From the IMG/VR virus record IMGVR_UViG_3300035497_000625: a stretch of 64,000 nucleotides of DNA; one strand, 5' to 3'. Within the stretch, counting starts at the first letter, position 1; each line of letters starts with the position of its first letter. A program made the position numbers and the translations under genes. The notes beneath the pieces were generated by a model. It did no database searches, was not told the DNA's origin, and was given only the letters and a program-made list of their open reading frames with translations. This DNA is from an uncultured virus (IMG/VR IMGVR_UViG_3300035497_000625) (lineage: Duplodnaviria > Heunggongvirae > Uroviricota > Caudoviricetes). Shown here in pieces: positions 1-64,000 of the stretch.

Positions 1-1953
1 TAAATCAATTGTAAATCCATTAAATAATACAGAAGAAAAATGTAATTGATCATTTAATATTTTTTGATCTAAAGTACGATTCATTATATTTGGATTTTTT
101 TCATTAATTATAGCATCTGACTGATCAGTAGGGCTAATAATTTTAAAAAGTTCTGAATCCGTAGTACCTTTTTTAAAAATTTCATAAATGCCTTTATCAA
201 GCTGTTTTAATATTACTGAAATTGGAATGATATAATTATTAATTTGATAAAACAAATTCTTACTAATTTCTGGTTCTATCGCAGCATGACCTCTAATAAA
301 ATTAAAATAATTCATAGTTGAAACAAGAGAAATCAGCTTTTGTCTATTTTCTAAACTTGCTTTTGGAGTAAGAAATTCATTTTTATTATTAATATCATAA
401 TAACGTAAAAATAATACTGTATCTTGTGGTAAATATTTAAAAATATATTGCTTACCTAAATTTATTCCGTTTTGTTTTTTTGGATCACTACTATCGTCAT
501 AAATTTTAAATTTTGTTGAACCAATTTTTGAAGTATAGTTTTTTATATTAATACCAATTTGATTGTTTCCATCCTTTTGACCCGTTATTTTAATTGTTGC
601 CAATACATCAGATGTACTTTCTCCAAAGCTTGTCTTTTCATTGAAAACTTGTCCTGTATCAAAGATTTTTCCTGTTATTTGAGGATCTAATCCAGCATAA
701 TAATTATTTAAATATCCAACAATTTCTCCCATATTTCCAACAAAATTAGATTTAGCAACACCTTTAATCTCTGTTTCCTCTGAATATACAATCGCATTTT
801 TTATCTGATCATCAAAAGAGTCACTGTTTAAAAACTTATTAATAGCATTAATAAAATCTTTATATTGCTCTTTTGATATATAAAGCTTTCCTAAATTCAT
901 AACAGTTAATATAACACTACCATCTTTTTCTTGTAATTGAATTAAAGCTTTATTTGTGGCATTCTTAAAACCGTTAATATAATCATCTTCTGTATATGTA
1001 TCATTAGAATTAGCAGAGTTCTTTTTATGTTCTGATTCAATTTCTTGCTCATATAATCCTCCAACAACATCAATGGGCATATTTATCATTAATTTACCTT
1101 GTTGTGTCGTTATTCGTAAAGATTCTTCCTGAAACTGAATACGCTTATCTTTTTTTAAAACTTGTATGTAATCGCTCAATTGTTTTTTAATATCTTGTTT
1201 TTCTTCTCGCATAGACCTTGATTCTGCTTTTGATGTTATTTTAAATTTTGAAATTGTTTTTGGATCTATTTGCTTTTCTGATAACAGTTGTTCAAAATAC
1301 TTATTTATTGTTTCTTCAAAATACTCTTTTGCTGGTGTTTCCAATACCGTTTGAATTGAGCCTTCTTCTATAATATCTTTTACAACATTTTTTTTATCTT
1401 GTTCTGTTGGTCTTTCGCCGCTGTTTTCTTGAATAAAACTAGTTAAATGTAAATCAATTTTTTGAGAGGACATTAAATTTAAAAATTCTTCAGATGAAAT
1501 TAAAATTTTAAAACTTATTATAGGCTGTTCTACTATAGATGACAAATCAGATTTATTTTCATTTTTTGAATCTTTTTCTCCTAGGAAAAAATATCTTGTC
1601 CAAAAATCAATTTTGTCTCCATCATCTTTATTTAAATAATTATCTTTGTCTGAATCTTGATCTCCTATAAGTTGTTTATAAAAAGATAATTCTAATTCAA
1701 TTAGTTCTTTATATTGTGTAGAAAAAATAGCTTCGTCATCATTATTTATTAATTGATTCATATCTGTATTCACTATATTATTTGCTTTTTTTAATGCATC
1801 ATTCAATGGCCCTTCATTTTTAATCTTTTCAATAACATCTTCTTTTTTCTTAGAATTTTCCCCATACCAATATGCACCAACCCACTTATCCCAACCAGGC
1901 CACGAGTTTTGTATTGAATTATTAACCAAATTTGTTTTTTTAGTTTTTGCCAT
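1..1953 (-). CDS. Hypothetical protein, truncated at window edge (probably virion/tail module)
   Basis: ATG at 1953 immediately after the TAA of the upstream gene; begins MAKTKKTNLVNNSIQNSWPGWDKW; appears to run off the window so is absent from the ORF track. Confidence 0.7.
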   Translation of the reverse strand, partial: MAKTKKTNLVNNSIQNSWPGWDKWVGAYWYGENSKKKEDVIEKIKNEGPLNDALKKANNIVNTDMNQLINNDDEAIFSTQYKELIELELSFYKQLIGDQDSDKDNYLNKDDGDKIDFWTRYFFLGEKDSKNENKSDLSSIVEQPIISFKILISSEEFLNLMSSQKIDLHLTSFIQENSGERPTEQDKKNVVKDIIEEGSIQTVLETPAKEYFEETINKYFEQLLSEKQIDPKTISKFKITSKAESRSMREEKQDIKKQLSDYIQVLKKDKRIQFQEESLRITTQQGKLMINMPIDVVGGLYEQEIESEHKKNSANSNDTYTEDDYINGFKNATNKALIQLQEKDGSVILTVMNLGKLYISKEQYKDFINAINKFLNSDSFDDQIKNAIVYSEETEIKGVAKSNFVGNMGEIVGYLNNYYAGLDPQITGKIFDTGQVFNEKTSFGESTSDVLATIKITGQKDGNNQIGINIKNYTSKIGSTKFKIYDDSSDPKKQNGINLGKQYIFKYLPQDTVLFLRYYDINNKNEFLTPKASLENRQKLISLVSTMNYFNFIRGHAAIEPEISKNLFYQINNYIIPISVILKQLDKGIYEIFKKGTTDSELFKIISPTDQSDAIINEKNPNIMNRTLDQKILNDQLHFSSVLFNGFTIDL

Positions 1954-1954
1954 C

Positions 1955-2854
1955 TTACAAATACTCCCCTGTCAATTCCTTATCCAAAAAGCAAATCTCA
2001 AATGTCTTTCTCTTATCCTTTCTCTCATCCTCATCATTATACCCAGTAATATAAAAATCACTTACAACTGAATGATCAACATCTCTTCCCAATTTCATGC
2101 TCAACGCATTATTAATCTTACACTTAGGAATCGTAATAACACCAGTCCTTACAACACCATCGCTATAAGCCTTACTACTAAACTTTCCAGTCAAACTATA
2201 AAACCCATTCATCAATCTATCACCAATCTCAATACTATCCAGTCCATCATAATAATCAAAAGTATAATCAACATAAACCTTAGAATAATCATCTCTAAAA
2301 TAAACTCTATTCCCATATATTTCAAAATCTTTAATCTTATTTCCTCGTTCATCATAGCAAAAAATCCACTTAACTTTGCTAGGAGGCAATGGTTTCAACA
2401 TCAATTCAGGTCTCCTACCCATTGGTAATGGTTCATTATTAGGATTTCCCTGAACTCCCATTAAATCCAATATCGCATTAGGCTTATATTTTAAATCAAT
2501 AGCACAATAGTCATCATCACATAACGCTTGTACTGGTTCAATATAATTAACAGATTGAACGCTTTTTCTCTTAACCTTTGAATTACTTAATAATGCCCAG
2601 CTTACTGGACTTAGCAATCCATTGGTAATTGAAAAATTCACCTCTTTATCTGTCTCCCAATTAATTAAAGGAATATTATGATAGCCGCCAGTCGCTTGTT
2701 GGTTAATCCTAGATTCAGTAACTGTAGCAATATTTGCCTTATCAAGCATTAAAATCGCTTCATTCGTATCATACTTTTTACCCGCAATCTCTAAAGGTGC
2801 GCGCAAACGTAAAGTTATATCATACAATTCCTTTATTCCATATTGTTCTTCCAC
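1955..2854 (-). CDS. Tail-tube-like protein, divergent paralog (299 aa)
   Basis: Shares YGIKE...A.GG..N..LI.W...KEV motif and C-terminal IP.CK motif with the four upstream paralogs; GAGGTG RBS. Confidence 0.55.
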   Translation of the reverse strand: MEEQYGIKELYDITLRLRAPLEIAGKKYDTNEAILMLDKANIATVTESRINQQATGGYHNIPLINWETDKEVNFSITNGLLSPVSWALLSNSKVKRKSVQSVNYIEPVQALCDDDYCAIDLKYKPNAILDLMGVQGNPNNEPLPMGRRPELMLKPLPPSKVKWIFCYDERGNKIKDFEIYGNRVYFRDDYSKVYVDYTFDYYDGLDSIEIGDRLMNGFYSLTGKFSSKAYSDGVVRTGVITIPKCKINNALSMKLGRDVDHSVVSDFYITGYNDEDERKDKRKTFEICFLDKELTGEYL

Positions 2855-2967
2855 TTATTATCACCTCTTGATTTTATTATAATAAAATTTCGCCGCAAAG
2901 TAAGTATAATCCCGCTTCCCCGCAAAACTTTACTAAATTAAAGGTCATCTGAAGCGCAAAAAGCTAT

Positions 2968-2997
2968 AAAAAAATAAGACGACATAAGTCGTCTTAT
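2968..2997 (-). terminator. Intrinsic terminator
   Basis: 10-bp stem ATAAGACGAC/GTCGTCTTAT followed by a U-tract on the minus strand, directly after the 3000..6713 stop. Confidence 0.8.
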
Positions 2998-2999
2998 CA

Positions 3000-5900
3000 T
3001 TAATATATTTCGTTGTTCTCAAGATTAATTGATTCAACCATATCATCAATCTTAGTGTAGGTTTTACTGCGTTGAGTGCCATAAGGTACAACCTTAGTTC
3101 CACCTTTCTCTTTATCTTCAATAACGCTATACTGTTTAAGTTCCATCATAACATTATTTGGAGGACACAATACGTCAACTGACATATCAAAAACGGTAGG
3201 GTCTCCTTCAGCTTCAAGCGTAATGTTTGTGTCAACGCCTATTGATGCTCTATGAATAGTGAATTGATAACATTCATCCTTACCTGTTTTTTGATTACGT
3301 ATGTAAGTGTTACCTACTATTTTATATTTCTCTGGGAAAGTATCTGGGTTGATTACAATTCTTTCACCTAGAGTTTGTTCTCCGAGTGTATAGTCGCCAG
3401 GGACATATTGATTGTTGACAACTGTTCTAGTCCATTTGTAGTATACTGAACCAACAGGTAATACAAATTCATCATGTTCTTGGTCTATGTAGTATTTTGT
3501 AGTACCTTGTTCTTTGCTATTACCTTGCATCTTTTTAATTAGAGTTTTTGAATTATTAGATGTTCCTAATCCTTGATCTTGATTATAAGCTTGCTCTGCT
3601 GGGATTAATGTATCTCGATAGAAATCTACATTTTCAGATGCTGAGTAGTAATGGAATAGTGGTGTCATTGTTTTAACATCGTAGTATATTTCATAAGATG
3701 AAGATTTGTCATCTGTATAGTATCTTAGGATATTCCTCTCTTGGTCTTTACGACTGATTTTTAAGCCGCCACGTTTAGTTACAACGCATTTTTCCATTCT
3801 ATCAATTACATCAAGAACCATGTCATTTGATGTTTCTACTTTTGTATAATCTGATTCGGTACGAATATTTTGGATTAAGCGTTGGATTATATATGGACTC
3901 ATTGCATAGTAAGAGTATTCTTGAGTTTGTGCAGCAATTTGATTTAAAACTTCGTCTTCTGTATTGCAATATGAATATTTCTTAGTTGTTGTTGTGTTGC
4001 TTGTATCAATACTTCCCCATGCATTATCTGCAACATAGCTTCCCCATGTTTTTTTCGCACTATATTTACCAGTATCAAAAGTATCAATTGCTGCAGTTAA
4101 TGCCCCATATAATTTTTCAGGCTTTGTGCATAAATAGAATTTTTTGTCTTTGGATTTAGGATTAAAAGTTCCAGCAAATAAATTCTTTAATTGATCTACT
4201 GTCAATAATGTATCATTTAGTTCATTACTTATCTTGAGATCATTAACTAATCGTACTTGATAACATTCATTAAGATTATTAAAAAATGGACGAACTCCAG
4301 TTAATTGTCGATTTTTTACAATAGGACTAAATGATATCAATAAATATGCATTAAAATAGTTATGATAATCATATTGACAAGCAGTACTATAACGAGTATT
4401 GGTTAAATTAGAAGTATAAAAACAATATACAGGAATTGCTAATTGAAAAACAGCCAATGAACCATAAGCATATTGTTGACATATTGTCTTAGTATCACCG
4501 TCACCATTTGAAGATTGCGAATAAGATTTGTAATATTTACTATATTGATATAACTTATATTCATTTTCATCATCTTGAATTAGTTGATTTATATCTGTAA
4601 CATCAAATACATTTGTTAAAGTGGCTTCGGTTGATGCTGAAATTATATATGAAGTAATTGAATTAATATTATTATTATTGCTAGTAGTTGCTTGTTTCAT
4701 TGATTTAAAACTTTGTTTTTCATATATTGTTGTGTTATTATTATCAACTTGCGTTGTATAAATTTTTAATTTAGAATTAATATTAGAATTCGGATCTGTT
4801 TCTAAATAGCCTGAACAATATTTTTGAAAAAAATCCTTTTTCATTGACAATATTAAACAATTTTTTATAGCAGTCTTTCTACTACGATACCCTGTAAGTT
4901 GATTATCTTTATCATATTGAGGACATAAGGCTGCAGGAACAAAACATTGTGCGATAAAATAATTATGATAATTTTCTATTATATCATTTAAGTTTTCTCT
5001 AATTAATTTAAATATTGCATATATCTTATAAAGTGTTGCATTAACCTCAAATGAACTAGCAGAATTATTAGACACAATCATATTAGTCATAAATTGATCC
5101 CAGTTGTTACCTTCTAAATGTTCAATTTTATGATTTAAATATATTCTAAAAATTATTCTTAAAATATTTTTTAAATCAGTAGTTAATTCTAATCCACCTG
5201 AATCTGATGTATCTGCTGATTTTATAGGAAAAACTGTTGTAGCCTTATTATATCCAAAAAATACCATTAATAAAATTTTTTCAAGTAAACATTTACCAGA
5301 AGAAGTATAATCATTCTTTTGAAAATATTGATTCATATTCCAATATTGATACAACTCGTTACTATTTTCCACTTTACAAAAATCCATATCTATTGTAAAC
5401 TTATCATTATCAGATTTGTTAAAATAGTTATATCCTTGATAAATAGGATCTGAATAACCATCTGAAATATTAAGTGTACAGGAATAATTATCTTCATCAA
5501 GTGTCGATATACTTCCATTCTTAGTGTAAAGATAACATAATGCTTTAGCAACATTTTTCTTTATTTCTGTACGAAAATCATTTGCATTTTCTGCTTCAGT
5601 TAATTCTATCTCTTTTGCAGTCTCAAATAACGCATCTGCGTATTCATTAAGCGCACTTTCATCAACTTTTAATGTACATACTTTATTATTATTACTATCT
5701 GTAGTTATGTGATTATCTTCTTGTTTTAAAAGATCATTTAATGAAAAATAGAAAAAATCGCCTATATTTAAATTTAATGCAATATTTTCCATATTATTAT
5801 GCAAATAATTAATATATTCATCATCAATAACTATCTCATGAATTTGATTTGTAATCACATTATTAATTTCAGAATTTTTTAATCCACTACTAGAATTTGT

Positions 5901-6713
5901 GAAGTCATAATTTCCAATTAACAAATCTGTATTTTCAACATCAGGTTTAAATAAGGTAGTATGATTATCAAGTGAAGTTTGATATGTAAAACTAGATAGA
6001 GTATTTGTTTGAGAAATATAAGGAAGAATATTTAAACCAAAAGCTTTATCCATTGTTTGTTGAGTTTGATCATAAGAACTAGTTCCAGATTCATGTTTTC
6101 CATTTTGATCACTACCTACAAATTGTGGTAATGGAAAACAAGTATTTCTATTATAATATGCAGAACGTAATTTTTCTTTCCATTTATCGACATTATTATC
6201 ATTATTGTTTACGTGCACAGGATTATCAATTGAAAACCATCTAGTTTTTACTTCTCCATCAGAAGCTGTCAATCCAGTAGAAAATTTAACATCACTTGCA
6301 GCCTGATAAACTAATTCCCATTCTTCATCAGTTAAGCTAGGAGAAGGATAAGCTTTAGTTGAATAATGATTTTGTAAATATTGATTAGCTAAATTACATT
6401 TTAATGCTGCAGACATATAAGGAGAAAGATGATTATCTAATTTTCCACCCCAAACCATACTCATACTTGCTGGAGTAAATAATGCATCTTGTAAAGATAA
6501 GGTAACTTCCTTTCCATAATTCCAAGTAATTAACTTTTTATTACCCAATCCACCTTTAGCTTCGGTCTTTTCTGCAGTTTGTTCTAAAGTGGATACCTTT
6601 AATGAATCTAAATATAAAACTGGTGTGTATACTTGCTCATCTCCAATTTCATCAATAGAATAAAAGACAACATCTGCAACTTCCTTTATTCCATACTTTT
6701 GAAATAAATTCAT
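3000..6713 (-). CDS. Tail-tube-like protein with about 880-aa insertion (1237 aa)
   Basis: N-terminal YGIKEVADV...LDSLKVSTLEQTAE...WNYGKEV and C-terminal FPEKY...LEAEGDPTVF core shared among paralogs; position downstream of head-tail genes. Confidence 0.6.
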   Translation of the reverse strand: MNLFQKYGIKEVADVVFYSIDEIGDEQVYTPVLYLDSLKVSTLEQTAEKTEAKGGLGNKKLITWNYGKEVTLSLQDALFTPASMSMVWGGKLDNHLSPYMSAALKCNLANQYLQNHYSTKAYPSPSLTDEEWELVYQAASDVKFSTGLTASDGEVKTRWFSIDNPVHVNNNDNNVDKWKEKLRSAYYNRNTCFPLPQFVGSDQNGKHESGTSSYDQTQQTMDKAFGLNILPYISQTNTLSSFTYQTSLDNHTTLFKPDVENTDLLIGNYDFTNSSSGLKNSEINNVITNQIHEIVIDDEYINYLHNNMENIALNLNIGDFFYFSLNDLLKQEDNHITTDSNNNKVCTLKVDESALNEYADALFETAKEIELTEAENANDFRTEIKKNVAKALCYLYTKNGSISTLDEDNYSCTLNISDGYSDPIYQGYNYFNKSDNDKFTIDMDFCKVENSNELYQYWNMNQYFQKNDYTSSGKCLLEKILLMVFFGYNKATTVFPIKSADTSDSGGLELTTDLKNILRIIFRIYLNHKIEHLEGNNWDQFMTNMIVSNNSASSFEVNATLYKIYAIFKLIRENLNDIIENYHNYFIAQCFVPAALCPQYDKDNQLTGYRSRKTAIKNCLILSMKKDFFQKYCSGYLETDPNSNINSKLKIYTTQVDNNNTTIYEKQSFKSMKQATTSNNNNINSITSYIISASTEATLTNVFDVTDINQLIQDDENEYKLYQYSKYYKSYSQSSNGDGDTKTICQQYAYGSLAVFQLAIPVYCFYTSNLTNTRYSTACQYDYHNYFNAYLLISFSPIVKNRQLTGVRPFFNNLNECYQVRLVNDLKISNELNDTLLTVDQLKNLFAGTFNPKSKDKKFYLCTKPEKLYGALTAAIDTFDTGKYSAKKTWGSYVADNAWGSIDTSNTTTTKKYSYCNTEDEVLNQIAAQTQEYSYYAMSPYIIQRLIQNIRTESDYTKVETSNDMVLDVIDRMEKCVVTKRGGLKISRKDQERNILRYYTDDKSSSYEIYYDVKTMTPLFHYYSASENVDFYRDTLIPAEQAYNQDQGLGTSNNSKTLIKKMQGNSKEQGTTKYYIDQEHDEFVLPVGSVYYKWTRTVVNNQYVPGDYTLGEQTLGERIVINPDTFPEKYKIVGNTYIRNQKTGKDECYQFTIHRASIGVDTNITLEAEGDPTVFDMSVDVLCPPNNVMMELKQYSVIEDKEKGGTKVVPYGTQRSKTYTKIDDMVESINLENNEIY

Positions 6714-6771
6714 CTATTATTTTCACCTCATTAAAGTTATTTAATAAGTATAAACATAGGAATTAGTATTC

Positions 6772-8214
6772 CTATGTTTCATCCTCATCATTAATTTTTT
6801 CAATAGGAACAACTTTATTACTTGCACTTTGTATTTTATCATAATAATTATGATTTACTTTATATTGAGTTAATTTCATCATTGTTCCATCTTCTTTTCT
6901 TAAAACTTTTAAAGACATACTAAAAGTAGTTGGATCTCCTTCTGCCTCTAGATTTAAACTAGTTTCAGAACTCATTTTGCATAGAGGAATTTCAAATTGA
7001 TAACGTTGATCCTTACCATTAATTCTATCTCTAACATAAGTTTCTCCTACTAGTTTAAATGTGCCTGGGAAATGAAAAGCATCTACAGTTATCTGCGTAC
7101 CTAGACTCTCATGTGTTGGAGCTTTTGTTCTAGTCCATTTATAATATACTTCATATTGTTTTATTACATGGAGATTTCCTGATACAGTTTGTTCTTGAAC
7201 ACTATAATAGTTATTTAAGTTATTCCCCCTTACTTTTCTCTGAAAACTGTTGGCATTAGGTTCATATACATCCATAGTTTTTGGATCTATAAAAACAGTT
7301 AATTCACAGTTATTATATCTCTTATTATTGCGGCAATGACTGTGATAATTATTAATATCAGTATCTATACAAAAAGTTTCTGTTGCAATACATTTTTCCA
7401 TTCTCTCTAAGTATTCTGTATCGTCTAAATTATATTGATATGTATTACCCTTATATAAATCATAAAAAGATTTATATTTAACTTTAGTTTCTAAATCATA
7501 TGTAATTGTTTGAACTTTATCTATATCAACATCATATATTTCACGTTCACAATCTAGAAATACTTCGATACGATTATTTGAAGAGTCATATTTAAATTTT
7601 TTATATCCTCTCATATCAGGATAATCGCTTTCTATAAAACCTTCTCCATAACAAAGAAATTTATCAATAACTGTAAAATCAACAGTCACTAAATCATCAG
7701 CATTGATAGCTTGACCACCATTAGCATCTAACATAATTAACTGATTTACTCTTGTTACATAAATAGAGACTTCATTATCTGAATCTGGCCATTTTTCTGT
7801 TGTTTTATTAAATATATTATTGAAAGGACCAGTGAGATTACTTGTATAATCATATGTATAATCATTATCATTAATACCATTACAACATTTTGGTGCCCAT
7901 GATTTTGTTGCTTTAATAACAATAGGATACTTATCATGAACTCCACCCCAAATCATACCCATACTAGCTGGAGTAAATAATGCATCTTCTAAAGTAACAG
8001 TAATTTCCTTACCATAATCCCATGTAATTAAATCGGCATTTCCTCTGCCGCCAGTAGCAGAAGTTTGTTCTGCAGTCTGTTCTACTGTTGATACTTTTAA
8101 AGTATCCATATATAATACAGGAATATACATTTCATCATCATTTTCATCTAATTCAATAGCATAAAGAGTTACATCTGCAACTTCTTTAATACCATATTGC
8201 TCGAAAATATTCAT
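6772..8214 (-). CDS. Tail-tube-like protein (480 aa)
   Basis: Same conserved core (YGIKEVADV, DTLKVST, WDYGKEI, FPGTF, LEAEGDPTTF). Confidence 0.6.
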   Translation of the reverse strand: MNIFEQYGIKEVADVTLYAIELDENDDEMYIPVLYMDTLKVSTVEQTAEQTSATGGRGNADLITWDYGKEITVTLEDALFTPASMGMIWGGVHDKYPIVIKATKSWAPKCCNGINDNDYTYDYTSNLTGPFNNIFNKTTEKWPDSDNEVSIYVTRVNQLIMLDANGGQAINADDLVTVDFTVIDKFLCYGEGFIESDYPDMRGYKKFKYDSSNNRIEVFLDCEREIYDVDIDKVQTITYDLETKVKYKSFYDLYKGNTYQYNLDDTEYLERMEKCIATETFCIDTDINNYHSHCRNNKRYNNCELTVFIDPKTMDVYEPNANSFQRKVRGNNLNNYYSVQEQTVSGNLHVIKQYEVYYKWTRTKAPTHESLGTQITVDAFHFPGTFKLVGETYVRDRINGKDQRYQFEIPLCKMSSETSLNLEAEGDPTTFSMSLKVLRKEDGTMMKLTQYKVNHNYYDKIQSASNKVVPIEKINDEDET

Positions 8215-8227
8215 CGTATTCCTCCTT

Positions 8228-10240
8228 TTACTCGCTCATTAATACTTCCGTTGAGCCATCTACTTGTTCATCGTAGCCATAACGCTCATTCACTTGTGTT
8301 TTTGCTGCTACCTCATATTCTGTTAATTCCATCATAATACCACTCGTTGGTCGCGCAATCTCAAGGTCGAGATTAAAGACTGTTGGATCTCCATCGGCTT
8401 GAAGAGTTAAATTTTGGTCTGATTTAACTTTACATAGAGGGAATTTAATCTGCATTCTTTCATCTTCACCTGTTTCTCTACTTCTTATATATGTTTCACC
8501 TACAAGCATATACATACCAGGAAATTGTTCTGCTTTGACTGTGATTTTTTTGGCCTTGAGAGCTTTGTTGTTTTGAGAAAGAGTTAGAGATTTTTTGTAA
8601 TATGGTTCACCTTGATGGAAGAAATAATCATCTTCATATGGAGTCATTGTTCTTGGATTAACATAACACCACAGTTTTCCATCCAATGCCTGATGTTGCA
8701 TAGATGTATCATCTTCATAATTATATGAATTCATGCATTTAGTTGTTTGATTATAGCCACCAAGATTAATTACTTTTGAATTAATACTTACAATATTTTC
8801 TTCATATTTTGTAAGTAAACAATAAATTAATTCGTTAATACTGTGAAATCTAATCCATAAATCTAATCCTTTAAATTGATCAATATTAATACAATGTACT
8901 TGTTGAAATTGACAATTAGATAAATCATATGATTGGGCATCTGATGATATTGATGATTCAACATCAATCCAAGTGCTATAATCACCATTGTTGTCAATTA
9001 CGATTTGTAAAAAATGTGCTTGTTTTATTAACTGAATTTCTTGTTTTGTTACTAATTCCCCAGTATAAGTTTCTTCTTTAACTGTATCCTTAAAAAAATT
9101 AATAGATTCTTTATCTTGATCTAAAACAATTTGTCCATTTAAAGAATTGATTTTATCATTATCTTCAGATTGCATTACATACGTGATCTGTCGTTTAATA
9201 TAATAATTTGGGTCTGCCGCTATCACTGCTGTTATATATATAAATGTACTTAGTGTAGGGTTATCTTCTTCTACAGTACTTGTACTTATTGACTGAATTC
9301 TTAATACTTTTCCATCTCTTGGATAAGTAGAATCAAGATTAGCTGAAACATATTGCCTATTATTAAGGAAAGACTCAAGAGTAAGTGTAAAATCTGGATA
9401 TAAATCAACAAATTGATCTTCAGTGTCCTTCTGAAATTGAACTGAACTACAATTATTTTTTTTGCAATAATCTTTAATAATCGCTGTCCATTCATTTTTC
9501 ATTTCATCTGTAAAAGTATAAGATACATCTATTTTTATATCTTTATCTAGTTTTACTGGAATATCAGGATATACAACATTTTCTCGTACTACAATAGGAT
9601 ATTCATCACTTAACATATATTTATTTCCAAAATAATCATAAAATCTATCTGGAATCATTGCTATTGATTGAATTTTAGATTCAATACCCAATCTCCATTT
9701 ATAAGGATGATTACTAACATATCCAAATCCTTCAACTTTAGTTCCATCTACTACAGAAGATTGTAATAACAAATCATTATCAATCCTATTAGAGTCATAA
9801 GGTGCTTTAGGTAATAGTTTACTAACCGTACCATTCTCTCTATCATTTCTAGGATAAAAAGCCTTCTCCATTCTAGAAATCTTTTCTACAGGATTCCTAT
9901 GATTATAACTAATCCCATATTCATTCTTAATTTCTCCATCTTTCCAGTCAGATCCAAGAATACCTCCCCAGCATAAGCCAAGAGAAGCTGGAGTGCAAAG
10001 CGCATCTTCAAGACTAACATTAATTGTCTTACCATAATCCCAACAAATCAATCTAGCATTACCAAGACCACCTTGCGCCCATACATTATCTGCAGTTTTT
10101 TCAGTGGAAGAAACCTTTAATGTATCAAAATAAAGTGCAGGTACATAATATACCTCACCACTACCGTCTTTCTTTTTATGTATACTATAAAGTGTTACAT
10201 CCGCAACTTCCTTTATACCGTATTGATCAAAAATATCCAA
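8228..10240 (-). CDS. Tail-tube-like protein (670 aa, TTG start)
   Basis: Same conserved core; GAGGTG RBS before TTG. Confidence 0.6.
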   Translation of the reverse strand: MDIFDQYGIKEVADVTLYSIHKKKDGSGEVYYVPALYFDTLKVSSTEKTADNVWAQGGLGNARLICWDYGKTINVSLEDALCTPASLGLCWGGILGSDWKDGEIKNEYGISYNHRNPVEKISRMEKAFYPRNDRENGTVSKLLPKAPYDSNRIDNDLLLQSSVVDGTKVEGFGYVSNHPYKWRLGIESKIQSIAMIPDRFYDYFGNKYMLSDEYPIVVRENVVYPDIPVKLDKDIKIDVSYTFTDEMKNEWTAIIKDYCKKNNCSSVQFQKDTEDQFVDLYPDFTLTLESFLNNRQYVSANLDSTYPRDGKVLRIQSISTSTVEEDNPTLSTFIYITAVIAADPNYYIKRQITYVMQSEDNDKINSLNGQIVLDQDKESINFFKDTVKEETYTGELVTKQEIQLIKQAHFLQIVIDNNGDYSTWIDVESSISSDAQSYDLSNCQFQQVHCINIDQFKGLDLWIRFHSINELIYCLLTKYEENIVSINSKVINLGGYNQTTKCMNSYNYEDDTSMQHQALDGKLWCYVNPRTMTPYEDDYFFHQGEPYYKKSLTLSQNNKALKAKKITVKAEQFPGMYMLVGETYIRSRETGEDERMQIKFPLCKVKSDQNLTLQADGDPTVFNLDLEIARPTSGIMMELTEYEVAAKTQVNERYGYDEQVDGSTEVLMSE

Positions 10241-10264
10241 AATATATTCACCTCGGTTACTAGT

Positions 10265-10303
10265 AAAAATTGGCTATTGAACTATTTCATTCAATAGCCA
10301 ATT
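10265..10303 (-). terminator. Intrinsic terminator
   Basis: 14-bp stem AATTGGCTATTGAA/TTCAATAGCCAATT with U-run after the 10320..13646 gene. Confidence 0.75.
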
Positions 10304-10319
10304 GCTATTATTTTATATA

Positions 10320-13300
10320 TTAATATTCAGTTGCGCCGATAGCTGTATCGTCATCGTCAGCTTCACTACTAACCCTATACATTTCAGCATCATCAAGAAG
10401 GTTGAGGTTTTCAGTGTCCTTAACCATAGTAGAACCGTCATTTTCCTCGGTATTTTCTACTACATCGTATTGAACTAGCTTAACCATTACGCCATCATCT
10501 GGACGTAGAACCTTCATTTCCATTGAGAAGACTGTTGGATCTCCTTCAGCTTCCAATGTAATAGTCTGTTCACTAGACATCTTAGCTTGAGGAATAATGA
10601 ATTGGAATCTCTGATCTTCACCAGTAGTCTTATTTCTAGCGAATGTATCACCAACAATTCTATAAGTACCAGGGAATCTCTCAGCAGAAATTTCAATTGT
10701 ATTACCTAAGCTATTCTCACCATAAGCAACAGAACGAGTCCACTTTAAGTATACTTCGCCCTCAGCAATTGGAGTGCCATCCTCATAAGGTTGCATTGTA
10801 TTTAGATCAATGTAAACTGCTTGTGCAGTAAGATCACCTTCAGAAGGAACACCCTTACTATTGCCTGCTGGGATAATGAATGAACGTGCAGCTGTGCACT
10901 TTTCAGTTCTATCAATTCTCTTAGTATCCTTAACACCCTTAGTAAAGTCCTTATCCTTAGAAGAACCAAACATAGCGCTCATACTAGCAGGAGTGTAAAG
11001 AGCATCCTCAAGAGATAGAGTAATTTCCTTACCATAATCCCAAATAATTAGCTCGGCATTGCCTCTACCACCAGTAGCAGAAGTTTGTTCTGCAGTTTGT
11101 TCAATAGTAGAAACCTTTAGAGTATCTAGGAATAGAACTGGAGTATATTTCATTACTTTCTTTTTAATCTTCTTAACCTTAAAGCCTGATAGTTGACAAG
11201 TCGCATCAAATGACTCATCATCAACAGTAACAGTAGTAGTATGAATTACGCCATGATCTACTATTCTTTGACAGAGCTTATCATTAATATAACCTTTTTC
11301 ATTAACCATCCAAGCAACTTTTTCAATTTTCTTATTGCCGTGACGGCCAAGAGTAAAGATTATGCCTTTATTACCAATAACAATAAGTGCTAGATATTCA
11401 GTGCCTGCAAATACTGGATCTTGATAATATAGTAGGTTACCCTTTCTATCATAGAAACTAAAAATACCATCAACATCACTAGATAGAATCTTATAATTTC
11501 TATTTCTTAGAATATAGATATAAGCTCTTGCAGACATATCTACAGCGCCATCTACACGGACATAAATTGCTCTATTTGATGCTAAACCAGAACCATGTAA
11601 TTGATCAGATACACCGACAGTAATTTCATCTCCTGCGGAATTATCCAAATTAGCTGCTTGTTCTAGATAATCAAGAACACTAGATAGAGAGTACTTAGAA
11701 TATTTTAGATTTTTATTATCTAGAGCTACACCATCAGATAGAGGATAAGAAGCATCATCTTCAAATGTATATTCATAACGACCTAGATAATCTCCTATAC
11801 CATCAGCTGCATTTGGCTTTAGATCATTAGATACTTTATAACCACCAGAAATTTTGCTAAATCCTGATAGACCATCATCTTCAGAAGCATCCAAAATTTT
11901 CTTCTTGGCTCTTAATGCATCAATAGCATCATTGATACTATCATGAACGCTATTATCCCAAGTTACCGCGCCAGCAAGAACAGGATCAAGCTCTTTGTAG
12001 TGACTGTCAACATCTGTATAAGAACCAGTAATAGTCATTGTATAAGGAGTATTAACATCATTCTCTCTTGCATATCCAGAACCTAGTTTTGTCTGATCGT
12101 AATAACCCATTTCATCTTCTACAAATAACTCAGCATATAGATCATATTCAACATCATATGCTTTTGCAGAAATGCTTTGATTTAGTTTATTCATTTCCTC
12201 TTGAATTTCATCAAGTTTATAAAGAGCTTCTGATGTATGATTTGCATATACTAATACTACTTGTCTTTCTGAAGAATTTGGAGATACTGCATAGTTATCA
12301 TTAAAACTAAAATTACCAAAAATTGTCTCATAATCTTCAAAAGTATAACGAGTGCCCTTTCTAGTGATTAAGTTTTGATCTTGTGCAAATAACATTAAAA
12401 GTTGTTGTGCATAAGTATATTCATGAGTACCATCTGGACCTGCCATTTTATTTAGAATGAATTTTAAACCAATTGAAGTGTTTATAAGTGAAAAAGTATT
12501 CCCATCACGAGTAGGCACAGTAACGTCACTAGCAGTTTCTACTGCATCTCCGCCTAAAGTGGTAGTTAATCTTATTTGTAATCTTTCCTGTGTGCCATAA
12601 TTCTGTTCATTTTCGTCAAATTGTTCTTCAATCTCATCCTCATTTAAATCTAATGCAGACGCGAGTGCTTTAACGACATCAGTTTGTTTGATAATACCAG
12701 CGGTAATAGCCTCTTGCACAGTCATTTCAATAAAAGTGCCATCAAATGTAAAAGGTTTTATAGAATCTTTAAGTGGAACTAATACAGTTTCACTCTTTTC
12801 AAGAATACCATCTTGATAAATATCAGCATCTTTAGCATCTTTCTCAGTTACCTTGAATTTTACCTCTTGAACTGGAACAGAAATTTCAACATAATTATTA
12901 ATATTTCTTCTGAATTGATAGCTAGATTCTTCTACTATCTTAAATTTTATAGCAGTGCTTGTAACATTTTCAATTCTCATGCCAATCTGTAAAAAAGGAT
13001 TAACTAATGTATTTCTTCTTAAAATACTTGGAGCTGTTTTTTTAATAACATATTCTAGATCAAAATAAATCACATCACCTACTTTATAAGGATCAGCAAT
13101 TGAACTAGTAGTTGAATCAGTAGTTGAACTAGTGGTTGGATCAGTAGTTACAGAATTGTCGTCCTCTTCATCTACTGCCGTAGGTTCTGAATCAGCTTGT
13201 TTATTCTCATCTTCTTTAGATGTTTCTTGGTTAGCAGTTTCTTGATCAGATGTTGATAAAGCAGTAATAACTACTACACCATCTTCCAATTCAGCAAGAC

Positions 13301-13646
13301 CTTTTTCAACAAGCATATTTCCATCACCAGCAGCGAGCAAAGTGAAAGATCTATTCTCATCTAAAGTGCCAGTAACACCTTCGTCATCACAAGTATAATT
13401 AGTTCCAGTTAAAATCTCAGCTTCTGGAAAAACATAAGCTTCAAAACCGTCTTCTGCACCAACATATTCACCATTAACCTCAGTTAAAGGATAAACAGTT
13501 TTTAGCTCAACGGAACTCTTTAAAATAGAAGAAACCAAAATCTTTCTTTGAGATTCATAGGTCTCGTCTACTCTATCAATACGATAAAAAGTAACGTCTG
13601 CGACTTCCTTAATACCATATTTTTCAAAAAGGTTTTGTGCAGCCAT
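10320..13646 (-). CDS. Candidate major tail tube protein with about 810-aa N-proximal insertion (1108 aa)
   Basis: First paralog after head-tail genes, followed by a terminator; conserved core split between residues ~1-22 and ~833-1108. Confidence 0.6.
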   Translation of the reverse strand: MAAQNLFEKYGIKEVADVTFYRIDRVDETYESQRKILVSSILKSSVELKTVYPLTEVNGEYVGAEDGFEAYVFPEAEILTGTNYTCDDEGVTGTLDENRSFTLLAAGDGNMLVEKGLAELEDGVVVITALSTSDQETANQETSKEDENKQADSEPTAVDEEDDNSVTTDPTTSSTTDSTTSSIADPYKVGDVIYFDLEYVIKKTAPSILRRNTLVNPFLQIGMRIENVTSTAIKFKIVEESSYQFRRNINNYVEISVPVQEVKFKVTEKDAKDADIYQDGILEKSETVLVPLKDSIKPFTFDGTFIEMTVQEAITAGIIKQTDVVKALASALDLNEDEIEEQFDENEQNYGTQERLQIRLTTTLGGDAVETASDVTVPTRDGNTFSLINTSIGLKFILNKMAGPDGTHEYTYAQQLLMLFAQDQNLITRKGTRYTFEDYETIFGNFSFNDNYAVSPNSSERQVVLVYANHTSEALYKLDEIQEEMNKLNQSISAKAYDVEYDLYAELFVEDEMGYYDQTKLGSGYARENDVNTPYTMTITGSYTDVDSHYKELDPVLAGAVTWDNSVHDSINDAIDALRAKKKILDASEDDGLSGFSKISGGYKVSNDLKPNAADGIGDYLGRYEYTFEDDASYPLSDGVALDNKNLKYSKYSLSSVLDYLEQAANLDNSAGDEITVGVSDQLHGSGLASNRAIYVRVDGAVDMSARAYIYILRNRNYKILSSDVDGIFSFYDRKGNLLYYQDPVFAGTEYLALIVIGNKGIIFTLGRHGNKKIEKVAWMVNEKGYINDKLCQRIVDHGVIHTTTVTVDDESFDATCQLSGFKVKKIKKKVMKYTPVLFLDTLKVSTIEQTAEQTSATGGRGNAELIIWDYGKEITLSLEDALYTPASMSAMFGSSKDKDFTKGVKDTKRIDRTEKCTAARSFIIPAGNSKGVPSEGDLTAQAVYIDLNTMQPYEDGTPIAEGEVYLKWTRSVAYGENSLGNTIEISAERFPGTYRIVGDTFARNKTTGEDQRFQFIIPQAKMSSEQTITLEAEGDPTVFSMEMKVLRPDDGVMVKLVQYDVVENTEENDGSTMVKDTENLNLLDDAEMYRVSSEADDDDTAIGATEY

Positions 13647-13657
13647 TTTTTAACCTC

Positions 13658-14404
13658 CTATTCATCTTTAGAGCTTTCGCCCCAATATTTTGCTTTTATT
13701 TTCTTTGAATCTGCTCCAGCGCATATCATCCTAATATCATTATCCCACTTTTCTTTCTTTTGATATCTGGCAAGTAAATTATAAAAAGCAAACAAAGTCA
13801 CATCTTCATAATTAATTCCAAATACATGAGCAATTTCCAACATATCAACAAATGATTGTTCATTACCATTCTTTTGTTGTTGTTTTCTTTTTGCCGCGTC
13901 TCTAGCTTCACGCTTTAATCTAAAGCGCCTAGCAATTTCAGATTCATTTTCTGGTGGAGCTTCTTTTACAGGTCTTTTATTTTGAATCCTCAAAATTTCC
14001 TGTAATAAATGATAATTACCATCATTAATTAAACGTTTTTCTGATGGCGGGCCTATTAAGATTGAATTAATCTTAGGCAAGAATAATATGTCTTCTTTTA
14101 TAAAAGTAGAGAGAGCAGTTTGCAATTCTATAGAAAAACGCTGATCTTGATCAGCCATTTTTAATAAATATTCAATAGTATGGATGTCACCAATTTCTAT
14201 TGGTTCACTTGTTTTTCCATCAATCATTTTAAAGATATCAGCTTCTTCTAGTAAAAGTAAACCTAAACGCCTACTATATTCTTCCATACCAATAGTTATT
14301 ATTTCTTTAATAGTTAGTGGATACACTTGACATACACCAGGCAACCAAGAGGGAGCATTAACAAAAGCTTGTTCTTTTACTGTTTCATGATTAATTGAAG
14401 GCAT
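13658..14404 (-). CDS. Hypothetical virion assembly protein (possible tail chaperone)
   Basis: Long ORF in morphogenesis operon between head completion and tail genes; function from synteny only. Confidence 0.45.
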   Translation of the reverse strand: MPSINHETVKEQAFVNAPSWLPGVCQVYPLTIKEIITIGMEEYSRRLGLLLLEEADIFKMIDGKTSEPIEIGDIHTIEYLLKMADQDQRFSIELQTALSTFIKEDILFLPKINSILIGPPSEKRLINDGNYHLLQEILRIQNKRPVKEAPPENESEIARRFRLKREARDAAKRKQQQKNGNEQSFVDMLEIAHVFGINYEDVTLFAFYNLLARYQKKEKWDNDIRMICAGADSKKIKAKYWGESSKDE

Positions 14405-14906
14405 TTATATAAAACTCCATCATGTAACAACCCATCTCAGTGGATAAGTTTGAAACATTAAATCCCTCATAACGGATTTCGCCTAAACCATTAATCCTCT
14501 TGTTTTGCAAAGATTTTCTAACCTCGCTCATAATTGCGAATGGTCGCATTGTATCTCCTGTAATTGCCCATTCTTTAAAAGGACAATAGACGCTAACTAG
14601 TAAACTTAAATTTTCATTTTCTGCATTTGTAGAATTTGGTGTGCCACTGCGAAAAAGCAATACAATTGTGCTTTCAGTAGTAACTTCTTCTGCTTGTAAT
14701 AGAGGAATTACTCTTACATTCTTATGTAAAATTGTACTACCATCAATAATATCTGGATGTTTTTCTTTATTTAAAGGATCTAAATCCGTATTAATTAATA
14801 ATTTTAGTAGATCTTGATTCTTTAAAAGCTTTTTGGCTACTTTAATTAAATTTGGTCCTAATTCTTGACCATAATTTACTTTAGATTCTTCTCTAAAATC
14901 TACCAT
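14391..14906 (-). CDS. Putative tail completion/terminator protein
   Basis: 171 aa, synteny, GGAGTG RBS. Confidence 0.45.
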   Translation of the reverse strand: MVDFREESKVNYGQELGPNLIKVAKKLLKNQDLLKLLINTDLDPLNKEKHPDIIDGSTILHKNVRVIPLLQAEEVTTESTIVLLFRSGTPNSTNAENENLSLLVSVYCPFKEWAITGDTMRPFAIMSEVRKSLQNKRINGLGEIRYEGFNVSNLSTEMGCYMMEFYINAFN

Positions 14907-14917
14907 TTATATCACTC

Positions 14918-15640
14918 CTAACGATTATTTAAAAAGAAATTCATATCGTCTCCAACAAGTATATCTTCTGAAGAACGAGGTTCGTATTCTTCTTTTAAAC
15001 TTTCACCAAGAGATAAGTAAACAACATTTTCAATACTAATATTATCTTTTTCAGCTATTTCCCATCCTTTATCTTTATGAAGGAAATAAGTACCTTTCTT
15101 AAAGAAATCAAAATCTCTTGTCACACAAGTGAGACTTCTGTTAGGACCTCTATAGCCGCCATTATTTAAATTAAACGATTCCTTTGTAAATGTTGAATTA
15201 TTTGTGATCTTAACTGGTATAGTATGTAATGTATCACCATACTCATTAGTCAACATAATAACATCATCAAGTAAAACTAATTTATAACAATAATAGCCTA
15301 AAGTAATATTATCCTCATGGAATAATATCAAATATATCTTATCTACTTCCTTATCTCCAATCTTTTGATATATTTTAAGCATATCTCCAGTTTTAAGCTG
15401 TTTTTCTTTTCTAGATATTAATAAATTTGATAACTCCTGAGATTCATTCCATTTATTAGGTTGTAATGAAGCAACAATATGAGAACATTCATCGTTAATT
15501 TGATGGACTAATACTTGATAAATAGTTTGTTTCATGAATAATTCATCAAACTCATGGATTTTTTCACCAACAATACGTGAACGCATATCATCACCGTAAA
15601 GATTTAATCGTTTTAAATATACATCTTTAAAATAATCCAT
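14918..15640 (-). CDS. Putative head-tail adaptor/closure protein
   Basis: Synteny; start taken at MDYFKD (15640). Confidence 0.45.
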   Translation of the reverse strand: MDYFKDVYLKRLNLYGDDMRSRIVGEKIHEFDELFMKQTIYQVLVHQINDECSHIVASLQPNKWNESQELSNLLISRKEKQLKTGDMLKIYQKIGDKEVDKIYLILFHEDNITLGYYCYKLVLLDDVIMLTNEYGDTLHTIPVKITNNSTFTKESFNLNNGGYRGPNRSLTCVTRDFDFFKKGTYFLHKDKGWEIAEKDNISIENVVYLSLGESLKEEYEPRSSEDILVGDDMNFFLNNR

Positions 15641-15893
15641 TTTCATCAATCCCATCAAATAAATTCATACATTCAAAAATTGTTTTTCTATAATATTTGA
15701 ATGAAAGATATTTACAAGTATTTAACTTGTAATATAAGAAATAGTAATTAGTTGTTCTCTTGTCCTCTGGATATCCCATTAGCTCCACTAAAACAGTATC
15801 TAAAAATTTTTCCCATTCTCCATTTTTCTCTCTTTCTCTCAATAAACCATAAAGTTTCTTTTTCATTAACTCTTTATATCCATTATCAATCAT
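15627..15893 (-). CDS. Hypothetical protein (88 aa)
   Basis: Overlapping start/stop coupling with both neighbours. Confidence 0.6.
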   Translation of the reverse strand: MIDNGYKELMKKKLYGLLREREKNGEWEKFLDTVLVELMGYPEDKRTTNYYFLYYKLNTCKYLSFKYYRKTIFECMNLFDGIDENGLF

Positions 15894-16356
15894 GTCTAGG
15901 ATACCTATGAGATTTTCCGCCGACTAAACGACCATAGTCATAAGTTTTACGTTTACGTGAACGATAATAAATATGCTCAAGATGCCTAGCATCTTCTTCT
16001 GTTTGTGTTTGTAAGTTAATGAATTGAGATAATAAATTTGCTTGAGAAAAATCCTTTTCAGAATATTGAGTTTTAATATTTTTCCAAGATAGAACAGTTC
16101 TTCTTAACCATTCTAACTTCATAAAAGTTGCAATAACTTGAATTTCATCTTGACCAAAAGCTTCATCTACAAAACCTTCTTCTTGATTATATTCTAGACT
16201 GCAACGTGGATAACGAAAATAAGGTAACGCACTTTCAAGAATTGATTCCCAATCGGCGAGAATCCATTCCATATCGTCATCATGACCGCGCGCCCACTCA
16301 TCTTCTTCTATCTTAGCTAAGAATGCTTGATAAACAGTCATAAGAGGAGTTGCCAT
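15886..16356 (-). CDS. Putative head-tail connector protein
   Basis: 156 aa, helical, second gene after the capsid gene; synteny. Confidence 0.5.
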   Translation of the reverse strand: MATPLMTVYQAFLAKIEEDEWARGHDDDMEWILADWESILESALPYFRYPRCSLEYNQEEGFVDEAFGQDEIQVIATFMKLEWLRRTVLSWKNIKTQYSEKDFSQANLLSQFINLQTQTEEDARHLEHIYYRSRKRKTYDYGRLVGGKSHRYPRHD

Positions 16357-16365
16357 TTATATCAC

Positions 16366-16833
16366 CTAGTCCTCTTGATTAGAAACTATTTTCAATATAT
16401 CCCTGCCAGTTAATTCCTTTAAATAACTACACTTTTCAACATCCACAATTTTATTATCAATAGCATAATCGATTAATGCATCTACTTGATCCTTAGATAG
16501 TTCATGTATTTTTGTCTTAAAATCCTCAAAATTTGTAACTTTTAGAAGATTAAGCTTTTGACCATCATTAAGAACAATGATATTTTCAGGTTGCTTAGCA
16601 TCCGCTGGCTCAAGTCCTAAATCAATCTTATCTTGCATATCATCGATATATAAAATACCAGTTTCAAATAGATATTTTACACCATTTTGCCACAAAGCTT
16701 GTTCTAGAACATCAAAAGGAATTGGATAAGTTACACCTATACCTCTCCAAACTCTATTAATGCCAAACTCAGGCAACTTCATTACTACAGTTCTATTTAC
16801 AGTATTTCTAACTTTAACTTGTCTTCCTTGCAT
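16366..16833 (-). CDS. Hypothetical virion-associated protein (155 aa)
   Basis: AGGAGG RBS; directly after capsid gene. Confidence 0.6.
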   Translation of the reverse strand: MQGRQVKVRNTVNRTVVMKLPEFGINRVWRGIGVTYPIPFDVLEQALWQNGVKYLFETGILYIDDMQDKIDLGLEPADAKQPENIIVLNDGQKLNLLKVTNFEDFKTKIHELSKDQVDALIDYAIDNKIVDVEKCSYLKELTGRDILKIVSNQED

Positions 16834-16855
16834 TATTTTTTCCTCCTTTTAACTC

Positions 16856-16887
16856 AAAAGGCAAGTGAGAATATCCCACTCACCTTT
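16856..16887 (-). terminator. Probable terminator after major capsid gene
   Basis: Imperfect stem-loop followed by U-run on the minus strand. Confidence 0.5.
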
Positions 16888-16905
16888 CATTTTATATTTA
16901 TTTAA

Positions 16906-17979
16906 TTACTTAGTTGGAACTTCGTACTTAGTATCAGCTTCATTTGTTAATGTAGTATTTTGATATACACACCAATCATGAGTAGATAGAATAGCACAAC
17001 CCATCTTCTTGTATGCTTGAATTTCCATAGAATTGTCTCTATTTTCCCAATCCTTAACGATAGTTTCACCTTCAAATACTATCTTAACAATCTTTTCATT
17101 ACCAGTTGGGAATACATAAGCAACACCAGGATTGATCTGAGTTGTTGTATTAGTTTCATCAGTGAAAGATTGAGGAATCATAATAATTGGATTACCTCTA
17201 AACTGTTGAATGTAACCAGTATTATGAATTGCAGAAATATCTTCTGGAGCATATACTGGAGTGGCACCGCCTGTGTCATTTTTCCAAATTGGAAGACCAA
17301 TAGCATCTGGACCCATTGCAGCTATAAACTCTGGAGGAGCAAATATAGTAGCTGAGCCACCATAAGCTCTACAAACAGCACATAGTCTTGCCATTGAATC
17401 TGGATCAAAATCAGGACTTACAACAATATTTGCAGATGGTCTATCAACCTGATTAATAGTTGCTAGAAGTGCCTTTTGAACCTCACCCATAACAGCCTCT
17501 TGAATACCTTCAAGAATTAGACTCATTGGTTCTGCTAGGTCCTCATCACCAGAAAGGAATCTCTCAAAATCGATATAAGCCGCGCCGCCAATTGCGTGTG
17601 CACTAACTTCAAAAGTCTCCTTATCTAGTCTAAATGCCTCATAAACGCCAGATAGACCTACTTCAGTAATAAACTGCTTTGCACGTCTACGACCTCTTCT
17701 TCTTACAAATTGAGCCTTTTGGTTGTGACCAACTGTCTTAATCTCTGCAAAAGTGCCCATAAATTCTTCAACATACTTTGGAAGAATCATATCGTTAGTT
17801 TCTTGTATAATTTCAAATACATCTAGCTTATTTCTACGATAAGCATTATATGTACCTGCTAGTTCTTTTATCTCTGCTCTAAGTGCCTCATTTACATCTT
17901 GATTACTATACTTAGTAGGATCAGGAGTAGTACCTCTTAGGCTATGTAGAGCCAATTCTTTAATATCTTGTAAATTCAT
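16906..17979 (-). CDS. Major capsid protein (HK97 fold, inferred)
   Basis: 357 aa, very strong RBS (AAGGAGGAGG), order terminase-portal-protease-X-capsid, followed by terminator. Confidence 0.8.
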   Translation of the reverse strand: MNLQDIKELALHSLRGTTPDPTKYSNQDVNEALRAEIKELAGTYNAYRRNKLDVFEIIQETNDMILPKYVEEFMGTFAEIKTVGHNQKAQFVRRRGRRRAKQFITEVGLSGVYEAFRLDKETFEVSAHAIGGAAYIDFERFLSGDEDLAEPMSLILEGIQEAVMGEVQKALLATINQVDRPSANIVVSPDFDPDSMARLCAVCRAYGGSATIFAPPEFIAAMGPDAIGLPIWKNDTGGATPVYAPEDISAIHNTGYIQQFRGNPIIMIPQSFTDETNTTTQINPGVAYVFPTGNEKIVKIVFEGETIVKDWENRDNSMEIQAYKKMGCAILSTHDWCVYQNTTLTNEADTKYEVPTK

Positions 17980-17999
17980 AATCTAAACCTCCTCCTTAA

Positions 18000-18734
18000 T
18001 TAAGCATTTGTTGTTACAGGCTTATTAATAACTTGGAACATAAATGATAGAGTTCCATCTGCGTTTGTATATGCTTTAACTACTCTTGTATAAATACCAC
18101 CAATTGCTTGCGTATTAGCATCAACAGTCGCGCCAACAACGAGTTGACCTTCAGAATCAGTTGTTAGTATAGCATAAATTACATTTCCTTCTTTAAGAGC
18201 GTCTCTAATATTTGCCCAAGTGGCCCTACTAGCTGCAACGACATCTCCATCTACATCAGCTGTTTTAACTGCCTTAAAAGATGTAGCTTGTTCATTAATG
18301 AGAACTGTGTTAGTAGTAAATCTCTCACCAACAGAAAGAAAACCTATTCTAGGATTAAAATCATTAGCAGTCATATAATAATTCCTACGACCAGGAGTAA
18401 ATTGATTATAAATCTTCTCAGTAGAATAGTTAACACCAACTGGAAGACCTTTTTCATCTGTTGTTGCTGTAGGAACAGTAGCAATGCCATTACCATTACC
18501 TAGACCAGTTAGAGGAGCTTTATCTACTGCTAGAAATTGTCCAACTTCACCATAAATCTTGCCATCAGATGCATTACAAGCACAGCCCATAGTCTTAATA
18601 TCAGATGTAAATACTTTTGGATCTAGCTTGCATTGTGCTTCAATAGCACCGTTTCTTGTAAACCATACTTGGTTAGGCTCAAATTGACCAAAACCTTGAC
18701 GGTCAAACTTGTAATAATTTTCATTGATAGCCAT
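18000..18734 (-). CDS. Putative capsid decoration/cement protein
   Basis: 244 aa between scaffold and capsid, GGAGG RBS. Confidence 0.55.
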   Translation of the reverse strand: MAINENYYKFDRQGFGQFEPNQVWFTRNGAIEAQCKLDPKVFTSDIKTMGCACNASDGKIYGEVGQFLAVDKAPLTGLGNGNGIATVPTATTDEKGLPVGVNYSTEKIYNQFTPGRRNYYMTANDFNPRIGFLSVGERFTTNTVLINEQATSFKAVKTADVDGDVVAASRATWANIRDALKEGNVIYAILTTDSEGQLVVGATVDANTQAIGGIYTRVVKAYTNADGTLSFMFQVINKPVTTNA

Positions 18735-20269
18735 TACTTATTACCTCCAATCTTTTTATGTTTTAATATTAGCCTTTCACAGCCACTTAATTCAGATTCG
18801 CTCTTCATTGAACTATTCTTAAATACCAATGGAGCTTCGACCTCTTCCTCTTGTTTCTTACTAAATACATTTGGATTAGCCTTATATGCAGTTAAACACA
18901 TATCTTTCTCTAAATCTTCAACTGTAAAACTATCTTTTTCTAATTTATATCTATCAAGAACATCTTCCTCAAGAACACCATCAAATTGATTTATGATTTC
19001 ATCCTTTTTCTCACTCTCAATCTGTTTCTTGAAAGCAAGTAGTTCTTCATTTTCTTTTAGAATGTTTTCTTTTTCCTTTTGGAATTCAGTCTTTTCATTT
19101 TCGAGTTCTTGAACTTGTGCCGCGAACCTATCTCTTTCTTCAATTAGAACCCTTTCCATTAGAGAGCTGTTGCAGCCCTTCTTGTCATCATCATCCTTCT
19201 TGAACTCTTCTTGATCCTCTTTATCTTTCTTAGAATCATCCTTTTTAGAATCATCCTTAGACTCATCATCCTTAGAGTCTTCTTTTTCGTCCTCTTCCTT
19301 AGGATCTTCTTTCTTAGCAAAATTTTCATTTAGATTTTCGTAAGAGCCTTCATTCATAGACTTCATAGCTTGAAGCGCATTAAATTCAGATTCAGTAACA
19401 TCAATCATAAAGCAAGTTGTAATTTCGCCAAGAGTAACACTAGAATCGTCCTTAGTATAAGAAACTCTTTCATAACTATCAGTCTTAAAATTATAACATA
19501 GAGCATATTCATCAAATACATCTATCACTTGATAGTCAGGGTATAGAGCATCTTCAGCAACGTTCTTATTTAGCTCAGCAAAAATTAAACTAAATTTTTG
19601 ATTGTCAGATAATCTAAAATTAGTAAAATTAGCTTTCTCCATTACCTTATTCTCCTCCTGTTCTTCAATTTTTCTTATATATTCAGTTAAACCTTGAATA
19701 TCTTTACATAGACTAAAGAAAGCACTTCCTTCAAAACAAGGTTCTTCTGCAATACCTAGAACTTGCAAACCAACAAAACAGCCTTTTGTAAAGTAAAACA
19801 TTGGCTGTCCATCATCTGCAATTCTCCATTCTCCATCCATCGTCTCTCTAAAAATCTCCATAGACTGGGATTTTCCTAAAATCTCTTGAGCTTCTTGATA
19901 CAATCCTGTAAATAGATATACATCACAGCAAAGATAAGAACGTACTATGCCATCTATATCAGTATGTTCTTCATAGACGGCATTGGGATTTTCTGGTACT
20001 ATTCCATAAATACGTCCTTCGCAATTATCTTCTCCATGATCAGTAAAATCTTCATCAAGAGAATCATAAATGCCTTTGATTGGAGTATAAGGTAAAGACT
20101 GTTCAAGCTGGATAGCGAACTCGTCTGATATAAAAGTGCGATTGCGATTTAGTCCTTTATAGAAAATTCGGACTCTTGCCTTTGATAATACATCATTAAT
20201 TGGCTCAAGTTCACCATAAGGTTCAATAGAGACTCTTGACATATCTTCATTAAGTTCCACTATTGGCAT
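18734..20269 (-). CDS. Prohead protease / scaffold fusion (511 aa)
   Basis: Start moved to MPIVEL (GGAGGTG RBS); N-terminal NRNRTFI...QSMEI...GLQVLG..EPCFEGS protease-like domain plus acidic coiled-coil C-terminus. Confidence 0.7.
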   Translation of the reverse strand: MPIVELNEDMSRVSIEPYGELEPINDVLSKARVRIFYKGLNRNRTFISDEFAIQLEQSLPYTPIKGIYDSLDEDFTDHGEDNCEGRIYGIVPENPNAVYEEHTDIDGIVRSYLCCDVYLFTGLYQEAQEILGKSQSMEIFRETMDGEWRIADDGQPMFYFTKGCFVGLQVLGIAEEPCFEGSAFFSLCKDIQGLTEYIRKIEEQEENKVMEKANFTNFRLSDNQKFSLIFAELNKNVAEDALYPDYQVIDVFDEYALCYNFKTDSYERVSYTKDDSSVTLGEITTCFMIDVTESEFNALQAMKSMNEGSYENLNENFAKKEDPKEEDEKEDSKDDESKDDSKKDDSKKDKEDQEEFKKDDDDKKGCNSSLMERVLIEERDRFAAQVQELENEKTEFQKEKENILKENEELLAFKKQIESEKKDEIINQFDGVLEEDVLDRYKLEKDSFTVEDLEKDMCLTAYKANPNVFSKKQEEEVEAPLVFKNSSMKSESELSGCERLILKHKKIGGNK

Positions 20270-21830
20270 TTGTGTCACCTCCGTCATTAGAATTAGATTT
20301 ATTATTATCTTCTTCACTTGTTTCTGTAGATTCTTCTTCTGTTGTCGTTTCTTCAGTAGTTTCTTCTGTACTAGTTTCTGTACTAGTTTCACCAGAAGCA
20401 CTAGCTGGAGTATCACCAACTTTACCAGATTGAGTGTAAGAAGTTTGTAATGGCTTAAGAACTTCATCTAGATTTAGAAGCTCATTCTCTAATTCCTTAA
20501 GGTCTGCTAGATTGCTTTGGTTGATACCAGTAGCAAGACCAGGAGTTAAGAAACTATAACCTAATGTTGCTAATTGTCTTGATTTTTCAGTATAAGCATC
20601 ATCATTATAGTAACTTAATGGTAAAATCAATAGCTCAAATACCATTTTCTTATTTGAAAATTTATTATTTAATAAAACTGTGAAAAAATGAGCAAATTGT
20701 TGTCCCATTATCATCATCATAGCTAAGTCATTTTTAATTGAATAATCTAAGCCCGCTTCCGTGGTACTATAGAATAATTCTTTTGATATGCCCGCAGATT
20801 CATAGATTAAATTTTGTACGTCTTCAACTTCAGTAACCTCATCGGCATCACTACTGCAATCCAATAGGTCAATATCTGAATAAGAAGTAACAACATCAAT
20901 ATCAGGATTATCTCTAAGCATTTCTACAACACCTTGATGCATTGATTCTGCTTCTTCAGGTTCAAATACAAGCTCGCCTTTATCTACTGGAACTTTTTGA
21001 GTTAAAATTCTTGATAGAGACTGTAGGTTACGTTGCTTGTCAATTTCCTTATAATCATCTAAATCATCAATTAATGGAATTAAATCTAAGAAAAAAGGAC
21101 GTTCATCAAAATAACAAAAATAAACGCCTATTTCAGCGGGTAAAAATATCCATTTTTCGCCGCCATGATTTTTATACTTATAATAACTCTTTTGTACTAT
21201 TTTAGGATATGTTTTAAGAATTTGTGTTCTTAAATTTTCATCTGAAATAGTATCAAAAAAAGCCATATTAAATTCCACTATGTCAATATCTTGGACATTT
21301 TTAAAACGACTTCTACAATAGTCAAATGGTAAATCTTGAATAACAACATTATCTCCTTCATCATGAATTAATCCATAATATGCGCCTCTAACAAGAATAT
21401 CCTTCATGAAAAGACTACATTTACGTTCAATTTGAAAGCTACTACAAAAATCAATAGCATCCTCATAAGCCTTACGATTTTTCTTTTCAGTAATCTTTGT
21501 TTTTCTATCGGATACGTGTGGCACTAATAGCCACGCGTACCTAAGAAAAGTAGCATAATGGAGGATTATACGCTTGTAAATTCCGCTTGTTTTAAAGAAG
21601 AACTCTGATAAATGCGCTTGTTCTATTGGATCTCCAAATTCAACAATACGCTTAATTTCTTCTTTAGAATAATTTCTACGAACAGGACGTATTGACTTTG
21701 CTTCTGTCTTTTGATATGCGTCCTTTTTTGTAGCAATCATTAACTCTATTGATTTTTTAAACGTAGAGATACGTTGTTGTCTTAATTTTGCTTCAATTTG
21801 TTCAGGAGTCAAATTTTCTTTTTTATCCAT
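20250..21830 (-). CDS. Portal protein
   Basis: 526 aa directly downstream of terminase, acidic low-complexity C-terminal tail. Confidence 0.8.
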   Translation of the reverse strand: MDKKENLTPEQIEAKLRQQRISTFKKSIELMIATKKDAYQKTEAKSIRPVRRNYSKEEIKRIVEFGDPIEQAHLSEFFFKTSGIYKRIILHYATFLRYAWLLVPHVSDRKTKITEKKNRKAYEDAIDFCSSFQIERKCSLFMKDILVRGAYYGLIHDEGDNVVIQDLPFDYCRSRFKNVQDIDIVEFNMAFFDTISDENLRTQILKTYPKIVQKSYYKYKNHGGEKWIFLPAEIGVYFCYFDERPFFLDLIPLIDDLDDYKEIDKQRNLQSLSRILTQKVPVDKGELVFEPEEAESMHQGVVEMLRDNPDIDVVTSYSDIDLLDCSSDADEVTEVEDVQNLIYESAGISKELFYSTTEAGLDYSIKNDLAMMMIMGQQFAHFFTVLLNNKFSNKKMVFELLILPLSYYNDDAYTEKSRQLATLGYSFLTPGLATGINQSNLADLKELENELLNLDEVLKPLQTSYTQSGKVGDTPASASGETSTETSTEETTEETTTEEESTETSEEDNNKSNSNDGGDTNANSGT

Positions 21831-21851
21831 TCTTTACCTCCTGTGTATTAT

Positions 21852-23332
21852 TTATGTTTTAAAAAATACTAATTGTTTACCGCTTCCTTTTTTACGGAAA
21901 CGTTTTGCGTGTTCCTCATAGAGTTCCTTAACACGGTGTAAGCCCATTTCTAGGGAACTGAACTTATCCTTTGTCATTCTCTTATTAATTTGTTCAAGGA
22001 CAATTTCACCAGAAACTCCAGTTGGTTTTAATTTTAAATTCATCATTTCATCAATCATTATCGATGTTAATTGGTGTGGCATTAAACGTTTAGTTCTCTC
22101 TTCAATCGTCATTTTTTGACCTTTTCTTGTGGCTAATAGTTTTGTTTTAGCTTCTTGTTCAGAAATTAAAAACTTAACTTGGCCGCCATAAATCATTGAA
22201 TAACAATTACCATGCATTTTGCTATTGAGAGGGCCATTTGCTTTAATTCCATAGAGTATGTTGATAGCATTTTTAGGTTGGACCTTCTTGTAGTCATCAT
22301 TATTAAAGAAACCATATGCAGGATAGAACTCTCCTTTTTCATTATCATATGTTTCTTTAATCATTTCATCGCCTAGACCCACGCCAAGGCCGTTTATATC
22401 TATAACAACTTCTTTTGGATTATATAATTTAATTAAACGTTTAAGCTCTAAAGCTTGCTTATCAAAAACTTTAGCTTGATCAGTTTTTCCCAGAACAAAA
22501 AGATTTACTACATTTACATAGTAATTATCTGTTCTTGGAAAGACTTTTAATATGGTTGCCACTGTTTGGCACTGCAAACGGGCGATATCCACTGAAATAA
22601 TGTAGAATGACTCAATATCATCTCTAGTTTTTTCAGATGTTTCTGGATTACAAAGCAATCTATGTCGGTTAAATTTATCATATTCAAACCAGGCTTCTGA
22701 TGTTGCTCCACACCAGATACCCATATATTCTTTTGCAAACGATTCTTCTTTAAACGTTGCCGAATTTTTAATTTCATTTAAATAATTTTCAGGTAGTAAT
22801 CCATGCATCATTGGTATCTTATAGTCACAGCCAAAAATGAAAGTGGATTTCGGATTGACTATCATTTGTTCCATATGCTCCACTACCTTATTATAACCAT
22901 ATGAATTTTTATCCCCAGCAGATGACATCCACATCTGACATTGTTGAGGTTCATATGGATTTACTGCACCATTTTTCATTCTTCTATTGACATTCATTAA
23001 AGGAAGCACAATGTTGTTTAAATCATCACCATTGTGATCCCTAAACTCATCAATAAGACCCGCATTCCTTCTGCCGCCACGAGTACTATCTATCGCTGCA
23101 CATACATCAAAAATAGAACCATTTCTTGTTGAAATTCTGATGTAATCGCCACCAAAGTTTTTTGTTACAATTTCTTTTTCAAGAATAGGAAATAAATCAA
23201 GAATTTCGGTGATCTTCTCTCTAGCCACCTTTGCTGATTGTTCCTTCTTCGGTGCACAAATAAATAATTTAACTCCAGGCTTAAAAATACACATCAATAG
23301 CATTGCCAAAATTGATATGAATGTTTTACTAA
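21852..23332 (-). CDS. terL: Terminase large subunit, exon 3
   Basis: Completes Walker A (APRA-F-SKT); Walker B LIDEF; motif III MSSAG; RNase H-like nuclease SVDIAR, VIDING, KDKFSSL. Confidence 0.95.
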
Positions 23333-24494
23333 CATGATTTTCACAATAATTCACAACATTATTGCAGTTCTCTTATGAACTTCTTATAATTTCTTATAAG
23401 ATAAGACTATATTATTATTAAGCCCACTACCCAGTGATTTTAGGGATTATAGTCGTTGAACTTTACTCTTTATACTTAAAAACATACCCATGTGTATGTT
23501 TATAGAGGCCTCTACATACTTTACTAATGGCGCTAGAATCACAAGACAATGCTCGTGCAGCTTCTGCACAAGAAGTATACTCTCCTATTATTTCACCATT
23601 TTTATAAGCAATTACATTTTTTAAATGTTTGAAAGCACCTTGTTCATATAATGCATATTGTACATTTTCTTGCACAGTCACCTTTCTAAGATTTGAATAA
23701 CAATTGTTTAAAGGATTATTGTCTATATGATCAATCATAAAATTTTCAATTTGTTTATCAATAAAATAATAATATACTAATCTATGAACTAAAAAGTTTT
23801 TAGTCTTATTATTTTTTGACAATGTAATTAAATAATATCCATTAACAGTTGACGGTTTTAATATACGTTCTTTGTTATATTTTAAACTTTTAACTCTGCC
23901 ATAATTTGAAACTTGATAATCTGGATAATCATCAATATAAACCCATATTTCATTTTGGAGATCTTTTATGTTTATTTTTTCACCAGAAGGTTTTTTAATT
24001 AAACCACATTTATGTGCGTGTTTAACATTTTCAGATTGAGTTATATATTCTAAATTATGGACATTATTATTCATTTTATTGCCATCTTTATGATTTACAA
24101 CATATTTATCCCCTATAGGCTTTGTTAAAAAATATTCAGCAACTAAAACGTGTGTAAAAAATCGGTATTTCTTTCCATCCTGCGATAATCTTGTGTAATG
24201 ATAGCCTGATCTAGACACGCTACCTTTTAATTTCTTATTTGTTTTTGTATTAATCACATCACCATTTTCATTTATTGTGTAAGCGCTCTCTGTTCCATTT
24301 AACATAATTGTTTTAATCATATAATTCTCCTTATTTAAATATATTAAGAGTCTTAGCTGCGGATTGTCCAATTTTTAATCTTTTTACTATACCGAGATAA
24401 TTACTCTCGCCGCAATAACATTACTATTATTGTTTAGTAATTAAAACTCTCAGGATGTCCCCGCAATTCAAGCTTTTTAATGAGCGCCATTTTA
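23333..24494 (-). ncRNA. Group I intron 2 of terL (1162 nt)
   Basis: P1 GAGCGU/GCGCUC with U-G at the splice site; P AAUUGCGGGGA, Q AAUCCGCAGC, R GUUCAACGACUA, S AUAUAGUCU; terminal G at 23333; removal restores frame. Confidence 0.93.
23463..24320 (-). CDS. Intron-encoded HNH homing endonuclease (two NUMOD4/HNH modules plus NUMOD1-like tail, 285 aa)
   Basis: VNHKDGNKMNN..NL and IDHIDNNPLNN..NL motifs, EIW...YQVSNYGRVKS, C-terminal EAARAL..SAISKVC; GGAGAA RBS before ATG 24320. Confidence 0.92.
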   Translation of the reverse strand: MIKTIMLNGTESAYTINENGDVINTKTNKKLKGSVSRSGYHYTRLSQDGKKYRFFTHVLVAEYFLTKPIGDKYVVNHKDGNKMNNNVHNLEYITQSENVKHAHKCGLIKKPSGEKINIKDLQNEIWVYIDDYPDYQVSNYGRVKSLKYNKERILKPSTVNGYYLITLSKNNKTKNFLVHRLVYYYFIDKQIENFMIDHIDNNPLNNCYSNLRKVTVQENVQYALYEQGAFKHLKNVIAYKNGEIIGEYTSCAEAARALSCDSSAISKVCRGLYKHTHGYVFKYKE

Positions 24495-24550
24495 ACGCTC
24501 TTGGTGCAGTAACGTTTATATAACGATAACGCATACAAGCTCTTAAAAAA
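24495..24550 (-). CDS. terL: Terminase large subunit, 56-nt exon 2
   Basis: Encodes (I)FLRACMRYRYINVTAPRA(F); joins exons 1 and 3 in frame. Confidence 0.92.
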
Positions 24551-24852
24551 CATTATCTTTATTTAAGATCGCTACTCTTAAACCAGTATTCACTGCTCTT
24601 ACTTTCATAAGAGATGAGACTATATCTTTAACTTCAATAAGTTAGATGGCTATTCCTTCGCTTGAAGTACTCTAATAGTCGTTGAACCTTATCGGCTGCT
24701 GATCACCCATTGTTCTAGAACTTAGGCTCTCACCATATTCCATCTTAAAACTTGTTTCTACTTTCGTTCCATTAAGGCATTTAAGCTTTAGGGCTTCCCA
24801 GCAATTAACCATCTGTTTACTTATATATCACTATATAAGGGGACTCTTTTTA
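24551..24852 (-). ncRNA. Group I intron 1 of terL (302 nt, no ORF)
   Basis: P1 GGAU/GUCC with U-G; AAAAA guide complementary to the U-run starting exon 2; P AAUUGCUGGGAA, Q GAUCAGCAGC, R GUUCAACGACUA, S AAGAUAUAGUCU; terminal G at 24551. Confidence 0.93.
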
Positions 24853-25103
24853 ATCCTCTGATAAAAATATAAATTAAATTGAGAACCAACAGGCTTAATC
24901 AAATCCAAAAACAAATCAGGATAAACACTCCATAAATTACAATATTTCTCATATAAATCCCTATTCTGTTCAATTCTCTGTTGATTTAAAACTGCTCCTT
25001 TCTCTAATTCAATTCCATTTCTAAAATGTTTTTCAGCATATGAGCCAAAAACACGTCCAAAGCTTTGCGTTACAATTTCTCTTGGTGTTAAAATATTACT
25101 CAT
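24853..25103 (-). CDS. terL: Terminase large subunit, exon 1
   Basis: Ends in Q-motif FNLYFYQRI; spliced product 595 aa. Confidence 0.9.
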
Positions 25104-26019
25104 TCAAATCCACCTCAAATTCCTCATTCAATTCCCTATCAAATTTCAAATCAAAATCATCAAAATCTTTTTCATCATAATTAGCTTCTTGATTAGCAAG
25201 TCTTAAATTTTGGATTCTTTCCGTAATCTCTTCACCAATACCACTTTCATTAGTATACAAGCGTCTACACCAATTCTGAATATTCTTCATTGTATTATCA
25301 ACTTCATCTCTGACCGCGCCGTCATAATATTTATTAATCCAACCAGTCTTTTCAAGATAAGCAAAAATCTCACCAACAGAATCGAAATCATCACCATTCT
25401 TTGAAGTTTTCGGCGTAAAATTAGCAGTCTTAACCAAATTATCATAGGACTTTAAATCCTTATCAAATTCAATTCCATCCCTAATCTTTTCATCAATAGA
25501 AAGAGAGATTTTACAAATTTTTAATGCTTGGTCTTCTTGAAGCGCGCCGACAACACTTTGTGATGCCAGTAATCCTCTATGGAGATTTTCCAAATATTCT
25601 AATTCCTCTTCATCATAGTTTAAGCCCCACTTTGCTTGGAGTTCAAGTAACTGTTGATCTTGATAACGAGGTAGCGCCGCAGACAGCTTATCTTTTTCTG
25701 CTAACTCTTTATAGACCTCATTATACTCAGACCAATTTAATCTTTCATATTCTTTATTTCTAAAGATCGCAAAATATGGACCAATAGCCTCAACACCATC
25801 AGCTTGATACATCTCATCCCATTTTTCGGGTATAAAGGGAATATTAGCCCATTGACAAATCTTATCCATTAAATTCCAACGATCCAATTCTTCAGCCGCA
25901 GATAACATTGAAGTTAAACAATAGCGACAAATCGGAAGTTGTCCATTAAAAAATTGACTATTAACACTTATGAATCCTGAGGGTCCGTATTCTTTTTCAC
26001 ACTTGATGCATCTACGCAT
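25096..26019 (-). CDS. Zinc-binding protein, candidate terminase small subunit
   Basis: CIKC...CRYC N-terminus, directly upstream of and overlapping terL; function from synteny. Confidence 0.45.
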   Translation of the reverse strand: MRRCIKCEKEYGPSGFISVNSQFFNGQLPICRYCLTSMLSAAEELDRWNLMDKICQWANIPFIPEKWDEMYQADGVEAIGPYFAIFRNKEYERLNWSEYNEVYKELAEKDKLSAALPRYQDQQLLELQAKWGLNYDEEELEYLENLHRGLLASQSVVGALQEDQALKICKISLSIDEKIRDGIEFDKDLKSYDNLVKTANFTPKTSKNGDDFDSVGEIFAYLEKTGWINKYYDGAVRDEVDNTMKNIQNWCRRLYTNESGIGEEITERIQNLRLANQEANYDEKDFDDFDLKFDRELNEEFEVDLNE

Positions 26020-26291
26020 CCATCATCACCTCTATTAATCACCGCCGCGAGATCAGATTCTTTTTCTTTTGGCTTTTGATTTTCTTTAACAACATCCTCC
26101 ATTAGCTTAAGGATTTGTTTCTTTTGCTTACGTTTTAGTCCATTGAATTTATCAAGAGCAAGTTCAAGTAAAGCATAGAAATCTATATCCTCACCATTTT
26201 CATCCACTTGATTAATACAAAGAATTTTTAATAAGCCGCAAAAATCAATAACATCACATTTTGCAATTAATTTTAATAATTTCTCTTCCAC
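25968..26291 (-). CDS. Hypothetical protein (107 aa)
   Basis: GAGGTG RBS, coupled to upstream stop. Confidence 0.6.
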   Translation of the reverse strand: MEEKLLKLIAKCDVIDFCGLLKILCINQVDENGEDIDFYALLELALDKFNGLKRKQKKQILKLMEDVVKENQKPKEKESDLAAVINRGDDGCVDASSVKKNTDPQDS

Positions 26292-27494
26292 TTACTTCAC
26301 CTCTTTATTTTTCTTTAAGAGTCTTTGTTTACGTTCACAACACTTACATCGACTAACAAGTCCATCTTTTGCTTTTGATTTCTTACAGAAAATCCTTTCA
26401 TCACGAAATAAGGTTTCGCCGCAATCAATACAAGTTTTCCAAGCCTTATCATAGTTTCTGCATAACCATTCATCATAGTTTAATTCCGCAGCGGCGACAA
26501 TACCATCGCAAATTCTATTTCTCCAAAGGGTTGAAATATAGTTTTCTTGATGAGTAACACCTAATTCTCTTTTGATTTGATCAACAATTTCCTTATTGGA
26601 ATGTCTTTCTTTCTTAAGTCTAAAAATAATTTTTTCTTGTTCTGAAGGATTTGACTGTTCAAAATAAAAATCAAGCGTCCAAAGCAAATTCCAAATAGGT
26701 GAATCAGGACAATTTTCAACCATTTCGGCTAATTCCGAATAGAATAGGGTCAATTGAACAACGTGTTGAGGATTTGTAAAATCAAAAACTTTATCAGCTT
26801 GTTTTTTCGCCGCGAAACAAGTATCATAACTAGGGTATAATCTTGGATTAGCAAATTTCAAATCATTTTTTACCCCTACTACTCCTCTAGGCAATACCAT
26901 AAAAGACAAATGACTATTAACAGGATCATTATACCACTCTCCTTTATTTCCTTGTAAAAGAATTGGAGGCTTAGCAAAATCTTTTAACGTATATTGCTGG
27001 CGGCGCATCTCAATTAAGTGATGACGAGCTTGATATAAGTCTTTTTCATTGAGTTGAGGTAGTTTTTCTCCCTCATCTAGAGTAACTTCTTTCCCATCAT
27101 TAAAATCAATAATTTTTTGTTGATGATCAATAATCTTCCAAAGCTCTTGAATACCAGGAATATCCTTATCCCTATCCCTATCAATAGTAGGCTTAACCTT
27201 TTTATAAATTTTTTGTTCAGGTTTAAGCGAGTTCTCATTGAATAGTGGATTCTCCATTAACGCATCAAGAGAAACTAGAGTTTTGCGGCTATAGGAATTA
27301 TATTTTGATTGAATTTCAACTCGTTTGAGATCAACCTCACTAAAACCAGTTACCTCATCCTTACCATAGAGGATGTAGTTGGCGCAAAGTTCAGTTTCCT
27401 TTTGAGTTAGTTGTGGAAATTTATCCACCATTGTTTTTATATAGAGAGAACGTTCTTGAGATGTTTCTAGAGAAAAGTCTAGATTAAAATCCAT
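26292..27494 (-). CDS. Hypothetical DNA-binding protein (HTH-like segment plus C-terminal Zn ribbon)
   Basis: SNKEIVDQIKRELGVTHQENYISTLW HTH-like; CIDC...CKCC; first gene of the operon. Confidence 0.55.
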   Translation of the reverse strand: MDFNLDFSLETSQERSLYIKTMVDKFPQLTQKETELCANYILYGKDEVTGFSEVDLKRVEIQSKYNSYSRKTLVSLDALMENPLFNENSLKPEQKIYKKVKPTIDRDRDKDIPGIQELWKIIDHQQKIIDFNDGKEVTLDEGEKLPQLNEKDLYQARHHLIEMRRQQYTLKDFAKPPILLQGNKGEWYNDPVNSHLSFMVLPRGVVGVKNDLKFANPRLYPSYDTCFAAKKQADKVFDFTNPQHVVQLTLFYSELAEMVENCPDSPIWNLLWTLDFYFEQSNPSEQEKIIFRLKKERHSNKEIVDQIKRELGVTHQENYISTLWRNRICDGIVAAAELNYDEWLCRNYDKAWKTCIDCGETLFRDERIFCKKSKAKDGLVSRCKCCERKQRLLKKNKEVK

Positions 27495-27684
27495 TTAAAT
27501 TCTCACCTCCATTTAAGTTTTTAATAATCAATAGGAATAGAGTCTATTGGTTATAGGTTAGTTTTAGAATTGTTATTAATTAATTAATAGTTAATAGTTA
27601 ATAGTTGATTAATTAGTATTAATAATTAATAACTTGTTTTTCGCCGCGAAAATTAAGGCGATAAAATTAAATAAAGAATTACTG

Positions 27685-27749
27685 GGTTGTTCTAACTACA
27701 ATAGTGATTACGAGCTACGCTCTCCATCACTATTGTAGTTAGAACAACC
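27685..27749. repeat. Perfect 24-bp inverted repeat with 17-nt loop
   Basis: GGTTGTTCTAACTACAATAGTGAT / ATCACTATTGTAGTTAGAACAACC. Confidence 0.95.
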
Positions 27750-27806
27750 TCTTTTCTGTTGAGTTAAGAGGGAGTTGATTGTCTAATCTTCAACTCTCTA
27801 TATATA

Positions 27807-27835
27807 ATTATAGAATAAAATCGGGAAAAAGTCAA
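27807..27835 (-). promoter_or_regulatory. SigmaA-type promoter upstream of the morphogenesis operon
   Basis: TTGACT-17 bp-TATAAT. Confidence 0.7.
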
Positions 27836-29028
27836 TATGTGTGAGATGTGAGTGGATGAAAATTATTGAGTTTGAGGAATTATAGGAAAATAGGGTTAAT
27901 GGTATTGATTAAGTTAGTAGAATTTGGTATAATATTAATAGAGTTGAGAGAGAGAGAGGAGATAGAGATAACCTTGAGATAACCTTGAAAATAATAACCT
28001 TGAAAAAAATTAGTAATGTCGAATTTGTTTCTAGCGCATCCCTACGCATGAAAAAAAATTCTATGCGTAAATTTTCATACCCCCTACCCAATTCTTTAAT
28101 AAGAATTGATTGAACGGCTCGGAAACGACGTAGCTACGTCATTTCAAGGCATTGTGTAGTAGCATGAGCTTGCAAGCTATTAATCAAATTTAACAGAATT
28201 TTATATCAAATTTGACATTAATTTTACTATTAAATTTGACATTATCAACAAAATTATTTAACATTACTGTATAATTTTATATAGAATTATACACAATTGT
28301 ATGATTGTTATGTCATAATATACAAAGACAATACTATCAAGGTATATTAAATATATCATGTTGCACAATACAGTGTTGCTATTGACATAATACCAATTGA
28401 CAAGAGTATTATATATTAGGTTGCTTACTAGGTTAGTACTAACCAATAGTAAGTTGATACTGTTGATTAAATAGTATAATGCTAATAGATAATACTAATA
28501 GACAACATCAAAACAGTATTGACAATGTTATTAATACAAGAACATTAATAAATAATATCAATTAGATAATGTTATCAAACAACATTAGATTATCAATAGT
28601 TTAATGCTATCAATAGTAACATTGGTTAAGCAGTATTGACTATATACTAATACATAGATACAGATTGAACACAACACAATAATATAATATCAATAGTTAA
28701 ATCTCTTTAGTATCACGACTATATTAATTATACTATGTTAGTAATGTTATTGAGTGATACCAAAACACTAATATTAATTGATGTTATTCTATTGACTAAT
28801 ATAGAACACTATCAGCAGAACACTAATATTAATATCAATAGAACATTGATAGAACAGAACAGAACACGACTATAATACTATTGAGTGCTTACCATATCAT
28901 TATATAATACTATTGTAGATACCAATAGAACGATAGCAACATAGAACAGATAACAATATAATAACATTATATTATCAATACAAATTGATATTATTACAAA
29001 CACTTTAAAGACAAAGACAAAAGCAAAC

Positions 29029-29661
29029 TTAAAAGTTTGCTTTTATATATTTTCTAATACTATTCCATTCATGCATTAAACTATTATATATTTTAGTCTT
29101 TGTTAGTTTGTTATCAAGTAAGTACTTTAGTATTGTACATTCTAATATACTATCATTTTCGGCGTTGTGACATTGTAGTGTTGGTTGACTATCTGTTATA
29201 TATGTGTATATTACTGTTACACCATGTTTAACCATGTTTCTCTTTATTTCGTGTTTGTTGATATAATCTTTTGTTTTTACTATGTTTTCAACACTTAATA
29301 TCATTAAGTCAACAAATTGACATTTATTATTTAGTCTTTTGATAAAGTCTTTACTGAAAGTATTTTCAAGTGTTTTTTTATCACTAAAGTAGTTATATGT
29401 AAAGATTGTATCTATTTTGTATCTTTCAATTAAGTCAAGTATTTCTATTTCTATTTGTCTTTTTGTTTTGGTTTTGAGTATGTTTTTAACATCTTGACGT
29501 TTTAGCACTTTACTTTTTTTGTACTTATGTAGCATTGTTTTGATGTTGTAGTAATCACTTTTGATTACACCTTTATGAGTGTTATATATTGCATATCCTA
29601 GTTGATAAGCACCCTTATAGTAGCAACCCTCTAAGTCCATAACCATGTAATTTTTTTTCAT
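29029..29661 (-). CDS. DEDDh 3'-5' exonuclease-like protein
   Basis: YMVMDLEG, TYNYFSD, CHNAENDS motifs. Confidence 0.75.
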   Translation of the reverse strand: MKKNYMVMDLEGCYYKGAYQLGYAIYNTHKGVIKSDYYNIKTMLHKYKKSKVLKRQDVKNILKTKTKRQIEIEILDLIERYKIDTIFTYNYFSDKKTLENTFSKDFIKRLNNKCQFVDLMILSVENIVKTKDYINKHEIKRNMVKHGVTVIYTYITDSQPTLQCHNAENDSILECTILKYLLDNKLTKTKIYNSLMHEWNSIRKYIKANF

Positions 29662-29772
29662 TTTTAATCAATTCCTTTCTATGTGGTATCTGTTTTCCTT
29701 TACCTTATGTGCCTATTATAGCACATTAAAAGCAGTTTGTCAAGTGTTTTTGAAATTTTTTTTGGTATTCCT

Positions 29773-30139
29773 CTAGGCTTAGGCTACTGCTTAGGCTACT
29801 GCTTAGGGTACCTCTAGGGTACTGCTTAGGCTTAGGCTTAGGCTTAGGCTACTGCTTAGGCTTAGGCTTAGGGTACCTCTAGGGTACTGCTTAGGCTTAG
29901 GCTTAGGCTTAGGGTACTGCTTAGGCTTAGGGTACTGCTTAGGGTACTGCTTAGGCTACTGCTTAGGCTTAGGGTACTGCTTAGGCTTAGGCTTAGGGTA
30001 CCTCTAGGGTACTGCTTAGGCTTAGGCTTAGGCTTAGGGTACTGCTTAGGCTTAGGGTACTGCTTAGGGTACTGCTTAGGCTACTGCTTAGGCTTAGGGT
30101 ACTGCTTAGGCTACTGCTTAGGCTTAGGGTACTGCTTAG
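29773..30139. repeat. Low-complexity satellite of GCTTAG / GCTTAGGGTACT / GGGTACCTCTA modules
   Basis: Directly visible tandem repeat. Confidence 0.95.
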
Positions 30140-30146
30140 ACGGGCG

Positions 30147-30182
30147 AAAAAAAAGCGTATTTCTTACGAAATACGCTTTTTT
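30147..30182. terminator. Bidirectional intrinsic terminator
   Basis: A-tract, GCGTATTTC/GAAATACGC stem, T-tract. Confidence 0.8.
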
Positions 30183-30184
30183 CT

Positions 30185-30556
30185 TTAGTCCTTAATGTTT
30201 AATTCCTTAAAGGCTTTTATTATTGCCTCTTTTCGTTGATATGGTTTAGTGCCTTCTAGCTTGCACCAGCCTTTTTCGTTAGTTTCTAGGTTTGTTACCA
30301 CTGTAAAGTGGTAGTCATGTTCGGGGAGGATTATCCAGTCGATTTTGTCTTCCATGTATGCTTTGGTGACTTTCTTCCATTGTCTTGCTTGCTTATCCTT
30401 TAGGTATCTTAGGTGTTTTTTTGCTTCTTCTCTTGTAGAGAACATTTTACAGTCCCTAGTCACCATGTATACCCACTCTACGACTCTTTTGCCGTCTACG
30501 TAGTCAACGCTTTTCTTAAACTCTTTGATTTCGCTTACTGTTCCTATTGTTTTCAT
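30185..30556 (-). CDS. Hypothetical protein, paralog of 32648..33007
   Basis: Shared KKSVDYVDGKRVVEWVYMVTRD; own promoter and leader. Confidence 0.8.
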   Translation of the reverse strand: MKTIGTVSEIKEFKKSVDYVDGKRVVEWVYMVTRDCKMFSTREEAKKHLRYLKDKQARQWKKVTKAYMEDKIDWIILPEHDYHFTVVTNLETNEKGWCKLEGTKPYQRKEAIIKAFKELNIKD

Positions 30557-30781
30557 AATTTCCTACTTTCTCCCACACTGTACCAGTGGGCGGTTTAGTC
30601 TTTGGTTTGTTTCCTTTACTGTACTTACATTATAGCATACTAGGGCGGAAATGTCAACATTTTAATTGTAAACAATTTGTTAACAATCAATTAAAAAATT
30701 ATGAACGTTTTTTCTGTTGGTTTTATACTATTATAATAGTATAAGGGGTTAAATTTAGACTATAATAGTATACAGTCAGCC

Positions 30782-30952
30782 GTTCTACGGCAACTAGTAC
30801 AGCACTGTTCTACGGCAACTAGTACAGCACTGTTCTACGGCAACTAGTACAGCACTGTTCTACGGCAACTAGTACAGCACTGTTCTATGGTGACTAGTAC
30901 AGCACTGTTCTATGGTGACTAGTACAGCACTGTTCTATGGTGACTAGTACAG
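30782..30952. repeat. 25-bp tandem repeat, about 7 copies
   Basis: GTTCTACGGCAACTAGTACAGCACT x4 then GTTCTATGGTGACTAGTACAGCACT x2 plus a partial copy; no spacers. Confidence 0.95.
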
Positions 30953-31074
30953 TTCAAAATTGGTATAAGATGCCAATTTTGACAACTCCGCATACTGGTA
31001 GAAATTTCCAATTGAAAATTGGAAATTTTTTTCCAATTCTGGAAAACATTACCATTTCCAGAAAATTGGTAAAT

Positions 31075-31143
31075 GAGCTGGAGCTGGAAGGAGCTGGAAG
31101 CTCCTAGAGGAGCTGCGAGGAGCTGGAGCTGCGAGGAGCTGGA
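31075..31143 (+). repeat. GAGCTGG cluster 1
   Basis: Multiple co-oriented GAGCTG(G/C) motifs in non-coding DNA. Confidence 0.85.
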
Positions 31144-31497
31144 AAATTTTTTCCAGCTCGTGAGCGGTGCTCCGTGGCCTAGGCTCACGGCGGAGCGCTG
31201 CCGCGCCGCTGGCTGGTAGAGCTTACCAGTCCCAGCACTGGCGGCTGATCCTGGCCGCCGATCGGGCGACGCTTTAGCACACTAAAGCGATAAATCGTGC
31301 TCCTCTAGGACCGCTCCTTTAGGACCGCTTGCTTCCAATTTTTGTTAATTCCACAGTGATAATAAGAAAAATTTTTTTCGCTCCTCTAGGGATGGTAGGA
31401 GATGGAAATTTTAAATTTCCCTCTAGGCTTTCAGCAGATGGTAATTTTTGTTAGTTCTAAAGTAATAAAAAGAGGTGGGATTTCTCCCACCTCTTTT

Positions 31498-31710
31498 TTA
31501 TTTCGTTATTATTTCTAAGGTAATCAAGTCTTCTGATTGGTAGACCTCTGTTGCGACTGCTCGTATTTGTCGCACCTCTAGGTCTTGGTATTCTTTGGGC
31601 ATTTTTTCTTTTCCGCCGAAATAGATTTCTTTATCGAGATAATCAACCTCTTTTATAATGCTTATAGTCTCTAGAGTTCCTACCATTGTTAACATTTCTT
31701 TGATTTTCAT
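31498..31710 (-). CDS. Small hypothetical protein (MKIKE family)
   Basis: Own promoter, terminator at 31468..31498; similar to 43253 and 38639 ORFs. Confidence 0.75.
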   Translation of the reverse strand: MKIKEMLTMVGTLETISIIKEVDYLDKEIYFGGKEKMPKEYQDLEVRQIRAVATEVYQSEDLITLEIITK

Positions 31711-31914
31711 ACAATCACCTTTAACCTTTCTGTTGGTTTTGTTTTCTTTCCTTTACTGTAATTATATTATACCATAATCAAGAGAGAATGTCAAGTTTTT
31801 AATTGTAAACAATTTGTGAACATTTATTAATAAATTTATTAAGGTAAATACTAGTAATTTTCTTTTAACGTTTCGCAAGTCCTAGAGGAGTACTCCTCTA
31901 GGTTGCTTTTTTAT

Positions 31915-32355
31915 TTACTTTTCCGTGCCGAACGTTCCTATTATTTCACCGTGATTGTTACGTACTGCTGTTATTTCGCCGTCAAGTTTTGGTAGTACTT
32001 TCCATATCTGTTTGAGTGTATATTCATATATTTTTCTTTCGATTCCGTTCATAGTAAAACTTTTTTGGTAATACTCATATATTTGTACGTATGTTTCTAT
32101 TAGTGTATTGATTGATAAGTTTATCTTTTCGCCGTCTATTCCAGTAGTATTAACTCGAGATTGTTTTATATTGATGTGGTGCTTTTGGTTTTGTTTGTCG
32201 TTATTCTTTTTGATTACCTTGTCTAGTTCGTTTCTAAACTCTATAACGTTTTTACCATAATAGAAGTAATACTCAATTACTTCTTTTAAGTCGTTTGTCT
32301 CTAATGCAACGATTGGGTTTGATAGAAACTTTTGAGAATAAACTGTATATTTCAT
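31915..32355 (-). CDS. Hypothetical protein
   Basis: Own promoter and leader; start at MKYTVY. Confidence 0.7.
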   Translation of the reverse strand: MKYTVYSQKFLSNPIVALETNDLKEVIEYYFYYGKNVIEFRNELDKVIKKNNDKQNQKHHINIKQSRVNTTGIDGEKINLSINTLIETYVQIYEYYQKSFTMNGIERKIYEYTLKQIWKVLPKLDGEITAVRNNHGEIIGTFGTEK

Positions 32356-32647
32356 AATAATACTCACTTTCTGCCCCTCTAGGGCGGTTGTTGTTTTGTT
32401 TTATCTTATGTATATATTATACACCTAATTGACCTAAAAGTCAATGAACAAATTGTAAACATTTTTTTAATAAATTGTGAATACATTTCTTACCAAAAAT
32501 CAAGAGAAAAAGAGAAACAGTTTAAAATTTTCAATCCCCTAAATTAAAGCCGTAGAAAATACTATCCCCTATTCCGCTCGTTGGTAAAATTTAGTATCCC
32601 TCTAGTGATTTAAAAGTTGGTACCCCTCTAGAGGGGTACCGCCCCTC

Positions 32648-33007
32648 TTATTTTTTAATTTTTAATTCCTTAAAGGCTTGTATTACTGCTTCTTTCCTTT
32701 GGTGTGGTTTAGTCCCCTCTAATTTTCTTGTACTGCTTTCGTTAGTTTCTAGGTTTGTCACTGTTGCTATATAGTCCTCGTTATCTCTTTCTATTATCCA
32801 GTCGATTTTGTCTTCCATGTATGCTTGAGTAACTGCTTTCCATTGTCTATTCTGTTTACTCTTTAGATATGTTAGATGTTTCTTTGCGTCTTCTCTTGTT
32901 TGATATACTGTATAGTCTCTAGTCACCATGTATACCCACTCTACTACTCTTTTTCCGTCTACGTAGTCAACACTTTTTTTCATTTCCTTGATTTCATATG
33001 TTTTCAT
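32648..33007 (-). CDS. Hypothetical protein, paralog of 30185..30556
   Basis: High sequence similarity; own promoter and leader. Confidence 0.8.
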   Translation of the reverse strand: MKTYEIKEMKKSVDYVDGKRVVEWVYMVTRDYTVYQTREDAKKHLTYLKSKQNRQWKAVTQAYMEDKIDWIIERDNEDYIATVTNLETNESSTRKLEGTKPHQRKEAVIQAFKELKIKK

Positions 33008-33183
33008 AATTTACCTACTTTCTCCCACTGTAACCCGTGGGCGGTTTGTCTCTAGTTTGTTTCTTTCCTTTACTGTACTTATATTATAGCACATTCAAAC
33101 TAGTTTGTCAAGCATTTTTTTAAAATTTTTTAATTTTTTTTTGGTATTCCTCTAGAGGGTTTGCCCCTCTAGAGGTTTTACTA

Positions 33184-33459
33184 TTAGGCTTTTTCGTTTA
33201 GTCTCTTGATAGTTTCTTTAAAAGTCTTTTGTGGATTAAACACGGACTCTTTTACACCATTTGCCATTACTGTTTCATTGTAGCAGATACTAAGCATAGA
33301 GATAAAGCCTTCTACTATTTTAGTTGGCGTGCTTTCTGCTTTAACAAGTTGATAGTTTTCGGATAGCGTTCCAATCAAGATGTAGTTTTCCTTTATCTCT
33401 CTTGGTTCTACTATGTAGCAGTATCCAGCTTTTTCCTCGTATCCATAAACTTTTTTCAT
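33184..33459 (-). CDS. Hypothetical protein
   Basis: Start moved to MKKVYG after AAAGGAAG RBS. Confidence 0.7.
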   Translation of the reverse strand: MKKVYGYEEKAGYCYIVEPREIKENYILIGTLSENYQLVKAESTPTKIVEGFISMLSICYNETVMANGVKESVFNPQKTFKETIKRLNEKA

Positions 33460-33592
33460 AATGATTACTTCCTTTCGGTTTTTGTTTCTTTCCTTTACTG
33501 TACTTATATTATACCACATTCAAACTAGTTTGTCAAGCATTTTTTTAAAATTTTTTAAATTTTTTTTGGTATTCTTCTAGAGGGATACCCCT

Positions 33593-33763
33593 CTAGTAAG
33601 AATTGCTAATCTGTACCATTTGTTTGTCGGTTTTACATTGGTAGCAGTAGAGGGTTTTTAAATGTCCATTCTTCGTTATTCTGTTTGCTTTTTTAGGCAT
33701 TACCATTTTAACACCACAAGTTGGACATTGAAAAACTCGTAAAGTCACGGTTCTTTTTTTCAT
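33593..33763 (-). CDS. Small zinc-ribbon protein (56 aa)
   Basis: Translated by hand: MKKRTVTLRVFQCPTCG...GHLKTLYCYQCK; GAAAGGGGG RBS. Confidence 0.75.
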   Translation of the reverse strand: MKKRTVTLRVFQCPTCGVKMVMPKKANRITKNGHLKTLYCYQCKTDKQMVQISNSY

Positions 33764-33764
33764 A

Positions 33765-33932
33765 TTAGCAACCCCCTTTCTGTAGTAGGGTTGCCACTAT
33801 TTGGAATGTATTCCAACTTGAAAGCGTTCCGCCGTCAATCTTGTTGTTGGCGTTCACCTCTAGGAAAGAGACTAGAACCCACACTATTATTACTATTCCT
33901 ATTGTTGTCATAACCTTTTCAAACTTTTTCAT
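33765..33932 (-). CDS. Small membrane protein (55 aa)
   Basis: Translated by hand: MKKFEKVMTTIGIVIIVWVLVSFLEV...; promoter and GAAAGGA RBS. Confidence 0.7.
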   Translation of the reverse strand: MKKFEKVMTTIGIVIIVWVLVSFLEVNANNKIDGGTLSSWNTFQIVATLLQKGGC

Positions 33933-34146
33933 ACTTAATCAAATCCTTTCAATTGTGTTGTGTTTGTCGTTTCCTTTACTGTACTTATATTATAGCATAT
34001 CCCCAATAAAAAATCAATAGTCAAATTGCACAAACTTTAAACTATAACTTTGTGCATAATGCCATATTGACTTTTTTCTAAAGTCGTGGTATAATATATA
34101 CATAAGATAAAACAAAACAAGAGATAATTAGAAAGGTGGATGTTTT

Positions 34147-34350
34147 ATGGTAGAGTATACTAATAAAATGACTGGAGAAAGAAAGCAACTTGATAAAGAG
34201 GAGTTTCTAGAATTAATGGCAACTCTAAAACAAGAGGCAAAAGAAAACAAGCAACTAAAAAGAGAAATAGCAAAAAAGAAATACCAAAGGGAGAAAGCCA
34301 AAGAAACGGCAAATAACACTTATCTAGGAAAAATATTAAAAAACTCCTAG
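34147..34350 (+). CDS. Small basic hypothetical protein (67 aa)
   Basis: Plus-strand promoter at 34067..34095 and GAAAGGTGG RBS. Confidence 0.7.
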   Translation: MVEYTNKMTGERKQLDKEEFLELMATLKQEAKENKQLKREIAKKKYQREKAKETANNTYLGKILKNS

Positions 34351-34425
34351 AGGATACTCTAGAGGGGTACCGCCCCTCTAGAAAAAACATCTTGAAAATT
34401 GAATATTAGAAGGGATTGTGATTAT

Positions 34426-34896
34426 ATGCAATTAGTAATTATTTTCTTTGTATGTAGTTTAATTAATGTGATGTTATCCACATTAAAAACCGTGTTGACT
34501 GTTAAAGCAAATAAGCAAACAGCGTCATTTATTAATGCTTTTGCATATGGCTTTAATGCTATAGTATTAAAGCAGTTGACTTCGTTAGATACCCTTACAA
34601 CTGTTATAGTTGCTATCTTAACTAATTTAATTGGTGTATATATTAGTTTAACTATTATTGAAGCAATAAAGAAAGATAGTCTATGGAAAATTTCGGTAAC
34701 GTCTGCTACTGATATAGAGTCAATACTATTAAAGTATAATATATCTTATATATGCAATAGTGTTGAATGCAAGGGTAAAAAATACTTTTACTATGAAATG
34801 TTTAGCGAAGGAAAAAAAGAAAGTGAAATAATTAAAAACATTTTGCAAGAATATAACGTAAAATATAACGTGGTTGAAATTAACAAAAATCTATAA
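34426..34896 (+). CDS. Membrane protein, DUF2179/DUF5698-like
   Basis: Three N-terminal hydrophobic helices plus soluble C-terminal domain; terminator at 34897..34930. Confidence 0.65.
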   Translation: MQLVIIFFVCSLINVMLSTLKTVLTVKANKQTASFINAFAYGFNAIVLKQLTSLDTLTTVIVAILTNLIGVYISLTIIEAIKKDSLWKISVTSATDIESILLKYNISYICNSVECKGKKYFYYEMFSEGKKESEIIKNILQEYNVKYNVVEINKNL

Positions 34897-35037
34897 TAAA
34901 GAGGGTGTAATTTTACACCCTCTTTTTTTTATATACTGACGTAGTAAACCAATAGGAATAGTAGATAATTTCGCCGCCATGGTATAAAATGGTAATCCTC
35001 TAGGTATAAAAAAAATGGCGGTTCAACCGCCATTTCA

Positions 35038-35427
35038 CTATTTTAATTTTTCCATTGTCTTTTTTATTTTGGTTTGTATTTCCTCTAGGCATATCCATTC
35101 CCCTAATCTATCATTATAATAGAACGTTGTCCCTTCGGTGTTGTCTAGTCCTTTAGTGGTTCTTCCAATATCGTCTAGTACGTCTATTAAGGCGTTGTAA
35201 CTGTCTTCGTCCTCTACTCTTACTATTTGAGCGTATTCCATAAGAGCGTAGAGTGTTTCGTCTGTCATGGTATCTATTACCATATCTTCAACTAGGACGG
35301 TTATTCCGCTTTCTGCGTCCCAATCGTCTTTGTCTGCTTGTAGCTTTATTCCGTCATGCTTTAAGCACTCGATTAGGCTTGTGAATACTCTTCCATCATT
35401 TGCCATGTATGCATTTATCTTTTTCAT
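35038..35427 (-). CDS. Hypothetical protein (A.DG..F...EC family)
   Basis: YMANDGRVFTSLIECLKHD motif shared with 38092 and 63078 ORFs; start corrected. Confidence 0.75.
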   Translation of the reverse strand: MKKINAYMANDGRVFTSLIECLKHDGIKLQADKDDWDAESGITVLVEDMVIDTMTDETLYALMEYAQIVRVEDEDSYNALIDVLDDIGRTTKGLDNTEGTTFYYNDRLGEWICLEEIQTKIKKTMEKLK

Positions 35428-35610
35428 AATTCCAACTTTCTCCCACACTAACCAGTGGGCGGTCTCTCTTGGTTTGTTTTCTTTCCTTTACTGTACTTAT
35501 ATTATAACATACTCAAACGAGTTTGTCAAGCGTTTTTTAAAAATTTTTTTAATTTTTTTTAATTTTTTTGGTCTCCCTCTAGGGGTCTAGAGGGAGACCC
35601 CTCTAGAGGT

Positions 35611-35928
35611 TTAACGAGTTTTTCCGATAAAGTCCCAACAGTTATAGGCACTGTACCAACTGAAGAACACGATTTCGTTATCTTCGGTAATTGGGACGTA
35701 CTCGCCCGCTATCATACCGTATTTTAGACTATTAGACCCCTCTAGGACTGTAGTTATATTTGCGATTTTCCATTTATATCTTTCTGGTATCGTTTCTATG
35801 AATTTTTTCTTTTCCTCTTGGTCTTGGAAGATTATTCCTTTGAGTTGTCTATTTAGTACTGCTTTAGTGAATTGTTGAATGTTCATTGTAACTACTTCTA
35901 ACTCATTAGTAACATACATCTTTACCAT
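35611..35928 (-). CDS. Hypothetical protein
   Basis: Own promoter and leader. Confidence 0.7.
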   Translation of the reverse strand: MVKMYVTNELEVVTMNIQQFTKAVLNRQLKGIIFQDQEEKKKFIETIPERYKWKIANITTVLEGSNSLKYGMIAGEYVPITEDNEIVFFSWYSAYNCWDFIGKTR

Positions 35929-36085
35929 AATTTCCTCTTTCTCCCACTGTAAACCCGTGGGCGGTTCAATCGGTTTATTTCCTTTACTGTACTTATATTA
36001 TAACACATTCAAACTAGTTTGTCAAGCGTTTTTTAAAAATTTTTTAAAAATTTTTTTTGGTGCTTTCCTCTAGAGGTCTAGAGGG

Positions 36086-36568
36086 TTACCCCTCTAATTC
36101 CTCTAGAATGCCATATAGTGCCATTACTACGTCATAAGTACTGGAGACCTTAACCCCTTTTCTATTGGAATCTTCTTCCCATTCTGTTAATACTTCGGCA
36201 TTGTCGTCAACTAGATAGATATTATCATATTTTCCAGTGATTGCCATGTGTTTTGGTGTTCCATAAGGTTGTACTGTAACATCATTTTCAAGAGTAGGTA
36301 TATACATTTTTAACCATGTTCTTTTTTCTTTTTCGGTCTGCTTTAAGTAGTCGGTACTAGAATTTTTTGCACCCCATGAGATAACCCCAAATTCTACCCC
36401 TTTGTGGAATAGTTTAGTTAGTATCTCCTCTAGGTCTCTTTGATTGAATAGAGGTTTAGCCGATAGGTATGCCCCTTTTTCTTCTTTTACTATTTTTGGT
36501 AACCAGTCCTCTACGTTGTATAGGTCTGCTATTGTACCGTCCATATCAAAGTAAACTTTTGTTTTCAT
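36086..36568 (-). CDS. HAD-superfamily phosphatase, 5'(3')-deoxyribonucleotidase-like
   Basis: Motif I FDMDGTIAD, motif IV LVDD. Confidence 0.8.
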   Translation of the reverse strand: MKTKVYFDMDGTIADLYNVEDWLPKIVKEEKGAYLSAKPLFNQRDLEEILTKLFHKGVEFGVISWGAKNSSTDYLKQTEKEKRTWLKMYIPTLENDVTVQPYGTPKHMAITGKYDNIYLVDDNAEVLTEWEEDSNRKGVKVSSTYDVVMALYGILEELEG

Positions 36569-36977
36569 AATCATTACTTCCTTTCAATCTTTTGTTTTCC
36601 TTTACTGTACTTATATTATAGCACATTTAAATTAGTTTGTCAAGCGTTTTTTAAAAATTTTTTAAAAATTTTTTTTGGTCTCCCTCTAGAGGGAGACCCC
36701 TCTAGTTATTTTCTGCTTTTCTTTCTTGTGCTTTTCCTTGTGGTCTGTTTGTTAGTATCAACAGATAGAACACAGAAAAATAGTAATATATAAATTAATA
36801 CCATTTTGCATTTCTCCTTTCTTTCTCCTCTTGATTACAATATTATTATACCATATCCACACTAGAAAATCAATAGGCAAATTACACAAACTTTGATTTA
36901 AATTTTTGTTTCTTTTTGTGCATTTCGCCGCCGAAAAAATACCAAATAAAAAGGCGGTACAGTGTACCGCCTTGGTT

Positions 36978-37508
36978 CTATTCTTGGTCTTGTGCTTTTT
37001 CTTTTGCTTTTTCCTCTAGGGCTTTTTGCTTTTTGTCTGTTTCCTCTTTTGCTTTTTCTTTTGCAAGTTTCAACTCTTCTCTTCTTTTCAAGTCTTTTTC
37101 TTTTTTAGCGTTCTTTTCTGCTTGCTTTTTGGCTTTCTCTTCTGCTTTTGATTGTACAGATTTGGCGTATACTTCCGCTTCTGTTAGTCTGTCGTAGATT
37201 TCAGTGGTTGAAATACCGCTTGATGTTTTTCTAGAGGTTTCTGTTATTGCTTTTGCCGTCATTTCTACATTGACGCATACTTCTATAGGGAATCCCCCTT
37301 CATCTTCTACCGTCCCCACTGCTACGCTAATAGCGTAGCCTTTACCACTGGTATCTTTAAATACCTCGCTGACGTTTTCTTCGCCGTATTCCTCTAGTAG
37401 TTTGCTTAGGATAAAGGCATTTAATAATTCTTTTGCCTTATTTTTTACTGTTGTACTGTTCTTTGTGGTTAGGGACATTTCTTCGGTAAAGTTAACTAGA
37501 TTTCTCAT
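36978..37508 (-). CDS. Unknown protein, four-copy family member 1
   Basis: AISVAVGTVEDEGGFPIEVCVNVEMTAKAI core plus Lys/Glu-rich tail. Confidence 0.85.
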   Translation of the reverse strand: MRNLVNFTEEMSLTTKNSTTVKNKAKELLNAFILSKLLEEYGEENVSEVFKDTSGKGYAISVAVGTVEDEGGFPIEVCVNVEMTAKAITETSRKTSSGISTTEIYDRLTEAEVYAKSVQSKAEEKAKKQAEKNAKKEKDLKRREELKLAKEKAKEETDKKQKALEEKAKEKAQDQE

Positions 37509-37645
37509 AATTCCTACTTTCTCCCACTGTAAACCCGTGGGCGGTTAATCTTTGGTTTATTTTCTTTCCTTTACTGTACTTATATTATAGCACATTTAAA
37601 ATTTTTTGTCAAGCATTTTTTGTGAAAGTTTTGTGAAAACATTTT

Positions 37646-37906
37646 TTAGTAATTTTGAGACATATCCCCCAAAATTCTTTTATTGTAAAACACTGTAAAG
37701 ATTATACCATTACTAGCGTTTCCATCTTCTTCTATATTGGAGTATGTTCTCATACTGGCGACTTTTAACTCTTTAACCTTATGTGGTTTTGGTACATTCT
37801 GTAAGAAACGTGTTGTTAAAGGGGTAACGCCATTTTCTGTTATTACTTCAACGATAATATAACAGTCTCTGTTTGTTATTTTATCAGTTATATGTTTTAT
37901 TCTCAT
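37646..37906 (-). CDS. Small hypothetical protein
   Basis: Own promoter and leader. Confidence 0.7.
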   Translation of the reverse strand: MRIKHITDKITNRDCYIIVEVITENGVTPLTTRFLQNVPKPHKVKELKVASMRTYSNIEEDGNASNGIIFTVFYNKRILGDMSQNY

Positions 37907-38091
37907 AACTTCCTCTTTCTCCCACTGGAAACCCGTGGGCGGTTAGTCTTGGTTTTTCCTTTACTGTACTTATATTATAGCACATTCAAACTAGTTTGTC
38001 AAGCATTTAATTGTAAACAATTTATTAAGGATTTTTTTTGGTAATTCCTAGAGGGATACCCCTCTAGGGTTACCAATCTTTACTAATCTTA

Positions 38092-38478
38092 CTATTTGTT
38101 AAACTCTTCTTTTAATTTGGTGTAGTCCTCTATTACTGCATTAACGTTAATCCACCATTTAGTAAAACTATCTTTATGGAAGATTCCGCAACTTTCTAAG
38201 CCTCTAGTCCAATACTCTTTTTCCTCGAGAATATCAAGGAGAAAGAAGAGGGAGTCGTAACTGTCAATTTTTACTGCAGTACTGTAAGTCGCCCACTCGT
38301 TAACGTCTTCTATTGTTTTTGGGTGGATAATCCCTTCAAAGGTGTAAAAGGTAATACCTTTTAATATTGTTTCATAGTCTTTCTTTGGTGCTTTTGGCAT
38401 TGCTTCGTACTCTTGACATTCTTCAGCAGTACCAAAGTAAGTGCCGTCATTTGCCATAAAGATTGTTAATTCTTTCAT
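38092..38478 (-). CDS. Hypothetical protein (A.DG..F...EC family)
   Basis: FMANDGTYFGTAEECQEYE; start corrected. Confidence 0.75.
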   Translation of the reverse strand: MKELTIFMANDGTYFGTAEECQEYEAMPKAPKKDYETILKGITFYTFEGIIHPKTIEDVNEWATYSTAVKIDSYDSLFFLLDILEEKEYWTRGLESCGIFHKDSFTKWWINVNAVIEDYTKLKEEFNK

Positions 38479-38638
38479 AATTCCTTCTTTCTCCCACACT
38501 AACCAGTGGGCGGTTCAATCGGTTTATTTCCTTTACTGTACTTATATTATAGCACATTCAAAACTTTTTGTCAACCCCTAATTTGTAAACAATTTATTAA
38601 GGATTTTTTTGGTAACCCCTAGAGGGGGCGATTGGGAT

Positions 38639-38929
38639 TTAATCCCAATCTTCGTCTTCGTCCTCGTTTTCTGTTGTTATCCATGTATCGGGGAGGACTG
38701 CTTTATCGTCAATTGTGCTTAGGACTAAGCAACTATAGGGTTCTTCGTCCTCTACGTATAGGCTAGTTATGTTTAATACCTTTAGTTTGCCGTATTCCTT
38801 GGGCATTTCTTTGACTGTACCGTTGTAGAACTCGTTGTCAGTTTCTACCTCGTTTTGTGTTTTGCATAAGCAGTTGATAGCGATTATGTCGTTGTTTGCC
38901 ATTTTCTTGATTATTGCTTTAACTCTCAT
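38639..38929 (-). CDS. Small acidic hypothetical protein
   Basis: MPKEY..L.V motif shared with 31498 ORF; own promoter and leader. Confidence 0.75.
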   Translation of the reverse strand: MRVKAIIKKMANNDIIAINCLCKTQNEVETDNEFYNGTVKEMPKEYGKLKVLNITSLYVEDEEPYSCLVLSTIDDKAVLPDTWITTENEDEDEDWD

Positions 38930-39081
38930 AGTTTCCTCTTTCTCCTACACTAAACCAGTAGGCGGTCTATTTGGTTTTTTTCCTTTACTGTACTTATATT
39001 ATAGCACATTCAAAACTTTTTGTCAAGCATTTTTTTGTGAAAGTTTTGTGAAAACTTTTTTTGGTAACCCCTAGAGGGGAA

Positions 39082-39279
39082 CTAGTCCCACTCTTTAAGG
39101 TAACGTTTGCCAATGGCACGTATCTGTTTTTTCTGTTGCTTTTTTGCTACTTTCTTATGTCTTTCTGCTACTCCACGGCAACAGTATAACTCTTCAAAGA
39201 GGTAACGTTCTGTTACTTTCTTTATCCATTGACTTGATTTCCCGATTGGTATTTCTACCTTTTGTAGTTTTCTACTCAT
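39082..39279 (-). CDS. Small basic hypothetical protein
   Basis: Own promoter, GAAAGGA RBS. Confidence 0.65.
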   Translation of the reverse strand: MSRKLQKVEIPIGKSSQWIKKVTERYLFEELYCCRGVAERHKKVAKKQQKKQIRAIGKRYLKEWD

Positions 39280-39508
39280 AACTTTTAATTCCTTTCTGTT
39301 TGATCTTTGTCTCCCTCGACTGTACCTATATTATAACATACCCCCAACTAAAAAGCAATAGGCAAATTGCACAAACTTTTAGATAAAAATTTTTTTCGAT
39401 TTGTGCAATTTTTTTCTTGACTTTCTAGAGGGGATATGATATAATATAAATACAGTCAAGGGAACGAGTCCCGAAGACAAGATTAACTAATAGGAAGGTT
39501 TGATTAAA

Positions 39509-40276
39509 ATGTTAGAAATTCAAGAGGTATTACAAGAAGTAAAGGCAATCAACAGCACATGGAAAGCAGTTAACAAACTACCAAAGACTAAAAAGTATAT
39601 GGTTATCGACTACGAAGGGGCAAGCGATAAGAGACCATATAACTTAGGAATAGTAATAGGAGATAAGAATAGAATATACTATAAAAGTTCTATTCTAATG
39701 CCCGAGTTCCTAGAGGAAAACCTTACCAATACTAATCTAACTGCTTATTCAATGGCAATGGATATAATAAAGTTAGCAGAAGACCCCCAATATAAAAACG
39801 AGTTTACAAGGGTAACCGCTAACGACTGCATAAAGTTACTTTATGCACTGGTTAACAGATATGATATCAAAGGCATATGGGCGTATAACGTGGCTTTTGA
39901 TAGAGGGGCAACTAAAAGACTAATGGGCGGTGAAAATTCTGTACTTTGGCAAGTGTTTGACAATCAAATAGAATGGTACGACATACAAAGAGAAATATTT
40001 TACACCAAACTTTACAATCAAAAATATATAAAATGGTGCTTAAAAAATCAGTACTTAACCCCTAGTGGAAACATACAAACAAAAGAAGAAGTCGTATATA
40101 GGTATTTATTTAAAAATACCGACTATACAGAAAAGCACATAGGTGTGTACGATGCACTAGACGAGTACCAAATCTTACTAGTAGCATTAAGTCAAAAGAA
40201 AAAAAGAGTTAATGAACGTAAAGGAAAACCGCTTTACATGATATTAAACGAACTAAGAGCAGAATTGACAATATAA
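39509..40276 (+). CDS. DEDDh 3'-5' exonuclease-like protein
   Basis: YMVIDYEG, AYNVAFD, KHIGVYDALD motifs; own promoter and terminator. Confidence 0.8.
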   Translation: MLEIQEVLQEVKAINSTWKAVNKLPKTKKYMVIDYEGASDKRPYNLGIVIGDKNRIYYKSSILMPEFLEENLTNTNLTAYSMAMDIIKLAEDPQYKNEFTRVTANDCIKLLYALVNRYDIKGIWAYNVAFDRGATKRLMGGENSVLWQVFDNQIEWYDIQREIFYTKLYNQKYIKWCLKNQYLTPSGNIQTKEEVVYRYLFKNTDYTEKHIGVYDALDEYQILLVALSQKKKRVNERKGKPLYMILNELRAELTI

Positions 40277-40733
40277 TTTTACAAGGGGGATTTTACATCC
40301 CTCTTTACATTTTTACATCCAAACTCTGCCAAATTTTACGTTCACAATTTATTCACAATTTCTCCTAGAGGTTACCAGTTGTTCTGTTCCTATTGATATT
40401 AACAAGAATTACCAATAAATTCTCAAGGCGGGCACTGGTAAAGTTTACCAGCGGCGGGTCCCTCTAGAGGCTTATCAATTGGTAAGAATTGGAAGCAGGC
40501 GGTGCAGCACTCTAGAGGTCTGCTATTGGTAAGAATTGGAAGGGGTGGATCATTGCAGCACTAGCACTGGTAAGGTTTACCAGTAGGTATTGATCAAGCC
40601 TTTTACCAGTTCCTACCAATAAGAAACCACATAGGTACGTGCCGCAAGCTTCCAGCTTTTACCATAGGGGCGCGGCCCGCGCATTACCAATTTTTACCAT
40701 GGAAATTTCCATGGAAATTTCTACCAGCTCCAT

Positions 40734-40980
40734 GAGCTGGAAGGAGCTGCCAGCTCTGTGAGCTGGCAGGAGCTGGAAGGAGCTGGAAGGAGCTGCCAGC
40801 TCCATGAGCTGGCAGGAGCTGGAAATTCCTCTAGGAGCTGGAAAAGTTTACCATCAGATGAGCTGGAAGGAGCTGGAAGCTCCCGAGGAGCTGGAAAAAA
40901 ATTTCCAGTGGAGGAGCTGGAAGCTCCTCCCAAATTGGAAGGAGCTGGAAGGCTCCTCTAGGCGAGGAGCTGGAAGCTCC
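40734..40980 (+). repeat. GAGCTGG cluster 2
   Basis: Dense co-oriented GAGCTGG(A/C) motifs. Confidence 0.9.
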
Positions 40981-41150
40981 TACCATGGCGCTAGGCTCGG
41001 CTGGCTACCCGCATTTTTCCAGTTTCTACCAAGAGTAAACCTCGACCAGGATCGCCCGCTCCTTCCAATTTTTACCAATAGGAAAAACCTAAAATTTATG
41101 GGCGCTCGCTTCCAATTTTTACCAACTCCTCTAGGAGGAAAAGTTTACCA

Positions 41151-41235
41151 TGTAAACGATTACACCCCTCTAGGAAAAGTTTACCATGTAAACGATTACA
41201 GAAAAATGGTAGGGTCTACCATGTAAACGATTACA
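41151..41235. promoter_or_regulatory. Three TGTAAACGATTACA cre/LacI-family-like operators
   Basis: Copies at 41151, 41187, 41222; match TGWAANCGNTNWCA. Confidence 0.6.
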
Positions 41236-41279
41236 TGAAAATAGAAAAAAGTGGTAAGGAAATCCTTACCACTGCCAAC

Positions 41280-41597
41280 CTATTCCAAAAATTTTTTGAT
41301 TACCAACTCGTTCCAGTCGTTGTCTTTTTTCAGTCTCACCCATTTACTGTATCGGTCAAACCATGCATAAATTCCAGCTCCTGCCAGTCCGTTACTGTCT
41401 AAGCCGTTCCCCTCTAGCAAACCGCATAGGTATGTGCTTGCTCGGTCGGTGTCGATTTTGACATATGTAAATCTGTGCCAGTAGTCAATTAAAGAGTCAA
41501 TATCGCCCCACTGGAAAATGTTATAAATGCACGTATCTTCGTAGTTTCCCTCGCCAGTGGTAATGTATTCCAGATTTTCATTCTCCCAAATTGTCAT
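41280..41597 (-). CDS. Hypothetical protein
   Basis: Start moved to MTIWENE (AGGAAGGAG RBS); C-terminal half resembles 35038/38092 ORFs. Confidence 0.7.
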   Translation of the reverse strand: MTIWENENLEYITTGEGNYEDTCIYNIFQWGDIDSLIDYWHRFTYVKIDTDRASTYLCGLLEGNGLDSNGLAGAGIYAWFDRYSKWVRLKKDNDWNELVIKKFLE

Positions 41598-41643
41598 ATG
41601 GTGACTCCTTCCTTTTGGTAATCTGCCCCAGTAGGGGCGGAGA

Positions 41644-42141
41644 CTAGCAGTCTCCAGTCTCTTCCTTGGTTCTTTCTTCCTTTGCCTTTTCTTTAGCAAT
41701 CCTTAACTCTTCTCTTCTCTTGGCATCCTTTTCCTTTTTGTCAGCCTTTTCCTTTTCTTTCTTCGCTTTTTCGTCCGCCTTAGATTGGATGGATTTGGCA
41801 TATACTTCCGCCTCTGTTAGTCTGTCGTAGATGTCAGTAACAGATACACCAGCGGAGGTCTTACGACTAGTGGTAGTAATTGCCTTGGCAGTCATTTCCA
41901 CATTTACACAAACTTCAATCGGAAAACCGCCTTCATCTTCTACCGTCCCCACTGCTACGCTGATTGCATAGCCTTTTCCATTAGTATCCTTGAATACTTC
42001 GCTTACGCTTTCTTCTCCATACTCCTCTAGGAGTTTTTGGATTATAAAGGCATTTAGCATTTCTTTTGCCTTATTCTTAACAGTAGTGCTGTTCTTGGTA
42101 GTTAGACCCATCTCTTCAGTAAAGTTAATCATGTTTGCCAT
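41644..42141 (-). CDS. Unknown protein, four-copy family member 2
   Basis: Near-identical core to 36978..37508. Confidence 0.85.
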   Translation of the reverse strand: MANMINFTEEMGLTTKNSTTVKNKAKEMLNAFIIQKLLEEYGEESVSEVFKDTNGKGYAISVAVGTVEDEGGFPIEVCVNVEMTAKAITTTSRKTSAGVSVTDIYDRLTEAEVYAKSIQSKADEKAKKEKEKADKKEKDAKRREELRIAKEKAKEERTKEETGDC

Positions 42142-42468
42142 AATCTTCCTCTTTCTCCCACACTAACCAGTGGGCGGTTAATCAATGTTTTTTCTTTTCT
42201 CTATGATACTATTATATCACTTTTAAGCCGTTTTGTCAAGCCCCTATTTGTAAACATTTTGTGAACAAATTTTAAGCCAGCCTTTACCAATTTTTCAGCC
42301 CCTCTACATTTCAACCGCCTTCTTTCCGTGGGGTTTAATCCCCCTCTTTCATTATATCTATTATACCACATTCAAGAGGAGAAGTCAAGCCCCTATTTGT
42401 AAACATTTTATTAAGGATTTTTTTGGTAGTCTCTAGAGGGATATGCCCCTCTAGATTTTACCAGTTGA

Positions 42469-42681
42469 CTACTTGACTTCGATTACCAGTACAGGTATTG
42501 GTTCTTCTTGGTAGTCCTCGCTCATTTCAATACAGATATAGTCAACTTCCAGTTCGAGGTATTCTTTGTGTTCGTGCCATATGTCAACACAATCCCCACA
42601 ACATAGCATACCATTATCCTCTTGCATAATTTCTATGGTTTCGTAGCTTTCTAGTATCTTGAATAGGTCTTTGATTTTCAT
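42469..42681 (-). CDS. Small acidic hypothetical protein (MKIKE family)
   Basis: Start corrected to MKIKDL. Confidence 0.75.
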   Translation of the reverse strand: MKIKDLFKILESYETIEIMQEDNGMLCCGDCVDIWHEHKEYLELEVDYICIEMSEDYQEEPIPVLVIEVK

Positions 42682-42859
42682 ATTTCCTACTTTCTCCCAC
42701 ACTAACCAGTGGGCGGTGGTCTTGGTTTCTTTCCTTTACTGTAATACTATTATAACACATCCAGCGGAAAAAGTCAAGCTTTTAATTGTAAACATTTTAT
42801 TAAGGATTTTTTTGGTAGTCTCTAGAGGGATATGCCCCTCTAGATTTTACCAGTTTCTG

Positions 42860-43072
42860 TTATTCTATGTAAATATCCATTACTGGCGTATCATCGCCGA
42901 AGTCCTCGTCTATGCACGTAAAGACGGCAAGAACTTCCTTTTTTAGATAGTCGGGCTTTTGTTCTCTTAAGTCATTACATTGTCCGATAAAACGGCTTTT
43001 GTACTCACCGGATACCCTTATTCTTAAGAACTCGTAATAGTTTACTACATTAACTAAATCTGCTAATTTCAT
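42860..43072 (-). CDS. Small hypothetical protein (MKIKE family)
   Basis: Start corrected to MKLADL. Confidence 0.75.
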   Translation of the reverse strand: MKLADLVNVVNYYEFLRIRVSGEYKSRFIGQCNDLREQKPDYLKKEVLAVFTCIDEDFGDDTPVMDIYIE

Positions 43073-43252
43073 ATAGACCTCTTTCTCCCACACTGTACCA
43101 GTGGGCGGTTTACGTTGGTTTATTTCCTTTACCTTATGTATTTATTATACCACTTTTAAAGCCGTTTGTCAAGTACTTTTTTGTGAAAGTTTTGTGAAAA
43201 CATTTTTTGGTAGTCTCTAGAGGGTTGCCCCTCTAGATTTTACCAATCTCTG

Positions 43253-43486
43253 TTAGTCCTCTAGTGGTGTCTCTTGATTGATTAATATTTCCAGTTTTGC
43301 GTCAAAACCGTTTAATATAGATTGGTCTTGCTCGGCGTATACTGTATTGATTGTTAAGTCGTAGAATCTCTTTGGTACGTTCTGGGACTCTCCTCTGTAT
43401 AGTTCTATTGGTTTATAGTCTATTTCTTGAGTGATAGTCACTAGGGTATAACGTCCAACTACTGTTAATAACTCTTTGATTTTCAT
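43253..43486 (-). CDS. Small hypothetical protein (MKIKE family)
   Basis: Start corrected to MKIKEL; similar to 31498 ORF. Confidence 0.75.
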   Translation of the reverse strand: MKIKELLTVVGRYTLVTITQEIDYKPIELYRGESQNVPKRFYDLTINTVYAEQDQSILNGFDAKLEILINQETPLED

Positions 43487-43628
43487 AAGAACCTCTTTCT
43501 CCCACACTGTACCAGTGGGCGGTCTTTCTTTCCTTTAGTGTACTTATATTATACCACACCCCCACAAAAAAAGCAATAGGCAAATTGCACAAACTTTTTA
43601 GTTAGGTTTTGTATAGTTTGACTAGAAA

Positions 43629-43912
43629 ATTCTGGTAGTCATTCTGCATAAAAATCAATAGGAAATGTTGAAAGTCTTTGTACATTCTGCTACCCAGATT
43701 CTGGTAGTCAATTTGTACAAAAATTTTAAAAAATGTTGAAAACTTTTGTTTAATCTGCTACCCAGATTCTGGTAGTCATTCTGCATAAAAATCAATAGGA
43801 AATGTTGAAAGTCTTTGTATATTTCGCCGCCTAAAATCTGGTAGTCAATTTGCACAAAAAATCTTTGGAATGTTGAAAACTTTTGTGTACTATTACTAGA
43901 AAGTTCTGGTAC
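43629..43912. repeat. 68-69 bp tandem repeat, four units (ABAB)
   Basis: TCTGGTAGTCA at 43631, 43700, 43768, 43837, each followed by AATGTTGAAA. Confidence 0.9.
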
Positions 43913-44066
43913 TGCCCGCTTGTGCAATGTGCATAAAAAACAGCCGAAAAATTTTTTTCGATTTGTGCAATTTTTTTCTTGACATCGGGGCGGTAGTGTG
44001 GTATAATATAAGTACAGTCGAGGGAGAGAGAACCCACGGCGGACTAATAGAAAGGAATGTATAAAA

Positions 44067-44834
44067 ATGAATGTACAAGAAGTAATCAAAGAGGTAAAGA
44101 CTAGAAACGTAGAGTGGAGAGCATTCCACCAGTTACCAAAGACTAAAAAGTACATGGTTATCGACTACGAGGGAGCAAGCAACAAACGACCATATAACGT
44201 GGGTATCGTAATAGGTGACAAAAATAGGATATACTATAAAACGTCACTAATCATCCCCGAGTTCCTAGAGGAAAACCTTACCAGTACCAACATGACTGCG
44301 TACGCAATGGCGGTAGAGATATCAGAAATGGAAAAGAATCCCAACTATAAGGGAGAGTTCCAAAGAGTGTCAAAAGATAACTACATCAAGTTATTGTTTG
44401 CCTTAATCGATAGATACCAAATCGGGGAAATATGGGCATATAACGTAATCTTTGACAAAAACGCAACACTTAGACTAATGGCGGATAATATGGACTGCTG
44501 GAAATACCTTAAAGACGTATTAAAAATACAATGGTGTGACATTCAAAGGGAGATTTTCCACACCAAATTAAACAAGAAGAAGTACATAGACTGGTGCATT
44601 GTCAATAATTACCTCACTCCTTGTGGCAATATTCAAACTAAAGAAGAGGTAGTATATAGGTATCTATTCGGGGATAACAATTATATTGAAAAGCACATAG
44701 GTGTGTACGATGCACTGGATGAATACCAAATCTTACTAGTCGCATTAAGGCAAAAACAAAAAAGGTATAAAGAAGAAAAAGGCACTCATCTATATACAAT
44801 ATTGAATAGGACAATGCAAGAGTTGGGAATGTAA
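44067..44834 (+). CDS. DEDDh 3'-5' exonuclease-like protein, paralog of 39509..40276
   Basis: YMVIDYEG, AYNVIFD, KHIGVYDALD motifs. Confidence 0.8.
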   Translation: MNVQEVIKEVKTRNVEWRAFHQLPKTKKYMVIDYEGASNKRPYNVGIVIGDKNRIYYKTSLIIPEFLEENLTSTNMTAYAMAVEISEMEKNPNYKGEFQRVSKDNYIKLLFALIDRYQIGEIWAYNVIFDKNATLRLMADNMDCWKYLKDVLKIQWCDIQREIFHTKLNKKKYIDWCIVNNYLTPCGNIQTKEEVVYRYLFGDNNYIEKHIGVYDALDEYQILLVALRQKQKRYKEEKGTHLYTILNRTMQELGM

Positions 44835-45320
44835 TCGAGAGGGGATAGTATCCCCTCCCTATTCTTTTATATAGTCAATACCTTATTATATAAAATATTG
44901 GGTCTGTCTATTGTCTTACCATGTAAGACATCATCTCGTTATCTTATCTGGCAAGGCATTACTACATTAATACCTTATGTAATAAGGTATTCCTCTAGAG
45001 GGGTCCAGGCTTCCAGTTTCTGCCAAACCGCACTGGTGCAGGCATTGCCGACCAGATGGTAAAATCTGGGAGTCGGAAACCACACAGGTATGTGGTTTAC
45101 CAAAAAATTCCAGCCGCGCCGATCAGGCCCGTTTCCAGTTTCTGCCAATACACACAGGTACGTGGTTTACCAATCTTTACCAATAGGTCGCAATCCACAT
45201 AGGTATGTGGTTTACCAAAAATTTCCAGAGCAGGTCGCGCTTTTCCAATTTTTACCAATTCCTCTAGGAATTGGAAAAGTTTACCATGGAAATTTCCATG
45301 GAAATTTCTACCATACGTAT

Positions 45321-45565
45321 GAGCTGGAAGGAGCTGGAAACCGTATGAGCTGGAAAAAGCTGCCAGCTCTGTGAGCTGGAAGGAGCTGGAAGTCAAATGA
45401 GCTGGAAGGAGCTGGAAGTCAAATGAGCTGGAAAAGGTTACCACCTCTAGGAGCTGGAAAAGGTTGCCATTACCAAATGAGCTGGAAGAGGTTGCCATCC
45501 CTGTGAGCTGGAAGGAGCTGGGAGCTGAATGAGCTGGAAGCTCATTACCATGGAAGGAGCTGGAA
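45321..45565 (+). repeat. GAGCTGG cluster 3
   Basis: Dense co-oriented GAGCTGGA motifs. Confidence 0.9.
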
Positions 45566-45603
45566 CCTCGACCTGTATCGCCCGTTGCTTCCAATTTTTA
45601 CCA

Positions 45604-45787
45604 TGTAATCGATTACAACCGCATAACTACGTTCCCAGATTCTGGTGGACCTCTAGGAAATTTTTACCAATAGAAAAAAGAAAAAAGATGTGGAGCCGCC
45701 TGGAAATTTTTACCATGTAAACGATTACATTTCCAGAGGTTGCCAGTGTTCCTCTAGGAGGAAATTTTTGCCATGTAAACGATTACA
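45604..45787. promoter_or_regulatory. Three TGTAA(A/T)CGATTACA cre/LacI-family-like operators
   Basis: Copies at 45604 (perfect palindrome), 45716, 45774. Confidence 0.6.
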
Positions 45788-45853
45788 TGAAAATGGAAAA
45801 GAGTGACAAGGTAATCCTTGCCACTCCATTTTCCAGTTTATTTCCTTGGTAAT

Positions 45854-46393
45854 CTATTCCTCTTCCTCATTGGCAACCTCTGCCTTGGTAGCCTTTTCCT
45901 CTAGTTCCTTTTGCTTTCTGTCAGTTTCTGCCTTGGCTTGCTCCTTGGCAATTCTTAGCTCTTCTCTTCTCTTGGCATCCTTTTCCTTTTTGTCATTCTT
46001 TACCTTTTCCTTTTCAGCTTTCTCTTTGGCTTTCTTTTCCATCTCATTTTGGTATATCTCAGCTTCTGTTAATCTGTCGTAGATGTCAGTAACTGACACT
46101 CCACTAGAGGTTTTCCTAGAGGTGGTAGTTATTGCTTTGGCAGTCATTTCCACGTTAACGCATACCTCTATAGGGAATCCGCCCTCGTCATTAACAGTTC
46201 CTACCGCTACGCTGATTGCATAGCCTTTACCATTTGTATCCTTAAAGACTTCAGAAACATTTTCCATACCAAACTCTTCCACTAGTTTCTCTAGTATGAA
46301 TTTGTTAAGGATTTCCTTTGCCTTATTTTTAACAGTAGTGCTGTTCTTGGTAGTTAGACCCATCTCTTCAGTGAAATTAACATAGTTAGCCAT
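45854..46393 (-). CDS. Unknown protein, four-copy family member 3
   Basis: Near-identical core to members 1 and 2. Confidence 0.85.
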   Translation of the reverse strand: MANYVNFTEEMGLTTKNSTTVKNKAKEILNKFILEKLVEEFGMENVSEVFKDTNGKGYAISVAVGTVNDEGGFPIEVCVNVEMTAKAITTTSRKTSSGVSVTDIYDRLTEAEIYQNEMEKKAKEKAEKEKVKNDKKEKDAKRREELRIAKEQAKAETDRKQKELEEKATKAEVANEEEE

Positions 46394-47127
46394 ATAGACC
46401 TCTTTCTCCTACACTAACCAGTAGGCGGTTTAATCAAGTTTTTATCTCTTTTCTATGATACTATTATATCATATTCTAGCCGATTTGTCAACCCCTTAAT
46501 TGTAAACATTTTATTAAGGTTTTTCTTGGTAGTCGGCTCTCTGTCCGCTGGTGTCTTTCCCTTTACTGTACTTCTATTATAGCACATCTAGAGCAGAAAG
46601 TCAACCCCTTAATTGTAAACATTTTATTAATACATTTCTTGGTATCTACATTTCCATCCCCTGCCTTTCTGCCCCTCTAGGGCGTTCCTTATCTTTACTG
46701 TACCTATATTATAGCACATTCTACGGGCGGATGTGTTAACATTCTGTAAATAAATTATGAACAGTTTGTAAATACAATTACTGCCAAAAAATCAGGAGGA
46801 ATGGTAAGAATTGGGAGCCGCCCATAAGCCCGCCTTCCATTTTTTGCCAAACCACGTAGATACGCCCCTGTTAAACTCTGGTAACAACGTAGGTACGCCC
46901 TCTATTTTTCCAATCTCCACCAGTGCGAATTACCAACCCCTCCCAATTTTCACGCAGTCTACCGCTTTCGACCCTATTAACCAATAGATGGGGTTAAAAA
47001 GTTGAACCCCTCCAAACAACACACCTATGCAGTTCTCCGCACCCATTCGCATACTGACCCCTTGGAAAATTCTGGGGTGGATTGTAGATGCGTAGGTATC
47101 GCCCCTCAATAGGTACGAGGTTTCAAT

Positions 47128-47570
47128 GAGCTGGAAAAAGCTGGAAGGAGCTGTGTGAGCTGTGAGCTGGAGGGTCTATGAGCTGGAGACCTAGAGGAGC
47201 TGGAGGCCTCTAGGAGCTGTGGATGAGCTGGAAAAAGCTGGAAGGAGCTGCGTGTCAATAGGAGCTGGAAGGAGCTGTGAGCTGGAAGGAGCTGTGAGCT
47301 GGGTCAATAGGAAGTGAGCTGGGGAGCTGGAGACCTCTAGGAGCTGGAGACCTCTAGGAGCTGGAAAATCAATAGGAAAAGAATTGAGACCCTCCCATAT
47401 TTTCGCCGCCGCGTCAACTCCAGTGAGCTGTGTGAGCTGTGAAATCTCTAGGTTAGCTGGACGCGGGCGAATTGTCAACTAGATAAAGGCTGATGAGCTG
47501 GAAAAACGTTTAATGGTTTCGCCGCGAAATTACAAATTGTCAACCTCTAGGAGCTGTGTGGGCTGGAAAC
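47128..47570 (+). repeat. GAGCTGG cluster 4
   Basis: Dense co-oriented GAGCTG(G/T) motifs mixed with CCTCTAGG and TCAATAGGA. Confidence 0.9.
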
Positions 47571-47651
47571 CCTAGAGGAGTTGGTGTTTGTTACCACTAT
47601 AAGAAAAAAACCCTAGAGGAGTACCTCTAGGGATATAAAAAAGAGGAGGGG

Positions 47652-48209
47652 TTATTCCCCCTCCTTAGTTTCCTCTTGAGCTGTGTCGCTCTTGGATTCC
47701 TTTTGAGCCTTGATAGCTTCTCTTCTCTCCTTGTCCTTTTGCTTCTTGGCTTCCTTTTCCTTTTCCTTATTCGCCTTGGTCTGTGCCTTTTCCTCTAGGG
47801 CGTTCTTATAGATTTCTGCCTCTGTTAGTCTGTCGTAGATGTCGGTGTAGGATGTGCCAGATGCTGTCTTCCTAGAGGTAGCTGTGATTGCCTTTGCAGT
47901 AAGCTCAACGTTGACACAAACCTCGATTGGGAAACCGCCCTCATCTTCAACAGTTCCAACTGCCACACTGATTGCTCTGCCCTTACCATTAGCATCCTTA
48001 AAGACCTCACTCACATTCTCTTCTCCGAAGACCTCTAGGAGTTTTTTCATTATTAGTTTGTCTAAAGCTTCCTTTGCTCTATTCTTAACGGTTGTGGATT
48101 GCTTTGTAGTTAAATCGCTAAAATCAACTCTCATAGTACTCTCCTTTACCTCTAGGTTCTCTTGGTTTACAACTTCATTAACATTAGTATTAGCAGTAGT
48201 ATTTGTCAT
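47652..48209 (-). CDS. Unknown protein, four-copy family member 4
   Basis: Same core; start corrected to MTNTTAN after leader hairpin and RBS. Confidence 0.85.
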   Translation of the reverse strand: MTNTTANTNVNEVVNQENLEVKESTMRVDFSDLTTKQSTTVKNRAKEALDKLIMKKLLEVFGEENVSEVFKDANGKGRAISVAVGTVEDEGGFPIEVCVNVELTAKAITATSRKTASGTSYTDIYDRLTEAEIYKNALEEKAQTKANKEKEKEAKKQKDKERREAIKAQKESKSDTAQEETKEGE

Positions 48210-48307
48210 AACGACCTCTTTCTCCAACACTAGGTAGTTGGCGACCTCACTATTCGTTTCTCTCATTTACTATAATTATTATACCACAGGCTGTGGACTT
48301 TTTCAAC

Positions 48308-48520
48308 TTAGTTGCTCTTGCTAGAGTAGGTGATGTAGAATCTCTCGGTGAAGTGTGCTGATGGAGATTGACCCTCTCTGATACGTGAGTCTAGGTTGTC
48401 GAGCCAAAGTCTAAAGGCTGAGGTCTTTGATGGGATGTATTCGTCAAGGAATAGTTTTAGCTCTACTCCATCAAAGCACTCATGGTATCTGTTGGTTTCC
48501 TTATCATAAACTGTATACAT
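48308..48520 (-). CDS. Small hypothetical protein
   Basis: Start corrected to MYTVYD after GAAAGGAG RBS. Confidence 0.7.
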   Translation of the reverse strand: MYTVYDKETNRYHECFDGVELKLFLDEYIPSKTSAFRLWLDNLDSRIREGQSPSAHFTERFYITYSSKSN

Positions 48521-49018
48521 AAGCTTTTCTCCTTTCGGTTTCTCTCTCTCATTTACTATAGATATTATATCATAGAGTGGAGGTTTTTTCAACTGGGTGA
48601 CCCCGCCTATTTTGTGAGCCTCTAGAGGATAGCCCCTCTAGTTTATATGACCAAAAGCTCCTCTAGGGTAGTCCCCCCTTTAATCAATAGGAATAGGTCT
48701 GGGGTATCCCTCCCCTCATTTTCTATTATAATTATAGCATAGTTTGTGAAATTTTTCAACTAAATCAATAGGAAAAGAACAAAGCCCGCCATAAAACAGT
48801 TAAAAAGTATATTAGAAATTGTATAGTGTGGACGATTTTATGTGGTTTCGCGGCGAAAAATGTATTGGTTTTGATAGAATAAAGGACGATTCTGTTTGAT
48901 TTTGTGTAGAATACGCCCCTTTTTATGTATAAAATTGAATGTATTTGATGTTTTCTAGAGGAGTTTTGTCAATATAATTGTGCCCGCGAGCTGTAAAAAG
49001 CTATGAGCTGGAACGCCT

Positions 49019-49846
49019 CTAGGTTTCTTCTTGAATATTATACTGTCCCTTTATTCTGTCATACATCTCTTTTGCTTCATTATTAGTTTCTAACTCCTCT
49101 AGACTAAAATCATCAATCTTATAGCTGATATAGTAATAAACTTCACTAATCTTAAATGATGGGATAGCCCCGCCTTTTCGATTAGGAATAATACCCTCCC
49201 TGTATTCAATTAGACCTACCCCTCTAAGAAATATTAAAGCTTTTCTTATCTCTGCATCTGTATGGGCACTGATAGTATAACCTAGTGTATCTCTAATTTG
49301 TTCAAAGGTTAACACTTTAAATTGTCTATGCTGGAATACACAAGTATCTCTATAGGCACAACATAATAAATATAGTTTTAATTCTAATTCTGATACCTTA
49401 AATGTCTTGTTTAACGTTTCTAGTGTAGTCTCTGGCACTGGAGTAAAAGGTTTTGGACATGGTATATAGTACACTCCATTCTTTTCATATCTATATCTGG
49501 ATGTCCAAACGCTAAAACATTCTTTATCAACTGCTTTTAGATATTCTTTACGGTCTTCATAATCCCCCTCATTAATATATGTAAATTGATATTCTCCATT
49601 ATAAGAGACTAATTGTGATTGTTCTAATTGATACATATATCTTTTAACTGTCTTGTCAGTAATACCAATTGCTTCTTTTATTTTAGTTAGCATTAAATCT
49701 TTTTGTCTGAACATTCTAGTGTTCTCAGGGTATGAAGCTAAACCTGAAATACAATTTAAATACGTATATAGTTTCATTGGATTATCCACAATCTTCTCCT
49801 CCTTTACTGGCATTGATGCAGAATTTTCTGGTTGTTGCTTATGCAT
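49019..49846 (-). CDS. Candidate replication initiator (tandem winged-helix-like)
   Basis: Two HTH-like segments (TKIKEAIGITDKTVKRYMYQLEQSQLV; FEQIRDTLGY...IRKALIFLRGVGLIEY); iteron-like repeats directly upstream. Confidence 0.55.
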   Translation of the reverse strand: MHKQQPENSASMPVKEEKIVDNPMKLYTYLNCISGLASYPENTRMFRQKDLMLTKIKEAIGITDKTVKRYMYQLEQSQLVSYNGEYQFTYINEGDYEDRKEYLKAVDKECFSVWTSRYRYEKNGVYYIPCPKPFTPVPETTLETLNKTFKVSELELKLYLLCCAYRDTCVFQHRQFKVLTFEQIRDTLGYTISAHTDAEIRKALIFLRGVGLIEYREGIIPNRKGGAIPSFKISEVYYYISYKIDDFSLEELETNNEAKEMYDRIKGQYNIQEET

Positions 49847-49942
49847 TATTACATTCCTCCTGTTTTTATTTTCTGGTAATTGCTTACCTATAATTTATGT
49901 ATAATTCCCAGTTAGGAATTATAGAAAAGTCGGAATCGGATT

Positions 49943-50229
49943 TTTTTCTACCGTTCTCGAAAATTTTTCTACCGTTCTTAGAAAATTTTTCTACCGTTCC
50001 TCGGATTTTTTTCTACCGTTCTTCGGAAATTTTTCTATCATATAGTATGATATGGGACAAGGTAGAAAGATAACGTAGAAAATAACGAACTCTTTATTGG
50101 AATTTTAGTTCGGATAACGATATGGAAAATTCTCACAAAAATTTTTTTCAATAGTTAACCAAAAGGAAAAATCACAAAAAGTTCTACCAAACTTCACAAA
50201 AAGTTCTACCGAAAATCACAAAAAGTTCT
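49943..50229. repeat. Iteron-like repeats, candidate origin
   Basis: TTTTTCTACCGTTC at 49943, 49964, 49986, 50008; TCACAAAAAGTTCT at 50172, 50194, 50216; 21-22 bp periodicity. Confidence 0.75.
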
Positions 50230-50789
50230 GTCAATCCCTATCAATTTTCCTGTCAATTTTTTAGGTAGGTCTTATCAAAATTTTATGTAGGTCTATCAAT
50301 TTTTTTCTTTTTTGATTGCTCTTTAAATCAAAAGGAAATCAACCCATAACCTTACTCCCTTACTATGCCGATTAACCTCAACCCATAACCTCAAACCAGT
50401 AACCCTCCTCTTTAATTAATCAAAAGAAAAAGAACCAACTCTCCTTTAACACCTCTTAAGTAATAACAAACACAATTTTCTCAAATCTTTTCCTCCCTCT
50501 TATTGCCGTCAAAATTTACGTTAACGTTAAACGTTAAAGGACTACTGGGAAAAATTGTTTTGCAATAAGCCTCACAGCTCCGCTGTTCGTTTATTGCAAA
50601 AAATTTTTCCTCTTCGGAAATTGTTTTGCAACAAGCCTCACAGCTACGCTCCGCTCCGCTGTTCGTTTGTAGCAAAAAATTTCCGTTCTTTCTTTTTTTT
50701 TAAATTTAAATCAAGAGGAAAAGAAAAAAGAAGGAAGTAATAGTAATACGACTAACAAAACCTAAGTAACAACAAACAAAATTTTCTCT

Positions 50790-51110
50790 TTAATTTTTCG
50801 TCCACCCCAAATAGGAATTTAAAAACCTATTAAAGACCTCTAGTCCTTTAGAATTAAATCTCCAACTACTACGCCCGCCGTTAAAATCCTTACCAATACT
50901 AATCAACTCCCTCACGCTATAGTCATTGAGTAGGTTTTCGGGGCAATATGAGTAGTCGATTCCACTAGGGGAAATCAGTACTGGAGTATCACTTGCCTTG
51001 CCCTTTAAAATTAATTGGGGAAGCTCCACTGGAACTCCCCTTAATCTCGCTATTTCTTCAACGCTTAGTCCAAACTCTGCGTCCATTTTAATATCGTCTG
51101 TTAGTCCCAT
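50790..51110 (-). CDS. Hypothetical protein with N-terminal HTH-like segment
   Basis: GLSVEEIARLRGVP. Confidence 0.6.
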   Translation of the reverse strand: MGLTDDIKMDAEFGLSVEEIARLRGVPVELPQLILKGKASDTPVLISPSGIDYSYCPENLLNDYSVRELISIGKDFNGGRSSWRFNSKGLEVFNRFLNSYLGWTKN

Positions 51111-51111
51111 T

Positions 51112-51777
51112 TTATTTCCTCTCTATTATGAATCGATTGCCTTTGTCTGTTGTTATAAGTAGTCCTGTGGTTTTTGACTCTATTATTTGTTGATAGGATT
51201 CAAGGATTCTTTTAGTATAGATTTGATTAACTTTGTTATCTCGATAGTAGGGGTGGTCAGATTGGATTTGCTCTTTAATGTAGGTTTCAACCTCAGGCTC
51301 ACTAAAGAAAATTGTTACAGCATCTAGTAGTGTTTCTGCCCCAGCCGTCATAAAGCACGTTCCATCACTATAGTAGCCTTTTACGGAATAAGGGAAACGG
51401 CTTTCTTTAGGAATTATTTCAACCGTTACATCCTCATACTCACAATAGGTTTGCCCGCTATTAACTGCGTCTGCAATCATTTCTTTTAAATCGTTAATTG
51501 CTATTGATATTTGGCGGTCAATAAAAGCGTCATAACCCTCAGGGTCAAGGGTTTTAAATACTTCGTCATACTCGTAAGCTACTCCAGTTGGAAGCACTAT
51601 TGATTCATGGGCATAGACTAGACGAGTATCGATTGTTTCGTAGTAGTTTGACTTCTCAATTATTTCGTCCGCCGTCTCAAAATCATTTCCGTTTACTCGA
51701 TAGATGTAGTTGGAACAGATTTGATTTATGTTTTCCTTTTGACATAGTTTATTTAAGAATAGGTTTGATTCGTTCAT
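51112..51777 (-). CDS. Hypothetical protein
   Basis: AGGAGG RBS; C-terminal part loosely resembles 53427..53783. Confidence 0.7.
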   Translation of the reverse strand: MNESNLFLNKLCQKENINQICSNYIYRVNGNDFETADEIIEKSNYYETIDTRLVYAHESIVLPTGVAYEYDEVFKTLDPEGYDAFIDRQISIAINDLKEMIADAVNSGQTYCEYEDVTVEIIPKESRFPYSVKGYYSDGTCFMTAGAETLLDAVTIFFSEPEVETYIKEQIQSDHPYYRDNKVNQIYTKRILESYQQIIESKTTGLLITTDKGNRFIIERK

Positions 51778-51803
51778 ATGCTTTTCCTCCTTTAAGATAT
51801 GGA

Positions 51804-51891
51804 TGGTAATTGTAAATACGGAGAGCGTAGCTCGGAGTATTTACAATTACCAGACACGGCGACATCTTGGAGCGTAGCTCCAAGTGTCGTC
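51804..51891. repeat. Two hairpins carrying GAGCGTAGCTC
   Basis: 16-bp stem TGGTAATTGTAAATAC/GTATTTACAATTACCA, then CTTGGAGC-GTA-GCTCCAAG. Confidence 0.9.
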
Positions 51892-51931
51892 TACTTAACG
51901 TGGTTTTTACTTACTTGATTTGCGGGCGAAA

Positions 51932-52678
51932 TTACCTCATATAGAAACAAACTATTTGGTCGAATACTTGAACGTATTTGAGATTTGAACTTAAAGCTTC
52001 GTGGAATCTATAGCTAATGTATTCGTTTGTATCACTTACTAATTCTCTAGTAAAGCCTTCTAGGTCTCCTTCACTTGGTTCATCGCCGTCATAATATGAT
52101 TCGAAAGCTTCGATTAGGTCGTCCTCTGTTGGGTATGTAGTGTTGATATAGTCATTAACGTATTCATCAATAGAGGAATATTGCTTATCAAAAGCTAGTA
52201 AGTCGTCATTTGTAAGATGGTAGGTTGAGAATTGAATCTTTCCAGTATCATTCCACTTGTCTAGTATTTGCTCTACTGCATAGTCTGGGAGGTCTCTTTT
52301 TGAATTAAGATATTTGGCTTTTAAAGCAATTTTCTCTAAGTCGTTTTCTCTCTCGCTTTCACTCTCTAGCTCCTCTATGTCTTCCTCTGTAAGAATGTCC
52401 ATCTCTCTTTGGGAGAAGACTGGCTCGTCTACCACACCCTCTGATAAGATTCTATCAAGGTCGCTATCAATACAACAATCGTCATCATCCTCATATTCCC
52501 CCTCACATATGTCTTTAATCAATAGGTAGTTACCTATTTGTGTTGCTTTGCCCGCACAAAGATAAGGTAAAGTCTCTGTTAGTCTTGGATGGAAATCAAG
52601 CACTGTACCTACTTGAGCGTAGTTGATGCAAGATTCGATAAATTCAGTACCATCAGCAGTAAAGATTAAAATACTCAT
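51932..52678 (-). CDS. Highly acidic hypothetical protein
   Basis: Start corrected to MSILIF; Asp/Glu-rich. Confidence 0.7.
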   Translation of the reverse strand: MSILIFTADGTEFIESCINYAQVGTVLDFHPRLTETLPYLCAGKATQIGNYLLIKDICEGEYEDDDDCCIDSDLDRILSEGVVDEPVFSQREMDILTEEDIEELESESERENDLEKIALKAKYLNSKRDLPDYAVEQILDKWNDTGKIQFSTYHLTNDDLLAFDKQYSSIDEYVNDYINTTYPTEDDLIEAFESYYDGDEPSEGDLEGFTRELVSDTNEYISYRFHEALSSNLKYVQVFDQIVCFYMR

Positions 52679-52788
52679 ATAAGCCTCTTTCTCCGACACT
52701 TAAGCAGTCGGCTCTTTAACTTTGCTTTTCTCATTTACTATAGTTATTATACCATAGACTGTGGGTTTTTTCAATTGAGTTACTCGGG

Positions 52789-53121
52789 CTAATCTTTTAA
52801 TTCAATTGTCTTAATCCTAATATAAAGGGCATTGTCGTCAAAATTCCATTCCTCATTAGGACAATTAGTATCATGAGTACAATTCCAATCTCTAAAGGAG
52901 AACTCTTCTAGAACTCCAAGATTCTTTCCTTCTGCCATTCTACCAATTCCGCCCGCACCTTGTTGGATTGGATTGTCATCAAGTAGCTGTTCTATCATGT
53001 AGCGTCCTATTGTTTCATAGATAAAGGAATAAGCTTTTTCTAGAGTAAGGAAACCATATTCCTTAACGAACTCGTTGTCTTCGTTGATAAGCACAACATA
53101 TAATTGCTTTTTCATTAACAC
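52789..53121 (-). CDS. Hypothetical protein
   Basis: AGGAGGGG RBS. Confidence 0.65.
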   Translation of the reverse strand: MLMKKQLYVVLINEDNEFVKEYGFLTLEKAYSFIYETIGRYMIEQLLDDNPIQQGAGGIGRMAEGKNLGVLEEFSFRDWNCTHDTNCPNEEWNFDDNALYIRIKTIELKD

Positions 53122-53126
53122 CCCTC

Positions 53127-53330
53127 CTATATTACTTGCCCGCAGATTGGACAGATTGCTTCGTTTTTGCTATTGACTTCAAGATAAGGGAAATCAACAG
53201 CAGTCACTGTATCTCCACATTGAGAACAGATAAAGCCGTCCTCATCCATTTTATCGGCATCCATACAAAGTAGTATAAAGTCTCTGATTTCAACTTTTCC
53301 ATTTTCAATAAACTTTTCATTAACAACCAT
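53127..53330 (-). CDS. Small zinc-finger protein
   Basis: CSQC...CPIC; own promoter. Confidence 0.7.
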   Translation of the reverse strand: MVVNEKFIENGKVEIRDFILLCMDADKMDEDGFICSQCGDTVTAVDFPYLEVNSKNEAICPICGQVI

Positions 53331-53426
53331 GTTATTTCCTCCGCCACAGTGGGCTTAATCTCTAGGTTTATCTCTCTCATTTACTATAATAATTATAGCA
53401 TAGGGGAGAATTTTTTTCAATTAAGT

Positions 53427-53783
53427 TTAATCGTTCTCTCTATAGATTTCGATTTGTATTGAATTGGGCATATTCATTTTGTATAAGAGAGGAGTCTTAT
53501 TCGCCCTACACTCTTGGTCTACTTGCTCCGCCGACATAATCTCTTGAATTAGGTTTCGATAGTAGAGTTCTTGTTTGAAATTAGGCTCAATTGATGTGCC
53601 GTTCCATTGCTTGTCAATATTGTTTTGGAAATCAATAGAGGACATTGCCTTTGCTAGAGCGTTTCTTAGATTTGAAGCCTCAACCATTACTGGTTGTCGC
53701 CCATCATTATAGTAGAAATAGACTTGATATGGGGTAGTAGGTCTACCGTCTTCGTCATAGAAATAATGAGTTTGATTTTCCAT
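53427..53783 (-). CDS. Hypothetical protein
   Basis: AGGAGGAG RBS, cotranscribed with the BrxL-like gene. Confidence 0.7.
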   Translation of the reverse strand: MENQTHYFYDEDGRPTTPYQVYFYYNDGRQPVMVEASNLRNALAKAMSSIDFQNNIDKQWNGTSIEPNFKQELYYRNLIQEIMSAEQVDQECRANKTPLLYKMNMPNSIQIEIYREND

Positions 53784-53796
53784 TATATCTCCTCCT

Positions 53797-55215
53797 TTAT
53801 AGACTAATGTTTGGCATTAGTTTATCCTCGTACTCGCTATCAAGCAAACGTAGTTGTTTTAGAACGTCTTCTCTCATTTGATATGCTGGGTCAAGACAAT
53901 ACTTTTTAAATTCGTCCTTATCGATTTCGTCTACTGATGTAACGTGAGGGAATAGTAGTTTGAGAAATGCTGTTGCTAGACGTTTTACTGCTTCAGTATT
54001 ACGTGTATCTGCACGTCCTTCAATTTTAATCATGTCGTCAACAAATGCACGGAAATAGAATTTGTCTCTCAATTGGTGGAATATTTCTGTTATGTAGTCT
54101 GTTGATAGAGCAGTACCCTCCATTTTCAATCCCTCATGAACACGAGGAATATTCCATGAACGGATTATGCCGTGAAATCTATCTACTAATGCACTCTCCT
54201 TCCAAATGTTGGGTAGCGTGGCGAACATATTCTTGTTTGTATCCATTTTTGCTTCAGGTATATTACCTAATAGGATACAACCAGCATCGCCGTTACCCAT
54301 AAAATCACCGACTCTTATTTGTCCATTCTCAAGATAAGCTTTCAAAATACCGCTAAGCTCAGCTCCATCCTTAGGACGTAAACTTTGTACTTCATCCAAA
54401 GCAACAAAATCGTTTATACCAAAATAACCAACCTTTCTCCTTGTAATATCATAAAACATTTTTGCTCTTGTTGCACCACTACCAGATGTTAACCAGCCGT
54501 GGGCGGATGTTTGAGAATAACAATAGCTCTTACTAGTACCTTTTCCGCCGAGGTCTACTAGGTTAACCCTTTTCTCAACCATTGGCAAAAATCTCTGTAT
54601 CATAGTAAGCTTTTCTGTTTCATTTGTATAACCATCAGGATTATACCCCATTGATGCAAGTATTACATCAATCCATTCTTCAGTAGTGAATTGCTTACGT
54701 CCCTCGGCATATTCTTTTAAATCAAAAGTATAAGGACAAAGTGGCTTAAAGCTTTGTAGATTAATAGTGCCACAATCATAGCAAAGGGTTACCTCGCCGA
54801 ATGCTCCATCAGGAGTAAGAAGATATTTCTTGTGGTCGCTTACTGTTGACCAGTCTGCTAATGCCGTTCCCTTCTTTTGAGGAAAACCATATTCTGGTAG
54901 CTCGAATAGGATTAAATCTTTTGCATAGTCAAATTCAATTTTAATCTTAGTTAGAAGTGTAATAGTTCCCCTCTTAGAATGGCGTGCTTCTAGCATTTTA
55001 ATGTTGAACTCTTCAACGGCGAGACGCATTTCTTCTATGTAGGTTGACAAACCATAAGCGTCTAGTCTGTTATTGCCGTCAGTGAACTTCATTAGCAACC
55101 AGTCTTTAACCTCGCTTGGTAGCTCTAGGAAAGAAAGAATAGCAGAGCTACTCTTACTTTTCTTTAAAGATGCCTTTGGAAATGCGGACGCTATTTTATA
55201 ATCTAAATTACCCAT
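53797..55215 (-). CDS. brxL: BrxL-like AAA+ ATPase lacking the Lon protease domain
   Basis: RKQFTTEEWIDVILASMGY, RFLPMVEKRVNLVDLGGKGTSKS (Walker A), FVALDEVQ (Walker B), SALVDRFHG..SW..P match BREX BrxL motifs; 472 aa. Confidence 0.75.
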   Translation of the reverse strand: MGNLDYKIASAFPKASLKKSKSSSAILSFLELPSEVKDWLLMKFTDGNNRLDAYGLSTYIEEMRLAVEEFNIKMLEARHSKRGTITLLTKIKIEFDYAKDLILFELPEYGFPQKKGTALADWSTVSDHKKYLLTPDGAFGEVTLCYDCGTINLQSFKPLCPYTFDLKEYAEGRKQFTTEEWIDVILASMGYNPDGYTNETEKLTMIQRFLPMVEKRVNLVDLGGKGTSKSYCYSQTSAHGWLTSGSGATRAKMFYDITRRKVGYFGINDFVALDEVQSLRPKDGAELSGILKAYLENGQIRVGDFMGNGDAGCILLGNIPEAKMDTNKNMFATLPNIWKESALVDRFHGIIRSWNIPRVHEGLKMEGTALSTDYITEIFHQLRDKFYFRAFVDDMIKIEGRADTRNTEAVKRLATAFLKLLFPHVTSVDEIDKDEFKKYCLDPAYQMREDVLKQLRLLDSEYEDKLMPNISL

Positions 55216-55301
55216 ATGTACCTACTTTCTTTTAACTCTCGGTTTCTTTCTCTCATTTACTATAATAATTATAGCATAGGCTATCGAAAAAAGCAATTCG
55301 A

Positions 55302-56081
55302 TTAATTGTGGTATCCTGAATAATCGAATATTTTTAAGTCGCCATTTATATCATAGCCGAGATTTGCAAAGTGGATATCGTTGATTTTTAAATCCATTAA
55401 AGCTTGATATAGTTGATAGACAGTAGCTTCGTCATATAGATAGAGTAGAGCATTGATTATACCGAAATTAAGCATATAGTTTTTGTTATAGATACCATTG
55501 CTTTTGATTGTAGTAAGTAGGTCGTTAAGCTTATTTTTTGTTAGATATGAGATATGTCCCTCTCCAAAGCTAAAGTCATAAGCTTCAGCCATTCTCTCTT
55601 GAACGTAGTATGAGATTCCGTTTTCTAGCTCGCCCAGTTTAATAGTTTCAAAGAATAATTTTTTTAGATTGTCGGGCATTGCAGAATAGTTATCTGCTTC
55701 AATTTGACAATAGTCGCAATCATAGTACTTGATATCTTTTTCTTTATATGTAGATGTGTAAGTAGTATAGTTATCATTTGTAGTAATATCAACTTGAGCA
55801 ACAATAGAGCCGTCCATAGGAATTTTAATTACGTAATTCTGTTTTCTTTCTATTGCTACAATTTTAGTTGCCCCAGCACTAATAATAACATCAAGACCTA
55901 ATTCTTCTTGAATTAATTCCTCTAAATCATAAAACTCAAAGAAATCATCAAATCCTTCTCCTTTCGTATATCTAAGTATTATGTCGTCATCCCTATCGCC
56001 TAAAAGCTTTTCAGCTCCGCCGACAATGAACTCAACAATGCTTTCAATTTTCTTTAATTCGCTGTTTGTAAACTCTCTCAT
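55302..56081 (-). CDS. Protein kinase-fold protein 1
   Basis: GATK, YVIKIP, YCQIE, YVQER, NDIHFANLG, KIFDYSG. Confidence 0.8.
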   Translation of the reverse strand: MREFTNSELKKIESIVEFIVGGAEKLLGDRDDDIILRYTKGEGFDDFFEFYDLEELIQEELGLDVIISAGATKIVAIERKQNYVIKIPMDGSIVAQVDITTNDNYTTYTSTYKEKDIKYYDCDYCQIEADNYSAMPDNLKKLFFETIKLGELENGISYYVQERMAEAYDFSFGEGHISYLTKNKLNDLLTTIKSNGIYNKNYMLNFGIINALLYLYDEATVYQLYQALMDLKINDIHFANLGYDINGDLKIFDYSGYHN

Positions 56082-56168
56082 ACTTACAGTTCCCCTTTCA
56101 ATTTTTATCTCTGCTTTTCTCATTTACTATAATAATTATATCATAAACTGCGGTCAAAAGCAATTGAG

Positions 56169-56960
56169 TTAACGGAAGAAGCCTGAATAGTCGAATATTT
56201 TTAAAGCTCCCTCTTCGTCAAAACCAAGATTACCGAGATGAATATCATTGATTTGTAGGTCTATTAAAGCTTGATAGAGTTCGTATGTAGTAGCTTCTCC
56301 ATAGGCTAGGATTAATTCATTAACAAGAACAGTTCTTAGTTCATACTGGTAATTAAAATTCTCTTTCTCTTTAATACTAGAGATTAAGCTATAGGCTTTA
56401 TCCCTTTGTTCTTCTGAAAAACGGCGGATGTCCCTCATGCAATTATCACTAGGAAAAGTATGGTCAATTCTTTCTTGTACGTAAAATGCTGTACCATTGC
56501 TTAGTTGACCGAGTTCAACACTCTCACATAATATTTTCTTTACGCTTTCAGGCATTTTCTTATAGTTCTCTGCTTCAATCTGACAATAGTCAACACTGAA
56601 ATGTTCTGCATCATCTATACAATAGTAATACATATTACCAAAGTCGCCCTCTTCCTCTGCGTCCTCATCAAATCTTGCTTCAATGATTCCTTCTAGTGGG
56701 ACTTTAATTACATAGTCTTGCCCTTTTTCCATTATTACTAGCTTTGTAGCTCCCATATCAATAGTAACATCTATATCAAACTCATCTTGGATTAGTTCTG
56801 CTAGATATGCTAGAGTATAGGATTCGTAGTCATCATAATCATTCTCATTAAACTTTATAACGGATAGTATCTCTGTATCAACAAAGTTTATGCCCTCGCC
56901 CATTATTAATTCAACCATGTCACTGATTTTCTCTATTTCCATTTTTGTAAACTTTCTCAT
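56169..56960 (-). CDS. Protein kinase-fold protein 2
   Basis: GATK, YVIKVP, NDIHLGNLG, KIFDYSG. Confidence 0.8.
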   Translation of the reverse strand: MRKFTKMEIEKISDMVELIMGEGINFVDTEILSVIKFNENDYDDYESYTLAYLAELIQDEFDIDVTIDMGATKLVIMEKGQDYVIKVPLEGIIEARFDEDAEEEGDFGNMYYYCIDDAEHFSVDYCQIEAENYKKMPESVKKILCESVELGQLSNGTAFYVQERIDHTFPSDNCMRDIRRFSEEQRDKAYSLISSIKEKENFNYQYELRTVLVNELILAYGEATTYELYQALIDLQINDIHLGNLGFDEEGALKIFDYSGFFR

Positions 56961-57309
56961 ACTTACAGTTCCCCTTTCAAATTAACCTTTGTTTCTCTCA
57001 TTTACTATAATAATTATATCATAGCTTGAGGAGTATTTCAACTCAGTTATTCAAGCGACTTTATTTCACGGCGAAACTACGAATCATCAACCTAGTTTTT
57101 TCGGGCAAAAGAAAAAGAGAGCCTAAGCTCTCTTCCTCGTTCCTTTTACAGCTGTTCTATCAAGCACGATTGTAGAGAGACTATTTTTCAATGGGTGAAA
57201 TATTACCTTCTCTCTTGATTGAGTACAGTATTGAATTGTACCCTTTGTGCCAGCCATTTTACCTTTAGTTACAACATAAACAGTTTTTAACATATAAACC
57301 TTCTTTCCG

Positions 57310-57540
57310 CTACGCTACAGTAGCTATCTCATCGCTTTGAATTGTTACACCGATTAAAGAAACTCCATCGCCCGAAGTAAAAGGCGTAATCTCAACTATT
57401 TGATAATCCTTATACTTAGAAAATTTCTTATCATTTGATAACCAGAACCCCTTTACTTCGTGCTTTTGATATTGGATTACTCTAATTCTGTCTCTCGCAT
57501 AGGATGGTATCAACTTTCTTATCTTTTTAAGCTTCATCAT
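57310..57540 (-). CDS. Small hypothetical protein
   Basis: Start corrected to MMKLKK after GAGGAG RBS; resembles MKIKE family. Confidence 0.6.
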   Translation of the reverse strand: MMKLKKIRKLIPSYARDRIRVIQYQKHEVKGFWLSNDKKFSKYKDYQIVEITPFTSGDGVSLIGVTIQSDEIATVA

Positions 57541-57649
57541 ACTCCTCCTCATAGCTATCGGTTCTACCACGACCAGCGAAATAATAGCTGTCGCCCTCGT
57601 AGTATTCTTCATCATCATAAACTATACCAAAATAACCATATTCTAACAT
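57527..57649 (-). CDS. Very small acidic protein (40 aa)
   Basis: Class II promoter and GAAAGGGG RBS before MLEYGY. Confidence 0.6.
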   Translation of the reverse strand: MLEYGYFGIVYDDEEYYEGDSYYFAGRGRTDSYEEEYDEA

Positions 57650-57741
57650 ACACATTCCCCTTTCAAAGGTCTGTTTGCTTTTCTCATTTACTATAATTAT
57701 TATATCATAGCCTAAAGATTTTTTCAACTAAGTTAATCGGC

Positions 57742-58494
57742 TTAACAATTCCAACCGCTATAGTCAAAGATTACAATTTTGCCGTTTTTATTAACGCCAA
57801 CATTTCGGTCTTCTATATCGTTGATGCCGTGGAGTTTGCAAAGTGTGTTGAGCTTTCTAACCTTATCTATACCATATTGTTCTATTAATGCAAAGATTAT
57901 TTCTCTATTTGTCACTTGACTTAGATAGCCAAGCATATTGTCATCAAACCATTTTAGCTCTGATTGTCTAACGTCTTTTGATTGTAGTTTTGCTTTACTA
58001 TCTATTTCGTCTTTAATCTTAGAATTTAGGATGTCTAAATCAACTACTGCATATAAAGGCGTTACTTTCTCTTGTGCGAATACTTTTTCTTCTAGAATTG
58101 TCTCTATTTCCATTATCTCAGGAAAAAACTCATTGATACCTAGAACCTTTGCTTCCTCATAGAGAAACATTTCGTCCTCACAATAGGAAGATGTTCTAAA
58201 GCCGTCATAAATCTCTTCATCATCCTCTAAATACTCGTCTGTATCCTCATCATATACAGATTGAATTGAGCCAGTGATAGGAACTTTAACAACAAAATCT
58301 GCTTGAGGGGGCATATAGACTACTTTGGAAGCTCCAGTGGCTAACTCTCCGCCCGCATAATCAACGTAATTGCAACAAGAGACAAAGTCTCCATCATCAT
58401 AATCAAAAATTCCTTCTCTCTCATAATCATATAATTGAGATAATACGTCATTAATCTTACTGTAATCATATTGAGTAACCTTAATCATAAACAA
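57742..58494 (-). CDS. Protein kinase-fold protein 3
   Basis: GASK, FVVKVP, NDIEDRNVG, IVIFDYSG. Confidence 0.78.
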   Translation of the reverse strand: MFMIKVTQYDYSKINDVLSQLYDYEREGIFDYDDGDFVSCCNYVDYAGGELATGASKVVYMPPQADFVVKVPITGSIQSVYDEDTDEYLEDDEEIYDGFRTSSYCEDEMFLYEEAKVLGINEFFPEIMEIETILEEKVFAQEKVTPLYAVVDLDILNSKIKDEIDSKAKLQSKDVRQSELKWFDDNMLGYLSQVTNREIIFALIEQYGIDKVRKLNTLCKLHGINDIEDRNVGVNKNGKIVIFDYSGWNC

Positions 58495-58579
58495 CTCTCC
58501 TTAAAAATAAGTCTTAGTTTCTTTTCTCATTTACTATAATAATTATATCATAGCTTAGAGATTTTTTCAATTGAGTTAT

Positions 58580-58699
58580 TTACTCCTCCTCTCTGTTGTC
58601 TTGTTCTGTAAGAAATTCTCCACATCCGCCCGCAATAGCAATCACCAAAAATGCGATTGCTAAGACAAGAGCTATAACACCAGTAACAGTTGCAAACAT
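58580..58699 (-). CDS. Small membrane protein
   Basis: AAGGAGG RBS before MFATVTG; single hydrophobic helix. Confidence 0.6.
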   Translation of the reverse strand: MFATVTGVIALVLAIAFLVIAIAGGCGEFLTEQDNREEE

Positions 58700-58712
58700 T
58701 ACACATTCCTCC

Positions 58713-59015
58713 TTAGTCATAGTCAAAGAAAAAGTGGAAATTGCCACTATAGAAATTAGAGCCATATCCTCTGCCATTTCTAATATTCTCTCTTACCTTT
58801 TCGTACTTTTCAATCTCAATCTGAGCGAGCTTATCTCTTAGCATTTCATAGTCTACATTGTTAAACATAATAAGGTCAACGGCGGAATAACCATTCGCCA
58901 GTAGGTAATTCTCAACTCTCTCACGAGTGTAGTAGTTCTTAAAGAACTCTTTGTACTCATCAATTTTACATAGACCTACGAATCCATCCTCTTGAGTTTC
59001 AACATAGTATACCAT
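58713..59015 (-). CDS. Hypothetical protein
   Basis: Start corrected to MVYYVE; own promoter. Confidence 0.7.
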   Translation of the reverse strand: MVYYVETQEDGFVGLCKIDEYKEFFKNYYTRERVENYLLANGYSAVDLIMFNNVDYEMLRDKLAQIEIEKYEKVRENIRNGRGYGSNFYSGNFHFFFDYD

Positions 59016-59106
59016 ATACATTCCCCTTTCAAAACTCACCTTTTTTTCTCATTTACTGTGATTATTATATCATAGACTGAAATTTTCTTCAACTGAGTTA
59101 GAGTTA

Positions 59107-59847
59107 TTAATTACCCCAGCCACTATAGTCAAAGATTACTATTTTACCTTTTGAATTAACGCCCACGTTATAATACTTTATGTCGTTAATATCATGTAAC
59201 TTGCAGAATGTATTGAGTTTTTTAACTTTGTCTATTCCATATTGCTCAATTAATCTAAAAATAATTTCTTGCTCTGCCACTTGACCTAAATAGCCGAGAT
59301 AATTATCTTCAAACCATTGCTCCTCTGCCGTTCTTATGTCCTGCGATTGTGATGATTTAGCTTTACTATCTACAGTTTTTTGTAGAACCGATTCAGTCTT
59401 TGTTAAATCGCTAGAAAGAAATGCTTCTACTTTCTCTTGTGCATAGACTTTCTCGTTCAGAATTGTTTCTATCTCTACAATTTCTGGAAAGAAATCACTA
59501 ATGCCAAGAACCTTAGCCTCCTTATAGAGGAACATCTCGTCTTCACAAGAGGATGATGTTCTAAATCCATCATAAACTACTTCTTCAACCTCTATTGTAT
59601 CAGACTCAGAATAGTAATTCTCTTCTATTATTCCAGTTATTGGAATCTTTACAACATAGTTTGTATCAGGTGGAAAGTAAACTAATTTTGATGACCCACT
59701 TGTTATTTCGCCGACATAATCTAAGTATGAATAAGCTAATGTAATGACTCCTTCTTCATTATCAAAAATGCCACCTCTGTCTTCGTCATATACTTGAGAT
59801 AGTACATTATTAATTCTGTTATAATCCAATTGAGTAATTCTAATCAT
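59107..59847 (-). CDS. Protein kinase-fold protein 4
   Basis: GSSK, YVVKIP, NDIKYYNVG, IVIFDYSG. Confidence 0.78.
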   Translation of the reverse strand: MIRITQLDYNRINNVLSQVYDEDRGGIFDNEEGVITLAYSYLDYVGEITSGSSKLVYFPPDTNYVVKIPITGIIEENYYSESDTIEVEEVVYDGFRTSSSCEDEMFLYKEAKVLGISDFFPEIVEIETILNEKVYAQEKVEAFLSSDLTKTESVLQKTVDSKAKSSQSQDIRTAEEQWFEDNYLGYLGQVAEQEIIFRLIEQYGIDKVKKLNTFCKLHDINDIKYYNVGVNSKGKIVIFDYSGWGN

Positions 59848-59922
59848 ATACATTCCCCTTTCAAAACTCACTTTTTCTTTTCTCATTTACTGTAATTATT
59901 ATATCATAGTCTGTTGATTAAA

Positions 59923-60190
59923 TCAATTGCGTGAAACCCAGTAGATTAAAATATCCTGACCTAAAGAGTCATCAACGTAATATGTTGTTCCTTCTCTTGA
60001 TTTTAAGCTGTCTCTTTTTAAATGTGTGTGACATTGACCTAGATGGTATTCCTTTTGCTCCGCCGAAAAGCTGTCAGTACCATAGTACTGACCTATACGC
60101 TCATCGGTAATGCATTCCTTTGCTATATCCCATAGGTCTGTATATGGGATAAACTCGTTATCTCGTATCACGTAATAAATTCTTTCCATT
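59923..60190 (-). CDS. Hypothetical protein
   Basis: GGAGGG RBS before MERIYY. Confidence 0.6.
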
Positions 60191-60203
60191 TTACATCCCT
60201 CCA

Positions 60204-60977
60204 TTAAAACTCGTAACCACTATAGTCATATATTTTAGGCTTGCCGTCCTTTTGATATCCATAGTTTCTGCTGTGTAAATCAGTAATACTGAAGTAATCA
60301 ATCACGTACATTAGCTCTTCAACAGTCATTTCGCCATAGCGTAATAATATATCGTAAATGAATTGAGGTTCAAGTGTCCATGTATATCTTTTTTCGTTAA
60401 AGTTCCTCATTGTAGCCTTTTCATTTTCTGGTAGGTCGCCATATATAAACTCTCTACTACCCTGCTCGCTGTCGTAGAATGATTCAGTAACCTTTTCTTG
60501 TATATAGATTGATATTGAATTATCAAGAGTGCAGAGGAATTGAGTCTCTGCAAATAGAGGCTTAACGCAGTAAGGTAAGTCTTCGTATATATTCTTTTCT
60601 ATGTCACAGTAGTCATACTCGTAATTAAAAGATTGGTAGTAAATACCATCATCATCTGTAGATGCTTCGCCTTCTAGAGGTATCTTTATCACATAATCTC
60701 TCTCAACATCATCTATGACAAGCTTAGTTGCTCCTTTATAAATGTGGAATCTATCCATATAATCTTCTTTACTTCCGCCCAGTTTAGTTGCAATGTCCCA
60801 TTTAAGTTTATTGAGTAGCTCGCCTACTGTATAGCATACCATCATATCATCTTCAAATTCTATTATAGCTAAGTCATTATCTTCGACAGTTGAATAGACT
60901 GCTTTACCGTAGAGTGTTGCAACCTGTACTATAGCTTTGATTTCCTCTACCTCTTGTTTGTTAATCTCTCTTAACAT
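60204..60977 (-). CDS. Protein kinase-fold protein 5
   Basis: GATK, YVIKIP, TDLHSRNYG, KIYDYSG. Confidence 0.8.
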   Translation of the reverse strand: MLREINKQEVEEIKAIVQVATLYGKAVYSTVEDNDLAIIEFEDDMMVCYTVGELLNKLKWDIATKLGGSKEDYMDRFHIYKGATKLVIDDVERDYVIKIPLEGEASTDDDGIYYQSFNYEYDYCDIEKNIYEDLPYCVKPLFAETQFLCTLDNSISIYIQEKVTESFYDSEQGSREFIYGDLPENEKATMRNFNEKRYTWTLEPQFIYDILLRYGEMTVEELMYVIDYFSITDLHSRNYGYQKDGKPKIYDYSGYEF

Positions 60978-61074
60978 ATGCATTCCCCTTTCAAACTCGT
61001 CTCTGCTTTTCTCATTTACTATAATAATTATATCATAAGCTGGGCATTAAGGCAACTAGGTCACCGCCTCTATT

Positions 61075-61848
61075 TTAGTCTCTCCATCCACTGTAATCAA
61101 ATATCTTTGGCTCTTCGTCTCTTGTATATCCATAATTTCCGTTGTGTAAATCATTAATATTCTCATCATAAATTGTATCCATAAGCTCCTCAACAGTCAT
61201 TTCGCCATAACGTAGTAGAATATCATAGATAAACTGCTGGTCTAAATCCCACACATATCCCTTTTTTCTAAAGCTTTGCATTGGTGCTTTCTCTTTTTCT
61301 GGTAAATCATCAATAGTCAAACTACCGTCATTTTTCCAGCTTTCGTCAAAGGCTTCTTCTACCTGCTCTTGTATGTATACTTCGATATAATCGTTCACTG
61401 ATAATAGATATCTAGTTTCTGCGAATATAGGCTTAACACTGTCAGGTAGACTATTATAAATATCCTGCTCCTCTTTACAATAATTACAGTTTAGTGGATA
61501 GAAATTATAATCTGTATAATCTTCATTTATTGCATATGCACTCCCCGTAAATGGTATCTTGATTGCATATTCTCTTGTAGAATCAACAATTACAAGTTTA
61601 GTAAGACCTTTACTAACTGATATATTACATTCATAATTTTGAGCTGTGCCGAACTGCTTTTTCATTTGCTCTATTAACAAGTCCTGAATGTCGTCAATTG
61701 AATAGAGAGTATTCCCCTCTGTTTCAGAGGAAATTACTATGTAGTCACAATCATCACGGAGATTATATATTCTCTTAGCGTCACCAACTATCATTTTAAC
61801 CATAGCTGTAACTCTCTCTTGCTCTTGCTCGCTAATCATTCTTAACAT
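61075..61848 (-). CDS. Protein kinase-fold protein 6
   Basis: GLTK, YAIKIP, NDLHNGNYG, KIFDYSG. Confidence 0.8.
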   Translation of the reverse strand: MLRMISEQEQERVTAMVKMIVGDAKRIYNLRDDCDYIVISSETEGNTLYSIDDIQDLLIEQMKKQFGTAQNYECNISVSKGLTKLVIVDSTREYAIKIPFTGSAYAINEDYTDYNFYPLNCNYCKEEQDIYNSLPDSVKPIFAETRYLLSVNDYIEVYIQEQVEEAFDESWKNDGSLTIDDLPEKEKAPMQSFRKKGYVWDLDQQFIYDILLRYGEMTVEELMDTIYDENINDLHNGNYGYTRDEEPKIFDYSGWRD

Positions 61849-61922
61849 ATGCACTCCCCTTTCAAACTCGTTTCTGTTTTTCTCATTTACTGTAATAATT
61901 ATATCACACTCTGCGAACAAAA

Positions 61923-62339
61923 TCAAGAGGGATATTCCTCATAGAAATAACGAATTTTTATATTATCAAACTCTAATACTTTTAACGCAAACTCATGATT
62001 CAATTCCCACTCCATGCGACTATCTGTGCTTATGCGGGCGAAATAAGCGTCCGTATTATAGTCTTTCAAGAGAGATAGTAATGCTCTTGCTTTACTACTA
62101 TTATAGTAATCTCTATAAAATCTTTGAAGAAAATCGTAACAATATCTAACTTGTTTTACGGTCAAATCATAGTGGTATCCCAGCTCATCAGAAACAGAAA
62201 TGAGCTGTAAACAATCAGCTATGCCCTCAAAGGCATTCTTAAGAGGAAATTGATTAGACCACACTTCATGGTCAAACGTGTAAATACACTCACCTTCATT
62301 ATAGAAATATAACACTAAACTACAAGTGAATGATTTCAT
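61923..62339 (-). CDS. Hypothetical protein
   Basis: AAAGGGGAG RBS. Confidence 0.7.
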   Translation of the reverse strand: MKSFTCSLVLYFYNEGECIYTFDHEVWSNQFPLKNAFEGIADCLQLISVSDELGYHYDLTVKQVRYCYDFLQRFYRDYYNSSKARALLSLLKDYNTDAYFARISTDSRMEWELNHEFALKVLEFDNIKIRYFYEEYPS

Positions 62340-62378
62340 ATCAATCTCCCCTTTCTACTGATTCTTTACAGCTCTTTA

Positions 62379-62984
62379 CTAGTCTTCTAAATCATTTAAC
62401 ATTTTTATGTAAATTCTGTTTTCAATCTTAGGTGTAGAGGAATATATATCTAATTCAAATCGAGTCTCTCTATTGCCCCTCTGATAATTTAATACACATC
62501 TTGCCAAAATTTCATTATAGAGTGCTGTTGCAATAGACAATCTCATTTGAGAGATAAACTGTGGATTATCATTTAGTTCCTTAATAATACCATCAGCTCC
62601 GTTCATTTCGTCCCACGCATATTTATCTAGATACCTACCAATTACCTCGTCGGCATCAACGTAGAGATAGTAGATAAAGTTCCATAGGTCGTAATCAGAA
62701 TAGATTTCTGTCATGCCGTTGTGCTGATAGTCTATTCTAAATTCAATCTCATTATATCTATCGACCACTTTTTTGTGTTCTTTAGATTTTTTATAAGGAG
62801 ATTGACAATTCTTGACTCCCTGTTTTAGTTCTTTAATTTCATTCCTTAACTCTTCGTTCTTGCTCTTTACACATTCTAGTGTAACCAGCTTACACATAAG
62901 CTTTTCCTTGTCCTCGACTGAAAGGTCGAAACCGTCAACGAACTCGATTGCATTTGTAATATTTTTCTTTAGTTCCATAAACAT
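62379..62984 (-). CDS. Hypothetical protein with coiled-coil segment
   Basis: Own promoter, AAGGAG RBS. Confidence 0.7.
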   Translation of the reverse strand: MFMELKKNITNAIEFVDGFDLSVEDKEKLMCKLVTLECVKSKNEELRNEIKELKQGVKNCQSPYKKSKEHKKVVDRYNEIEFRIDYQHNGMTEIYSDYDLWNFIYYLYVDADEVIGRYLDKYAWDEMNGADGIIKELNDNPQFISQMRLSIATALYNEILARCVLNYQRGNRETRFELDIYSSTPKIENRIYIKMLNDLED

Positions 62985-63077
62985 TCTCCTTTATTCTTTA
63001 CACTTGATTTCCGATTTTCTATAATTATTATATCATGATTTATGAAAGAAATCAACTCAGTTGAGTTGTCTTCCTCC

Positions 63078-63584
63078 CTAAAATGGGAGAAACTCTTCAT
63101 CAATCATGTCACACACAGCAGATAGAGTTCTTGCTGTTTTATATTGCTGTTCTGTAATGGCTTCAAATTTTTGAGTCTCCTCATTAAAATAGAAAACCCC
63201 GTGAGAATAAAAGATTTGTTCTACTGGTAGGTCTATATCAAATCCAGTTAACACGCCTAGAGCTTTCATCTGTTCTTTGAACTTTTGTAGATTACCTGCG
63301 TCTCCACAGCTAATATATGTCATTTCTTCTGCAAACGCAAAACATTCTTCTGCTTCATCAGGAAAAGTATCTTTTATCTCTTGATATGCGTTTTGATTAT
63401 CATAATCAGTAGGAAGGATTCCTATAAGACTAGGAATTTCTAGTTCTTCGCCATTAGTATCATATGCTCTAATAGTCTTTTTGAAAGACTCTGATATGTT
63501 TTTATTACGAGCTTCCTCATAAACGAGACACTCATAAGCACTATTGAATTGGCAACCATCAAAAGCAACATAAATCTTTTTCAT
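63078..63584 (-). CDS. Hypothetical protein (A.DG..F...EC family)
   Basis: YVAFDGCQFNSAYECLVYE; own promoter. Confidence 0.75.
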   Translation of the reverse strand: MKKIYVAFDGCQFNSAYECLVYEEARNKNISESFKKTIRAYDTNGEELEIPSLIGILPTDYDNQNAYQEIKDTFPDEAEECFAFAEEMTYISCGDAGNLQKFKEQMKALGVLTGFDIDLPVEQIFYSHGVFYFNEETQKFEAITEQQYKTARTLSAVCDMIDEEFLPF

Positions 63585-63673
63585 ATGCATTTTCTCCTTT
63601 TCAATTTAACCCTCGGCTTTTTGATTTTCTATAATTATTATATCATAGTCTGCTGATTTTTGCAACTATGTTA

Positions 63674-64000
63674 TTATGTTAATTTTAGGTGTTTTCTACG
63701 AAAATCTTTTAAGTCTATTAACTTATTAATAACGAACCAATGTTCATTAAATCCTGAGCCAGTCATAAATATATGTTTTGCTTCTTGCAGTTCTTCAATT
63801 GGAATTACGCTCCACTTATCTTTATCATAACGATATATAATACCATTTTTGATATCACTTTTTGGCAAATCAAAATTACATCCGCACATTTCGCCCGCTT
63901 TATGCATGATGTCAATAAATTCATCTTGTGCTTCAGATGATGGTAAAATTATGTATTTTAATTCAGGAAGGTCATTCATACATTTTTCTTTTCCTGAGAG
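63674..64000 (-). CDS. Hypothetical protein, probably N-terminally truncated by window edge; resembles C-terminal half of 63078 ORF
   Basis: FDL/IDLP...G+.Y...+.I.. similarity; no RBS before 63979. Confidence 0.55.
   Translation of the reverse strand, partial: LSGKEKCMNDLPELKYIILPSSEAQDEFIDIMHKAGEMCGCNFDLPKSDIKNGIIYRYDKDKWSVIPIEELQEAKHIFMTGSGFNEHWFVINKLIDLKDFRRKHLKLT

Follow-up and report, generated by a model that had tools for sequence, protein, structure and literature searches.

A small folded RNA element is common to the 5′ leaders of 15 early genes in the 64-kb window, the whole stretch of DNA that we analysed. Exactly 15 leader copies with the layout CCNAC-loop-GUNGG-AGAAAG-SD-AUG were present (SD, Shine–Dalgarno sequence; chance expectation 0), all of them in mRNA sense on the minus strand. 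The data support selection on a structure in the RNA, held at a constant (zero) distance from the ribosome-binding site: AGAAAG directly abuts the stem, without a spacer, in 15/15 copies, and the spacing between the −10 hexamer and the stem is variable (28–42 bases). The preliminary description had listed about 15 hairpin sites, and 15 of the 15 that it named were recovered, with coordinates off by at most 1 base.

Searches of the window with the exact pattern CCCAC-N3-12-GTGGG gave 11 matches, compared with 0.08 expected from shuffles. The permissive pattern CTTTCTCCNACN{7,10}GTNGG, which leaves both middle stem bases free, gave 15 matches (0.00 expected), and the middle bases were complementary in 15/15 window copies (C-G 11, U-A 2, A-U 1, G-C 1). 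A covariance model (CM) built from the window copies recovered exactly these 15 with scores of 48.5–65.2 bits, the next match reaching 18.3 bits. Hairpin and SD together are the best-conserved part of the cassettes in which they lie, with a mean pairwise identity of 0.80 vs 0.55 for the coding starts. The modules and related features are given below, where S1 is the candidate second helix described in the following section.

Module 1: 30554..30604 (−), upstream arm, hairpin 30572-30590 CCCAC/GUGGG, AGAAAGUAGG, AUG of 123-aa ORF; CM 59.4 bits; candidate S1 ACCG:UGGU
Module 2: 33005..33055 (−), hairpin 33024-33041 CCCAC/GUGGG, AUG of 119-aa ORF; CM 51.0 bits; candidate S1 AACC:GGUU
Module 3: 35425..35473 (−), hairpin 35442-35459, AUG of 129-aa ORF; CM 64.8 bits; candidate S1 GACCG:UGGUU
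Module 4: 35926..35975 (−), hairpin 35943-35961, AUG of 105-aa ORF; CM 62.8 bits; candidate S1 GAACC:GGUUU
Module 5: 37506..37555 (−), hairpin 37523-37541, AUG of 176-aa ORF (paralog family A); CM 63.8 bits; candidate S1 AACC:GGUU
Module 6: 37904..37953 (−), hairpin 37921-37939, AUG of 86-aa ORF; CM 62.5 bits; candidate S1 AACC:GGUU
Module 7: 38476..38524 (−), hairpin 38493-38510, AUG of 128-aa ORF; CM 65.2 bits; candidate S1 AACCG:UGGUU
Module 8: 38927..38976 (−), hairpin 38944-38962, middle pair U-A (CCUAC/GUAGG), AUG of 96-aa ORF; CM 65.2 bits; candidate S1 AGACC:GGUUU
Module 9: 42139..42188 (−), hairpin 42157-42174, AUG of 165-aa ORF (family A); CM 62.8 bits; candidate S1 UAACC:GGUUA
Module 10: 42679..42727 (−), hairpin 42696-42713, AUG of 70-aa ORF; CM 59.6 bits; candidate S1 ACCG:UGGU
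Module 11: 43070..43119 (−), hairpin 43087-43105, AUG of 70-aa ORF; CM 63.2 bits; candidate S1 ACCG:UGGU
Module 12: 43484..43533 (−), hairpin 43501-43519, AUG of 77-aa ORF; CM 61.3 bits; candidate S1 ACCG:UGGU
Module 13: 46391..46439 (−), hairpin 46408-46425, middle pair U-A (CCUAC/GUAGG), AUG of 179-aa ORF (family A); CM 63.1 bits; candidate S1 AACCG:UGGUU
Module 14: 48207..48255 (−), hairpin 48224-48241, middle pair A-U (CCAAC/GUUGG), AUG of 185-aa ORF (family A); CM 48.5 bits; candidate S1 altered on both sides to AGGU:ACCU
Module 15: 52676..52725 (−), hairpin 52693-52711, middle pair G-C (CCGAC/GUCGG), AUG of 248-aa ORF; CM 57.2 bits; candidate S1 altered to AAG:CUU
Structural analogue: 32353..32400 (−), different stem GCCCU/GGGGC with loop AGA, likewise ending exactly at AGAAAG, before a 150-aa ORF; CM only 12.8 bits
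Promoter-leader cassette array carrying the modules: 27807..63647 (−), sigma-A-type promoters TTGACA-17-TGnTATAAT

Covariation of the stem and a probable second helix

When all column pairs in the alignment of the window copies were compared, the middle pair of the hairpin stem (S2) covaried most strongly. Compensatory stem changes had been proposed earlier, and the paired changes at this middle position are real; since it is the only stem position that varies in the window, the window alone contributes only ∼3–4 independent events. The decisive covariation evidence comes from other phage contigs. Scanning viral contigs with both middle stem bases left free yielded 84 matches. Those in a leader context (ATG 3–10 nt after the SD) had a Watson–Crick middle pair in 59/60 cases (G-C 31, U-A 13, C-G 9, A-U 6), compared with only 6/24 of the matches without ATG. 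Covariation, whose absence the preliminary description had named as an argument against its proposal, is present in the window and, decisively, in viral contigs. Folding energy was unexceptional for the 50-nt modules (z-scores of −1.33 to +0.54 vs shuffles), the hairpins reach no more than −4.6 to −8.7 kcal/mol, and for one copy the pairing probability within the full leader is 0.09.

The earlier reading as a plain hairpin was right about the stem and is probably wrong about the fold, since S1 would add a second helix; judging from leader alignments, the fold is probably an H-type pseudoknot that includes the hairpin as one of its helices. S1 would pair 3–5 bases just 5′ of the stem with the first loop bases, and at least 15 different sequences are used. 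If linkers were flexible, S1 could form in 34/42 distinct leaders, compared with a mean of 20.6 and a maximum of 28 for permuted loops (0/2000 reached 34); it was absent from the other 8/42 leaders of this wide scan. The non-window leaders alone formed S1 in 19/27 cases vs 14.1 when permuted (3/2000), whereas support within the window alone was weak (per-variant shuffle P of 0.05–0.35). In a fixed register across 43 distinct leaders, 75.6% of the S1 cells paired, with changes on both sides at all 3 pairs. The covariation score of the whole structure was 0.355 vs 0.108 for shuffles (0/500 reached 0.355) and 0.027–0.053 for slid controls. S1 also contains G-U pairs (GU 4, UG 4), as do helices of related phages; such pairs would be A-C mismatches on the opposite strand, which supports the mRNA sense. 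Many contigs share several unpaired bases that the search pattern leaves free, namely a linker G before the stem, a linker U following the 5′ arm and an AGU preceding the 3′ arm; this conservation may be a sign of specific recognition and not of a generic role.

Cassettes and helices of related phages

The minus strand carries 39 promoter-like sites, and 14/15 modules lie behind one of them; between 29.0 and 48.9 kb, 16 promoter sites match the consensus at 12/12 positions. CTAG-containing palindromes with an A-run after them occur upstream of many promoters, show no U-tract in the sense direction and are distinct from the leader element. An SD-like polypurine run, AAAGGAAAG, is found near the predicted mRNA 5′ end. 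The ORFs downstream of the element are small early genes of at least eight unrelated families, and their proteins belong to no Pfam or PHROG family, nor was an RNA-binding domain detected in them. The structure predicted for the family A protein was poor (mean pLDDT 53.9). Related-phage contigs contain joints between different cassettes within the promoter/leader repeats (35431>35937, 35462>43119, 42177>43119 and 43153>46484), and this comparison makes the element a single module within repeated promoter-leader cassettes, which relatives exchange by recombination.

In five related phage genomes, the same site is occupied by sequence-unrelated hairpins or pseudoknots, and the helix always stops exactly at the AGAAAG in the SD region. 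Among 49 leader clusters (window plus the five genomes), 19 had a helix of ≥4 bp ending right at the AGAAAG junction, compared with a shuffled mean of 1.9 and maximum of 5, while end offsets of 2–6 from the junction were at background level. No fewer than 10 unrelated stems occur at this junction. The structural analogue at 32353..32400 has its hairpin in the minimum-energy fold (−7.7 kcal/mol). The pseudoknot types of the relatives comprise GAG:CUC with CCG:CGG, AAGAG:CUCUU with AUG:CAU or CUG:CAG, and AUUGAC:GUCGGU with GUG:CAC, and 98.9% of their cells pair. The ‘P/Q/R’ types of the relatives have a first helix of 3–5 bp, a second helix of 3 bp and an A-rich third loop; module 15 is the window copy nearest in sequence to the ‘P’ pseudoknots. 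Single genomes can hold several types, three of which co-exist in some. Unrelated helices at the same spot in sister phages argue against a protein-binding tag, proposed in the preliminary description, in its sequence-specific form. Contigs of other phages carry one or two copies of the element, often before a gene family starting with MAN/MAT.

The element matched no Rfam 15 family. At the gathering score, the window gave 0 matches, and 98 kb of the early regions of five relatives gave two tRNAs only; at E ≤ 10 (window 35.3–39.1 kb) and E ≤ 5 (relative L380), weak matches appeared, none of them on the element. Full-text literature searches did not find it either; both results support its earlier designation as undescribed.

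Possible function of the leader fold

We tentatively favour a reading, given here a little under an even chance, in which the element acts generically and in cis as a structured cap over the ribosome-binding site and travels on promoter-leader cassettes that are shuffled. A generic role is favoured by the different pseudoknot types that relatives carry at this place and by the variety of gene families behind the window element. What was observed is the structure, with its covariation, exact position and spread; an effect of the fold on mRNA stability or translation is what we infer. S2 is a 5-bp hairpin with a 3′ arm that reaches exactly to the start of the extended SD, AGAAAG(N)AGG; together with S1 (3–5 bp) it would very probably form a compact H-type pseudoknot of ∼30 nt. 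A strong host-type promoter, leader, pseudoknot and SD would make up portable cassettes, placed before unrelated small early genes and shuffled by recombination. Acting in cis, the fold would close off the ribosome-binding site at its 5′ edge; with a bound ribosome it could halt 5′-to-3′ decay, and it could shield the SD from pairing with upstream sequence on primary or read-through transcripts. It might also form an end-to-end stack with the SD:anti-SD helix, in a geometry that is conjectural. Either effect would result in high, context-independent early expression. Structures abutting the SD have been reported to reduce initiation in E. coli models, which counts against the cap reading, and, with 28–42 nt between the −10 hexamer and its start, the structure lies inside the primary transcript rather than at the 5′ end, so that a processing step must be assumed. 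For Bacilli, 5′ leader structures with strong SDs are described as stabilising whole mRNAs without translation (PMC3997798).

The pseudoknot could instead be an operator for a trans-acting regulator, either a phage early protein, e.g. the product of the MAN/MAT family, the one most often found behind the element, or a small ligand, that turns translation of a set of early genes on or off in the manner of a riboswitch or of the autoregulation of T4 gene 32. We consider this unlikely, although small pseudoknot riboswitches at the SD have a similar size and topology, the pattern-free unpaired bases are conserved across contigs, and 1–2 copies per contig in other phages, often before the MAN/MAT family, are the distribution expected of an autoregulatory leader. 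The T4 gene 32 leader pseudoknot is described as giving autogenous control (PMC3014915). Difficult for this explanation are the sequence-unrelated hairpins and pseudoknots at the same position in sister genomes, with three types in single genomes, the variety of gene families behind the window element, the lack of an Rfam match even at E ≤ 5–10, and downstream proteins without a detected RNA-binding domain.

That the leader is a mere homology patch for cassette recombination, its fold having no RNA function, appears quite improbable. Related-phage contigs do switch cassettes inside the promoter/leader repeats, the leader is common to unrelated genes, and crossovers in T4-type phages are placed in or beside the stem-loop of the PeSL (promoter-early stem-loop) cassette (PMC2839356); recombination alone would nonetheless leave unexplained the 59/60 complementary middle pairs, the covariation of the second helix and the exact SD-abutting ends of helices with different sequences. 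A transcriptional pause or attenuation hairpin, timing RNA polymerase at each early gene start, is very improbable: a purine-rich SD rather than a U-tract follows the hairpin, and such a signal needs neither a second helix nor the exact AGAAAG abutment seen with many stems, even though a 5-bp stem with an 8–9-nt loop matches the dimensions of hairpin-dependent pause signals. An element acting in DNA, as a palindromic operator or cruciform downstream of early promoters, is extremely improbable. S2 is a perfect inverted repeat 28–42 bp downstream of strong promoters, but its middle pair varies freely among all four Watson–Crick types, so a protein would not be reading that pair; moreover, the G-U pairs of S1 are valid in the mRNA sense only, the interleaved S1/S2 topology has no dyad, and the constant distance is to the SD and not to the promoter.

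Among known systems, preQ1-I riboswitches (Rfam RF00522) are ∼30-nt pseudoknots immediately 5′ of the SD, as here. The window element likewise appears as a small H-type pseudoknot with a 3′ helix reaching the SD, a likeness that is architectural only: RF00522 gave no match at E ≤ 5–10 in the part of the window and in relative L380 that were searched, loop sequences differ between types with no conserved pocket sequence, and unrelated ORFans rather than queuosine genes follow. Flavivirus exoribonuclease-resistant RNAs (xrRNAs) stop a 5′-to-3′ exonuclease by a compact knotted fold, a function that might be shared; the element gives no sequence or fold sign of their ring-like architecture, and the enzyme would be of the bacterial RNase J type. 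The polypurine stabiliser of SP82 is reportedly a precedent from a phage early RNA.

The 5′ stabilisers of Bacillus (the aprE leader stem-loop with ribosome binding, ermC and cryIIIA) likewise combine leader structure with a strong SD and are described as protecting the mRNA body in organisms with 5′-to-3′ exonuclease activity (PMC3997798). The known examples covered there lie at or near the mRNA 5′ end, whereas the present element is SD-anchored and its hairpin begins 28–42 nt past the −10 hexamer, too far downstream for the near-terminal position of such stabilisers. The gene 32 mRNA leader of phages T4 and T2 also has an H-type pseudoknot 5′ of the ribosome-binding site, but one described as serving a single gene and nucleating the binding of that gene's own product at a distance from the SD (PMC3014915); the window element lies directly against the SD and serves as many as 15 unrelated genes in one genome. 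In the PeSL cassettes of T4-type phages, a strong host-type promoter and stem-loop are repeated before small ORFan early genes, and relatives differ by gene gain, loss and exchange at the repeats, by the account in PMC2839356. Both features recur here, with a consensus sigma-70/sigma-A-type early promoter repeated before ORFan genes in the window and, judging from related-phage contigs, recombination between copies that shuffles genes. Unlike the PeSL stem-loop, which is reported to adjoin the promoter and act as a terminator (PMC2839356), the window element is located within the transcribed leader, reaches to the SD, shows covariation as RNA and is probably a pseudoknot; the phages are of another group, and the presumed host is of another type.

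It is possible, if somewhat doubtful, that the element represents an undescribed class of ‘RBS-capping’ pseudoknot in a wide clade of large uncultured phages, with a mechanism undocumented in bacteria. If true, three candidate mechanisms would present themselves: an operator for a phage-encoded global regulator of early-gene translation, end-to-end stacking on the SD:anti-SD helix that recruits ribosomes, or an xrRNA-like mechanical block of 5′-to-3′ decay by an RNase J-type enzyme.

A hairpin abutting the Shine–Dalgarno sequence

Early mRNAs of this phage carry a structured 5′ leader element, in which a hairpin with a 5-bp stem (CCNAC-loop-GUNGG; stem S2) stands directly against AGAAAG and the Shine–Dalgarno (SD) sequence ahead of AUG. 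The element belongs to cassettes consisting of a sigma-A-type promoter, a leader and an SD in front of small early genes. A preliminary description had placed the motif at 15 sites, and all 15 were recovered, each on the minus strand and thus in mRNA sense. The exact form of the motif matched the window 11 times (0.08 expected), and a pattern in which both middle stem bases were left free matched 15 times (0 expected), with the middle bases complementary in every copy (C-G 11, U-A 2, A-U 1, G-C 1). A covariance model of the element scored the 15 copies at 48–65 bits and nothing else in the window above 18 bits. AGAAAG follows the stem directly in 15/15 copies, whereas the distance from the −10 hexamer to the stem varies between 28 and 42 nt, indicating that the element is anchored at the ribosome-binding site and not at the transcript start. 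Hairpin and SD together were the best-conserved part of the cassette (mean pairwise identity 0.80; promoter 0.67, 5′ leader 0.69, coding starts 0.55, a background level).

The minimum-energy fold contained the hairpin in all 15 modules and in one variant, with a modest hairpin energy of −4.6 to −8.7 kcal/mol. Compared with shuffled sequence, the modules showed no significant excess stability (folding z-scores −1.33 to +0.54). Given these ordinary energies, the case for selection rests on covariation and position rather than on energy. An association between structure and an interrupted SD (AGAAAG without a following G) was marginal (0/24 vs 5/25, P = 0.05). We rejected an RNase III site, for which the stem is too short, and an intrinsic terminator, as there is no U-tract. 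Another early leader (∼53343–53354, minus strand) has a minimal 3-bp hairpin, GCC-CACUGU-GGC, immediately 5′ of a GGAGG SD, and could represent a pared-down analogue.

Decisive support for covariation came from an unbiased scan of viral contigs for the stem followed by AGAAAGAGG, with the middle pair and the loop unconstrained. Of 84 matches, 60 had an ATG 3–10 nt past the SD, and in 59 of these the middle pair was Watson–Crick (G-C 31, U-A 13, C-G 9, A-U 6), as opposed to 6 of the 24 matches lacking an ATG, which is about the chance rate. The covariation proposed in the preliminary description is therefore confirmed for the middle pair; the scan pattern prescribed the four outer pairs, which are uninformative in this set. 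In other contigs the window type occurs once or twice each, often ahead of a gene starting MAN or MAT, and the 15 window copies represent a lineage-specific spread of the module to further early genes.

More specific queries returned little. Patterns requiring the window-specific ACCG prefix gave chance matches only in metagenome contigs (85 loci) and in genome contigs (69 loci, 71 matches); these lacked leader context, and their middle pairs were random. In viral contigs the prefixed pattern hit at least 120 loci; among the matches listed, four had leader-like context, two of which were real. A CGG-suffixed pattern yielded 10 unrelated matches. No close DNA relatives of the window were found among GenBank phages, and the sole match to a 51-nt leader query was MT837012.1, an unannotated 8.5-kb fecal contig. 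Two phages that the capsid protein places further away, Phass-1 (first 50 kb) and Enterococcus phage EF1 (18 promoters), showed no comparable leader structure. The nearest record, G001, is without the early region.

A probable second helix and other structures at the same site

In the window, the start of the loop (GGU) can pair with the bases just 5′ of the stem (ACC, mostly AACC or ACCG), which would add a second helix, S1. Both S1 sides are changed in the two most divergent window copies (AGGU:ACCU and AAG:CUU), although the window copies alone make a weak test (per-variant P 0.05–0.35). When the window copies were pooled with those of other contigs (43 distinct leaders), 75.6% of S1 cells were paired in a fixed register, and all three S1 pairs showed two-sided changes (the middle one, for example, G-C 16, C-G 13, A-U 2). 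The joint covariation score of S1 and S2 was 0.355, compared with 0.108 for shuffles (0/500 reached 0.355) and 0.027–0.053 for slid controls. With linkers of 0–2 nt, an S1 of at least 3 bp could form in 34 of 42 leaders, whereas permuted loops gave a mean of 20.6 and a maximum of 28 (0/2000 reached 34); with the window copies excluded, the figure was 19 of 27 against a permuted mean of 14.1 (3/2000). At least 15 different S1 sequences were seen, including ACCG:UGGU, UGCG:UGCA, AGC:GCU, GGCG:UGCC, CGCG:CGCG and AGUG:UACU; some contain G-U pairs, compatible with the mRNA sense only. These data make it probable that S1 forms, and the strand order S1a, S2a, S1b, S2b would then be that of an H-type pseudoknot with short linkers.

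The early regions of G002–G006, five relatives with nearly complete genomes (139–180 kb), were examined as well. A pseudoknot whose last strand abuts the SD was possible in 42 of 104 leaders with an AGAAAG-type SD (shuffle P ≤ 0.05), and three further pseudoknot types were distinguished, in addition to plain hairpins.

Other predicted structures abutting the SD in the relatives and in the window
G002–G006: pseudoknot, GAG:CUC with CCG:CGG
G002–G006: pseudoknot, AAGAG:CUCUU with AUG:CAU (CUG:CAG in a homologous leader)
G002–G006: pseudoknot, AUUGAC:GUCGGU with GUG:CAC
Window, 32353–32400: plain hairpin, GCCCU/GGGGC

The three pseudoknot types have an A-rich third loop and, in most copies, a two-base linker of AG (AA in one copy). 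When the AAGAG:CUCUU and AUUGAC:GUCGGU types were aligned, 98.9% of cells paired, and the SD-adjacent pair was A-U in 7, G-C in 3 and C-G in 1. Plain hairpins in other leaders of the relatives have unrelated stems (GCUC/GAGC, GUCGG/CCGAC, GCCGA/UCGGC, GGGAU/AUCCC, GGAC/GUCC and CCGC/GCGG). Globally, helices of at least 4 bp ended exactly at the AGAAAG junction in 19 of 49 sequence clusters (shuffled mean 1.9, maximum 5). Helix ends at offsets 2–6 from the junction were at background level, and a second peak at offsets 7–9 corresponded to the first helix of the three other pseudoknot types. Since exact junction ends recur with unrelated sequences, the constant feature is a helix 3′ end touching the first base of the extended SD.

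Cassettes and their surroundings

The window comes from a large tailed phage and encodes terminase and virion proteins; its capsid protein is 34–56% identical to homologues in uncultured gut phages, Phass-1 and large Enterococcus phages. Judged by this protein, Phass-1 (OQ749652.1) is the closest complete relative in GenBank, where it is classified as 'Caudoviricetes code 15 clade'; the long ORFs of the window stay open under table 11. Almost the whole gene set is on the minus strand, which carries 39 sigma-A consensus sites (TTGACA, 17 bp, TGnTATAAT) from ∼27.8 kb to the window end, and 16 sites within 29.0–48.9 kb match the consensus at 12/12 positions. Each promoter heads a leader and one to a few small ORFs. 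None of the 15 proteins downstream of the element had a significant Pfam or PHROG family; they form at least eight unrelated groups, some of which include paralogs (65–82% identity in one four-member family). For family A, paralogous early proteins encoded behind some modules, the AlphaFold model had a pLDDT of 53.9, and a protein-guided search gave no matches in viral contigs, genomes or GenBank phages.

A conserved 18-mer at the leader 5′ end matched ∼20 large viral contigs, and in most of their cassettes the SD follows it without interruption, AAAGGAAAGGAG standing a few bases 5′ of the ATG. Given this direct joining, the long window leaders are an elaboration of a short form. The conserved leader start AAGUACAGUAAAGGAAAG (e.g. 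window 38530–38545; loci L306–L348) is the actual SD region in most related cassettes; in the window it persists close to the mRNA 5′ end as a polypurine stretch resembling an SD, which recalls the polypurine 5′ stabiliser of SP82.

Relatives with 80–99% identity were present among the contigs of freshwater DNA and animal-gut RNA runs; the four sequencing runs compared were all in contig form and had small word shares. Neither coverage gaps nor habitats were counted as evidence. Where these relatives are joined differently from the window, the joints lie within promoter or leader repeats, which agrees with the model of promoter-early stem-loop (PeSL) cassettes in T4-type phages (PMC2839356). 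RNA contig ends from two studies at 48268 and 48270, near one predicted leader start, were read as assembly breaks and not as a transcription start, because 48270 is also a break point of a DNA contig and the promoter sequence is repeated.

Several other features lie among the cassettes. CTAG-containing palindromes (CCCCTCTAGGGG; longer forms flanked by GGTAA...TTACC) form a second repeat between minus-strand cassettes (38605–38640, 38040–38085, 39050–39085 and many other intergenic places); they are followed by an A-run, not a U-run, with the next promoter just downstream, and may be the PeSL-like stem-loop of the window cassettes. Between two cassettes, a tandem array (29774–30139; periods 12, 30 and 125; GCTTAG/GGTACT-like units; ∼30 copies of the 12-mer) shows internal insertions and deletions in relatives' contigs. 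Consensus promoters with minus-strand −10 hexamers at 42365, 46581 and 48736 head transcripts without an obvious ORF that begin with G-run/C-run hairpins (e.g. GGGGGAUUAAACCCC) and are small RNA candidates. A 472-aa protein (53797–55215, minus strand) has a BrxL-like Lon-type ATPase domain (E 4.8e-98) and a BrxL N-terminal domain (E 7.6e-09), making it a predicted homologue of a BREX defence component in the phage early region. Two paralogous phrog_20187 genes of unknown function (39500–40276 and 44067–44834, plus strand) run against the gene flow from their own consensus promoters, in stretches with a G+C of 0.41–0.44 compared with ∼0.33. An HNH/NUMOD homing-endonuclease gene adjoins the terminase gene, and a sigma-factor-like gene, phrog_5767, is also present (23463–24371 and 26292–27494, minus strand).

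Possible roles of the element

The main rival to a general role in expression is an operator bound by a regulator, consistent with the conserved unpaired bases of the element and with its frequent link to one gene family. Sequence-specific recognition is difficult to reconcile with several sequence-unrelated versions in one genome and with a window version that serves unrelated genes. As the sole constant sequence is the SD itself, a generic partner, the ribosome or RNases, is favoured. A CsrA or RegB-type GGA/GGAG target was rejected, as GGAG is missing from several related structure types. Function at the DNA level, or in recombination alone, fits poorly with the covariation.

With a generic partner, the element may cap the ribosome-binding site. 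A compact knot beside a ribosome-occupied SD would strongly block 5′-to-3′ decay once the A-rich upstream leader had been removed, and would shield the SD from whatever lies upstream, which varies in shuffled cassettes and in read-through transcripts. Stabilisation of whole mRNAs by leader structures and strong SDs is documented in Bacilli (PMC3997798). The exact abutment invites a further conjecture. In a host with 16S rRNA of the Bacillota type, whose CCUCC core and UUUCU tail complement AGAAAG(U)AGG, the rRNA 3′ end would lie against the last helix pair and could stack on it.

The cassette organisation is PeSL-like, but the SD-abutting RNA element differs from the PeSL stem-loop. In architecture the element resembles preQ1-I, a small SD-adjacent pseudoknot, but it is not a member of that class; it also resembles the T4 gene 32 leader pseudoknot. 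No Rfam family matched it, and full-text searches, which covered main texts outside subscription journals, found no description.

Structured RNA motifs of phages are poorly catalogued, and the element adds one whose two interleaved helices covary cleanly and whose position, directly abutting the SD, is fixed; it is present in dozens of viral contigs and in 15 copies in one genome. Should it protect or boost early mRNAs, it would reveal how context-independent gene cassettes are built by phages of Gram-positive-type hosts, and expression design would gain a compact, portable part. Should it instead be an operator, the early genes behind it would form a post-transcriptional regulon.
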